From: Raillietiella orientalis
Taxonomy: Eukaryota
Assembly: GCA_036172245.1 (NCBI GenBank)
Contig: JAYWIR010000001.1
Location: 1,984,001 to 2,048,000 of the forward strand
Direction: 5' to 3'
DNA length: 64,000 nucleotides
The translations under genes were made by a program, and so were the position numbers. Each line of letters begins with the position of its first letter. Position 1 is the first letter of the stretch. Shown piece by piece: positions 1-64,000 of the stretch. The notes under the pieces are model-generated. The model had not been told where the DNA came from, searched no databases, and saw only the letters and a program-made list of their open reading frames with translations.

Positions 1-620
1 GTAATCATGTGAATAGTTCTTTATATATGTTACTTTTATGCATACTTCTCTAATTCACTATTGGCAATCCTATATGCTCTACATAAGCTGCTGACTTTTG
101 ATCTTGTAGTTATGCAATTCCACAAAGCTATAATATAAAGAATAGTTTTTTATTTTCTTTTTCTACAGTTGAGGAAAAATATAATCTTAATCTTAATGCT
201 TTCATTTACAGACAAAAACATTTTTCTGCTCGCATGAATAAAAATATTGAAAAAAAAAAAAACATTTATGAAACGTTCACTACATTACTATATCTTTCAC
301 CGACAAAACCTAGACTTACCTTCCTTTTTAAGCCTCATACAGTCTTTGGAAACTTGTAGGCTTTCTTTGATATGCTGGCATTCATCTAGGGAACACAATT
401 AAATAATTTTAGAAAATCACTCAACAGACGTACCAATTTCAATCATATAACGATACCTCATAATAAATTATACTGATTTTTAATAGCCCTTATTGAAATT
501 TATTAATATTGATTATCTAATTTTGTGAGTCAAAAACGAATTTTTAAAAATGACAGTACGGTACCATACTTCAACATATCCTACAAGATGTAAATGGAAA
601 TCAAATCTAACGATACTAAC

Positions 621-708
621 TTTCTGAATTTTCCAATTTTCTTTTCTCAATCCAGGAAGACCATGGCTGGCCAAGGTAATTCATTGGGCTATCATCCTTG
701 GCCGCCAT
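621..708 (-). CDS. Possible first exon of an unidentified gene divergent from CFAP57 (runs toward the left edge)
   Basis: aaaATGGCG start context at 708. Open reading MAAKDDSPMNYLGQPWSSWIEKRKLENSE is followed by a GTTAGT donor at 620. Further minus-strand acceptor/donor-like sites occur near 580, 385 and 320, but I could not build a phase-consistent model and recognise no homology. Confidence 0.3.
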
Positions 709-803
709 TTTTATTATACTTTTGATCAGGTGTAATACATAAATGACGTAAAAAAGTATGTCATTCTAAGCGGTTACATCAAAAATCTAAAGCACATTTT
801 GAA

Positions 804-3800
804 ATGGAATCGCCGAAAGCTGAAAAACTATACTGTGTTGGCATATCTCATTTTTTAAATCATGGAATTGAGTTCAAAGACAATCAAAATATTATATACT
901 GTGCAGGAAAATCACTCATCATATGCAATGTAGATCAGAAGCGGCAACTATTCATACATACATCAGCCAAAGCTAATCGTATTTGTGGTTTTGCAGTCTC
1001 GTATAAAAAGTACGTATTTTCATTATTAACAAACATAATGATAGAATTTTAAAAAAAAACTACGGTGATAATGTGCACAGGTAATGATTTCTGAAGTTTA
1101 ACACGCAGTATGTTCTTACATAACAATGATTTCTTTTTTTTTTTTTCACAAGGCAACATCTTGCTGTGGCTGAAAGCAGCCAAAAATTATTCATTAAAGT
1201 ATTTGACCTTAGTTCTTTGAAGAAAAGGAAAGTTATATCCTTACAAGAATTTGGTTCTCAGGCGTAAGTAAATCCATACAAATTAGTTCACAATCCAAAA
1301 TCTCAGAAATACACTTAAGTTGAGCACCTGATTCACTTGATATGTTTGAAAGTACATTTCCATAAGGCATTCAAAAACAGATTAAATGAATTCCACAGTT
1401 ATGTCAAGTACACACAAAGGTCTGTGAATGTGCATGATAAATTTGTTTTTATCTGATGACTTTTTTTTTTTTTTTTTTTGCATATGCATGACACTTGCAA
1501 ATTAAATATATGTCGTAAGTTTTGACATTTTTGAATTTATTTCACTTTTTGTCAATCATTGGAAATTGGCAAAAGTTTTCAAGTTGTGAATTTTGAAATA
1601 AATTTTCCTGTTCGCCTCTTATCTATATTTGATATAAATATTTGTGCATTTCATGAAAGTGGAACAGCATTAGGAATATTTGAAAACCATAATTCCACTC
1701 AATTGCATATTTTGCTCTCATGTTAACTTTTATATTGTATTAAGATAAAATCTATCGATTTTCGATTCCCAGAAGCTCAATACTTACATCACAAATTTAA
1801 AACAGTTCTTTCAATTTTAATGTTTGGACACTGCAGGCATTAGTTGCATACATATTTTCTGATATCATCTTCAGTCTGGATCTTTCAAACAATTCATTCT
1901 TTTCGATGCAGCTAACTACAAACACTTGCCCATAAATTTTTAAAGTGTTACTTTGTTAAAACAGCTGCAGAAAAGTGCCCATTATTTATGCCTTAAGGGA
2001 TTGACTATGAAAATCAATAATAGTTTCAACAATAATATTATTATTTGGTTGCCTCAAATGCACAAGATCTAATTATTTGCTTTTACAAATGGCATTTCTT
2101 TTATTAATTTGGAGGCATAGAGAAACTTTATGTGGTAAAGTTTCTTGTGCCAAAGTTTTCACTGATGCACACCATATTTCAAAGTAGACATGCTGTCTAG
2201 TTGGCTTTGGACTACTCTCATACATATTGTAATTATTTTTCAACACTTCTGTATGCAGATCTTTTTTTCTTTGATTGAAATTTTTTGTTCATTTGATTTT
2301 ATTTAGAAAATACTTTAAAAGACCATTAATGTGAAAGAAACATTCAATCATGCACAAGTCACTGAAAATCTGTCAACAAACCTAGGAAACTCTAGGGAAT
2401 ATATGTGGCATAATGGATATAAAAGGCAGTACATTTCTCTAGTTTTACAAGTACACACTATAGACGAAAAGGAAACCATAAAATCACATGTGAATGCACA
2501 TACTTTCTAATTTACTTTGGTTAACAAAATGTTTGCACAAAGAATTTACTGGATTTTCATAGTCTGTTTGACAATAATTTTTGGCAATTTTTCTGAGGAA
2601 AATGCTTTGAAATAAAATATCAAATTTATGCATATGGTACTAAAGTGCAATATTTATTTGCACATTATCATCGTCCTTGTATACTATATAGATAGAGTCG
2701 ACCTTTGAGTTCTATTTTAAATACCCGGATCAAACATTTTCACTTCAGCTGTCAAGCTCCCAATGGAGAAGTTAATTTTGTACTTACAATGCAATTTCAA
2801 TAGCTCAAGGCTTCAAGAATTATTAAATGCTTATCTGTGAATGCATTAAACAGTAATGGGACTTGTGGAAATATGTTTCCCATTCGTAGCATGTTTATTT
2901 CAACACTTGGAACTGTGCCTTTTATGGAAGCAATTGTATTCTCGTGTTATCAACGGATCACCGAGTGGGTCACGTTTCTTCCAGAAATCGGCAATTTGTC
3001 TTTATTTAGCATGCTTTTGGGGATTCGTTGCCTTTTTTCCTTTCCTCTCCGTGTGCTTGAATCCAAAATGCACGGCCCGGTGGAGTCGGTTCAATTCGAC
3101 CACGGTTCATTTGTACGAATTTTCGTTACCTTAAACGACACCTCTGACAAAACCGTGTATGCAGGATATGACCTTAAGCAAGGTGATGTGTTGAAACATT
3201 TTCCTGCTTTGGGGGGTGACGAAGTTTTCGGCAGATCTCCGTGAAATCCTTCGAAAAGTGTTTTGTTTATTCCCATGTGTTTTGGGAGAGGCGGGTTCGG
3301 AGCGTTGGCAAACGCTTCCACAAAAACGGCTGGCTTTCGTAAAAGGGAAAAAAAAAAAAAAAAAACATGTTTCATCATCAAACTACCGGAATCTCGCAAC
3401 CGGGTGACGATCCCAACCCCTTAAAGCAGTTCCAAAGGAACAGCCCCCCCTCACGAAACCAGTACGACTTCCCAACTGCGTCCGGCACGGCAGGGCGAAC
3501 CGGCGCCGTGTGGGACTCCGGAGCGACGAGAAACTCGGGAAGAGAGAGACCACCACAGGCACCACCACCACCACCACCAGCACCACCAACTGTCCCCGGC
3601 CGCCCCACGCGGAAGCTCCGCCGCACCCGCTCGCTTCCTCCACGCAGGGGGAGAGTCCCGGGGGGATGACTCCACGGGCTCCGGCCGGGACCAACCACGT
3701 AGGCGCTGGCAACGTTCAAAAACCGCGAGCCACAAACTGTTACGGAGGAGGAGGACCAGCCCCGCAAGAAGAGCACACGTCGGCGGCTTCCCGCGACTCT

Positions 3801-6800
3801 GGGCGTTCCCGCACTGCCCGGGCGCGTGGACGAAACGAACGCTCAAGGCACGGACCAGGGAAACCGTCGGCGGAGCACGAACGTGGCACGTCGACTGCCG
3901 CGGGGTTCTCGCTCGTTTCTGAATGTGCGTCGTGGTATAGCACGCGGGCTGTCTGCTCCAGCCGCCATCCTCCCCCGTCCACAAACGCGACATCGGATCG
4001 CTTCGCGTCGCCGGCTAATGGCACACGTCGCCACGCTGCCCGGTAAGCAAAGTGGTAGGCTTCCCGGGAGCACGTCTTCTTCTAATGGCTAACGAATAAC
4101 GTGCGCGCGGAGCTCCTTTGCTTCGTCGTGAGGAGCATCTTTCTTTTTCCTTTCCTTTTTTTTTTTTTTTTTTTCTTCATTCCTCCGAGGTTCCGCCGAG
4201 GCCGCCAGCGGATCCCTTCGCCCGAAAGCCACGGAGCTTTCCAACGGCAAGCGCCTCCTGCATCTTTCGATTTCGATTTTCTTTTCTCGCGATGCGACCG
4301 GATGGTGTTCAGCACCCTGCTCCCGAGTTTCGCATCTGGAAGCTCGCCTTCCTCGACGTGGAACCTTAGTTCAGGGCTCCGAGTTTGCAAAGAGTTCTGA
4401 CTTGGAACTTTCTATTTGGGGATTAAGGGTATCGTAATCTCGGCGGTGCTTCAGTCATCTGAAGAGAGGATCGAGTACCGCGCACTTGTAAATGGATGCA
4501 GATTCGCAGCTCGTACTGCCCCAGCATTCTGATGTGCTGGTCCATTACTGTTTCCGTGGATTCCTTCCAACGTCATCGAGCTGCTTTCATCTTAGTAAGT
4601 GACTCCTTCTGTAGATCCCCACCAGCTTGGGACAAGTGGTGGATGAGATTTCCGTCTCTCGGAGTCTACTTCACATGGGAAGAGGAATTGCTAGCCATTG
4701 ACAGTACCTGCAACGGTATCAGACGTGATTCTTTTCGCAAGTTCCTCCGGTTCCTTACAGGCACTTCAACCTGTTGTCATCACGAAATTGCTTAAACACT
4801 CACCATCTCATCTGACGTCTCATTAACGACCGTCACTGAAGTCGTTCCGAATGGCTTGCATGAAATGTGCGTGAAATTAGATACTTCAGAGTTTGCCTGG
4901 AAGCTTTCTCGTATTTACCCAACAACCTATGCAGATCATCTCTTTTAGTGTTAGGTACCCCAGATCAGTAAACCTCTTTGCTAAGACGGTAAGGAGGTCT
5001 TCTACTCGTTCGTTTGCATCGCTAATCGGAGGATGGTTAAAGGACCAGCTGACCTTGCTTCGGAAGACCTTGTTTGGATTCCAACGTACACGATCTGGGA
5101 GACAAAAAGCAACTATTCTCCATTTCATGAAGATGCATGAGAGTGTGCCCGCTTGATGAAAGCTCGTTTCTTGTTTTATCTTTTTGTTTGAGTACGTCGA
5201 AGTTCTGAATCTCAGTGTACATTTATAAAGTACATTTGTATTAGATTGTTGGTTCAAAAGAACGAACCTGATAGCTTCGACAGATTTGTGAATTACTATG
5301 GTGTAATGATAGGGTATTTCAAATAACAACATTTCAAATAACGTAGAACACTAGAAGAAGAAGGAGGAGGGAGGGGGGTATCAATGTACCAAGGGGGAAA
5401 AATAGTTAGGCAGTTTGTTTGGTTCCCAATCAAGCAAGAATCGCGAACGACATTTTGCTGTTACAGATAATGCCCAGACTTTTCATCATCCGAAGGAAAC
5501 AGACGCAAGGGAAGTCAAGGCGATTCGAAAAGGAAAGGATGATGAACTTGAGCAAAGTAAACGATCTTTCCGATTTTTCGAGGGCTGATAAAAAAAAAAA
5601 AAAAAAAAAAAAAGGTGCGGTATCGACGAGAAAGAAGCATCCTTTGAATCAAACCTTAAGAGGAGTAACCAGGGTGCTCGAGTGAGTGTTCTCTAGATAG
5701 TAGCAGGCTTAGACAGCGAAGAGCTGCCGTTGCTGGCAGCATAAAATATTTCTTCGAGGGAAACGGAACTCATTACAGTCCATTGTATTCCAAGAGACTT
5801 GAGGGTTTTTTTTTCCCCCCCCCCCTTTTCCAAAGGCAAAATACATAAGGAACGTGAATCATAACATATGTCATAATAGCGTAATTATTGCTTGTATTCT
5901 GAATAGCAAGAAAATTGATTAGATGTTGGTTGGAAGAAGAAGAAAAAACGGAGGAGCTTATCTTTCGGCTTTGCAGCTTACACCGCGGCGAAATCAAAGT
6001 TTTCAGACGGCTTATCGGATGAGGTTTCCAGGGCGTTCGAACGAGATCATCCGCCACTCGCTTCCTGCGGTGCGCTCCGCGTGGCGGGTGAATGATTATC
6101 GCGAACCACGCGGCGTGGATTCGCTGGTTTTCCCGCAGGACGCGTGGACGAGATGTCCACCGCCATCCATCCACTCGTTGCTGCGAGTCGGTACGTTCCG
6201 GCTGAACGGCTTTTGCACGCGGCATCTCAGTCGTTACCTCGCCTGAAGCTGGAGCTCTTCAGCCTCCACTTCACGTGGAAGCCTTCAGGAGGAACCGCGC
6301 TCACGCTTTCCACGCGGGAGCTTCCATTCATGCCGAAGATTAAAATTCGCACGCGGAGAAATGAAACACGCATCTTCGGCGTTGTCTCGCGGTGTAGCCG
6401 GCAGAGCACTGAAGCGCCCTCACCCCTCCCCCCCCCATGCTCTAAGCTTCCCACGTTACCGTACCCCCTTCCTCCCTTCCTTGTAAAAATTGGATTAAGG
6501 CAGTTTTGTTTCACACATTGAAGTGAGGTGGTTCTGAGAGCACAATGGTAGAAAAGTTTCTGAATGTGAAAAGGGTTGTGAAAAGGGAAAGAAGGAAAAG
6601 GTGGTCTTTCTTCCGTGTAATGCTCCCAACTTTACAGCGGATAGCAGGGAACGTGATGATGATGATGATGATGCAGCAATAACAACTAAGCATGTGGTGG
6701 AACTGTACGATCTCGGTACTATTTGCAGCTTGGCTGTTTCGGGCGTTGATGGTCTTCGTGTGCAAAGAATGTTTCGAGCACATCAGAGCACGTGTGGGTT

Positions 6801-9800
6801 TGCTGTTTGCAGTTACTATTGCGGAAAATGCTGCCTTCCCGCTCGAGCTGTTTTCCTGGCACAGAAAGGAGCACGAAATACAAGCTTCAAGGTTTCTTGG
6901 CGACCCAGGCGTAGTTTGCGGGAAAGAAAGGAACAAAGAACGCGAATGAGATGTCTGGTTCCGTGTGGTAAAAATTCCATCGTTCCCTCCTTGGGATCAC
7001 TGTCGTGGTGATTTTGCGTCTCTCGGTTGACCGCCAGATCGAAACGCGGTCACCAAGAGTCCGCGGCTGAGGAGCAGGAAAATTCCGTGCGAATTTGTAT
7101 CGACCAACGCTGAAGAAAAGTACTAGCTCGAGTTTCCCCAGACTTTCATTCACATGAAACTCAGGCTGTACGCCGAGTACTGAGCTGCGTCTGCATCTGA
7201 ACGTGAAAAAGGAAAAAGGGAGAGAGAGAGAGAACTTCCCTGAAGACTGTTTGCCTTTGCAGGATTGGATGCTGCTGCTGCAGCCAGGGCATTTTACTAT
7301 GCATGACAGTTTCACGCGCGCTCTCACTCTGGACGGAAGATTTTTGATTTTCCGTACAGATGCCGAAATTTTCCCGCGTCCACCTCGGACGATAAGTGGT
7401 GAAGAACGGCGGGCAAGCAAACGTCTTGGGAAGATGAGCTGGTCCGAAGAGTTCCATCAGGGCCACGGCGAAACACACGCATCAGTCTCCTGAATACTGA
7501 CCGTGTGTGTCCCCTTCCGTGTTCGTACACGCAGGGCGTCCGCGTGCAGCAGAAGAGCAAACCAGAACGCAGCGCATCGGGAGCTCTTGTGGGGGTGGGA
7601 GGTGGGGGGCACTGAATCCCTGTCGCCGAATTTTTACACCGGAAGGGATTCGAAGGAAGTAGTAGCAATTTGTCATCGCTTTCGTTTCGCCGTGTTTGCC
7701 TGTGGAGGAACGCACTCTCACGCGTCGGATGGTATCTCTTGACCGGCTGCATTCGGTCTGGCCTCCGAGACGATCCATCCTACGTGTTAACATCCTTACT
7801 CAGGATGTGATGAAAATTGCTGGATGTTTACTTATTGAATTTTCCCCCTGCACGCTTCACTTTCTCACGCGGGCACTCTCTTTGCCTTTTCTGTTCGCCA
7901 CTTTGATAATATCCATAAATATGCTCTGCTGTTCCAAAGTGAGAAAACCACCTGATCTCGCTGACCACACATTCAGTATTAGCTTCATGCTCATGATTGT
8001 CGATGATCTCGAAGCGGAACTGAACCTCTGTTAATAGGTGTGAATCACTGGCCTTTTCCCACGATGAGCAATTTGTAGCAGTTCAGGGAAGGATCCCAGA
8101 ATGCATTTTGATTTTATTAAAGTGGGAGAAAGGGAAGCTGATAGCTTTTCTGAGGTTGCCGTTAACAAAACCAGTAGCTGCAAGCTTGCAGAAGGTAAGG
8201 AGGAGGCGGGTTACCTGGAGTAATGTTCCGTCCAAGACCCTGTTTCATCCTGGTGATAGTTCCATCATCAGTGTAATAAACGATGCAAGTATCAGGTTTT
8301 TCCGGCTTGCGGAAGAAAGCCTCAAAGCTTTCGGAGGCCAGAGGTCAAATGACTTCGTGTGTCTAGCGCAGTGCTGGTTTGGGAACTGGTTATTAGTGGG
8401 AACAGCATGCTCTCACATATTGTTTTTTGAGCTGGGAGAGTACAGAGGGAAAATGCTCGTTAATCCGAAACCTGCCTCTCCAGAGCTATTTCAGAAACTC
8501 AGTAGCTCCATACACTTAAGAAGCATTCATACTAGCTTGAATGTTTTTTCAAACGAGAGCGTAGACACCTTGCAGCCTTCTGAAATCACGGCTTTGGTCT
8601 CGTACAGCAAAGTAAGGAAGCAACCATGGGGGCCCATGGGAAGCTAAATAAATTTGTCTGAAGGGATTTGCGTGCTCCTGCGGTCCAGCAACCGTTCTTG
8701 TCTACGAAATGACTGAGGAACAAATGAAGCACCACGAGTGGAAGCTGGACAAAGAATGCAGGATCATTAAAATACCTGCTGATGACTGCTTGATGGATCC
8801 TAGTTCGGCCGAAAGGCAAAAAATAGTGCAGCTGACTATAAGTCCTAATGAAGAATTGCTTGTGGCACTTACTGATCTTTGTCGCACTTACAGCATCCAA
8901 TTAGCTAGTATTGATTTTAAAATGGTATGTACCTACGCCCAGAATGATCGATGGTTTGCATCTTCTTCCAGGGAATATCTTACTTTGACACCTACTTGCA
9001 TTTTTGGCATCACGCAGCGATTCACAAGCTGGATGTCTGTTACAGAAAGCCTTTAGTGGTTACCGCGGACCATGACCAAACTATTTGCCTTTGGAATTAC
9101 GATACCTTTAGCCTGCAGCTGCGCCAGCAGTTTCCCGAGGAAGTGCATTCCGTTGCCATCCATCCGTCAGGACATTATCTGTTAGCCGGCTTTCACACCA
9201 AGCTGCAGTTGTTCAGCATTCTTATGGGCGGCTTGCTTGTGCATATGGATTTCAATATCCGCAGTTGTCCAGAGTGCGCCTTTAGCAACAGCGGCCATTT
9301 GGTTGCTGCGGTGTACGGGAATCTGATTCAGATCTATTCGACCATCTTCTTTGACTTGCGGAGCAGTTTGAGAGGTCATTACGACAAGGTAACCCCGGCT
9401 CTGTTTTTGCCTGTGAGTCCCTGAATCCGTCCCGGGAGCTCAGGTCCAGGGATTGTCGTGGTCCGATAACGATTCGTTACTAATAACTTGCGGGATGGAC
9501 GGTGCTCTTTACGTGTGGGACGTGGCGAATGGTGTTCGGCAAAGAGAACTCGTAATCCGGGGCTGCGGACTCATGGACGTCGCCATCACGAAAGATGGCC
9601 ACAAGCAACTAGTCATCGGTCAAGATCGTACCCTGAAGGAGGTTCAAGAGTGCGAAGTAAGTGCTTATCAGGAAAGACTCTGAGATGACCCGACTGGATT
9701 CTCGTCCGCCGTAGGTTCACTACGAAATAGGGAGCTACGACTCACTGATTACATCCCTCAAGCTATCGCGCGACGAACAGATGATCTTTTCGGGCACGGA

Positions 9801-12119
9801 AGGGGGGTTCATTCGTTCGTTTCTGTTCCCTCTTTCCAGTAATGTGGAATGGCACGATTTTCCCGGTCATGTGGGCGCAATCAAGCGTGTCTGCATGACA
9901 CGCGACGACTCCCTACTTGTGACAGTCGGTGACGACGGACTGCTTCTACTGTGGGAGCTATGGCTGGGGGACAAAAGGCGAAGCCGGGAGGATGCGATAC
10001 CCTACTCCCAAGAAGTTTTCACCACCTATTCCAACTTGGAGGAGCAGATGGAAGCCTACAGGAGCGTGCAGACAAGGGCGGAGCAAATGGACGTGGACCA
10101 CAAATACGAAATGCACATGAAGGATCTGTCTCACGCGGAGAGCGTCAGACAGCTGGCCGCTCAATACGAGCAGCAACTCCTTGAAGTTCGCATGCTCAAC
10201 GACCAGCTGAATGCCCGCCTCGAAGACGAAAACAGGAAGTACAACACCCAGCTCCACGAGCTACAGGAGCACCACCAGAATCTCATCCAGCACATCGAGA
10301 ACACCAACAACGCCAGGCTGATCGTGGAATTCGAAAGATACGAGAAGCTGAAGTCGCTGTACGAAGGGAGTCGCGCGGACCACGATAGGTGAGGCCTCCC
10401 TCGCAGAGGAAGCGCAAAACGAGCGCTGTCGTTCCAGCGAGGTAGCCCAGCTGAAGAGCGAACACGAGCTCCGGGTCCGAAAGTTGATGGACCACTCTGA
10501 GGCGCAGTCTCTTGCGAGTAAGGAACTGGTCCTCAAGGTATTCCGGGCGCTTGCCTGCTCTTTCACCGCGCGATAAACCTTCAAGATGGAAGAGGACGCT
10601 AAGGAGCAGATGGAGAGATCGAAGGCCGCAATGCAGCAACTGGAGTGTGACGCCGAGTCGCGGATCCAAAGCCTGGAAAGTTCCTACGAAGCAAAGCTGA
10701 AAGAAGGCAGGGACGACTACCTGAAGCAGAGGGCCGAGATTTGCATCCTTCACAAGAAACATGACAGGTTCGCCTTCTGCTGGCAACGCAGATCGACCTC
10801 CCGCCTTCTCAAGTCTCCTCAAGGAAATGGAAGAGAAGGGGAAGGATGCGCAGAAGCTGACGATCGAGCAGCAACGGATACAGGGAACGATCAAGAAGCT
10901 GGAGAAAGACATGCAGCGTCTCCACAAGGAGATCTCGGAGCGTGACGAAACCATCGAAGAAAAAGTACTGGAATCCGCACCGTCGCTGCTTCTGCTCCTC
11001 GGAGGCTATCGTGCCATCTGGGGGACGGGGCGTTTGTGCGCAAGGTAGCTTCGAGTTTTTTGTGTCTTTCACAGGAAAAGAGAATCTCCGAACTGAACGC
11101 AAAGAATCAAGCGCTGGACAAATACAAATTCGTGCTGGACTACAAGGTAAAAGAGCTGAACGAGCAGCTGGAACCCCGCGAAAGAGATATCCACAACCTG
11201 GAGCAGCAGGTCGCGAAGGTAGAAATGGGGACCCGGGCTGAGGGAGACGGTTCCCGGACCAACCACCGAACCCAAGATGGAGCAAGAGATCGAAACCCAC
11301 CACCAGAGCAAGGAATCAATTCAGATAGCGGCCAACAACTTCCGGGAGAGGCTGGCGGCCGTGAGAAAGGAGCTGAGCAGCCACAGGACCAAGCATCGCG
11401 CCATGCTGACCTACGTATCTCGGCTGCAGAATGGCATCGCGACTGCGGTCGGGATGATCCACCAGCCAAATGCTTTGAAGCAGCACGTGAAAGTGGGTGC
11501 CCCTCTCCGCGTCTTCCTGGAGTAGGCCTCTTCTTCTTCTTCAGGAGATGTACCGGGATTTTGTCAAAGGGAAAGAAATCCTGGACTCGCTGACCAAGGA
11601 CGAGGGTGTGAACAGGGAGTTTCAGTACCAGCGAATGTTCCTTGAAGGATTGGTGAGGAATCTCCAGGGCAAGCTGCACAGCTACGCGCTCCGTCCGAAG
11701 AAGGAAGAGATTCTGATCGCGGTAGGCCAGCGGCTTTTCTTTTCCCCGGGCTTCCGCGGAAGACTTCTTCCCGTTCCTTCAGGAAAACTTGGAGCTGCTG
11801 GCTACCATCCAAAATTTGCGCAAGGAGCTGCGCGCCATCCGGCTGCACATCTCCGAGCTGGAGTCGGTGCTCACCCTCAGCGACAAGACCACGACTGTCC
11901 GAGGCTTCCTGGAGAATCTGGCCACTTACCGGAACCTTCGTTCGCAGATGCTGGAAAGGTGCCACCAGGAACTTGAGGTTCGGGCAGACTTTCCGCGTGG
12001 TCACCCTCTTCGCCAACCACCAGGAAAAAGACAGAACGATCGAAATGCAAAGGTCGGAGATCGTGAGGATGCACTCGTCCTTGCCAATGAGCAGGCCGGC
12101 TTCGCTTGATCCAAACTGA
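804..12119 (+). CDS. CFAP57: Cilia- and flagella-associated protein 57 (WDR65): N-terminal WD40 repeats plus C-terminal coiled coil, about 1224 aa, 16 exons
   Basis: Phase-consistent GT-AG exons: 804-1009, 1153-1263, 8038-8194, 8237-8611, 8664-8924, 8972-9388, 9444-9656, 9715-10388, 10438-10537, 10586-10767, 10814-10964, 11075-11218, 11277-11492, 11545-11721, 11783-11977, 12024-12119 (3675 nt, TGA at 12117-12119). Motifs matching CFAP57: LDVCYRKPLVVT, SVAIHPSGHYLLAGF, ECAFSNSGHL, EISERDETIEEKEKRISEL, NQALDKYKFVLDYKVKEL..QLEPRE, TIEMQRSEI. Confidence 0.93.
4770..5160 (+). mobile_element. Decayed non-LTR retrotransposon (LINE) reverse-transcriptase fragment inside CFAP57 intron 2
   Basis: Across frames and in the expected order: PNGLHEMCVK (cf. 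PGPDG), AWKLSRIYP (cf. WKxAxVxP), RYPRSVNLFAKTVRR (cf. YRPISLL..K..ER), WLKDQLTLLRKTLFGFQRTRS (cf. QxGFR..RS). Interrupted by stops and frameshifts. Confidence 0.55.
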
Positions 12120-12329
12120 GCAGCGCGGCCGAACGTTTGATGACCGAGCTCTCGTTGCTTCCAGTCTACAACCGACAACACCATTCCCTCCACACGAGAC
12201 GAACCACGATCTTCTTAGGCATCATTTGATCCTCCTCAGCTAATCGACTGCCAACCATCGCCGCCACTAGATCTTACGCTGATCCCTCGATGGATACTTC
12301 AAATCAAAACCTCCCTAGTAAAATTTGTT

Positions 12330-13003
12330 TCGCCAAGTGCTGAAGAACCGTTCACTCTCTCAGAGGGATGGAAGATGAGAGGAGCTCATGAAGCTGTCCA
12401 CGCCACCCGAGAGTGCATGTTGCTCTTCAAGGCATAAGGGGTAACCTCGTAGGGACCGCGCCATGAATCCAGGAAGGTTCCCGAGAAAGCAGTCCGTTCT
12501 TCTCACGCATGGGAGGGAGGAGCCTTTGCTCTGGTTGTCTCCGAAGGGACCCTCCGGTGGAGAGGGCATTCCTCTTTTCTTCTCCGGAAGGGAACCCGGA
12601 AAGGATCCGCTCCTGGAATTCCTTCTTCGAACAGAACTCGCAAGAAAGCCGCTCCTTCTTTCTTCCTCTGATGAGAACCCCGAAGGGATGTCTCCAAATT
12701 TCTCTGAAGGGTCGCTCCTTGAAGGGAGCAGCGCGCCTCCCGAGGAGGGTACCGACCAGTTCCATGGAGCGGCTCTATTTTCCCAAACTCGGCTCCCCGA
12801 TTCCTGGAAGGACCCCGGAGGGTCAATCCGGACGGTCAGGAGAGTCATCCGGTGTCTACCAGCGCCGCATCAGCGTCTTTTGGAGGACCCTCCCAAACCC
12901 ATGTCGCACCCTCCATTCTCGGCATCGACCTGGTGGGATTCGAACCCGCAACGTTTTGCACCACGTGCTGAGACCGCAGCCGCACGGGCGCCGACTCAGG
13001 CCG
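12330..13003 (-). mobile_element. tRNA-derived SINE, copy 1 (full length, 674 bp, 13-bp TSD)
   Basis: Direct repeat AGTAAAATTTGTT flanks the element at 12317-12329 and 13004-13016. The minus-strand head GGCCTGAG...GGGTTCGAATCCCACCAGGTC has a B-box and acceptor-stem-like pairing. The body is repeated at 15452-15997, and the head is homologous to about 22255-22480. Confidence 0.8.
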
Positions 13004-15429
13004 AGTAAAATTTGTTGGACCGACTTTAACGGCAGCGGTAGATCTCGGAAATTCATCCCATCCCTCGGCTGCTAGTTTCGCCGATACGAATGATGGTGGA
13101 GCATCCGATGTTGCCAGAAGGCTGTCCGATTCAGCTCAGCTGCCAGACAAATCGTTCTTCCATTCTGGTACGAGGCTCGCACTCTTGTCAACGCTGGTTG
13201 GGCCACTCGGAAACGAAGGCAAGAACTCTCTCTCTGGCTCCCGGAAGGCGCTAGCACGCACGCGCGTGGGCGAATTTCTCCTTCTCAGACGGATGACCAC
13301 CTGCTGGTCAGCGAGCGCCAGTCCGAACCGATTGCGGGGGAACGGAGGAGACCTCGTAAAGTTGCGGGGAGAAGCAACGAGAGCGAGGGCAGCACGAGAT
13401 GACGCACACCACCACCAAGCCGCCCACGGCTGGACCGAGTGTTGGTCGCCTCACGCGATGCCGGTGGTTCTTCCGAAAGGAACGTCGCCGGCACAGGGCT
13501 CGCAACCTGTCCGTGTTCAGCACACACCATCCACGTTCAAACAGGGGAGCCATTCGCTCCGCCTCGGCACGAGCACGCCAAGCAGCGAGAGCGCCTCCGT
13601 AATAGCAACCAGCCTTCCTCGTGCATCTTCATCACCTGGTCAGACAGACACGGGCTGGAAAGTGTGCTCCCGAAAGTGAAGCTGGGAGGAGGCGCTCTGG
13701 CATCGCTGTTCCCTCAAGGGAACCGGCAAGGAGAAGACTGAATGCGTTCTGCGGACGCTTCGGGTAGAGCACTCGCAGCTGACGGAATCATCTTTTGTCG
13801 GAAAGGCTGCAGGCTGGTCATCTGCGGCTTCTTTCGGGCATCCCGCGGCTCGCGGATCGAGGAGAAGGAGGAGGATGCTATCGGAAGCGACGATTGCCCG
13901 GTTCGGCTTCCCAGACCCCCAGTGGGGGACACGACGTACGTCACCCAAAGAGTAAGTTTCGTTCATCCGGACTTTTGGATCCGAAGGCACGCTCGCAGCC
14001 GAGCGAGGAACGCGGCCGTCCGATTCTCACGGTACGATCGCAAAACGACGAAACGACCTTTCAACTTCGACTTCGGCCGTGCCCCTCGTCGCAAAGCGTT
14101 CGGGCACGCACATCGTGTGACGCGTGCTCTGACGTGTAGTGACGCACATACACCCTTTCTCCTTGCTGCGTTACACCCATAATGTAAAAAGCATGAATCA
14201 ACTTTATGGCTGTTGTGCGAATCCAGGGCGCCAAGTTTCGTTCCGATAAAAGTGTACGTGCACACAAACACACATGGGTTTTTTTTTCCCCCAGTAAGAA
14301 AGCGAAGTTGAAACGACGTGGGTTCTTCCCAGAGAGAGAAAGATAAGCAGCAGCTCAGCTACCATCTCTCAGTCACTGACCTCTTCTGACATAGAACGCG
14401 CGTGTGTGCAACCAGCAATTCTTGTTTAACGACCCGAGCCTGATGTGACCGTGTGATGAGGGTAAAACCAAGAGTACCTAAGGGACAAAAAGCTGCTGCA
14501 TTCTGAAAAATCCGCATCGCCCTTGCGCACCTCTTCAGCTTTAGAAGCCGTGTGCGTAAAAACCAGATTTGAGAGTAGGGCGAGTCTCAGGATTAGGAAG
14601 GATGGCAGCAATCCATCGCAAGTTAGAAAGGTGGTTTCTGATCGAAAGAGGGGGTCTAGTCCGAAATCCCGAACGATCAAAGTCGATTCCGAGCGCCGGT
14701 CTGGGTCAACAGCTTTCGAGCAAGTGAGGTGCCTGTCTTCACCCGCTTGCGAGGGAGAACTTCCACAGGATCGTGAGAACTCTTGGCACACGTTGGGGAA
14801 CGCAGGAAAGCTGGGAGGTGCAGGAGAAGCAGACGCGCCCCCTGGGCATCGACCGTCCGCGTGGTGCAGAGCACGAGCGCGCACACGTCATCCGCGCAGA
14901 GGAAACGAAAGACTTGCTGCTGCGGCAGCAAAAGGCGAGGGAGCGGAAGATGAGCCTTTAATGAAGACCGAGGGAACTTTCCCTGCGGGAGCCCCTCTTA
15001 CGAGCTCGGAAAAGGAGGATCCTTTCTTCCCCTCGGGCAGGCAGGTGTGAGCCCGCAAGACATGCGACGAGAAGCACGCACGATTGCTTCAGGGTGCACG
15101 ACCACGTCGCTAAGGTCTCTTTGCCGACCAGCTTTGCACATCTGCGAAGCGTTAAAAAAAGAGAAAAAAAACGCTCCAGGACCTCTGACGTGGAACGGGT
15201 CGCAGATGCGGTGTCGCAGAGAGCACCTCAAGGATGTGCTCCAACGCATTCGAGTGCTGCATCTCATCACAGGCAGAAGAGAGTGAGTCGCACCGTAAAC
15301 ACATTCAGTACATCACGCGAGGCCACATCTTCAGCCATGGAGGAGTGCACGTGTTTGCCGATCTGAAAAGAGTTGAGTTGGTCTTGGGGGTTCCTCTTAG
15401 GATCATGGAAATCCTTTGGGGTTCTTCGG

Positions 15430-16150
15430 TTTTCTTTTTTTTTGTTGTTTTGCCAAGTGCTGAAGAACCGTTTGCTCCCCCAGAGGAGTGGGGGTTGGGA
15501 GGAGCTCATGAAGCTGTCCACGCCACCCGAGAGTGCATGTTGCTCTTCAAGGCATAAGGGGTAACCTCGTAGGGACCGCGCCATGAATCCAGGAAGGTTC
15601 CGGAGAAAGCAGTCCGTTCTTCTCACGCATGGGAGGGAGGAGCCTTTGCTCTGGTTGTCTCCGAAGGGACCCTCCGGTGGAGAGGGCATTCCTCGTTTCT
15701 TCTCCGGAAGGGAACCCGGAAAGGATCCGCTCCTGGAATTCCTTCTTCGAACAGAACTCGCAAGAAAGCCGCTCCTTGTTTCTTCCTCTGATGAGAACCC
15801 CGAAGGGATGTCTCCAAATTTCTCTGAAGGGTCGCTCCTCGAAGGGAGCAGCGCGCCTCCCGAGGAGGGTACCGACCAGTTCCATGGAGCAGCTCCATTT
15901 TCCCAAACTCGGCTCCCCGATTCCTGGAAGGACCCCGGAGGGTCAATCCGGACGGTCAAGAGAGTCATCCGGTGTCCACCAGCGCCGCATCAGCGTCGTT
16001 CTGCGGGGAGGGAGCTTGAAACCCACGTCGCAGCCCCCCTTTCCCCTCCTTCCCTTCGTTGTCAGCGCAGATCCTTCCCCCCCGGGCGGGATTCGAACCC
16101 GCGACACTCTGTGCCGCGGCGCGACTCTGGGCCCGAAATGGCGGATTTCA
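15430..16150 (-). mobile_element. tRNA-derived SINE, copy 2
   Basis: 15452-15997 aligns without gaps to 12332-12877 (offset 3120). Reverse B-box GGATTCGAACCC near 16089-16100. T-rich run at about 15430-15451 corresponds to an A-rich tail on the minus strand. Confidence 0.8.
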
Positions 16151-17160
16151 TGGAACGCTGGGTGTCTTTTACTGTCATCAGCCGGAATGAACTGGAGCAG
16201 CCACCAGAATCCCGAACCTCTCGAGGATGAGTGGACGTTGGCTTCGTTCGTCTTCAACCGCGCAGATCTGCAAGCACCGCACGTCCATTATTTGGGCACC
16301 CCCGAGTCAGCTCCTGAATCAGCACCGTCTTCGATGAGCGCTGAGCCTGTCTCAACTTCGCTCGTGAGAACGGCCCGTGGGAAATGTGATCTCGCGAGTT
16401 CGCACGCACCCTTTTGGTCTAGGCTCTTCGCTGCTGGACCGAGATGGGAGCATTCGATTTTTATTTTATTTTTATTTCATTTTATTTTCTCCTTCTCCCT
16501 CATTTCCGCCGTCCTCCTCGCTATCTCAAGATCAGCTGAAAGGCAGCAGCAGGGGCAGTACGGCCCAGGGCGGCTGCCTGCACGTACATCTTCACGATGA
16601 GGAGAAAAAAAATATATTGGCCGTGTCTCAATGTTCCGCTCGTTTCTTGCACAGAGAGAATCGTGATGAGGGGCTCTTTCGACACGTACGGATGGACTTT
16701 TCGTCGGAAGAAGTCTGCGGCGAAACTCCTTGGGATGGAACCTGATTTCGCTCGCAGCATCGTCTCTGGTTTTGGTGGTGCAGCCAGCATCGTGTCATGA
16801 CGACCGACGTAGGCAGAAATGCTGGTGGAAAGACGCGTGTCTTTTTCTCTTTTCCTTTTTTTTTTTTTTTTTTTTTTCTCATAGTAACACTCTAAGCGGT
16901 CCCAACATTATTTTCAACATCTTCTACTACATTTCTTTGGGGAGATCGAAAAGAATGAACCAAGAGAATGTGGCATGGGCAGGCAGCAGCACAGCAGCCC
17001 TCGTCAAACCTCCAACACGTCTGATATCCCTGAGCTTCCACTGGACTTCAGCTAATCTGTGGAGGAGGAGGAGGGTGGGGAAGGAACAGCCAAGAGACTG
17101 CTGCCGTCGGGAAGGAACAAAAGCCGAAGCTGATCCGCTGGCAGAAGCGACCGAGTTCCT

Positions 17161-20100
17161 TCAATACGGACCTTTGCTGGAGTCGAAAAAGGACAGGTTG
17201 TAGACGACGAAGTTCAGGATGATGGCCGCGACAGGAAACACGAAGGTCAGGGCCAAGCTGGTGACGAAGGACGTTTCCGGGCTGTTCAGGAACAGCTCGT
17301 AGCGCTCGAGAAGGTAGTGCGTTCCGTTGACGTAGCGGCAGCCGACTCGTGCCGTGCTCTCCAGGCAGCTGATGTCCAGGGTGCTGTTGATGTTGACCGG
17401 AACGTTGATCAGGTTGTCACGGAATTCGTTCTCATTGAGGGTGATGCCGGCGTAGTGATATATCATGATGTAACTCAGATACTGAAGCCACTCAGGAAGC
17501 CCGACATTCGTTCTGAAACACACCGCAGCCTTCGTTCCCTGACAGGACCAAAGTTTTGTGCGTTCCTCTCTTGTTTTGCATTTTTCCTTTTCCGCGTGCC
17601 GCGTATGTGTGTGCGCGCGCGCGCGCGTTGTTGTTGTTTAAGTAAAAAAAAAAAAAAAAAAAAACTTACTTCATGGTGCCGCTAGAGACTAGCAGATTGA
17701 AGATGCAGAAGCAAATTGTTGCGGTGATGGAAGTGCAGGCATTCTTGAAGATCAGCATGTTGGTGATGGTCAGCTGCTCAGCAAACGTGTAGCATGTCCA
17801 CATGGTGCCGAAGAACACGAGCCAGTGAGACAGCTCGGAGCGCAGCTTCGAACCCCTACGGAATAATGCAGAATCCGTTCACTGGCTCGCCGACTTGGCA
17901 GAGGGGTGTTGATCCTCTCAAAAGGGAACAGGTGGGAGAGGAGGAGGAAGAAAGAGGGGAGAGGAAGACGAAGAGGAAGGGGAGAAGAGAAGGAACGGAA
18001 GAAGGCGGAGAAGAAGAAAAAGGTAGGAGGAAGAAGGGAGGAAGAGGAGGAGGAGGAAGGTGAGAGGAGGAAGAGGAGAAAGGGACGAGGAAGAAAAAGA
18101 GGAAAGGGGGAGGGAGGAAAGAGGAGGGTCTAGAATCTCTGCATCTCCACTGGCACGAAAACGAACTTGGGCACGCGAAGCCAGCGCCACCAGGGATCGC
18201 AGGCGCACCCACAAGTCGGCTCCTCGTTTGCCCGTTTCAAGCCTCACTTGACCGCACCTGACCCTCTTTCGAATCTCCTCCTTCCGCGTCGTCGGTCGCT
18301 TCTTCGCAACCTGCCCCCCGCGGTGCCAGAGGAACGGATCCGTGCTGGACACTCCTTCGGCCCGGACCCACGACTTCTTCCCGATGGCGCGGAGGAGTCT
18401 TTTCATGCTCTCCACTTCCGGGAGAAGCAGGAGGAAAGCCAGAGACCGCCACATCCCGCTCCTGAGCGTCGGGACGAGGAGGAAAGCAGGGAACCGGGGA
18501 GCAGTTCCCGTTCGGCGGTGGACCACCGGCGGGCGGTTCTGCTCACCAGTAAATGATGGACGTGGCCGACAGCAGCTGGAACAGCTTCAGGGGAAAGCTG
18601 GCCGCGTTGTACATCAGCAGGAACCAGAAAGACTCGTACGACCCCTGGCTGCTGTCCTGGAGGTAGCAGTCCCGGTGCGGACGGTCTGGAAAGAGCGACC
18701 GATCGGTTGCGCGCGAGCTCGCTCGACCAGGGAGCGCAGGGGAGAGGAGAAAGGGAAAAAGATACTCACAGAGCGTGGACGTGGTCAGGACGGAGAGGCA
18801 CGTGGTGGCCACCAGGCACGAGAACAGCAGACCATTCCTTGTCAGGAAGGAGCGCTGGTAGCTCTGCAGCTCCCCGTAGAAGAGCCACAGGATGAAGAAG
18901 CATGTCGGGAGGAAGAAGGTGGCCAGGAAGAGCGAGAGGGCCTCGCGCACGCTGAAGAGGTTGCGGTAGAACCTCCTGGAATGAGGAAGAGAAAACTGAC
19001 GAGCCAGGGGAGACAGAACGCAAGCTTCTGACCCCTACTGCGACCCCGTGCCGGCCTGGGCCGCGCCGAAGGAGCTTTCTGGAGCCGCCCCGGACCATCC
19101 GAAGCGAGGGCTTTATGACGTCACTTCCCCGAGGGAGCAGTGACATCGCGAGCCCAACATGCCCTCCCTCTGTTCGGGGGGGAGGGAGGGGATCGCTACC
19201 CCCTCCCCCTCCCATCCCCTCGTGCGAGCTCAGTTACCTTGTCAGCGCCAACAGCACCGTCGTCTTCCCCGGAAACCCGTACGTCGCCAAGGGGACGGGA
19301 CCGTGGTCGAAGGCGACACCACCCCCAGGGTGAGGTGTCTCCTCGAAGGCATTCTCGGCCCGGAAGCGCCCTACCAGCTGCGCCACCTGCCCGCTGGAAC
19401 GCACGAACGTCTCCTCGCTCCGGCTGTCCGGGGTCGTCAGGGACACTGGAAAAGAACGATGCAGATCGGGAGTGAAGCCGCGGGTTGTTGCAGTGATGGA
19501 AGTGCAGGCATCCTTGATCGGGAGGGAGGCCGCGGGCCATCGTTGCGAAGGAAACGATGGCCCGCGGCTCCGCCAGAGGCCGCTTGTCGAGGCGGCGCGC
19601 CGCAGATCGCTCGGCCGGAACGGCAGCTCCGCCCGCGCGCAGCTGCGGAGCCGCGCCGGGCCAGGGAGGCCGCGGCCCGACCGACGCGAGCGAAGCCCCC
19701 CCCCCTCCCCCATCCCCGCGAGCGCGCGCGGGGGAGGCGAGCAGCCGATTGGACGGGTTCTTCGCTTCCCGCCGCCGCGCGGCACTGGCGACTCGGTCTC
19801 GCCTCATGCGAGAACTCGGTTGACAGCAGACGACCGCGTCGAGGCGCATCTTGCACGGCACGCTTGCTCGCTCGCCTCTCGAACGCGCACCTCGGGAGAG
19901 AGTGGGAGTCTCCGGCCCACGGGGAGTGGGGCTGACCGTTCTGGTCCTCCCGTGGGAACGGGGAGATGGGGAACGAAGCGTCCCTCCTCCGTGCGCCGCG
20001 GCAGCCCGGGAGGGCACGTCTCCCACGGCATCGGACTTGCGGGAGGCAGCGCCCTGCGGCTGCGTGGGGCGCACGAGAAGGGCGTCGAGCGGAGGCCGAC

Positions 20101-23100
20101 GGCGCACGCGAGGGGCAGCGGGCCGCACACTCTTGCCCCTGCCACGCGGTCTGGGAGCTCGCCTCCGGGCAACGGATGCCGTGGCGACGCTTCCGGTCTT
20201 GCGCAGAGCGTTACCTTCTGCCAGCCGCCACCGGAGAAGCGCGGCCGCCGCGGCGACCCCCGACAGAGGGCCCGCCCGTCGGCAGCAACGAATGTCCCGG
20301 CGACGGGGTCTCTCCTGCCGGGCGTAGGGCGTCGACGAGCCGCGGCGAAGATGCCGTCGGCGCCCTGTGCGTCGAGCACCCTGGTCAGCGCCGAAATCCC
20401 GAACCGCCATAAAAAATACACACACATTGTCCACTGTGTATATTTGTACACAGATTGACGCGTACATTCATGTGCATCAGAAGGATTATTTAGAATACGT
20501 GCACATGCCGGACACGTGTATTTGAACATAGATTGACATGTACATTCACGTATGTTAGAAGGATTATTAGAAACAAATACATACCCTCATTGCGCATATT
20601 GATGTGTATATTATGTATACATAACTATATATTATAAAGATTATTAAAAATAGGTGCATGTGCTCATTATGTATATTAATGTGTATATTTATATATAGAT
20701 TAATGTATGAATTGTTTTCACATACATCTTCTTTATTAATATTGATTAACATACATATTATTAATATGGCAATATGTTAATTACGTATATTCATGTATAG
20801 ATTAATGTGTATCAAGTGTATTATTAAAAATAAGTTCACATGCTCATGTATTAATATATTTATTTATATATATATCAAAGTACATTATAAAAATTACAGC
20901 AGATAAATATAGGTTTACCATGTATGTTAGAATGCATATTTATATATTGATGAATATACAAAATTTATTGTAACATACATATTTATTAATATTTATTGAC
21001 ATGCACACAACTACTATCAATATTATTCCAACATACATATTTAGTAACGTAATTAATAATATGTGTTAATTTTCAGTACGATTATTAGAAGAAAATATAT
21101 ATATTTATAGTTCGATATTCACACACTCATTTCATTTATATCTGCTATGCATATGACTGTACATCAATACATATACAGCAAACACACATTTATTCACGAC
21201 CTTTGGTGATTTGGGCGCTGGGGACTGCGTCGGCGCCGGACGCGCCTTCTGAGCGGACACCAGCGCCGCACGGCGGCGCGGGAGCGCCAGCTTCGTTTCC
21301 CCTCCCCTCCTCCAGCACCGATGGCCAAGCTGCCTCGCGTCGCCGCGGAGGCAGCTTGGCCATCGGTGCTGCTCGAGGGACACGAGCGACGAGCCTGCGG
21401 AGAGAGGAAGGAAGGAACCTGACCAACGCGCGCCCGCCGCCGGCTCTGCGGGAAGGCGCCAACCTCCTCCCCCTTCGTCCGCCCGCCCGCACACCGCAAG
21501 GCAAAGAAGCACGCGGGAGGAACCACTCACGGTAGTACGTCAGCGGGTTCTCCATTTCCGGACACGGAAAACCCATCTTCTTGAAGTGGTCCACCATCGC
21601 TCGCGAGCTGCCGGTGTACACGACGCTCCCCACGCTCAGGAACGTCACCCGGTCCAGGAAAGGGAAGATGTCTGATCTGGGATTGTCCGTCGTCATCACG
21701 ACGATCCGGTTGTACTTCTTCGCGTAGTTGCTCAAGATGGAGATGACCATGTAGCTGTTCAAGGCGTTGAGGTCCTTGGCGGGATCATCCAGGAGCAGCA
21801 TCACTGCGGCTCTCTGGCTCACAGGAAGTGAGGGGCGGGCCGGGAGCTCTCACCTGGATCCCGGAGGACGTGCAAGCCGATCACCAGCCTCCGACGCGCG
21901 CATTTGCTGAGCTTCTGGACGCTGCAGCTGGCCACCTGCTCGAGCGAAAAGTCGCTCAGGATGTTGCTGACCCTCTTCTTCTTCACGGAAAGAGGGATCT
22001 TCGAGCTGATCGTCAGGTAAACCTGGAGGAAATTCCCTATCATCCGCTCCTCGCAACAGCACAAGGGTTCGGGGGGGGGGGGGGATGGAGGAGGGAGTTG
22101 CGGATTGTCGAGGCTCCCGACCCTCTCGCGTCGAAGGGAGGATGCCGGCGTGCCCAGCTTCCCGCTCACGTCCCCGCGAATGTACTTGGCTACGGCGAAA
22201 CGATGACGACGCCCCTTTTCCCCCTCCGCCGCCCCGTGAACAGCAACCAAACCGCCCGGAATTTGGCCCCGCGGTGGCGGCAACGGGCGTCTCGGGTTCG
22301 AATCCTGCCAGGGGAAGCGTCGATGGCGAGAAGGGAGGGTGCGTCATGGGTTTCGAGTTCCACCAGCAAGATGACGCTGGCTGGACCATTCGGGTGCGGC
22401 ACTGGTGGAAGCCGGCGGCCCCCGCTGGCCGACCACGATTGGGAGCTCATCCTTCCGGAGTCCTTCCGGGAATCAAGAAGCCCTTTGAGATTCCTCATCC
22501 GGTTGTTCAAATGGGACCCGACCTCCCCACTGGGGGGTCCTCTCCAGAGTGTCACGCTGGCATCTCCCACTCTTTGGTGATTCGGGACGAAAGAATGGGC
22601 AAGAGACGCAAGATTCTCCTCTAGCTGGACAGCCGTCGGATTAAAGACGATAAAGATCGAAAAACCTACAAGAATTTTTTAAAACCAATGGTGCAACCAC
22701 CCACGAGAGTTACAGTCCCTATCGATCCCATCGATCCCCATTCTTATTTATTAAATTCTAAAGATAACACGCACGTATAAAAACGGGCTCAAAGCATTGA
22801 TTTTGGTTAAACAAAAGATGCACTCGGTCTCGACCTACCCTCAAAAACCAAAATAAATGAGTTTCTTCGATCGAGGCGTCATGTCCAGCACCCACTGCCG
22901 AGCCAAATACGAGCAAGACGAAACGGTTGGGCCCACGCCCCACTCGTGGTTCGTCTTTCTTGGGAGGGCAGGGACTCTGGCCGGGACGTAGGACGGCATA
23001 AGCGAAAGGGTTGGACAGAGGGCAAGAAGTTCCCTTCAGATTTGAATATGCGGAAGGGAAGAGGAGGAGGAGGTGAGGGATAGAAGAGTCACTGGAGGTA

Positions 23101-26100
23101 TAAGGCTTGTTAGAACCTTATGGGCGCTATGGACGCATCTATGCGTCTGACAACTGCTTTTGCCTCGTGCACGCGCCAAAAGTGAACACTCTCCATGTTT
23201 GAGATGGACGCATGCACTTCTTACCATTTCTTATCGTTCCCTTGGCGACGACAGTGAACGAAATGCCACTCATATCTTCTGACCGTTCGCCGGTTTTTCT
23301 CGGTGTCGTACGGAATTCATCACAGTGTGTTTTTCACCTCTGCGATGTCTTAAAAATGGGAATGAGTTTTCGATTGGATTGGAATTAGAATTTCTAAATG
23401 AACAACATGTGTTTGGGAGAAGCGAAAAATTTTTTCATCTAATGCGGTGCAAATGAACAACTCCAATGGCAGCTTCGTAAAGTCAGCACTTTGTAAAAAG
23501 TCAATCGGTGGCACCGCTGATGGCGCACGCGGAACGCGAAAGGGCAGTGCGTCCACAGAGGTCGCCACTGCGACTCGCGTGCCGTCAACGCAGGACGTTT
23601 CCGTCCGACGAGCTCCGCACCCAAAGGGTTAATGACGGACAAAGTCCACAAGGTGAAGAGATCCAAATATCTTCTGGTGCTCCTGGTGGCCACGCGGAGG
23701 GGCTTTCGCGGGGGAAACGAAGGTGCGGTGCGCGAACCATCTGGTGGGACTCAGGTGAAACGAAAATGGAAGCGGGAGGAATGGTTTCGACGCTCTCCGG
23801 AAGACGCGAACCGATGAAGGGTTGCCCACTATTTGGTGTCTGACCCGCTGAGTCCCTGACCGTGGACCAGGAGGGGGGAACGGCACACGCCTCTGGGAGG
23901 TCAGACCTCGTCCTGCTGTTTTCAGTACGGAAGTTTGGCACGGAAGCGTCACCACGGGTACGGTGCAGGTCGACACCCGGAGGAGACGACTCGCGGAAGA
24001 GGGCCAGCCGCGCATCTTGCAGAGCCGGCGCTGCGACAACGCGAAGCGCACACCCGGCGTCGCCATGGTCCGGAGAGGAAGTTTCCCTGGTTGCCGTCCC
24101 CTTTCGAACGAAGCGTGGCCGCTGGCGAAGTTCGCGATGATCACGCCAGATGGTGTTGAACGAAGCCACCTAGTCGCACGCCTCTTTTCTCCTCCTCCTT
24201 CTTAAGGAAGGGATGGCGAGGATTCCACTGAGTACGGTAGTCGCGGGTGGAATTTTCGCGGTCCTGGCAGGACCGCGGCACGCGCGGAGGAGCGGTGGAA
24301 AAGACGGAAATCCGAGAAGCAGAGGCGTCAAAAACGGATCTCCTTGTCCAGGATGCGCGCGATCCTCTTTGGAAGAGGCGACGAGACGCAGCTCCGCGCA
24401 ACGCTCGCTGAGCAGAAACGCAAGCGCCGAGTCCCCGTGGAAACGGCGGCAGCAGGCGGGTTGCTGGTGCCTGCCCAGGGAAGGCTGCGATCTGGCGTTC
24501 GGCGTGGCCCACGACTCGAGAACCTCCGGAGCGAGCGGAGTGCGCGCGCATATGGAAGGAGGTCGCAGAGGTGACCTTGGGGCATTTTGCCCCTTCCTGC
24601 GGAAGCTTACCGTCTTTCACGCACGGACCCGGGCTCTGCTCTTGACGCATCACCTGTGAAGCCGCTCGGACGCATGCCGAGATGCCTGGGGCTGAGTGCG
24701 CTAAGGCTGGCTCTCCACGGGTGGAGGCGCTGGCCTCCAGGGTGCAGCGCCCATGAGACAGGAGAGGGAAGAAGGAAGAGGAGTCTTCGTCGTCGACAGA
24801 TGCGATCCCTGAGACCGGGACCGAGAGACCCTTGCCGGCCTTTCTCCCTGGTCCTTCCTTTCCCCGGATTTCGAAGGAAGCGAAGCGACGGCGGCGTAGT
24901 TCCGAGAGTTGCCGTCTCGGCGCGCTCCTCGCTCGCTCGCGTGGGATCGACGCGAGGTGGCAGCAGCGCCCGCCGGCAGCCGAAGCAGCGAGATACGGGG
25001 TGGCCAGTGGGCGCGTTGATTGGAGGAGGAAGGAGCGGCGGCTGGCCGAATAGGCGGCCTGTGAAATCGCAAGTCACGTCCGCGAGCTCGGGAGGCGCGC
25101 GATGCTGGCTCTCCCTACCCTCCCAACGGCCCTCCCCGGATGCTGCACCTTGCGGGCTCGGAAGTTGCGACGAGCCCCCACTGCAGAGCCCTAACGAGGG
25201 GTGGTGTCGCGGACGGAAGGGGCAGAGGGACAGGGTGGGTCAGCAGATCTCGCCCTCCTCCTCCTGACCTTTGGCACGCCCTCCTCCCCCCCCCCCCGGA
25301 AGCATGGGCCTTGGAGAAAGCTCTGGTCTTCGCCGCGGACCCCAGAGGCCGCGCGCGCGAGCGCACGCCTCCGTGCGGAACAGCGGTGACGGCATCGGTC
25401 ACGGTGAGCAATCGGTTCGCATCAGCTGCCGCGACTCTCCCCGTCCTGCCCACCAGCAACGCACGGAAGGAGAGGGAGCGGGGGCGTAACCGAAACAAAA
25501 AAAAAGACTTTCCGCGTGCCGCAGGACGAGAGACTGCCCTGCCGAGCACGAGGGCACCTGGGGGAGCACGAGCGTATCAGCAGCAGCAGCAGACGGAGCA
25601 ACAGGCACACGGACGCAGGCGAGCAAGAGTTTGCCTCCTCCTCCTCCTCCCACCCATCACCGGGGTGAGAAAGCGGAAGCACGCGATCACCCGACCGTTC
25701 CCGTGCTGGCGTTTCGAGCGCGCGCACTCTCCCGGCCGGAAAGCAAGTGCCTCCGCCGCCGCTGCCAGGAGAAAGCGCCAGCGTCGCGACCTTTGGAGCG
25801 TTTAGGTCCGATCCGGCCTCGGAGTCTGCACCGGATTCTCCTCCTTTCACCTGTCGCCGCTGGACAGCTGTCTGCCTCGTTTGCTTTCGTTCTTTTCTTT
25901 CTTTCTTTCCTTTTGTGTGCGTGTGTGTGGGCGTTAACGATAGCGACTGGCTGCCACGGACGACAACCGGCGGAAACACGTCGCAGCTACCACTGGCTGT
26001 GCAACTCCCCCATCCCCACCCCGCCTCCCTTTTCGAGCCCACAGGTGGTCAGAAACCCACTCCGCGAGGCGGACATTCACAAAAACGGTTGCGTAGACTC

Positions 26101-29100
26101 CGGGGTGGCATCCGCAGCTCAGCCGGAGCAGGCAACCACCGTAACCATCGCGACGGCGCATCGGCGTCGCTCGCGGAAGCAGTGCCGTGATTTGGGGACC
26201 GCGCGACACCCTAAAGACCCTCGTTCCGAGGCGTCGGCGGCAGCTCTCGGGTGTCTCCGGGCGTGTCACGTCCGCGTGGCAGCACGGAATTTGCCACCTC
26301 GAGCTGCACTGTTTGGGAAACCTCGACGGATGCGGAAACGGGGCAGGCAAGACCTTTTCTGCGTCGGAAGACACGCGGGGGAAGTCGCGGAGGCGCGCAC
26401 TGCAAAATCATCCCCCGGCTCTCTCTCTGCCTGCCGTAGCAACGACGGCGATCGGACGCTGATTACAAAAGGGAAAAAAGCAACGCCGGAAGGAAAGCAG
26501 CGACGGTCGGACGGGGCCGGACCGATGGTGCGCCGCCACCCGGCCGCAGAGGGGCGCGCGGCGGGAGTCCGTTTCCGCCCCGCTGGCTCTTCCCTCGCCT
26601 GCACGCCTCGCTGCCCCCATCTCGCGGAGTTCCGTCGAACCTCTCCGGTCCGTTCCCGAAGAGGAACCGCGCGCGACTGTCTCGTTGCGAACGGCACAGC
26701 TGCTGCTCATCTCCTGCCGGCCCCGCTGCCCGCCCTTCTGCGCCACGGGCGCACTGACCGCAAGCGTCGCCGAGCACCGTCGGGAACTCCCCTTCCCCAT
26801 CCTGGGAGGTTTGCACGTTCCATGCGCTCGTGACCTCCAGCTAAGGACTCCGATCTCTTCCTCAGAGAGGGTTAGCGCAGCGTAACAAACGCGCGTTGCA
26901 TTTGCAAAAGCACGACTGACCACTCTCGCCAGAGGGTGTTTTTTTGTTCGTTTGTTGCCGTCTCCCCTCTCAACTCGGCGCGACGGCCTCGTCTCGATGT
27001 TCGATGGCCCCGAATGACAAGTGGCAACGTGGTTTCTGCGAACGGTCAGCTCGCCACTTCGGAATCCGTGCCACGGGCATGAGTCGATGCCCCCCCTTCC
27101 TCGGGGACGAAAAGCAGCGAACCAGCAGCGCGGACCGCACCGCTGCTGGCATCTCTTGGCGGATTTGCGAAGGTGGCACCTGGTATCGCTGGCGGCGACC
27201 GCCTCGTCACCTGCACGAACCCGCCCCTGCGTGCCCACGCTCAGGGTCAGGTCAGGAGGGATCCCACCGCGCGTCCCATCTCGTGGGATACGCGCGAACT
27301 CCGTTGCGCCGTTCTGTTCGTAGAAGGAGAAGGGGAGCACTTCGATCAGCCCTCCACCAATTTTGTTTGGGTGCCACGCAGGCGATTTTTTTCTCCTTTT
27401 TCCTTTCCTTTTTTCTTCCTGTGCAGCTGCGATTCTCCTAGCAGCTTTCCCTCTCGGTGCAGTCCCCATGCAGGGGGAGCCCAGCAACCACTTCAAAGAA
27501 GCCAGCGCGGCGTCGTAAACCTGGAAGTCCAAGCTCGCCATTCTTTGCCCAGCAACCAGTCACCTTTCCTTTAAACAAACGCAGAGTCAATGTTTAAAGG
27601 AGCAGACTTCAGGACGGAACCACCGAAATCACTACCTTAAAATCCACTCAAAAACACACACACGTTCAATGCACATAAGCATTGGTTTGGATAAAGATGC
27701 ACTCAGCTGTGCGCCTTTTTCAAAACAAAAAAAACGAAAAAGTAAAATGCATGATGCCATCGATGAGGATGCTTGTGTAATACTTTGTAGTACTTATTTT
27801 ACAAAGGCGAGCAGAAAGGTGGTCGGCCGGCGATTTGCCGAATCTTGCCATTCCAGCCCCCCCTTCAGTTCGGGGGAGACTCCGGTCTGTCTACTCGCAC
27901 CTGACTCCACCCCAGACTTGCAGTCAGACACCCAGGGACCGGGGTCTAATTTACTTGACCAGGGTTGCCAATTTAGCGTTTTCCCCGCTATGTCTGGCGT
28001 TTTGGAGAACCTATCTAGCGGCTAAAAAATGTTTTATCATGCCGAGCGGGAATTCTGGCGGTTTTTTTCATAATCGCTGGGGCCGCCGAAGTTTATGGTT
28101 TCTTTTCGTGTTTGCAAAGAAAATTTTCAATGATGGATGTTGGAGAAAGTCTTAAATAGAATTCCGGATCTTTTATCCGCCCCTGTTTCCGTCTTGGCGG
28201 GTGTGGGGGTCACATGAATAAGTTATTGCATAGTTGATGAAGATTGTCGAGGAAAACGACTGCCTAATTATCAAAACATTTCGATATTTAAATTGTGGGA
28301 AGGAGGTAATAAGAGCGGCAGTGCAGTGCTCTCCTTACAAACGTAACGTGCAGCAAAGGCTTCATAACATAAATGTCACGTGATAAACAATTATTACTTG
28401 TTAGCTTGCTAGCATTTCATTTTTGTATTATCGAATCTGAAGACTACATGGCATCAAGTGATTTAATAATAATAATAATAAATTCCTAGGTATGAAAATC
28501 TTGAGATCTTTTTTGAAAAATGGCAGGATTTGAAGGACATCTAGCGAGATTCCATTAACTTGTGTTGGCAACCCTGGCTCTGAGGTTTGGCGTCCCTCGC
28601 GAGTCGCTCCCTGTTGTTCCTTTTGGAGGGAAATCGGACTTGGCTTCTTGGCAAAAAGGGCAATTATAAACGTAATTGTAGAGGATAGAGGGGGGAGGGG
28701 GGGAGAACTCGATTTCCCATTTAGGGGCACGAAAGCGCCATTCGGATTAGCATTTTCGCATTATTTCTATTTCCGGGCAATTCTTACGGCGCATACAAAG
28801 TAACACCAATTCATCGCTGGGTCCACGTGCTCTGTTCCTGTTTGTCGCCCTGGTAGGGAAGGAGCCTCTCCTTCCTTTCTCTGCGATCCCTGTCGACGTT
28901 GCCCGCTCGAACGCGGGCGGGAGGGAAAGTTCGCTTTCGATGCACGGCGCCAGCAAGAAGTCAAAACGTGTGGACTGACAACGTCGCAGAGGTCCCAAGG
29001 AACGGACGGAAACGCCTTCTTACGATTTCGTCGGCCGAGTTGATTTCTGCCGTTCCCGAAGACTTATTGGAAAAGTTCCATAGAGTCACGAATCCCTTCC

Positions 29101-32100
29101 GGAACTTGGAATTGGCAGGGAGAAGTGTGAATCCCGAAATTCGGACGGTGTCAAAGTCAAGTACGCGTGATCGGGAGGGGGAACACTGCAAGCCCATAGA
29201 AGACCTCCCGGGAACCCATCTTTCGCTTTTTTCAGGCCAGCAAAAAGGGAAGAAAGGATGCGGTACCGAAGCGCAGAGACCTTGCACGTTCGTCTCTTTG
29301 CTAGGAGGTCCCGGAGAGTCATCCGTCCCCGCAGGCCTTCCTGCAGCTGTGGAAGTGCAATGGAAGTGTCACTAACTACAGGCCCTACGGGACACAACGA
29401 GGAAGACAGGCGGGAGGTAACCTCTTTAGCAAGGGCGTTCGAACGCCGGGGCGAAGAGGGAACCACCTAGCCGACAAACCATCCACTCCGGGCAACGACG
29501 GCAGGGACAGTCAGCCCCTTCGCCGCTGCCGGACTTTCCCCAGCTCTTCCCCTTCCTCCTTTCACTCAAGAAAGCATCCCTCCGACTCCAGATGTTCCCA
29601 TCCCTCCGGCGCCACATCTCCGTCCCGGGCCCAGGAAGAAAACTGCGCCCCGGTGCTCATCAAAATCCCGAACGATCATAAAAAATAGATACACCTTTTT
29701 ATCATATATAATGAACACATATTACATGAATGTATGAATATCGACTTATAAACATGTACATTGATCCTTTAATTTCTTTAATATATATATATCTTCATAG
29801 CATGCTAATACATATTACTAATTATATTCAATAATATTAATATATATGAATATTCATAAGCATATGTAGAATTATATGTACATTAAAATACATAATAAGC
29901 ACATGTTTATTTTTTATGATCTTTATAATCTGTATTAATCTATATATAAAACACATAATAAACATGTACATTTATTTCTGCAATCTTATAATATACATTA
30001 ATCTTTAAATTAATCTCTATACAAATATCTATATGCATATGTTCATAACAAATAAATGTAGATATTTATTAAACATATTTATATTATAAAGATTATAACA
30101 AATAAATGTACATGTGTATTATGTATTTTATGTATAAATTAATACAGATTATAAAGATCATAAAAAATTACATATACATTTATTTTCCATGAATTTTATA
30201 ATATATATTAATCTCTGTATAATAAACATATGTATTTATTTGTTATAATCTTTATGATGCACATTAATATATATATATATGATGAGCATATGTATTTGTT
30301 TGTTATGATATCTGGGAATTCTGAACCCGACCTCTGCGACCCTCCTCAAGGCAGACTCAGATGAATTGCAATGTCGGCGTTTGAGGGTCTCGCAAGTTTA
30401 CGTGGGATCGCCTTGGAAACCCGGGGATCGCCGCACTCGTGAAAGAACAGTCGCAACGTCGATTCTTTTCCCCATCGGGAGGGACCGAAGCCCTCCGTGG
30501 CATTCATAGGGCAGAGTCGAGCAAGGAAGAGGGTGGGCCACTCTGCAGATCAGCCCAAGGCGGCCAGCCTGCATCGAAAGAACCGCAGGTTGCGCCGTGC
30601 GTGCCCGGAGGGAACGGCGTCCAGGACAGCTGCTGCGCCTCTCAGGGCAGAGAGCAGTGCAGTCAGCCTCCCCAGTGGACGCCACCCCGGTCCTGGAGGA
30701 TTCCCTCATCGATCCACACGCATCAGCCGCTCGAGGAAGGAAGAGGGAAGGGAAAGAGGAAGCTGTCCCCAGGCGAGGAGTCCGGATCGCAGCTTCTCCG
30801 TCCAGCAGCAGCAAGCCTTGGCCAGTTTGGACGAAGCTACACGGGCAGGCCACGTGAGAGGCTTGGCAACGCCGGAAGCAGCCGCAGCAGCATTGCATGA
30901 ACGTCGTTCTTCGGCAGGCCGCGGTTGGCAAACGCCTCTCGCGAAGATTCCCCTCCCCGAGATCAAGGACAAAACATCCGGAGGGGTTGCTGGGAAACGG
31001 AGAAGCGGAAGTCGAGCGCCCAAGAGGGACGCAGCCTTCTCCTGACGGCGGCGTCCCATGGGACCCCCTGTTGACACCCCAGGGCAACAGGCAACAGGGC
31101 GGCATGGTACAGGCCCGCATCCTCTCGTTTCCCCGCAACGGTTGCGGCCAGCTAGCTGCCCGGCCGGCTCTCCTTACGGAGACCTCGGCGACCTGTGGTT
31201 CACTCACAGCTCACCAGGGAGCGCGCAGTGCCGCTCTTGTGAAAGAGCGGCTCTGCGCGCGGGACGGGGGAAGGGAAAGGACATTGTCAAACAGGTCATA
31301 GGTCAAAGAGGGAGGACACTCCCGCGCCCCACATAAAAGAAAACTAAGACACCCGGAACTGCGGCGCCGAAGAGGGCGCAGAGTTTCCGGATGCGGCGAT
31401 GGGTCGCGCCGGACACGCTGCTGCTGCAGAGAAGCCGGCCGCCCCCAGGAAACGTCAAGGACCTCGCGACAACCGGCGCAGAGGGTAACCTTCCCCGGGG
31501 AAGCAAGCGGAGGCGGTTTCCTCATCCTCCCGTTATCTGTTTCGAGTCCCGGAGACCGGCGCAGCGTCTGCACTCTGGGGGAGGTGGCCACGAAGACGTG
31601 CTGCATCGCTAGCGGCATCATGGAAAAGGGCGACCGCGCACCGTTAGTCTGTCACCCCCCCGACCGATACGGCGACTCTGGCGGAGCACGGAGAGGGAGG
31701 CTTCGGGGCACGCGTGGACCCTCGATAAAACGCGCGCGGTTGTGACATGACCTAAGGTCGATCGCGGAGAAGCGACTTTCTCCCTCGGAGCGAGCGCTTT
31801 CTCCTCCCCCGTTACAAAAATAGCATGGCTGCCGTTTGCTTGGAAAAGCGCCGCTGAGCGACCCTGCAGGCGAGGCCTCATTCCGGACCAGGTTAGGGAG
31901 GTTGGGGTGGGGAGGGGAGGGGAGCGAAGCTGCACTCTAGGGTAGCAGAGGTCGCATTCGAGCTCTTGCTCAAGAACCACGGGTGCGGAGAGCAACGCAC
32001 GCGCTTCTGGTCAGCTTGCCGGGGGAACAAGCGGACCTCCTCCAATCAGATCGCTGCGAATAACGGCGAGCAACTGACTCCCCGCTCGAGCGCGAGAGGG

Positions 32101-34713
32101 CAGGCCGCCAGCCTCGTTTCCTGCTTGAAGCAGCCGTTCCACGTTTCTGCCGGCATCCTGAGACGATCGTCATTAATCTTGCCGTTCGGACCTGAGGCGG
32201 ACAGCATCTTCTCTCTCTTCTCCATCTTTGCAGACACTTTCCTCTTCGCCTCCGGTAAACTGCGCGTGCAGGGACACTTCGTGTCAACTCCCCCCATCCG
32301 CTTCGAAGACGCTTGCGAAAAAACGGTCTCTTGTTTGCCCAAGCGAGACAGAGTTTTCGGGAAGGGAGGGGGGTAGGGGGATCTACGAGTTGCTACCTGC
32401 AGGGAGGGGAAAGATGATCCCTCACACGAGGCGTCCAGGTGCTCCCAAGGCGCGGGTCCGTTTTGCTCGAAGCTGGTTGTCAACACGAGGTGCACACGTT
32501 CAGGCTGTTATTTTACGTAGGGGCCCCCTTGCGCGAACGAGGGGTAGTTCATTCTGGACCCTCTACCCCCTCGTGTTTACAGAGTCCGCGAAGACCAGAA
32601 ATGCCCTCGGCACAACCACGCAGACAGCGCGCGCGCGCGCACGAAAGGGAATCTGGGTCGTGCTGCCGCCGCCTAGTTGTTTTGCCCGGCAACGGGGAGA
32701 CGGAGAGGGAAGAAGCCGTTGGAAATGTTTGCTCCCCAATGGGGTGAGCAAAGCGGTGCAACGCCCCTCCGTTCCGGTATGTAACTGTTTTCCCTGGCTT
32801 TCGCAGACGCGAAGGGCTCCTCCTGCAGCCGGCAAGTCTTCCGTGGACTGGCGTGCGCCGAAGGAAGCCCGGCCGCAAGAGCGACATCGGAACCGGAAGC
32901 TTTTCTTTCCCGCGCATCAGGGTCCGAGGAGCCGCTGCGCTTTTAAATCCACCGAAGAAAGGAAGACCCAAGAAATGGCGGCAGAGACTTGGAACACTTC
33001 CAGCGATGGTTCCGCTCGGGGCAGCACCCAGGATTTTCAGGAATGGGAGTTTGATGCAAAAAGAAAGAAAAACGGTTGTTGCGTCCTCAGCATGGAGGCA
33101 GCTGGGGACACCGGTTCATCACCATCCGTTCATTCTGCGTCATTCGTTATGCGGAGGACACTCGTTTACCCGCCTTGGTTCGTGGCCGACGTCTTCGCGT
33201 GCGGGAGGGCAGCGATTCGCGGGCGCGACGGAAGTCGAGATTCGCGGAGCACAGCGGCCTCCCATTCATCCACGGACCAACTTCCGGCGTTGTCCCTTCC
33301 GTTCTCTCCTGCGTCCCATATCTTTTCCGATCATCTTCCAGATCGCTTCCGTCCCGAGGCCGCACCACTCGATTCGTGAAGACATCGGGAAAAACTCGAC
33401 ATTTCTTCCAAGACAGAGATGGTCATCTGTATCCCGGATGAGAACAGAGGCCTTCGTTCGTCTAATTTGCCAGCTCTTATCCTGGGGCAGCTGTTCCATT
33501 GCGATATTCTTCTCTGAATCTTTTTAGACAGACACGAGGTCGAATTCGAGACGGCATGGCACGGTCTGACCAGCACACTACAGAGGCGGTCCAGGCAGGA
33601 GGTCTCGAGCCGTGAAAAGAGGATGCGAGAATGACTTCTTGTTTGTGGTACCCTCTTCACGTTTCGGGGAGAGTGACCGGCGTTCCGTGAGGATCCTTCC
33701 TGACACGAATTTGTCCCCAAGGATGGGGAAAGACCCTGCCTCATGAACCCCCCTCGCGCTGTTGGGGATCTTTCGGAAAGCTACCGCGTGGTTTCTAAGA
33801 CCGAGCTAAGACTTGAGCCACGGAAGCAGTCCCTTCTCTGATTTTTGAGGTTCGAGAGCGAGACCAAGAAGGCTTCCTCTAAAGCTGAAGAAACCAATGG
33901 ACGTATCCGAGCGGGCCGACAATCTGAACTGAGCACGAAACGTCTGGCGATTGCGTCGTCGGAAGCACCGATAACAGGAACAGAAGGGTCAGAAGGGTGC
34001 AGAGAGCGGGGACGCATTCCAGGGTGCCAGAATGAATTCTTCTTCCCCGCACGCTCGCCCTACAGACAAAAAATTCTCGAAAGCGCCACTGGAGCCGGAC
34101 TACTCAAGCGGAGGCGAGTAGAATCGGGTGCTTCAACAGGGATGCCACATCACTGTTGGCGCAGCAACGCGAATCCGGTTCAAAATCCCGAAAGCTCATA
34201 AAAAATAAACACGCGTGCTTATTCTACATGGATTAATACACAAACTTATTTTAATACACATAGTTATTCATATTTATTAATGTACACGTTATTGACGGTA
34301 ATATTATTGGAACAGATACACTTATTAACATTGTATTGACATTATTAATAAATTATTGATACATATATTAAGGATTTTAAAAAATAAACAGATATCCTTA
34401 TTATATGTATTCATATATGTATTTTTATAAAGATTGACATATGGATTAGTATAGATCATGAAGATTATGAAAAACAAATATATACGCTTATTACATGCAT
34501 TTATGTACATAAGGATAAATACATATGGATCCATATAGATATGTACATCATGAAAATTATGAAAAATAGATACACATGCTTATTATATGCATTGTTATAT
34601 ATATTTACACCCACTTCATGTATTTATCTACATATATTTATTTATATTCAAATCTATATACTCTCTATAAATATTAATGTATATTGGAACATGTATTTTT
34701 ATTTTTTAAGGAC

Positions 34714-34749
<36 letters not shown>

Positions 34750-37700
34750 ACAATATCATTGACAGCTTAATAATTTGATTAATGAAACGTATGTCATTGA
34801 ATCTTAATAAATATATAGGTAACTGTTAATAATATGTACGTTAATAAATAGGAATAAGTATACATATCAAAATAGATTTGCATGTTAATCCATGAGGAAC
34901 AAGCGCGCGCGTGTGTTCCTTTTGTGGTCTTTAGCGATTTGGACGGCACCACGAGAGGAGGTGCCAGCCGAAGTTCAGCAGTCTTCATGGAGCCGCACAT
35001 CTCCAAGTCGTCCGACGACGGCGACTACGACTCTTCTGCGCGGGAGGGAAGGGGGGAGGAGAAGGGTGGAGGCAAAGCGACGCGGTTGCCGCGCGACGGG
35101 ACGATGCGCGCGCGGTCGCTGGGTCTACCGGTCGGCCAGAGGAGTCGCGAGAAGCCTGGCCGGACGCGCACCGGTGCGGGAGGGATAATGATGGGGTTTC
35201 CGCTTCCGGTCGGCGCCCTGCCGATCCTACCTGGAATTCCAAGGTCTCCCGGACCGTCAGCCCGGGCAGCAGGAAGTAGTCGGTGGAGACGAAGGAGCAG
35301 ATCTCCTGGAACAGCTTCCTGGTGACCGGGACGTTGTTTAGAAGGACTTGCCCGGCTTTCATCCCAGAAGACTTGCAAGCCATCGTCCGCAGCAGTTCCA
35401 GCTTGCCGCTCCCTTGAAAGGAAAGTCGAAGAAGGAACGGAGGCGTCGAAGCTTCCGAGACCTCGCCCGCTTCCCCAAGGGGTTAGGGGGATCCGAGGCA
35501 GGACTCCTGACCACCTGACTAATCCCTCGGACTGCTCCTCGGTCGTGCGCATTGAAGCTATCCCGACATGAGTGCGGACGCGCCGGCGGCCGAGGGTTGC
35601 CTGGCGACGTTTTCGCGTACCGCGGGAAAGCGGGGAGGAGGAAGACGAAAGAAGATTCGAGCTCGGCAGCCGGGAGAAGCGGACCTGACAGACCTCCCCC
35701 TCCTTGGGTGAGCCAGCAGCCGACGAGGCCGGAAGGGAAGGAGATCCTTGCTTGAACTAAACTCGAAGCACGTGCGTTTCCGGGGCGACCCGCTCCTCCG
35801 TCGAGTGCTGCCGGAAGTCCTCGGCTCTACATCGGCCCTCGGGAAGGGATGGAATCTCCCTGTCCCGACTACTCCTGCAGGAAGACATGCCGGAAATCCC
35901 GGCGGTCTCCTCTTCCTAGTCTCCCGGAAGGACATCCGTCCCTCCGCGCGACCGCACATCCTCGGTGATCCCCCCCCCTCCCCCAAAGACATGAAAGGAC
36001 GGCTCTCTCCCTCAAGAAGGATAGGAGAGAGAGAGGAAAAAAGACAGGACCTTCACTCCATCGTCCTGTAGTCGTGGGGTGTTCCGAGGAGAGCTGGACG
36101 GGAAGGAGCAGCTCAGAGATCGACCCCTCTACGGGCCAGAAGTCAAGACTCCGGCAGTCATCTCGAAGGATCACGCCAGAGGGCGCAGCTGCCCACTGCC
36201 AATGCCAAGTCTGCGCCAGTCTCTTAGCCGGCAGTTCGGATGGAGCACTCGTCCCATCCGAGGTCGCGGCTCCCTTCTCTTGGGACAGACTTTTCCCAGG
36301 GTCAACCCCCTCCCCTTCGTCCCCATCCGCACGCCTCTCTTCTTTCTCATCCTGCAGCCCCCGTCTCCTGGAACCGTTCGCAGAGGAAGCCAGGGAAGGA
36401 CCCCGCCCTTCCACCCTTTCCACAGCGAAGAGAACGTCCTGTAGACTTCTGGAGTGGCCGGGGAACGCGCGCGGCACTGTTTCCCCCTCTCCCCCCTGCA
36501 GCGCCATCTTGACCGTCCTGAAGCGGACCTATGGAAGGGAATCTCAGAGACGAGACTGAGAGGAGACGAGGGTTCCGTCCGTCCGGACGAGCAACCCGGC
36601 TGGTGGGAAAGGTCTGGGAGCGATTTCAAGACGGGGTTCGAGGGTCCGCGCCGCAACCCGTTGCCTGGGCAACGGCATTCCTTCCCTCTTCTCTCTTCCT
36701 CCTTCCTCTTCTTCCCCCTCCTCCCTCCGTCTCTTCCTCCTTTTCCTCCCTTTCTTCTCCTTCTCTTCCCTTTTTCCTCCTCCTCCGATGAGCAGTTGCG
36801 CGGAATCCACCGGAGGCTCCCCCGCGAGTTAGCGATGCAGTCGTCTCCAAGGGGAGCGACGGAGGATCCGGGTGCCTCCGGATTTGCAGTCGCTGGACCA
36901 CTAGAGAGCCTTCGGTGGAAATGACTGAAGGCGGTGGAGCGAACGAAAGGATTAGGGGGGGGGGGGGGAAGAGAGAGAGAAAGAGAGAAAATGTGCGCGC
37001 TTTCCAGACAGCAGGACCGCCCATCCCCGCGTCCCGACAAGCCTTGCAGCGTTGCCGGCGACAGCGGTGCCCCTCACGTGACTTCTCGGACGTCCAAGGA
37101 GACACGGGCCGGGGTTCTCCGGCGGCCGCCCTAGTTCCAGCCGGCCTTGGGTGTCGGTCCCCTCACGTCGGGAACGGGAGGACAAGGGTCAAGACGCCGC
37201 TCCAGTAGCAGCTTCCTGTTTCGGCTGAGCTCCTCGAAAGGGTGCATGCTGATGATGAGCCGCGCGCGCTCTCAGCAGATCGCGGACGTCCCGGAGACGC
37301 TCCGCCGGCGCTCTTCCGCAAGCCCCGCACCCACGCCATTAGCAGATCACGAATGCGGCGCCGCGTACGTGCGCGTTCCGCCTTGGCCATGCGAGGGGCT
37401 CCCGGCCGCGTGGGGTCGACGCGCCCGCCCGCTCGCGGCGGCGGAGCTTCCCGCAGCGTTGAAGCGGAGGCCGCCGACGCGAGCAGCTTCGTTGAGCGCT
37501 CAGCAAGAGGCACATCCCCGGACCGGCATGACCTGCGACCCGAGAGCAGCAGCAGCAAAGAGGCGACAAAAACCCAAAGCTCGCGTGCTCCGCCGTGCTG
37601 GTGTTCGGGAGCGGACGGCGGCCAGAGCTTCCGTGCTGCGCACCTCGGATGCACGCGGGAACGAACACGCGCGCCCTGCGGCGACGACGGCGGCGCGGGA

Positions 37701-39292
37701 AAAGAGGGTTTGCTCGGAGGCAACGGAATACCTGACCCTGAAGCGCCTTCCGGGAAAGCTGCCGCTCCCAGTCCACCGGAAACGCCTCATCCTGTGACCC
37801 ACCGACTCGAGCCGTCGGTGGCGCGTCTGAAAGGAAGGGAACCCTGCGTGTTGCGAGTGACCCTATGACCCCAAGGCTCGCTGCTCCTTGGCGTGTTCGA
37901 GAAGTCCCCGCCGCCTCTGCAGCCACCAGGAAGTCGGCATGGGCAAAACCTCCGCGCGACCACGTGCCCGTCCATCCCGCCTCCGCGTCTTCATTGCCCC
38001 TTCTTCCCCTTCCGTCCTGCGGACAGGTAGAACTCGAAATCCAGACGGGCGTCGACTGCGGGACCGAACGCGGTGCGCGGACCGCCGATGGCCGCGCGCT
38101 TCAGACCGGACGGCGCGCAAGACTTCATGAAACTGCGCGCAGCGGCGCAGTCTCTTCTTTGTGCTCTGCCCGCTCCTGCTTTCCCCGGAAATCCAGAATA
38201 AGCGCGCAGGGTGCCCTGGAGCAGGAGGGTGGCGCCCAAGAACACGCTTTCCTTTCCTCGCTCCCACGCGCCCAGAAAGTCCCACCGCCCGCGGAAAGAC
38301 CAAGCTAAGCACCGGGGGGGTTCCTCCTCCGTTTGCTTCGAGCATCCCCCCAAAACTCGATAGGACCGACACCTATTAGGATAGGCACGGAGGAATTCGC
38401 GCCGTTTCCACCGACTCCGGACAACCGTCTCCGGAGCCGCCGCCGCCGCTAGCGCCGGGTCCCTCCTTCGCCCCTGCAGAAGCTCTCTGCGCGGTGGCTG
38501 CACGGCCACTGCGCGGGCAGGAAGCCTTCCGCCCCAGCGCCTCGAAGTGCACGGGGTGCAGCGCGTCTCCCGCGCGCGCTCACTACCGAGCTCTGCCCAT
38601 TACCTCACCGGTCGGGTTGCTGACCTCTGGAGTGCCCAGGAGATCGGAGCGGCGGCGCATAGTTTTCCTCCCCCCCTCTCCTCCTCCTCCTCCTCCTCCT
38701 CCGTCCGTCCTTCTTCCATTTTTCCCCCGCGAGACCGCCCCACCGCGAATCGTCCTTGGCGCGGAGGGTAGGATGAGGACGAAGGAACGCGAGTTCCTCC
38801 TCCGGCCAAGACTCGGGGAAGGCGAGCTGCTCGCGAACCTTCCGAACGAGCGCGACCCACAGCCCAAAGCGCGAGAGTGGTTCGTCAGGAGTTGACCGCG
38901 GGGACTCTGGAAGAGGGGAAGCGCGTGTCCAAAGCGAAGGACACTGGCAAGCCTCCGACAGGAACGCAACAGGCAACAGGCTCACCAACAGACCCGATGA
39001 GTGCCATGACCTCCCTGCTGTGGACCTGCAAGCTGACGTCTCTTAGAACGAAGTCCACGGTCCGGGTTCCGAAGATCTTCCTCAGGAAACCGGAGTCGTC
39101 GCTCACCTGGAAACACAATCCCACTTTCTCCCTCTTCCTGTCTGGCAGGGCGCGATGGAGAAAAAAAAAAAAAAAGAATTGGACGAGGAGGAACGCGCGC
39201 TCGCAAGTGAGGGGAAGGGAAGTGGGGGATCAAGAAACCTCGCCCGTCTGGTACACGTTCAGTAGCCTCAGTTCGTAATTTGACGTCAGCAT
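17161..39292 (-). CDS. ABCG5: ABCG5-like half transporter (arthropod CG11069-type), about 629 aa, 10 exons
   Basis: Phase-consistent exons (5' to 3'): 39292-39239, 39106-38986, 35412-35231, 22022-21854, 21803-21531, 19445-19238, 18975-18770, 18685-18547, 17855-17670, 17512-17161 (1890 nt, TGA). NBD-then-TMD ABCG layout: MLTSNYELRLLNVYQTGEV, VLRDVSLQVHSREVMALIGSVGSGK, LLLDDP, PRSDIFPFLDRV, GFPCPEMENPLTYY, LPEWLQYLSY, GCRYVNGTHYLLERY. Orthology to vertebrate ABCG5 is inferred. Confidence 0.9.
17930..18130. repeat. About 200-bp polypurine (GA-rich) low-complexity tract in ABCG5-like intron 8
   Basis: Almost only G and A on the + strand (GAGGAGGAAGAAAGAGGGG...). Confidence 0.8.
20386..21220. mobile_element. 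AT-rich foldback/MITE-like island 1
   Basis: Left end CAGCGCCGAAATC (20386-20398) and right end GATTTGGGCGCTG (21208-21220) are inverted, 12/13 match. Interior is extremely AT-rich with degenerate subrepeats. Left motif AAATCCCGAA-N4-CATAAAAAATA is shared with islands 2 and 3. Confidence 0.6.
21313..21371. repeat. Perfect 24-bp inverted repeat with an 11-nt spacer (59-nt hairpin)
   Basis: CAGCACCGATGGCCAAGCTGCCTC (21313-21336) is the exact reverse complement of GAGGCAGCTTGGCCATCGGTGCTG (21348-21371). Confidence 0.9.
22255..22480 (+). mobile_element. tRNA-derived SINE, copy 3 (diverged and partial, opposite orientation)
   Basis: GGGTTCGAATCCTGCCAGG...GTCGATGGCGAGAAGGGAGGGTGCGTCATGGGTTT...CCGGAGTCCTTCCGGGAATC matches the reverse complement of the head and early body of copy 1. 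Confidence 0.65.
27959..28577. mobile_element. Non-autonomous DNA transposon (MITE, hAT-like termini)
   Basis: CCAGGGTTGCCAA at 27959-27971 and TTGGCAACCCTGG at 28565-28577 form a perfect 13-bp inverted pair. Repeated YTRGCG motifs lie inside and the interior is more AT-rich than the flanks. No clear TSD survives. Confidence 0.6.
29651..30329. mobile_element. AT-rich foldback/MITE-like island 2
   Basis: Left AAATCCCGAACGATCATAAAAAATA at 29663. The reverse complement of the right end, GGTTCAGAATTCCCAGATATCATAACAAACAAATAC, resembles the family's left end. Internal units such as ATAACAAATAAATGTA occur in both orientations. Confidence 0.6.
34175..34950. mobile_element. AT-rich foldback/MITE-like island 3
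   Basis: Left AAATCCCGAAAGCTCATAAAAAATA at 34183. Right end CTTTAGCGATTTGGACG resembles island 1's CTTTGGTGATTTGGGCG. Contains a (TA)n run at about 34717-34747. Confidence 0.6.
35470..36500 (+). mobile_element. Possible heavily decayed, GC-enriched LINE RT/C-terminal remnant in ABCG5-like intron 2
   Basis: Ordered weak motifs across frames: PQG, DVFAY, LELNSK, EVLG, LHSIVL*SWGCSEESWTG, RPVDFWSG (cf. PQG, YADD, LxLNxxK, KYLG, Y..W, RV..WN). Pattern recognition only. Confidence 0.3.
36680..36790. repeat. Polypyrimidine (CT-rich) tract
   Basis: About 110 bp of nearly pure C/T on the + strand. Confidence 0.75.
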
Positions 39293-40542
39293 CTCCAGCC
39301 CGTCGCAGCCTCGTCGCTCCAAGTGTCGCGCGCCAGGGACGCTCTTGCTCCAGGGTATTGTTGCGTAGGAGAATGGGAGTCCGTCAGACCTTCCCTCCGA
39401 AGCTGCACTGTGAAAGGACGGCACCTCTCTGGCGGAGCTCCTCGGGTCATAGGAAGAAGCGATCCCCCCGAGTTATCCGTTTCGCCTGAGGGGGCTGCGT
39501 ACCTGCCTTGCGTCGGCGCGACAAGCACCGTGTACTGGACCGAAGACATCTCCAGTCATCTCGAGCGAGCGGCACACGTGACCTTGCGTGCGTGCGTGCG
39601 TGTAATCTACAGCGAGAGGCCTCCCGCTTCGATGTCCTCTTGGTTGGAAGGTGCCATGGGGTAAACCCCTCTTCCCTGCCTTCACACGTATGTATTTGGC
39701 GACGAATGCGTGTTTGACTGTGCAATGAGCAATGCAGCTTGGATGTGTACGTTGCAGTGACGGAGTGTAGCTTAGCGCGGAATCGTCCTCATCCTTCACG
39801 GATCCTTGCCATACAAGATTATCCTGATAGGTGTGCTTATAGGTGTGCTTTCTGAGACGCCTGATCGAATGTGGGGGGGGGGGGTGCCTACCCGAAACAC
39901 TTATTTTGCGAAAAGCAGTCTTTGTTTCCGTCGTCCCCCGGTACTTTTGTCATCACGAGCGTGCGTAAACGAAATTTTCACACGAACCTTGTTCCTTTTT
40001 TCACGATGGCGTTGGCTGCTGGTTCGAAAGCAGCTGCCCAGGACCTGTTTCGTAAAATCAACAAGTTACGGATGTTCATACCCTTCAGGCAGGCACAGAG
40101 ATGCAGGAAGTGAGGTTGAGACATTCTTTGCCCGTACATCCCCCCCCCCCTTCCCTCCACTTCTTCCCCAGGAAAAAAAAGTAAAAGAGCAGTGCCCAAT
40201 TGTTCATTTGTATCAGGTGCAAAAAATTGCAATTTTTAAGGTCAACACGCGCGCGCGCGTTGGAGATTCTTTCCAAGCCTGTCTCCAGTCGCCATTCATC
40301 CTGTGAGAGCCGCCGACGCGAGTCCCCCGCCACGATCGCCGTGCGTTATCGTGCGCTAAGATTTATAGCACTTGGGCGGATTTCGGAAGGAGCAGTCTCC
40401 TTGCTGATCCCTCTTTTCAAATGTGCATTTTCGTCCTTGTCTTTGAATTTCCTGTAATTTGCTGAAATCGAGCGTGAGATTTTTTCGAAGCAGGTGCCTC
40501 TCATTCACTTCTTTAGACTTCTTCATCCGACTGATTTCGAGC

Positions 40543-40848
40543 TAACGCCCGGGCTAACAACCAAGCAGTGCGAGGAACGAAGCTTCCTTCGCCCCTTCGG
40601 TATTGTTGCGACATTAAAAACAGTGTTGCTGGCCTTCGCCGTGTTTCCATAACGCCCGGGCTAACAACCAAGCAGTGAAAGGAACGCAGCTTCCTTCGCC
40701 CCTTCGGTATTGTTGCGACATTAAAAACAGTGTTGCTGGCCTTCGCCGTGTTTCCATAACGCCCGGGCTAACAACCAAGCAGTGAGAGGAACGCAGCTTC
40801 CTTCGCCCCTTCGGTATTGTTGCGACACAAAAACAGTGTTGCCGGCCT
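40543..40848. repeat. 107-bp tandem repeat, about 2.9 copies, between the divergent ABCG genes
   Basis: Unit start TAACGCCCGGGCTAACAACCAAGCAGTG occurs at 40543, 40650 and 40757; the copies differ by only a few bases. Confidence 0.92.
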
Positions 40849-42630
40849 CCGCGATTTTCTGATGCGACACTGATCGGCGGCTGGCTTTTCGCGGTTTAGG
40901 TCGAGGAGTGTTGTCGCTTCCATATGAGGAACCGGACCTCCATTTGCACACCTCGGAGGGCATCTTTCGTGAGCATGCATCATCATCAGACCCCGGCGCG
41001 CTGACGTGCGGAAGCAGTAAGAGCATTTGAAGAGACGGAAAAATTCCGCTACAGCGGAACCACCGGAAAGCTCGGGTATTCGGGGAAATGAGTTCAAGGT
41101 CAACGGTGGCCAGTTTAATTGCGTGCTTCACTGCTGCTTAAGTACAAGGGACACGAACTCCGACGGTGCGGTCAGGTGAGCCTCGCAATTAAAGATCTCT
41201 TCTGCCGTCTTCCCTGCGTTGCGATCATCTTGCTCAAATCACTTTCTCTCCCAACGAAGTGCTGACATTTCATTCCGATTGACAAGACATTGACCTTCGT
41301 TTTTCTCCCCTGCTTCCCCCCTCTCTCTCCTTTTTTTTCTTTTTTTTCTTTTCTACTTCCTCTTCCCCTCCTTGTCTTCCCTTTTATAAACGCTGTTTTC
41401 GCTTTCATTCGGTAATTTCATGTGATCGTCACGGAAAAACAGTTTTGCAACCGTGTTTCGCCTACGGAAGCGAAGAAGCTGCCACCAAGAATTCCTTTCG
41501 TTCCCGCGCGTCGCCTCAAACACCCGCATCTTCCGAACGCTCTGCCGCCACTGTTCTGGTGCGTCTAATTCTTCTGCTTTGGAGACTCAAAAACATTGGA
41601 AGATGCCTCACCTGCTGCCGTTGTTTCTTTGGGAAGAAAGGGATGCAACAAGCTGCCCCTCTTCGAAAGATACGTGGTTTTGTCGGGAACCGGGGCAAAG
41701 AGAAACCCGCTGCTCCTGGCGGCGTTCGACAAGGGATGATAGGAAATGAATCCTCCTCTGGACTTGCAGCGTCGGAACCCCCCGTTTGAATCGGGGCGTG
41801 GTTTTGCCTTAAGTAGCGAGTCAGCAAGGGGCAGCAGCCGGAAACGTGGCGCGGATCCCGAGGAAGGTCGTTGCGCCGCCCAACCGGCCGGCTCATTCCC
41901 TCCCGGCTGCCTTGCCCTTCCTCTTCCTCTCTGCAAGCAGGGGAGGACGGGCCTTGCAGGTGCAGGTGAAAGAGGTGGGGCAGGTCCAGGCGACAGAGAC
42001 GCTGAACGGAAGAGTCAGATGCTCTGAGACCTGCAGCCTCCTTGTGGTACTGGAGCCTTCTGTTCCTCTCCGATCGGGATGGGAAGGGAAAAGGGCTGGC
42101 AAGAGGCAGGTAGGCAGATTGTTTTTTTGTTTTTTTTTTATTCCTTTCGAGCTCTCACTCGCCTGTATGCACGCGTTGTCGAAGAAACCGTTCTCCTTCA
42201 TCAGTAGTGAATGGGAAGCGCTGGGGTGAGTTGGGAAGGGGGGGGAAGGGCGTGTGAGGAAGGGGATAGATGGAGGAAGGGTAGCTGCCGACTACGAGAG
42301 GAATCTCTCCCGGTGCGCATGCATGGGAGGAAAAGAAGAGCGACCACTCCGAGCTATTCCCTAAAGTAGGGACGGGCGGGCTGTGGAGAACCTTTTTCAT
42401 CCGCACTCGCCCTTCTCTCGGACATGCCACACAGGAGATCTCGCCCAAGGGTCACGTGGGAGACGAGTGGAACCTTGCTGGTCACCTGACTCTCCTTTCT
42501 CCTCCTCTCATCTGTTCTTTTGGGCGAAGGAAGGTCGCTGTTTCAGCCTCCCCTTTCGCCGTAGGTCCCATCCTGAACCTGGGAAGGACGTCCCGCCAGT
42601 GACTGCCAGGCGCCATCTTTGACGCCTGCC

Positions 42631-45600
42631 ATGGTCGTCTCCGCCGTCTCTGCGGTGACCCAGGGGCCCCTCTTGGTGATGGGTCGCGAGAGGAAGCGGC
42701 CCTCTAGCGCCGCAGAGTCCTCCGAGGACGGCAGGCCTTCTCTCGGAGGGGGTCGCGAGGCCGAGGATCTGCATGCCTGGTCCATCTACCGGCAGAACTT
42801 GAACTCGGACTTTGCCGACACGGCCATGGGCAGCCCCGAGCGGGCGTCCCTCCCCTACGGCAACTTTCAGCTGCGGGACGCTACCGTCCAGGCGATCCTT
42901 CGTGACCCGGGCCTCGCCCCCAGGTCCGAGCTGAGGACGACCAACACGTTCGCCTACCTCAAGTTTGGGCTGCCGAGGGTGCTGCCCCCCAGCTGCCGTG
43001 GAAGCAGCGGTCTCCCTGCCGCCACCGACCGCTCTCCGGACGGGCCTTTCACACTGCGCCACTCCGGGAGCGAGGCCGACCTCCTGGCCGCCCGTGGGGG
43101 GAGCAAAAGTCGCTCTGCGGGCGATCAGCTGCGGGCAGCCCACTCACATGCCAGCCTTGCGTCTCCGCGCGAGCGGAAAGGGCCTCCCTCACTTCCGTCC
43201 AACCCAGCAGGGACAGCAGCGGAGACTCACGGAGACGCGGACAGGACGGGCACCGTTCACTTGCAGCTCCGCAACGCCACCTGCAGCTACCGCTGCCGCG
43301 GCAGGAGTGTCCGGCTGCTGGACGGAGTGTCCCTGGAAGCCCGTGATGGAGACCTCGTCGCCATCCTCTCGACTGACGGTGAGCGGTACTCGGGCGGAGG
43401 AAAGGGAAGTAGCTGCGGATCGCCCTCGGCCCTCGGCAAACCTCTTCGCTCCCCTTCCTCCCCCAGGAAATCAGAGGGCAATCTTCCTGAGCGGGGAGGA
43501 GGCAGACTGAGGGATCTCTGCCAGGGGCCCGAGGAGGACCCAGCCTCCTCCTCGCGGGGTCACTCTCGTCTCTGCTCCTGGAAGGGCGAGATGAGAGTTG
43601 CCTCTTTTTCCACATGTTGATCCTTTCGTCCCTTCCCAGAGCTGGAAGGCTCCTGCCTGCTGGGCACTCTCGCGGATCGATGGAGCAGTTGGGACTACCA
43701 CTTCGAAGGGCACATAATCCTGAACGGATGCTGCGTGAAGTCCTCCGAGATGAGGAGCCGCGTGGCCCTGCACCAGCAGCGCGACAGCGCAGCCTTCTTT
43801 CCTGACGCCAGCGTCAGGCAGACCCTGCTGTTCCAGTCGCATCTGCGACGGCGCCTCGGAAGCTCCTCGCGCACCAAGAGTGATATCAGCAGAGAGGTAG
43901 CCGGCGTGTTCAATCCTAACTTTCGCATACTCGCTGCAGGTGGAGGAGGGACGGGGGCGACACGCGCTGCCTCGGGACGCGCAGGATCGGTCGCGCTTGT
44001 CCATTGGAGGTAGAGAGCAGGCGCTTCCTCCTCCTGGCAGGACAAGGGGATCAGGTGGTGCCCGCTTCAGAAACTTGCGGATCGAGGGTGCATGCCCTCA
44101 GGGGTCGCGCGCGCGTGCTGGCAGCCGCCAGGCGATCCGAGGGGAGAAGGGCGGTCGCGGCGCCAGGGGACAACACGAACGGATTCTTTGCGAAACGTCC
44201 GGCGGCGGAAGGTCTGCAAGGGGAAGTTGCAGCAGAGAAAGGACATTCCCCCGCGCGCGCGGCTCGCGTGTTTGCGAGACTTGTGGGGTGCTCGATCTCC
44301 GGGCCTCGGGGAAAGGGTGGGTCGTTTGAGGCGAGTGGCGCCTCCAAGAGGGCGACCGGGGAATCCCGGGGACTGCTCCTGTTCTCCGCCTCGCCCGTGA
44401 GATCTTTGGCCTTCCTTGGCGGCCAGCTGGCAGCCCGGTTTTCCGGTGTAGGAGCCTCGTGTAGGTGGTGGTGGGAATCTGGAAAACGGCGCGCGCATGC
44501 ATTCCTTCCCCGCAAGGCCGTGGCGAGGCTGTCGGCGCAGCCAGTCGCCCACAGTCTCGCCGTGGCAGGGTGGAGATGAGGAAGCTTTGCCTTTCCTTCC
44601 CGCCGCCAGGTAGATGGCTCCGGAGAGCAGGAGGTTCTCTCTGCCCTCATTACCAACGATGGGTGCTGCAAGCGTGCATCATCGTGTCGGAGGACGGAAG
44701 CAAGGCAGCATCGCTCCGCTTCCATTCCAACGACTTCGCTGCAGAAGCGGACAAATTCTCCTCGGGAGGCCGCTGCTGCAAGAACGATCTCGCAAAGTCA
44801 AGCAGCGCCATCCTACGAGTAAGGGGACTCGAAAGCCACGACGCATCTACTCTCGGTCTCAATTGTTTACGGGTATTTCGAACTCGCAACGCATGGGACC
44901 ACGCGTGGCTAAAATCGCATTGGGCGAGAGCTAGGGCTGAAGATGACCCTGTCATCCACTCTGCTTGATCTTTCATGCATGCGCGCGCACTCGGCATTCC
45001 TGATGGGAACGCAGGATGAACGCCTGACAGCAACGTTGCCACGACTCCCGCCAGTGCTAATTTTTCGCTCCCGTTCTCCCCTCCGTTTCTGCCCGGTTGC
45101 TCCTCTGCGTGCGGAGCCGCATCGCTCGCACTGCCGACCGGGGGCCCTTCCGCTTGTTGCCGGGGGCGCCATTGGGCTTCTTGGCATGGCCGGCTGCACC
45201 CGCGGAACGGCTGCAGGACGGGCGGACGCGCCTCGCTGGCACCGCGCAGCTTTGGGAAGGTTGTCACGCCCGAGGCAAGCGTCGCTCCCTCCGCATGCAG
45301 CGGATGCCGCGCGCGTCCAGCAATGGCGCTGCGGTGCTGTCGAGTTTGCCCGGCGATGGCGGGAATAAGGGATGGGCTGCACCTGCTGGAACGGAGGTGA
45401 CACAGAAAGTGCGGGATTCGAGACGTAGTGGGAGCTCCTTCTCTTGCCTTCTCTTTGCCACCTCATCCGGCTGGACTTGAAGGACGGGGATGCCCAGTCG
45501 CCCACTTTCTTTCCGTAGATCGACGAGGTTCTGGTCGGGTTGCAGCTGGACCACCTCCGCGACGCCAGGGTGGGACGCCTGAGGGAAGGCGAACGGAGAC

Positions 45601-47748
45601 GACTGGACGTCGCCTGCCAGCTGCTTCTGGGCACAGATATCGTCCTCCTGGACCGGGTGATCGAAGGAGCGAACATTCTGGAAGGCTCTTCCATCGTCAG
45701 CTACCTGAAGATCTGGACCCAGAGGAGAAAGATCGTCCTGGCGACGGTGGCACCGCAAACCTACGAGATCTTTTGCATGTTCACCCAGGTTCTTCTTCTT
45801 TCCATGGGCCGCAGTATCTACTTCGGGCCCCGCGAGGACTTTCTTTCGTACTTCTCGGCTCTCGGCTACCCCTGTCCCGTTCACAAGAACCCCGTGGATT
45901 ATTACGGTGAGTCAACTTGCATCTTTGGAGAGCGATCGATAATGGGATGGGAGATGCGAGTCGCGAACACGCCCCGTGTGCCTCTTTTTCTAACACCAAC
46001 GCGCCGTTCTGATGCCTTCCGCCTACTTTCGGGGACTCCTTTCCACCCTCTGGTGGAAGGAGGAGAGTTTTTTCCAGTGAAGGGGGAGGGGAAAACAATT
46101 CCTGGGCAAATATGAATTCTTCCTGACCCAAGTGGCTCGCGCCCTAATGGTTACTGTGGCTGGAGGGATGATGCAATCAAGCATATATCCTCCCCCTTGT
46201 TCTCCTCCTTCTGATTGGTTTCCGCTCGCCCTGGTCGAGTCTGCAGGAACTGTTTCGGGATAGAGACAACCTGCCGGGAGACCTTCACCACTCGTAGGTG
46301 TGTCCTCCACTTCGTTGCTTCTCATCTTGAGAAACCGAAGCGGTCAGCCAGATTACCTCCCCTCCCCCTCGTTTCCAGTGGACCTGGTCAGCCTGGATGA
46401 GCTCAGCCCGGAAGCGATGCTAGAATCAGGACAGAGGATCGACCAACTCGCGGAGATCTTCCGGCAGAACCACGGATCCTTGCTCGATCCGGAGCCGTCC
46501 CGCATGCTGCCTGCGAAGATCAGGAGGGCCAACTTCCTCATGCAGGTCACTGCCCTGCTGCTGTGAGTGTCCAGTGGAAGGATGAAGGAGGAGGGTCACA
46601 TGTTCTTTACCTTTCAAGACGTAGTCTGGTTTACTCGTGGCCCCGCAACCTGCGAAGACTGTGCGGAAGGGTCTTAGCAGCCGCTGTCGTGTCCGTCACC
46701 GTCGGCCTGGTGTACTGGGACATGAGAGGAGAGGTCCAAGAGCAGGTCTCTTGAGGGAGAGGGAAAACGAAGGGGGAACGTTTCTCGCTGATCATCCCGG
46801 CTTCCTTCCTGCAGGAGAGCGTTGTTGACCGGATTGGATTCCACTTCTGCATGGTGGGTGTATCTGTGTGGCCTATCGTCGCCCTTGCCATCGATGATGT
46901 CTTCTCTTGCAAAGCTCACGTCTGGAAGGAGGTGGAAGAGAAGCTGTACTCGGGTTTCAGCTGCATGCTGTGCAAGGTACGACGCTTACTTCTCTTTCTC
47001 GACACCTTTCGGGGGACTGGAGTGAACGGACTTCCATATCCTCCTCTCCTCTTCCTTCTCCAGTTCCTTCTGGATTCCCTGGCTTCGGTGATCGTGTTCC
47101 TGTCGTACGTTCTGCCCGCCTACTGCATGGCAGGCCTGACTCAAAGCAGCGGCTCCCTCGCTTCCTTCTGCACGTACTCCGGTGAGTACGAGATGGTGTT
47201 CTGGCTTCCATGTTGGCGGCGACTAGTCTCTTTGCCTCTCCATCTCTCTGTGTGTGCTTAGCCTGCTCCTTCCTCTCACAGGTCACATGCTGGCATACCT
47301 CTTCTCGGTGTGCTCTCTAGCCGCAGCCACGGCCTGGATTCTTCCCTCGAGGTTAGCGGCCACTGCCCTCACGGCGGTGTTGATGACCCCGCTCCTCCTC
47401 GTCAGCGGATGGCCCATCCACTTGCGGGAGATTAGTCACTGGGCGCGCTGGATACAGTGGGTATCACCTGTGAGGGTCATCCTCGAGGAAGTCGTCGTGA
47501 GGGAGATGGATGCAGCAGGACCCTTTCGCTGCAGCCGCAACCCTGTGGTCCAGCAGGACAACCTCATACTAGTTCAGATGGATTGCGGCATCCAGGAAGG
47601 CGTTCACGCCCTGGAATACATGGGTTATACGCCTCCCGGGGGCGATCTCCGGCCAATTTTCGTGGCCGCTGGGTTCGGCCTCTTCTGGCAGATGGTGTCC
47701 CTCCTGGCAGTAGTGTTCCATCGGAGGTCACGTCCTGGACCCGGATGA
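42631..47748 (+). CDS. ABCG8: ABCG8-like half transporter (arthropod CG31121-type), about 816 aa, 8 exons
   Basis: Phase-consistent exons: 42631-43378, 43640-43896, 45519-45906, 46379-46562, 46619-46745, 46815-46976, 47064-47181, 47282-47748 (2451 nt, TGA). Characteristic N-terminal block EDLHAWSIYRQNLNSDF..YGNFQLR..YLKFGLPRV; also GYPCPVHKNPVDYY, DLVSLDELSPEAMLES, CSRNPVVQQDN..VQMDCG. The start could instead be the ATG at 42679. Confidence 0.9.
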
Positions 47749-48599
47749 CACGATGTGCACCGATCTTCCTGTGTCGTTCCCTCTCTGTCCGAAAGGCTTC
47801 GAATGTTAGGGGTGAATTCAATCTCTTCCGTGGAAGTCTTCTCATCTCCCTCGTTCTTCGGACCCACGCCTTTTTACGTCATAAAGTTTGCCCCCCACGG
47901 GTTCAGAAGATGGATGCCGGTACTGGAAGCTGTACCAGTTAGAACCATTATGAGCTTTCATCTCTTTTCCAACTCTGCAGGAATATCTATCCGCCGTTGA
48001 GGCCGACAGCTTCCCTAAAGGGATCTCAACTACTGCCATTGCAACAACGTTTTCGAAATAATAAAAATGGCGTCGGTGCGTTATCTATTTTTAAAGCGGA
48101 AGATCGGTCTATGCCGACGATCTTAAGCCCCGGCAGCATCGCTAGAGGAAATCCTCGAGCTGATCCGCCGGAGAGCTGGCATGTGTGTAAACAGGGCGTA
48201 GTCGACTGTGCTTCCCGTTGGTGTGGCTGGGCAGGGCAACAGGACTATATCCGCTTAGGGGTCACAGATTTAAGTACCTGAGAGTTCCGTTGTGGGACCT
48301 CTGCGCAGCGGCAGCCTGGTTCGGTTGCCTCCAAAAGGCAGAATCGGCGTCGCACAGCCCGTTCCTGAACAAGTTTGTCTTGCCGGAACCGTCTGTCATG
48401 TAAAACAGGTTCGTGGCTTTCCTCCTCTGATCCCCACTTTTTGTTTTCTTCGCGCCCGGACATGCGAAAAAGCGGACAGAGGACCTTTTGCGAGCCGTCT
48501 GGGGAGCGCAGCGATCTCGGTTTCGCTTGAAGGACTCGTTCGCGCCTCGTCGGGACGCTGGAGAGGATGGAGAGTCAGCTCCAGTTTAGAAGATTCGCC

Positions 48600-49350
48600 C
48601 TAGCGGCGAAGTTTTGGATCACCCATTGATGCGTCTCAACCAGACTCCTGACCAAGAAGGCAGACGGCACCGAGGGACTTGGTACGTGCATGGCCACCGA
48701 GAGTTGCCTCCACGCGGGCACCAACTCCTGCAAATGGTCGCCTTGGTCCAGGAGAACAGGTGGATTTCCTGCCTCCCCGCCAACTGTGGTTCCCGGAAAC
48801 AGAAACGGTTGAGGATTGAGTGAAAAAATAAACGGCAGTAGCCTGGAGCAATCGCAATGCCTAGGATTCTCGAACTACGCGCGCCGCTCGTTGCAGGAAT
48901 TCATGGATTGCCCAAGGAAGGCCATCTGGGCATTGAACCATCAATCCGAAGGAGTAGAAATAGCCATAGCCTTGCAAGATGGGAAGATCAGGATGGGATT
49001 ACAGTATCCTGCGAGATCTCGAGAAAGAGACTGCAGCTGGGATGCTGGACAACACGTGAACTGGCTGGTGCAGTGTCCCGCCGTCCCCCAAAGATTCTTT
49101 GCTGGGCTGAACTCCTAGATATTTCTTCTGAAGAGGCAGAGATTCCCCTAGTGTTTGTGGGAAGCTCCACGCTTCCCCTGAAGGACAAGACTCGGCATTG
49201 CAGTTTTTGCACTAGGCGATCCTATGCAATGCGCTAGTCCACCAGTGGACAAAAGAGAGTATGCCTGCAGACTTCCAGGTGAGGAGAACGGGAAAATTCC
49301 CGCACCTGTTGTGTTGTGTTGCCCTCCTGAGTGTCTGGGAATGCTTCGCG
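48600..49350 (+). mobile_element. Possible decayed CR1/L2-like LINE C-terminal remnant
   Basis: Weak ordered motifs RDLV and IRMGLQY..CSW..AVPQRFF (cf. RDLGV, VRxxLEY..VW..VQRRF), with many disruptions. Confidence 0.25.
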
Positions 49351-52300
49351 CTGCGGCGCTCCCACTCGTGATGGACAACAGCAGAGAGGTCTTGAGGTGC
49401 TTCTTCACGCGCGACACGATGTCGCCTGCAGCTTCCCTCGCAGCCCTTGTGCTGCCTTCGTGGGATCGTGACGGCGAGAAGCCACGCCGAAAGAGGCAGT
49501 CGAACGGTGAGGTCATTCCAATCGTCCTCCTCCTTCGTCCTCATATCTACGTCAACCAAAGGATGAAGTTACCAACATCCTCCAGAGTATGCTGAGGACG
49601 CCAGGAAGAAAGCTATGATCCCTTCCCTCCCAACATATTTTTAAACAGAACTTTTCTGTTTTTTTTTCTTCTTGTTGTTTCCTTGTTTGTTTACCCTTTC
49701 GTCCACTTTTCCTGTGCAGACCTTATCGAGGGAGCTGCTCTCGATATTTCCCTTCGTAGAGGCGATGCGAAACCACTACGAAGACATATATGACTGTTTT
49801 TTTTTTTTGTAATTATTTTCTTGAATAAACGCCCCGGCGTGACCGAGTGAGAACAAAGCAGTTTTTGATAGTCACGTTCCCGACGTGACTATCAAAAACT
49901 GTAAACAAGGATGACATATGGCATCCGACATTTTTTCCTGCGTAAAGAAAAAAAAAAGAAATTTGGAAATTCAACAGCTCCCAGGATATGGGGATACGAA
50001 GCATCCCGTATGAGCAGCTGAAAACGGGTTTGGTAAACTGGAAGAAAAGGGGTAAACAATGCGAGTAAACAAAGCATGAAATCTGTCTTCAGGGGCCAAG
50101 CAAGCCAGGTCAAGCTCTGAGAGACTTGACAATTCGGTAATGGTCCTTGCCGACGTTCGAATTTATGAACGGAACTAGGAAATTAGGGATAACAGTACCC
50201 TCAAGCGGTCGCCGCCAACCAGATTTTCTGTAGAGGATGAAAACAAGAAAATTACAAAGGAACTAGGGAGGTCAACTATAGATCTAGATAAAAATAGGAA
50301 CCACTTTCACCTGCAAAGACCATTAACGTCTAATGTAAGAAATAAAAGAACGCATTCAGAGCTCCAGGTTTTATTTAGGAGTAAAAGTTCGAAAGTAGGG
50401 GACTCTATTCATGAAACCATAAGGTGATTCGATTAGCTGCAGCCTGGAAACGCATTAAAGTCCATCGCCTCTCTTCTAAGTTCTACAGTAGGAAAATGTC
50501 TTTCAGTCGACACACTGTTATGTTGCATTTTTTAGCGCGTGAACCCCATATATGTGGCATCTTTGCCCCCTCTCTCTTAGGTCACACGAAATTCTATCGA
50601 AACCGTTTATCCCAGCTGCAAGCACTCATGTGACCAGATTTCCACGTTCTTCGATTTTCAGAAACAGAAGAAATGGCTACGGTGCGAATGCCGAAAGGCT
50701 TCGAAAAGTATTCCGGCGTACTGGAACATGCAATTCTGTCCAGCCCATACTACGTCCGAATGAAGCTTTGCATTCTCCCTCTCTCCAAATTCTGATGAAT
50801 GAATGACTCTGGTGATTTTTCAACTGCTGGGGCATCACTTCCTTGGCAAACGTTTGCTGCGGCACCAATCATTTGATGAAGCCCTTTCATCGGGCCAGCT
50901 CTCTTTACTCTCAATTCAGTTCCTTCCTCGCCAGGAATTCATCCGTGACACTTTCCTTTCATCTGCATGGAGAACCGTTGCGACTGCAAAGTCGCGTTTC
51001 TTGGAACGAGAAGACTTCGCGGATTCTGCATTGAAGCGATTCCCGAGGTGCGAAGGAGTGCACAGTCAGCTCACCCCCAAAAAACCCGAAGCGAAAATCG
51101 TGGCTGAGGATCATCCCCCAAACAACGGGGGGTCACTGCTTATTCCGCTGCCTCAAGGCATTCTTGAATGATCCCTACGATGCTGCAGAAATTTCACGTT
51201 CAGCTGTTCGAACGGCTGCCCCACTCACAAATCACGTCCTTTTAGCGATAGCAGGCATTGACGTTCCAAGTTTCATGAGCATAACTTTTTCGTTTCACCA
51301 GAACTATAGTTTTTAATTGAGTTGTCTACACTCGAAACTGGCACAACTGCGCTTTGGACTGCAGATTTTAACATACCCAATTCTACTTCGTAGGATCAAT
51401 TACGAAACTCACAAAAACAGCCCACAGCTACACGCCAGTGAGAAATACATGCCACATGCATATCGAAAATCTGTGAACTCCTCAACTCTGAACCTTTCGG
51501 TCACGTCCCTCTGCTAAACATGAACGTGAACACAACATGATTAAAAAGCCAAGCACCGACTCTTAAACCACTAGAAATGGCAACCAATTTGGCACGACGG
51601 GCGAAATGTTGGGCTCTCGACTCCAACATCGAGGATGCATCAGCATCGTCTTTGGTGGTAACTAATTGAAGTGCTGCATCCCAAGACAATGTTGAGGACG
51701 ATAGGGAATGCCAAAACACATAGTTGGCAGTCGTTTGGTTGAGGACTGCCATTCATCCTTTTTAATTTTCAGTATTTCAGTGAAAAGGTACGTAGTATTT
51801 GCTGCAGCAGATACGTGTTTTTTTTTTTGTTTTAATTACAAATTACAGTTTCTGAAACATTTTAAAATGTTCGAACAGAACAATGTGACACATTCGGATA
51901 CTGTGTGTACTTACACGTACAGTGCACATTCGGTATGGTCACCTTTGATGAAAGAAACTTTTGACATTGATACGGTCAACATTTTAAGTCTTCTGCCATT
52001 CGACAAAAGCAACTTTTTTCACCCGCGTTGAAGACGGAGGGGGGAGGGAAATTCGTCAACTATTCAACACCAGTTGGATGCTTTACGTGGAATCGAAGAA
52101 GGAACGAAGGTGAAAGTGCAATTTAACATGCAATTTGTATTCATCAGCTGAAGAAATTGCGTGGCACTTACCGATCGGCTACCATACTGATGACGGTGCG
52201 ACACGATCCCCTTCCACAGCAAGGGAGAAAAAGGGAGCGCGTGACTCTGAGAGTTTGGAATGGGCGGAGGGAGGAAACGAAGGACATCACGTTCGTGACC

Positions 52301-52948
52301 TGGACGCCATTGGGAACGCTCTTGAAACCCGGCGGAGGGGTCCCCCGGCGAGTGGGGTCCGCTCTCCGTTGCACGGCAGGAGGGGGAACTCCCCACTCCT
52401 TTATTCCTGGAACGCTCCTATGGAGCATGCAGGAGAGAATTTAGACGAGAGTGTTCAAAAACACGATGTGGACAAAGTTGTTGACCACTCATTCCATGTA
52501 CCTACTGAGTGGTCAGAAAGTGTCTGTCCTTCCCGTCCGTGACATTCTTCTCCCGGGAAGAATACGGGAAAAAGAATACGATCGTGAAGGACTCCGAACA
52601 AAATTCCATATCGCATCGTCATCATCATTTACCATACACTATCGGTATTTTTTACTTTTGTAACGTCGCTCAATTTGTTCATTTGATTGCAAAAATTCGT
52701 GTTACAATTCAACAGTTTGGTTTCTTTTATTTCATTATCCTAATTTCATTTTTCTTTATGTTTCGACTACCCGTGTCTCGATACAATCAACAACATTCTA
52801 TAAAGGCAACACTTTCAAAATTCTGATTCCAGCAAAGGTGACTATATCGAATGTGCACTGATATTATTATAATGCTAGCTTGAATGACAGTCGCCTGTGC
52901 AGTGACCCAGCTGCTGCAAATGGTTCCAGAAACAGTATCTTCACTCCA

Positions 52949-54955
52949 TTACAAGAATGATTTATGGGATACCTTGGATGCAAGTTTTCCACAAAGAGTT
53001 TCCAGGGCCTCTAGAAATTTTAAAACAAAACTGCTGGAAATTTGTCACACACACACAAAAAAAAAGACCTGGAAAATCCAGTCCTTCTTCCATTGTAGGT
53101 AACAGACGTTTATACAACCGATAATGAAGAAACATGGGCTTGCATTCCAGTTTGCACTTCTTGATAATTTTCTTCCAGTCTACATCATTCAACTTTTCTG
53201 CCTTTTGTTTGATAATTCTAACTAAATAACTGATGACGTTTTCAAACTACTCACAATTTGACAATAGCAAGTAAAATGTAGTCATCTAATTCTGTGCCAC
53301 ACACAGTACGGTTCCAGTGTGTTAAGCACTGCATGGCACTCCGATTTTTCATGTGCTTCTGTACTACTTGCCAGGGAATTTGTTTGCTGGGTACTGAATG
53401 TGGATGACGACCATCTACCAGGCTCTGAATAACTTTTTCCAAGAATTCAGTTTCTTCATTAGACCAGCGTCCTTTCTTGCAATTGAACAATGACGTCCAT
53501 CTTTTTCGACAAACTCTAGGAGGCTTTTTCAATTCTGCACCTATCTGGACCCAACTAACATTTGCATTCATAGAATCAATCATTTGAAGCAATTTTGCAT
53601 CTTCATCAGCTGTAAAACTATACACACCCTAACATCTATCATCATCATCAATCAGAGATTGGAACTCACGCAGAATTGCAACGATGAGGTTCCAATAATG
53701 TATACAGGCGACGAGAGATGGAGCTCAAGGGGTATTTGTCAAAACCCTTGGCAACGTGCTGGAAAAAATGCTGGCGTACATCCCTTTTATATTGCTGCCT
53801 AAGTCCATCTCTGCAAATTCCTACCATCATAGGTATGTTTTGTACACAAAATTTCTAAAAAGTGATTGCAATGATTACACTAATCATGAGCATACTCACT
53901 TTTGCAAAACGCTGTACTCGTGCTAAAAGCTTTTGATCATCGGCTTTGGAAAAGTAATGTAGTTTTTTTTCCGAAATCCCATATTTTTTTTTCTGCTCTA
54001 TATCCATGTGAAAAGGTAACGAATGAAGAGGAGCAACAACTGATGGTGGTGGTATATCTATCTGATAGCATAAAAGAAATTAGCTTCAATATATAGTAAA
54101 TAAAACAATTAAAACAAATACATGACCTACAACAAATAGATGGTCAATTTCAGTGTTTAAATAAGAAAGAGAGAGAAAAAAAGCTACTCAAATTTACATG
54201 AATCCACATTACATTTAGAAACATTTTTAGTCATATATTCTTCCCTTGATCTTCAATAAAATTGCATAAAATTGTTCACTATAAACTACGCATCTACTTT
54301 TTAATTATCTTTACTTATCAATACTTACATCGTAAATATTTTCACTTTGAAAAGTTGCATCATTGGAGGGTTCATCATTGAGGGGTTCATCATTGAGGGG
54401 TTCATCATTGAGGGGTTCATCATTGAGGGGTTCATCATTGGAGGGTTCATCATTGGAAGGTTCATCATTGGAAGGTTCATCATTGGAAGGTTCATCATTG
54501 AAGGGTTCATCATTGGAAGGTTCATCATTGCAGGGTTCATCATTGCAGGGTTCATCATTGGAAGGTTCATCATTGCAGGGTTCATCATTGGAAGGTTCAT
54601 CATTGAAGGGTTCATCATTGGAAGGTTCATCATTGAAGGGTTCATCATTGGAAGGTTCATCATTGAAGGGTTCATCATTGGAAGGTTCATCATTGAAGGG
54701 TTCATCATTGGAAGGTTCATCATTGAAGGGTTCATCATTGAAGGGTTCATCATTGGATGGTTCATCATTGGAGCGTTCATCATTGGAAGGTTCATCATTG
54801 AAGGGTTCATCATTGGATCCCTCACACTGGGAGACTTCTTCAGTCGGCGATTGTTCGTCCAGATGGGAACAACTTTCCTGCTGAGAACAGTCTTCAGTGT
54901 GCTCTTTTATCAAAAAATCTTTTTCAAGTTTCAACTTTTTACGTTTACTACTCAT
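52949..54955 (-). CDS. Myb/SANT-repeat DNA-binding protein, TTF1/Reb1/DMTF1-like, with an acidic pentapeptide-repeat N-terminus, about 536 aa, 7 exons
   Basis: Phase-consistent exons: 54955-54315, 54250-54198, 54057-53900, 53854-53670, 53617-53255, 53217-53069, 53010-52949. Myb repeats: FSKADDQKLL, FTADEDAKLL..SWVQIGAEL..CRKRW, KKGRWSNEETEFL..IPWQVV..RSAMQCLTHW, DVDWKKI. FFQHVAKG..PLSSISRR resembles the TTF1/DMTF1 linker. Exon 2 and the last exon are less certain. Confidence 0.8.
54356..54817 (-). repeat. Coding minisatellite, 15-bp unit, 31 copies, encoding (S/F/C/L)NDEP
   Basis: TTCATCATTG-NNN-GG repeated on the + strand, in frame within exon 1 of the Myb gene. Confidence 0.95.
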
Positions 54956-57900
54956 GTTAAACCTCGATATTTAACTCCAATGCGTGCTGCTTTTCTTGTT
55001 AGCGGCATAATAGCTGAATACTTTCATCCTGCATTTCGGGTATGCAAAATTCATCTTTGGCACTTTTCACACAAGATTCTTCAAATTGTATGGTGCTTTT
55101 CAAACCTACTGCAATCGCCGTTAGAACCAAAACGCAAGCGCAGATGGAGTTCAGAATTGCCATATTTCAGGACGAGTTAGTGCTTTTAAAAAGATGCAAA
55201 CTTCTCTTTTGTTTCTTTTAGATCCAAAAAAAACAATCAGATTAATGCAATAAATTAACAAAGAGGCACTTTAATTCTGTAATAATGAAGAAAATTTGAT
55301 GTAATAGTAAGAAGATTGATGTTAACTTTATCAGATTAGCATAAGACGCAGATAGCATGGAGATTCAGTGCACATTTTCTTTCACCATTCACTCTGATCC
55401 CTATTATTATGCATAATCGCCTTTTACTAAAAAATTCTTTCATGAAAATGTGAACATTTCGAAGAACAACAATTTCATTGTCCATTAACGAGAGAAATTC
55501 TTTGTGCTAATGAAAGTTTTCAAAATGCACAAAACTTAATGCCTTAATAGCAAGTTTTAAATGAAGGACACTAATTTGTAATGGTTCTAAAGATTAGCAA
55601 TAAAAGCTTCCAATTAGTATAACAAATATCAAACATTCTGAAATTCCCAAACATAATGATGTTGAAAGATTATTTGATAAATATGCAAGGACTGCTCTGA
55701 AATCTTCGATTTCTTATGTATGAATTTGTGGAAGCAATGAAGGAACATTGTCACATTTTATTCAGACTAATTAAAGGATGTCGGAACTCTACTTGAACAA
55801 CCAGCTCATAACCTGCATTGATTCTCTAATCTTTACAAATTAAGAATAATGTGAAATCATAAATTATGGTTTACTGCTATTTTAATTAGCTACTATGTAA
55901 CATAAAATATGGACTTAAATATGAACATTTAAATAGCATGGTATGAGTTTTGGATAAATAAAAGTCCCCCGATACAAGAAGCAGATAACTCGCGTCCAAT
56001 AATATCAGGTTTCGTCGGAATCAAGTCTCACAAATGAGTTGAAAATTTTGTGTTAACTGACACTAAATCGATGTTCAGTGCTTAGAAGAGGAAAAGATGA
56101 GCAGTCTTTCCCATCGAAACTGCCTCACGATGACATTTTCTCATTTGATGCATACTTGAGCAATTAGAGATAGATATGTACTTACTGATCTTACAATACT
56201 GCTATGTACCGAACTCATATTTCCAGCTTTTCTGAAATTATTGGAGGGCCAACATTGGTATTACAATTAAGTGTATTCTGCAAATATTGGAAATGTTCCG
56301 ATTACATATGCAAAATAGCATGATTGAAAATGATCAAAAATAAAATTCCTTAAGCAAGTCAATCATAGTAAAGTTCCAACCATAAAAACCGATTTTGTGT
56401 CTCTTTTTTGTCTTCTTTAATTAAATGATTTCCTCTGGCTACCTAGAAACCAACTGATTTAATGCCCAACCGAATTATCAAATTATGGTCCTCTTCTGGA
56501 GTACTAATATCCAACTATCAATTCACTGAACCTTGACCTCTCACTAGGCGAGAAAAGATCTTTACTTTTACCTGAAAATTACTGTTTTCTTTCCGATGAG
56601 CTGAACTGATATTCTGCTCGGTCCTTAGACACGACCTGATGTCTTTCAAGAATATTCTTAATCAGCAGTTGGAATAAACGTGTATTACACTGAGAAGTAC
56701 ACTCAGGTTAACGAGATATTGCATTCCTCAAAGTGAGAGCCCGCGGTTCTTTACAAAGCTCTGAGTTTGCTCTTTATTTGTTGGAAATTCGTTTCGCACC
56801 GATGCAAATTACGAAGTATCAGGTGTTGCTGACTTATCCAGGAATTCTGCAAAATCTGGATCCACATGCTATTGAATCATGTCCACCATCAAAGGAATGC
56901 AATGCATTTTCGTACACTGGAAGGGAAATCAAAGGAGTTCGTAAATCCTTGCCATTGTCAATTGCATAATGGGAAAAGTCATTCCTAATAATCCTAAGAA
57001 TGATAATAAGACGTCGGATGACATGAGGTGAGAGGGCTAAGAGTGGATCAAGCTTGCCTCGAAGTTTGACGAACCATTAAGTTTGACGAAGCAACTTTTC
57101 TTTTTCCTTTTTTGGGTACAGTAGAGAATTCGGATGATCGATGTTGCAAAATATCTTTCTCTTAATCCCGAAACTAGATCCGCTGGGTGGGACACATGTT
57201 GCTGCCGCCATTTTCTAACTTCTCCATAGGACTCAGGTCCCTTGCATATTGGCTGGAAATATGCACTTCTTGTTCCAGAAGAATTAATCTATTCAGTGGC
57301 TGCTGCGATCATTATTACCTCACCTAGGGTCTCTGCGGCAACCGCTTCTTGCTACACGTTGACCTTTACAGCTGTTCCTTGCTGGTCTCATGGTGCAGTG
57401 TACCCCCGCCTAACCGCGATTTCGTACAACGCGACGACAACATGGCAGCATTCCTTGTATAGGGCGATCGGTCAGCACCGTGCGGTAGCTGGAAATGAAT
57501 TTTGCGTTCGTATGTCGCCATCTTCGAAAAGAATACAAACGAAGTGATTCCAGTGAGTTTGAATTCTATTTTATTCACATTTTTTCGAGAGTAAAATAGT
57601 GCAAGAAGTTATGTTTTTCAACTACAACTATAAGACCGTTTCAATAGATTTCGAGAAAACTCTAAAAGCGATAAATAATGATAACACACTTCTGCTTCAT
57701 CTTCTACTGCTATAGAGCTTTGAGATGCATTTCAAATATTCTATAAATACTACCACATTATCCATGTATAACCCATAGGACTTGTATAGCGCGGGATCTC
57801 TGCGTTATGGGAGGGCTACTTTATTCGAGTCATCTAAGCAATAGTGGCAGGGTTGCCGATGAAAGTGAACTCTTTTATCACCTTTTAGTACCGTTTGGAG

Positions 57901-58249
57901 TTACTAAACAAAGCAAAGTAAATGAAGGATTGTTCGTAGATTCCAGCGTATGAGCTTCGAAAATCCGTCTTCTTTCTCACTCCCCATTTACTAGTATTTC
58001 AACACGAAAGAGACAGTAAAATACACAACCAGGTGCAATCAATGGAAGTACATGCGATGCGATGTGGATGGGACACCAGTTTTTCGGGGTTTTAAATCCC
58101 GCTACAGTCCTGAATGAAAATGAGCGATTTTCCCACGTCCATCCTAAATTTTGATTTGCACTGATTGGCTTACAGATCTTGACTTGCCATTCAGCAATAT
58201 AGCAAGTATGGAGAAGAGCGCCATCTCTTGGTGACCTAACCATACAAAT

Positions 58250-59200
58250 GTCGATTGTCCCTACGTCGACTGTGGTTGTCCCGGCTGGAAGATGTTCTTG
58301 TCAGTGAAGTCGTTGGAGATACGAAGAGCATCCAGTTTTTTCAAGGAGGAAAGCTCCATTGCCTACCAGGATCCTTGGCTGCAGTGTCAGTCAGCTATTT
58401 GGAAGGGCCAGTTTGGAGTAGGTTCGTTCCAGAGGACTGGCACAAAGGTGGTTTGGAAAAAGGAGGAAACTGATAAGACGAACGGAGGTCAACCAGGGCT
58501 TGTTTTTCAAACTGTTTCCCATTATCTTCAAAAGCGGCTGCAATTCCCAGAATCTAACATCCATCTTGAAAAACTAAGTGCAGACGCCTATTCTAAAGTG
58601 AAAGTTCTAATTCGATAGATTCCACTTCTGGTGCGAGCTGGTGGTGAACGCAGCCGAAGGAATTATCGAAGTTCCGATCTATTTTGGAGGAACAGAGGGG
58701 GGAGGCGCTCCACTTGAATAATACATCTCAAATGAAGGAAGCCTTTCAGGTCTTCCACTAAAAGATATTTTGCAAAAGAACATGTATTCTTGTGAAACCA
58801 CAAGAGTCTGCGAGGTTTTGGGCCTACTTGTAGATGACACTTTGGTTCAGAAGTTTTTTTTTTTTGCAGACGAGTACAGGCTGCACATCGGTTTCATACG
58901 TCCAGTTTCCAGGAAGTGGGAACAGTTCAGTGCGATCGATCGAAACTATAGTCAGGAATTTCGCTCTTCCTGGTATGAAAATTCAAAATGTGGTGCAGCT
59001 GCTGAGGAAGCAGGTTCACCCTCTCAAGGTAAGCTCCTCGAGCTTTCGCCAACCAAACGGAAGCAGTGGTGGACATTCAATTCGAATCCGCAAGCTTTCT
59101 CTGGTGCACATAGCACGGGAAAGAAAAGTCGAGTTGCTTCGCTGATTGGAAACACGAATGATGCCAGTCAACAAATACTGGCAAATTAGGGGGAAATTCG
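58250..59200 (+). mobile_element. Decayed LINE reverse-transcriptase remnant
   Basis: Ordered motifs across frames: FVPEDWHKG..KGG (cf. VPxDWK..KKG), HYLQKRLQFPESN (cf. IIxxRLxxFLExN), EVLGLLVDDTL (cf. KYLGVxIDxxL), HIGFIRPVSR (cf. LGFIxR), YSQEFRS. Confidence 0.45.
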
Positions 59201-60019
59201 CCTGGGCGGACGCCCTGTCGAAGCTCTGCGGGAAGCAATGCACTTAGGTAAATTCGAAGATGCACTGAAACCCAACGACTGATTTCTGAATCATGCGACG
59301 AAAACCTCAATTCGAAGCATTCTGTCGAAGCCGCACCCGCAGCCTCTCAGACATCAGTGCTGCTGTGCTGCAGCTTTTTTGGCAATGGCGTACACCACTG
59401 CTGCTGAACTTGGGGCATGCACGAAGGCTGCTTCCCGGCTGCCTACAGAAAAATGACCTTCAGTTCCTCAGGCTTCTGGTACTCTTGAACTCATTTGCCA
59501 ATAAGGAACGAGCAACAGTGAGATCAAAGGATGCAAGCAAATGATGTTGCAGATCAGCTCTTTAAAATCACGCCTTCTCCTTTTATGCGCTGGTACGTTT
59601 TTTCGGGAAACTGTGAAAGGCGAAAATAGGCTGGGAGGAGCTGAGTTGCTCACAGGCACCTACGCTAAAAACACAAAGATTAACATTTCAGCAAATATTT
59701 TTCAGACACAGTGACATCTCTCGGTACACTGGAGCAGTTCTATCCATGGTTTCGAAACTGAAACTGGCATTCTTGTATACTGCCCTTAGCTCTTTGGGTT
59801 ATGCTCGGTAACACCTCAGGATCTTGCTTTCTATCAAGTAAGAAATCAATTTGATAGAAATATGAATCGACAGGAATGTATCTTTTTTTCCCTTCCATCT
59901 TCGGCATAATGTGCTTTTGCCGCAACGAGAGCTGCCTTTGCACAGAAGGACTTCTTCGTGCACAGCCGACTTTCATTTCAGTACTCATCTCATACCCCTT
60001 ATGACTTCTATCGACAATT

Positions 60020-60235
60020 TCCAAACTCACCATCGCAAACCCCGTTAAACTAATAGCAAAAACCATCAACAGTAACCTACACCACCAATCCACCCCATCA
60101 ATCAAAATCCATTACCCTAACCATAACACTATTCATACCCCTATATACTATACCATCATCCTCCCACACACAAAATAAACTAAGTACCAAATGATCATGA
60201 TAAACTTCACCCCATTCGACCCATTTACCATGCCA
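60020..60235 (-). other. Candidate NUMT (mitochondrial membrane-protein gene fragment, possibly nad5-like)
   Basis: Abrupt C/A-rich, G-poor + strand unlike its flanks. The minus strand reads hydrophobic (GMNSVMVSVM / LIDGVDWWCSLLLMVFAISL in the invertebrate mitochondrial code) with a frameshift. Confidence 0.35.
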
Positions 60236-62145
60236 AACGGACTTGCGCCAACTTTTCACGAGGGGGGTTCCTAACCGGGGGTTTTCTACCTGCACGCACG
60301 TTCCGAAGAAGTAAAAAAGGAATCATTTAGGCTTCTCCAATTTCTGGCAGAGTTATTCCAGGAAGTTTCCGATTCCTTTGCGGCATTTCAGTTTTTGAAG
60401 GCCTGACATGACATCTGGGATGAATACAAGCAGTGCTGCCACTTTTGCCACGTTCTGTGTTTAATCAACCAACAGAAAACTCTTCTACTGCAAGCTGCGG
60501 GAATCCTGGAAAAGTCTATCCTTTTTTCTTTTTCTTTCTTTGCAACTGTTATCACTTGCTTCAAAAAATCCCATTCGATCTAAACCGACGTTATCTATGC
60601 GCACCATCCTCATTCTAGTTTATTCCACTCGGCTTCTGAATTGCTCTCCCGCGTGTCTTAAAACCGATCGTTCGACTGATAAAACCGTCACTTGCCCGAA
60701 TTAGTAGCTGCTATTTCATTTCCGTGTGCTTGCAAAGTGCCTATTTAAGCAAATCAGCCTGTGCGTGGTAGGACCGACCGACCGACCGACGGAGATGGAA
60801 GCTGTTCTTGTCGTGCACGTGAGCATCCAGGAGGAGGAGGAGCCTGTGGTCGCTGCTTTTCTTGCCGCTGTTGGAGGTAAAGAGTGCACTGGGTCGCTCT
60901 TCAGCGAGCGAGGCCTCCGGGCAGAAGGCTCCAAGCAATGTTATGGTTAAGCTCTATGTTATGGCACCCTGAATCCCGGTTCGGGGGCCCGGGAGTAAGT
61001 GCGCCCCTATCTTTGTGGCTGTTGCATGACTCAGAGCTGGGGAGGATGTAACGGAGCTCACGAAATCCGAGAGTGCCCGAATAAAGAGGCTCAGTCGAGC
61101 CGCGGAGTGGGATGGGGAGGAAGGGGAAGGTCGCCTTCCATCAGAAATGCAACTGAACCTCCTCCAATTTAAATCCAAAAAGATATTTTATTTCTAGATC
61201 TTCCAAAAGAACGTCCGTTTCTAGAAATGGATGTAAGAAACTCTGCACTGTACACCAACAGAATCGCGGAGTGAACTTCGCGGAAATGCTCTCGGAATTC
61301 AAGTGGGGTCTCAGTTAAAGCAACACCCGAAAGAAGAAATCATAGTCTGTTGCATGCGTTTGCTGCAGTCTTCTCTGCACGTTAACACGCACCTCAGGTC
61401 AAACGTCGCTTTCCACTTTCGGAATGCTGACCACTTTAAGCACCCCGTTTCTGAGCTGCTCCTTTTCACCTGGAAAGAGTTCGAGTCACTTTATTTAGAT
61501 GGAAAAAAGGAAAGGGGGCAACGTTCCACTTCCTGTTTCGGAACAACTGTAGCAAAGGGCATCTCGCGCGTCTCCTTGGCGTCTTCGATGTGACTCTGCA
61601 CGTGATATCGCTTTCCGGTTAAGCTATTGGAAAGTGCCGGGAGGTTAAGAGCGTTCGGAGAGGGAGGGGAGGCCTCCACTTTTTCATCTCTTTAAATTCT
61701 CATTTTGCCAAATCTGAATCGCTATTTTTTAGTTTTTACCGTTCAACGGAAGAGCCACACCATTTCCTTTCTGCTTAGACACATTTACCATGTTTGCGTG
61801 CAAAGCAACTCAGAGACGCCAAGGAAAAAAAAAAAAAACTTATTCTAAGGAATTAAAGGGGGGGAGGGGGGGAACATACTCGTTAATGACCAGCCTTCGC
61901 GCATCCCGTTATTTAACCAAGGTCTCAAACAAGCACAGGAAAAAGAATCCTCGTTTTGTTTGGCTTCGGGATCCGTTGCAATTACTTTCGCAGATTTATT
62001 TATTTATCACCGCAAGGAGTTCGTCACACACATGAAAAAGAAAAACGACCGGGAATGCCCCCTGCAAACAGTACTGCTTTGTTCTGCAAGTACGAAAACA
62101 AAACAGGATCCGGAAATGCCCCGAAGCTAGCTGGACAGTTCTTAC

Positions 62146-62533
62146 TAGTTGTTTCAGCAATGTCGGCATGAGTGTGCACCGACTTGCAGCTCCGGTAGAG
62201 GGGGCAGGCGCTACTGAAACAGCAAACCACGATAATGATCATCATGGCTATAGAAATGCTAATGACGACGATGGAAGCAGTCATGAACGACCTGTAAAGC
62301 AGGACTGACATGTACACACTTAGAAGATCGCTCATGATTAGCTGATTAAATTCGAATGACTGTTTACCTGTCATCAATAGCAGAAAAGGGACGTTCCATT
62401 TTGACGCAACACTTCCGGGGATGTTCGGGGCAACACTCAGTGAGCGATACACCGTCCGTCGGTCCAGGACAACTGTACAGTTTCTGTTTTAATAGCCCAC
62501 CATCAACGTCTATATCACGACACAGCCTGTGCT
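62146..62533 (-). CDS. Shisa/WBP1/VOPP1-like single-pass membrane protein, two internal exons (partial model)
   Basis: Exons 62533-62368 and 62291-62146 have TACAG acceptors, GTAAAC/GTAAGA donors and matching phase. Product: HRLCRDIDVDGGLLKQKLYSCPGPTDGVSLTECCPEHPRKCCVKMERPFSAIDDRSFMTASIVVISISIAMMIIIVVCCFSSACPLYRSCKSVHTHADIA, i.e. a C-C-CC-CC ectodomain, a TM helix and a juxtamembrane CC..CPLY motif. First and last exons are unresolved. Confidence 0.72.
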
Positions 62534-64000
62534 CTGTAAAGACGTTCTGTTAAACCTTTAGATCCACTCTTTCACTCTTCCAATTTTATTGATCAAATAA
62601 GTCCCGGGAATAAAGCTGAAGGTGGAGGCTGAATAACCTCCTTCCCGCGTCTTATTGAGAGACCACGGGCAAGGAAGACAGATGTTGCAGTGTTACTGTG
62701 CACCCACATGAACGCTCGTTTCCTCCCTAAAGGTATGATTTACAGGTATGGTTTTTCTTCCCGAAAATGATCGAATGAACAACAGGAAAGATCCTGAGCA
62801 CCTCCAAGGCATCAGCCGTCCTGAGGCTGCAAAATGGAATCGCCAGCTGATTTCTTCCGATCTGTCTCCTGAGATTTCGCTGGAACGTTCTCATTTCCAG
62901 TTTTTCCGGATGACCATCTGTTCGAGGAACGCCTGATCGCCTGGCTGTTGCCGGTCGGACCGACTGCACCGCAAGACACACCGAACACGAAAAAGTGACA
63001 TCTTAGTGCCAAGGGGCAATACATCTAACGTGGGGGCGCTCGGGTCTTCCACGCTTGAAAATAGAACTAGATCAGGTTTCTAACGCTAGCGGATGGATAT
63101 GGTGTTCAAGTGGATTCCTTGTAAGCAGGCACTTTTCTCCTGCCAATCAATCCTCGATAACTTGCGAGATGCCTATCTTCCAGGAGATGGAGGTGTTGTC
63201 CCAAGACGAAGCCTCGTCGTCGCCTTGGACGGCCTCCTGTTTTGACGATGCACGTTGCAACCTCCATCGAAACCCTTTGCTTTCAGTGCGGCTCGTCGAA
63301 GCACAACAAAAAGCACACCACAGACGGAAGATTCCGTGCCCCCACAGCCTGCTTTCGAATGTGCAGAGAAGCGATCCGATTTCGGTGGACCGTCGGCGAC
63401 GCAGCCAGGTGCCCGCACGCGACGCTGTCCCGGACCCGGCCTGGGCCGGGCTCACCGGATGACCCAAGCGCGCACCCCAAATACTTGGCACATCTTCGGA
63501 ACCCGCACGTTCCCGCGAACCCGCCGCCGGAAAGAGAGTTCGGCAACAGTGGGGCAGGAAACGGGACTCGCACATCCGCCAGCGACCACGGGCGCGGCGC
63601 AGGAAAGGAGGAACGTTCGAGAAAAATTCCGGGCAGCATCCAGGCCCTGGACGACCGCCACCGCCTGGACGCCACCGCGGTGGTCCACCCCCGCGCCGTC
63701 AGAAGGGGCGGGAACACCCCGGGCTCGCAAAATCCACAGCTGCTCTCAGAAGGACGCAGCGCGCAGGCACCGGCGACCACGGCACAGGGTGGATTTCCGC
63801 GAGAGGTGGACCAATGTTTCGACTCTGGTGCACGCGGCAAGCAGCCGACACCACCACCACATGCCTGGGGATGCCGCCATCAGCGTGTGTCAATTCCTGG
63901 TTACATGCTCTCCTACGGGATTGGAGGAGGAGCAGACCCGGAATTTTTCTTTTCCGTTAGAACCTCTCGAGGGTTTTTCATGCACGAATGCACAAAATAC

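What the first reader, a model, noticed from the sequence alone, without database searches (positions are those of the whole stretch)
21531..45906. Both subunits of the ABCG5/ABCG8-like pair appear catalytically degenerate: candidate pseudo-ATPase transporter
Seen in sequence. G5-like: Walker A GSVGSGKL (no S/T after K), signature LSKCA, Walker B LLLDD (catalytic E to D), switch region TTDNP (no His). G8-like: P-loop replaced by STDELEGS, signature LREGE, Walker B VLLDR, switch TVAPQ (no His). Established: canonical motifs are GxxGxGKS/T, LSGGQ/E, hhhhDE and the H-switch, and mammalian ABCG5/G8 keeps one active composite site. From memory, insect homologues are already partly degenerate. Inference: neither composite site here should hydrolyse ATP efficiently, yet both ORFs and TMDs are intact. 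That suggests an ATP-independent lipid/sterol carrier, a sensor or scaffold, or pairing with another ABCG.
Basis: partly seen in the sequence, partly recalled or inferred. Interest (0 to 1): 0.7.

Follow-up and report, generated by a model that had tools for sequence, protein, structure and literature searches.

The report
Arthropod sterol-pump pair, both engines degraded
These are two intact genes for this arthropod's version of the human cholesterol-export pump ABCG5/ABCG8, but both ATP-splitting sites lack key residues, and the same loss is seen in all arthropod relatives sampled, so the pair has probably been kept for hundreds of millions of years for a job that needs little or no ATP hydrolysis.

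Summary
All eight motifs are real. Both genes are intact, head-to-head and GT-AG spliced, with one copy of each found. The degeneracy is not peculiar to this animal. In arthropod G5 orthologues the Walker A Ser/Thr is absent in 64 of 64 and the switch His in 67 of 67. In G8 orthologues the P-loop Lys is absent in 156 of 156, the second signature Gly in 157 of 157 and the Walker B Glu in 156 of 157. Nine of nine non-ecdysozoan G5 proteins are fully canonical. Tardigrade, nematode, nematomorph and priapulid G5 proteins are also eroded, in one 100/100 clade. The window adds further losses (both D-loop Asp to Asn), but no more than its fast evolution predicts. The best-conserved part of arthropod G8 is an unannotated 76-residue N-terminal module. 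Best reading: a selected heterodimer that hydrolyses ATP poorly or not at all and acts as a lipid facilitator or sensor; no biochemistry exists. Ten library searches found no description; papers assume human-like pumping. The scan earlier noted ATPase-dead ABCG proteins in Naegleria, which are not G5/G8.

The parts
17161..39292 (-). ABCG5 (CG11069) orthologue, 10 exons, 629 aa: 39292-39239, 39106-38986, 35412-35231, 22022-21854, 21803-21531, 19445-19238, 18975-18770, 18685-18547, 17855-17670, 17512-17161
   Evidence: model; orthology
35399..38995 (-). G5 Walker A GSVGSGKL, split by intron 2 (38995-38986 plus 35412-35399); Lys kept, Mg-binding Ser/Thr replaced by Leu
21897..21911 (-). G5 signature LSKCA (arthropod consensus LTxSE)
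21766..21798 (-). G5 Walker B LLLDD (Glu to Asp) and D-loop with Asp188 changed to Asn
21679..21693 (-). G5 switch TTDNP, Asp at the His position (arthropods: Glu 51, Asp 13, Asn 2, Ser 1 of 67)
39293..42630 (.). 3.3-kb head-to-head spacer, presumed shared bidirectional promoter; holds a 107-bp x 2.9 tandem repeat at 40543-40852
   Evidence: arrangement conserved according to PMC3724490
42631..47748 (+). ABCG8 (CG31121) orthologue, 8 exons, 816 aa: 42631-43378, 43640-43896, 45519-45906, 46379-46562, 46619-46745, 46815-46976, 47064-47181, 47282-47748 (a second possible ATG lies 16 codons downstream)
42763..42990 (+). 76-aa cytosolic N-terminal module of G8, seen here only in arthropod G8 proteins; the most conserved part of arthropod G8; no known family
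43369..43653 (+). G8 P-loop remnant STDELEGS, split by intron 1; the three P-loop Gly positions and the Lys are replaced
45579..45593 (+). G8 signature LREGE (Arg at the Ser/Thr position; Thr in 156 of 157 orthologues)
45642..45674 (+). G8 Walker B VLLDR and D-loop with Asp387 changed to Asn (Asp in 157 of 157 orthologues)
45744..45758 (+). G8 switch TVAPQ (His 90, Gln 67, Ala 0 of 157 orthologues)

Best explanation
The two genes are the arthropod ABCG5 and ABCG8 orthologues (shown). They are probably co-expressed from a shared promoter and form a G5/G8 heterodimer in an epithelial membrane (inferred from the mammalian pair and the conserved head-to-head layout). Site 1 (G8 P-loop, G5 signature) cannot bind ATP normally. 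Site 2 (G5 Walker A/B/switch, G8 signature), the only working site in mammals, lacks its Mg-binding Ser/Thr, its His and a normal signature throughout arthropods; in this animal it also lacks the catalytic Glu and the D-loop Asp (shown in sequence). The dimer therefore most likely hydrolyses ATP very slowly or not at all (inferred, about 0.75 for this species and about 0.6 for arthropods generally). The retained G5 GxxGxGK loop suggests residual nucleotide or phosphate binding that could gate the dimer. The most likely job is downhill, hydrolysis-independent movement or presentation of a sterol or other lipid between leaflets or to an acceptor, regulated through the G8 N-terminal module (inferred, untested). 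Erosion of the G5 site maps to the ecdysozoan stem; arthropods are sterol auxotrophs, so an uphill sterol-excreting pump may have become unnecessary.
For: Motif tallies over 67 G5 and 157 G8 arthropod proteins. 9 of 9 non-ecdysozoan G5 proteins (2 sharks, annelid, 4 molluscs, sponge, Capsaspora) keep GKS/T, Q-loop Gln, [IVL]SGGE, DE and His. The degenerate ecdysozoan G5 proteins form one clade, 100/100, with a long stem (0.95, about 0.6); the arthropod G8 stem is 1.6-1.8. In mice, mutating G5 Walker A or B, or the G8 signature, prevents biliary sterol secretion (PMC6824678; PMC8403869). Signs of selection in the window: open frames despite about one substitution per site, GC3 0.85 and 0.76, 23 of 25 conserved G8 TMD columns and 42 of 49 conserved module columns kept. 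The G8 NBD is more eroded than its TMD (23 of 64 versus 2 of 25 conserved columns changed, p=0.009). The fly orthologue CG11069 was among 26 of 113 RNAi lines that lowered male fertility (PMC12227202). [quoted passage not shown] A predicted shrimp G8 model has the full ABCG fold, best match human ABCG8.
Against: No biochemical or transport data exist for any arthropod pair in what I read. Arthropod G5 keeps the Walker A Lys (64 of 64), the Walker B Asp (66 of 67) and often the Glu (47 of 67), so slow hydrolysis is possible. In ABCC1, His to Gln or Asn keeps transport, and the D-loop mutations did not affect human G5/G8 transport. Gly to Ser at the second signature Gly resembles a mild CFTR allele (recalled, no call). 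The substrate may not be sterol: Phe occupies the human A540 position in the window and in 18 of 71 arthropods, and human A540F abolishes cholesterol secretion; however, Capitella, with a canonical NBD, also has a bulky residue there. The window's extra changes are not enriched at the ATP sites (G5 5 of 18 versus 18 of 75, p=0.77; G8 7 of 15 versus 16 of 49, p=0.37), and G5 shows no NBD-versus-TMD difference (p=0.6). The link with sterol auxotrophy rests on one evolutionary event. A hydropathy scan found only 4 of the 6 expected helices in G5 above threshold. The CG11069 diet phenotype was almost null on retest.
Confidence: 0.5

Rival explanations
1. Slow but real ATP-driven sterol or lipid pump with a rewired catalytic site: the basic residue after the Walker A Lys and the acidic switch residue substitute for Mg and His, and site 2 still drives transport.
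For: G5 GSKGSGK is nearly invariant (62 to 64 of 64 per position) and Glu is kept in 47 of 67; tolerated H-loop changes are known; published surveys assume conserved function.
Against: Glu is lost repeatedly (Asp 18, Asn 2 of 67) with no gene loss. The window has neither the basic residue (Leu) nor the Glu, and has Arg at the signature Ser position. Three to five catalytic elements are missing at the same time.
Confidence: 0.22
2. Non-transporting sensor or scaffold: the dimer binds lipid or nucleotide and signals through the conserved G8 N-terminal module, working like the sulfonylurea receptor.
For: The module is far better conserved (49 of 75 columns at 90% or more) than the NBD (64 of 242) or the TMD (25 of 298). 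It is a predicted helical island between disordered stretches. Sterol-path residues are altered.
Against: No partner has been identified. The full TMD fold and extracellular loop are retained. The module could equally be a trafficking or regulatory element of a carrier.
Confidence: 0.18
3. Each half pairs with a different, catalytically intact ABCG partner (as Brown and Scarlet do with White).
For: This genome holds at least one canonical ABCG gene (L003).
Against: The salmon louse survey found only these two ABCG genes (PMC4587908 section 22), and louse G8 (P0388) and another copepod's G5 (P0169) are degenerate. The head-to-head linkage is conserved. Each half lacks both a normal signature and a normal Walker/switch set, so a canonical partner would still not complete a site.
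Confidence: 0.06
4. Decaying genes or assembly and annotation errors in this species.
For: Longest branches among the arthropods sampled (about 1.0-1.2); several otherwise invariant residues are changed; no dN/dS could be computed.
Against: No stop or frameshift in 1,445 codons; 16 canonical introns; only one copy of each gene found; conserved columns are preferentially kept; the main losses are clade-wide.
Confidence: 0.04

Closest known systems
Human ABCG5/ABCG8 sterol exporter (PDB 5DO7, 7JR7, 7R87-7R8B)
   Same: Orthologous half-transporter pair, NBD-TMD order, head-to-head genes, same fold, dead site 1.
   Different: The human pair keeps one canonical site that is required for transport. 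Here site 2 is degenerate too, the five-residue segment before the signature is missing, G8 carries an extra conserved N-terminal module, and several sterol-path residues differ.
Arthropod CG11069/CG31121 orthologue pairs (Drosophila, Tetranychus tetur01g16290/16280, Daphnia, salmon louse Lsa.2606/Lsa.25615)
   Same: Direct orthologues (35-45% identity), same layout, same classes of motif loss, same N-terminal module.
   Different: The window pair is a long-branch member with extra changes: Leu after the Walker A Lys, D-loop Asn in both subunits, signature Glu to Ala in G5 and Thr to Arg in G8, Ala at the G8 switch, loss of the SSGYDS motif and of the G5 R389 equivalent.
Asymmetric ABC proteins with one degenerate site or non-pump roles (TAP, Pdr5, CFTR, SUR1/2)
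   Same: Degenerate sites maintained by selection; non-pump functions exist; a TAP D-loop mutant acts as a facilitator.
   Different: As reviewed in PMC7756269 (passages read), these carry one degenerate and one canonical site; here neither site is canonical.

Membership tests
ABCG5/ABCG8 orthology group | ABCG half-transporter, NBD before TMD | tested here: met
ABCG5/ABCG8 orthology group | Best similarity to and grouping with G5 and G8 respectively | tested here: met
   Best PDB hits of orthologues are G5 (220.9 versus 198.7 bits) and G8 (200 versus 163.5 bits). The window proteins fall in the arthropod G5 and G8 clades. The link of the ecdysozoan clade to other animal G5 is moderately supported under the mixture model (89-90) and unresolved under LG+G4.
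ABCG5/ABCG8 orthology group | Head-to-head gene pair, single copy | tested here: met
   (genome search counts are lower bounds)
ABCG5/ABCG8 orthology group | Obligate heterodimer | not tested
   Inferred from mammals; no full-length pair was modelled
Active ABC ATPase (human-type G5/G8 pump) | G5 Walker A GxxGxGK[S/T] | tested here: not met
   Leu in the window; Ser/Thr in 0 of 64 arthropods
Active ABC ATPase (human-type G5/G8 pump) | G5 Walker B catalytic Glu | tested here: not met
   Asp in the window; Glu in 47 of 67 arthropods
Active ABC ATPase (human-type G5/G8 pump) | G5 switch His | tested here: not met
   Asp in the window; His in 0 of 67
Active ABC ATPase (human-type G5/G8 pump) | G8 signature LSGG[QE] | tested here: not met
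   LREGE in the window; second Gly in 0 of 157 orthologues
Active ABC ATPase (human-type G5/G8 pump) | Measured ATPase and sterol export | not testable with these tools
   Needs purified protein
Sterol transporter (TMD path) | Conserved sterol-path residues (G5 I529, A540, Y432, R389) | tested here: inconclusive
   The window has Thr, Phe, Cys and Ala; these positions vary among arthropods and partly among canonical outgroups; TMD alignment is less certain
Pseudogene | Stops, frameshifts, loss of splice sites, no preference for conserved columns | tested here: not met

The most novel reading that the evidence does not exclude
In the ecdysozoan ancestor the ABCG5/ABCG8 sterol pump began losing its catalytic site, and in arthropods it became a conserved heterodimeric ABC transporter with no hydrolytic site at all. 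It works as an ATP-hydrolysis-independent sterol or lipid facilitator or sensor, controlled by a newly acquired G8 N-terminal module, a shift that fits sterol auxotrophy. The window pair is an extreme end of this series.
Probability: 0.4. Interest if true: 0.8.

Novelty: new variant of a known kind. Interest (0 to 1): 0.6.

Why it matters
Arthropod ABC surveys assume that these orthologues pump sterols like the human pair, while stating that their function is unknown. The sequences say that the residues shown to be essential in the mammalian pump are missing across arthropods. A natural, long-conserved ABC heterodimer without a hydrolytic site would be a rare test of what ATP hydrolysis contributes to lipid transport, and it would reframe sterol handling in animals that cannot make sterols. 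It can be tested directly in Drosophila (CG11069/CG31121). The nematode-like orthologues and the unannotated G8 module are further leads.

Tried and rejected
RNA support: no RNA holder was listed for window 42500-47900, so no reads were laid; this is no evidence either way. Complex prediction of the shrimp G8 N-terminal module against both NBDs: no answer, alignments were not used by the tool; not evidence for or against binding. dN/dS: no close relative was available, so conserved-column counts were used instead. Enrichment of window-specific changes at the ATP sites: not significant, so a special second loss event in this lineage is not claimed. Genome search with PF19055 rang nowhere, controls included; uninformative. 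Pfam, PDB and ESM Atlas searches for the module found nothing credible (best Atlas score 0.81, within chance). G8 orthologues of tardigrades, nematodes, priapulids, molluscs and annelids were not retrieved: all named hits among the best 120 of 370 were arthropod, so double degeneracy is shown for arthropods only. A paper search for recalled C. elegans gene names gave nothing useful, and C. elegans itself was not examined. PMC6053765 and PMC5068940 mention CG31121 only in gene lists or stock tables. The window's species was not identified; trees place it weakly in Pancrustacea (91 SH-aLRT, unresolved).
Full report
OBSERVATION. Six lie within exons at the coordinates given under the observation check; the two Walker A regions cross phase-1 introns and read as stated after splicing. 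The G5-like gene has 10 exons (39292 to 17161, minus strand, 629 aa) and the G8-like gene 8 exons (42631 to 47748, plus strand, 816 aa). All 16 introns are GT-AG, there is no internal stop, and the start codons are 3.3 kb apart, head to head. Searches of the 210-Mb own genome with one exon of each found only these two genes and one more distant ABCG (counts are lower bounds). That gene (L003) and most of the 20 loci from an ABC_tran search show canonical motifs, so the degeneracy is specific to this pair. tblastn of 10 orthologues showed no alternative NBD exon in the window in the output displayed.

IDENTITY. Homologue searches with single exons returned arthropod proteins annotated ABCG8 (45 hits) and ABCG5 (156 hits, best 120 listed). 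A third search with a G8 alignment listed 120 of 370 hits. Orthologues match human G5 and G8 best among solved structures, and an AlphaFold model of shrimp G8 (mean pLDDT 76.7) matches human ABCG8 first. The pair is thus the CG11069/CG31121 orthologue pair that earlier surveys describe as head-to-head G5/G8 orthologues (PMC3724490, passages; PMC4587908, passages and section 22).

THE DEGENERACY IS CLADE-WIDE. I tallied 67 G5 proteins (those of 480-800 aa among the 120 listed; 53 were dropped by length) and 157 G8 proteins (115 new ones plus the 42 of 45 with at least 380 aa). In G5, the residue after the Walker A Lys is Arg 46, Lys 16, Gln 2 and never Ser/Thr (64 with data). The switch position is Glu 51, Asp 13, Asn 2, Ser 1 and never His. 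The Walker B catalytic position is Glu 47, Asp 18, Asn 2. The Q-loop Gln is kept in 15. In G8, the P-loop Lys position is Gly 145, Ala 10, Ser 1. The second signature Gly is Ser 149, Ala 7, Pro 1. The Walker B Glu position is Gln 145, Arg 11, Glu 1. The switch is His 90, Gln 67. Named members span horseshoe crabs, spiders, mites, ticks, a sea spider, millipede, centipede, barnacles, copepods, decapods, Daphnia, springtails and insects; unnamed rows are assumed to be arthropod from similarity. In mammals only the site made of G5 Walker A/B and the G8 signature is active, and mutating it blocks sterol secretion (PMC6824678, passages; PMC8403869, passages). That site is the one eroded here.

WHEN IT HAPPENED. 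A profile search of 1.84 billion cluster representatives (52 of the 143 new hits were 900 aa or shorter and were examined), named by cluster look-up, gave outgroups. Nine of nine non-ecdysozoan G5 proteins (two sharks, Capitella, Solemya, Mizuhopecten, Biomphalaria, Lottia, Sycon, Capsaspora) have GKS/T, Q-loop Gln, [IVL]SGGE, DE and His. All nine non-arthropod ecdysozoan proteins lack the five-residue segment before the signature and have a degenerate signature. The tardigrade has the arthropod states (GKR, Glu at the switch). Six of six nematodes have Arg at the switch but keep GKS/T where modelled (5 of 5), with DE in 2 and DD in 4. The nematomorph lacks DE and His. Priapulus keeps His but has EE in Walker B, and its model lacks Walker A. 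These proteins form one clade, 100 SH-aLRT in a quick mixture-model tree of 58 rows and 100/100 in a careful LG+G4 tree of 25 rows. Its attachment to other animal G5 is 89-90 in the first tree and unresolved in the second, and long branches call for caution. PMC3724490 found no C. elegans orthologue; I did not examine C. elegans. Non-arthropod ecdysozoan G8 proteins were not retrieved, so loss of both sites is shown for arthropods only. Arthropods are sterol auxotrophs (PMC13118006, passages) and so are nematodes (recalled); this is one event, so it is a hypothesis and not a correlation.

WHAT IS PRIVATE TO THE WINDOW. Both proteins are long branches (about 1.0-1.2 changes per site), 35-45% identical to their orthologues. 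Extra changes include Leu after the Walker A Lys, Asp188 to Asn (G5) and Asp387 to Asn (G8) in the D-loops (Asp in 66 of 67 and 157 of 157), the G5 signature Glu to Ala, the G8 signature Thr to Arg, and Ala at the G8 switch. With 71 G5 and 157 G8 orthologues, changes at columns conserved in at least 90% were not enriched at the ATP sites over the rest of the NBD (p=0.77 and 0.37). The G8 NBD was more eroded than its TMD (23 of 64 versus 2 of 25, p=0.009), whereas G5 showed no such difference (23 of 93 versus 7 of 23, p=0.6; 4 of those 7 lie in a divergent C-terminal tail). Open frames, GC3 of 0.85 and 0.76 and preferential retention of conserved columns argue for continuing selection.

OTHER ANATOMY. 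Arthropod G8 has a 76-residue N-terminal module (window 42763-42990), present in 138 of 157 rows. Of its 75 columns, 49 are at least 90% conserved, against 64 of 242 in the NBD and 25 of 298 in the TMD, and the window keeps 42 of the 49. It has no Pfam, PDB or credible Atlas match and is modelled as a helical island (pLDDT 58-78) between disordered stretches. In the G5 TMD the human A540 position is Phe in the window and in 18 of 71 arthropods (Ala in 3), and the R389 position is Ala in the window (Arg or Lys in 66 of 71). Human A540F abolishes biliary cholesterol secretion and R389H causes sitosterolemia (PMC7756502, passages). Positions were mapped through shark G5, and Capitella also has a bulky residue at 540, so this only weakens, and does not exclude, a sterol path.

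MECHANISM. The most likely reading (0.5) is a selected G5/G8 heterodimer that hydrolyses ATP negligibly, may still bind nucleotide at the G5 P-loop, and moves or presents lipid downhill under control of the G8 module. The rivals are a slow rewired pump (0.22), a sensor or scaffold (0.18), pairing with a canonical ABCG (0.06) and decay (0.04). Against the partner model, the salmon louse was reported to have only these two ABCG genes and its G8 is degenerate. In favour of residual pumping, H-loop changes can be tolerated and D-loop changes did not harm human G5/G8 (PMC7756269, passages). In vivo hints are thin: CG11069 RNAi lowered male fertility, as one of 26 of 113 lines and not among the four fully sterile ones (PMC12227202, passages and section 12), and a diet effect was almost null on retest (PMC8960806, passage).

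NOVELTY. The genes and their orthology are known. Ten library searches and passages of 15 papers showed no statement that the arthropod pair lacks a canonical site. Two papers say that it probably works like the human pair, one that it could contribute to sterol efflux (PMC3421444, passage), and two that its role is unknown (PMC6801466, passage). PMC4041752 (passages) adds only phylogeny and expression. No paper was read whole. Subscription papers (for example the 2014 arthropod ABC review) and supplementary alignments were not seen and could contain the observation. The scan's own notes record ATPase-dead ABCG proteins in Naegleria, unchecked here and not G5/G8.

Noticed in passing
window 42763-42990 (+): Unannotated 76-aa N-terminal module of arthropod ABCG8, more conserved than the NBD; no Pfam, PDB or Atlas match.
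   Followed up: partly
window about 43000-43020 (+): An SSGYDS motif follows the module in 139 of 157 arthropod G8 proteins but is absent in the window. It resembles a beta-TrCP/Slimb phosphodegron (recalled, untested).
   Followed up: no
proteins P0195, P0202, P0282, P0239, P0281, P0275: Nematode proteins group with arthropod ABCG5 in the ecdysozoan clade, although a published survey found no C. elegans orthologue; all six have Arg at the switch His.
   Followed up: partly
protein P0243: A Capsaspora protein groups with arthropod G8 and has fully canonical motifs; together with the canonical signatures of non-ecdysozoan G5, this suggests that the ancestral G5/G8 pair had two active sites and that site 1 was lost later.
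   Followed up: partly
window 17161-17200 (-): The G5 C-terminal tail departs from the conserved arthropod terminal motif and ends two residues earlier; a T-run lies there, so a one-base error cannot be excluded without reads.
   Followed up: no
window about 7700-12100 (+): Multi-exon WD40 plus coiled-coil gene with very short introns (WD40 hits); looks like CFAP57/WDR65 (recalled).
   Followed up: partly
window about 52900-54970 (-): Myb-repeat exons, and upstream an open frame with a 15-bp x 30.7 tandem repeat (54358-54817) encoding acidic five-residue repeats.
   Followed up: partly
window 12360-12870 and 15267-15990: Two similar copies of a dispersed repeat with no Pfam match, probably transposon remnants.
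   Followed up: no
window 40543-40852: 107-bp x 2.9 tandem repeat (96% matches) inside the shared G5/G8 spacer.
   Followed up: no
L003 (G000:C37:412447-415692): Canonical ABCG1/4-like half-transporter gene of the same genome, used as a control.
   Followed up: partly
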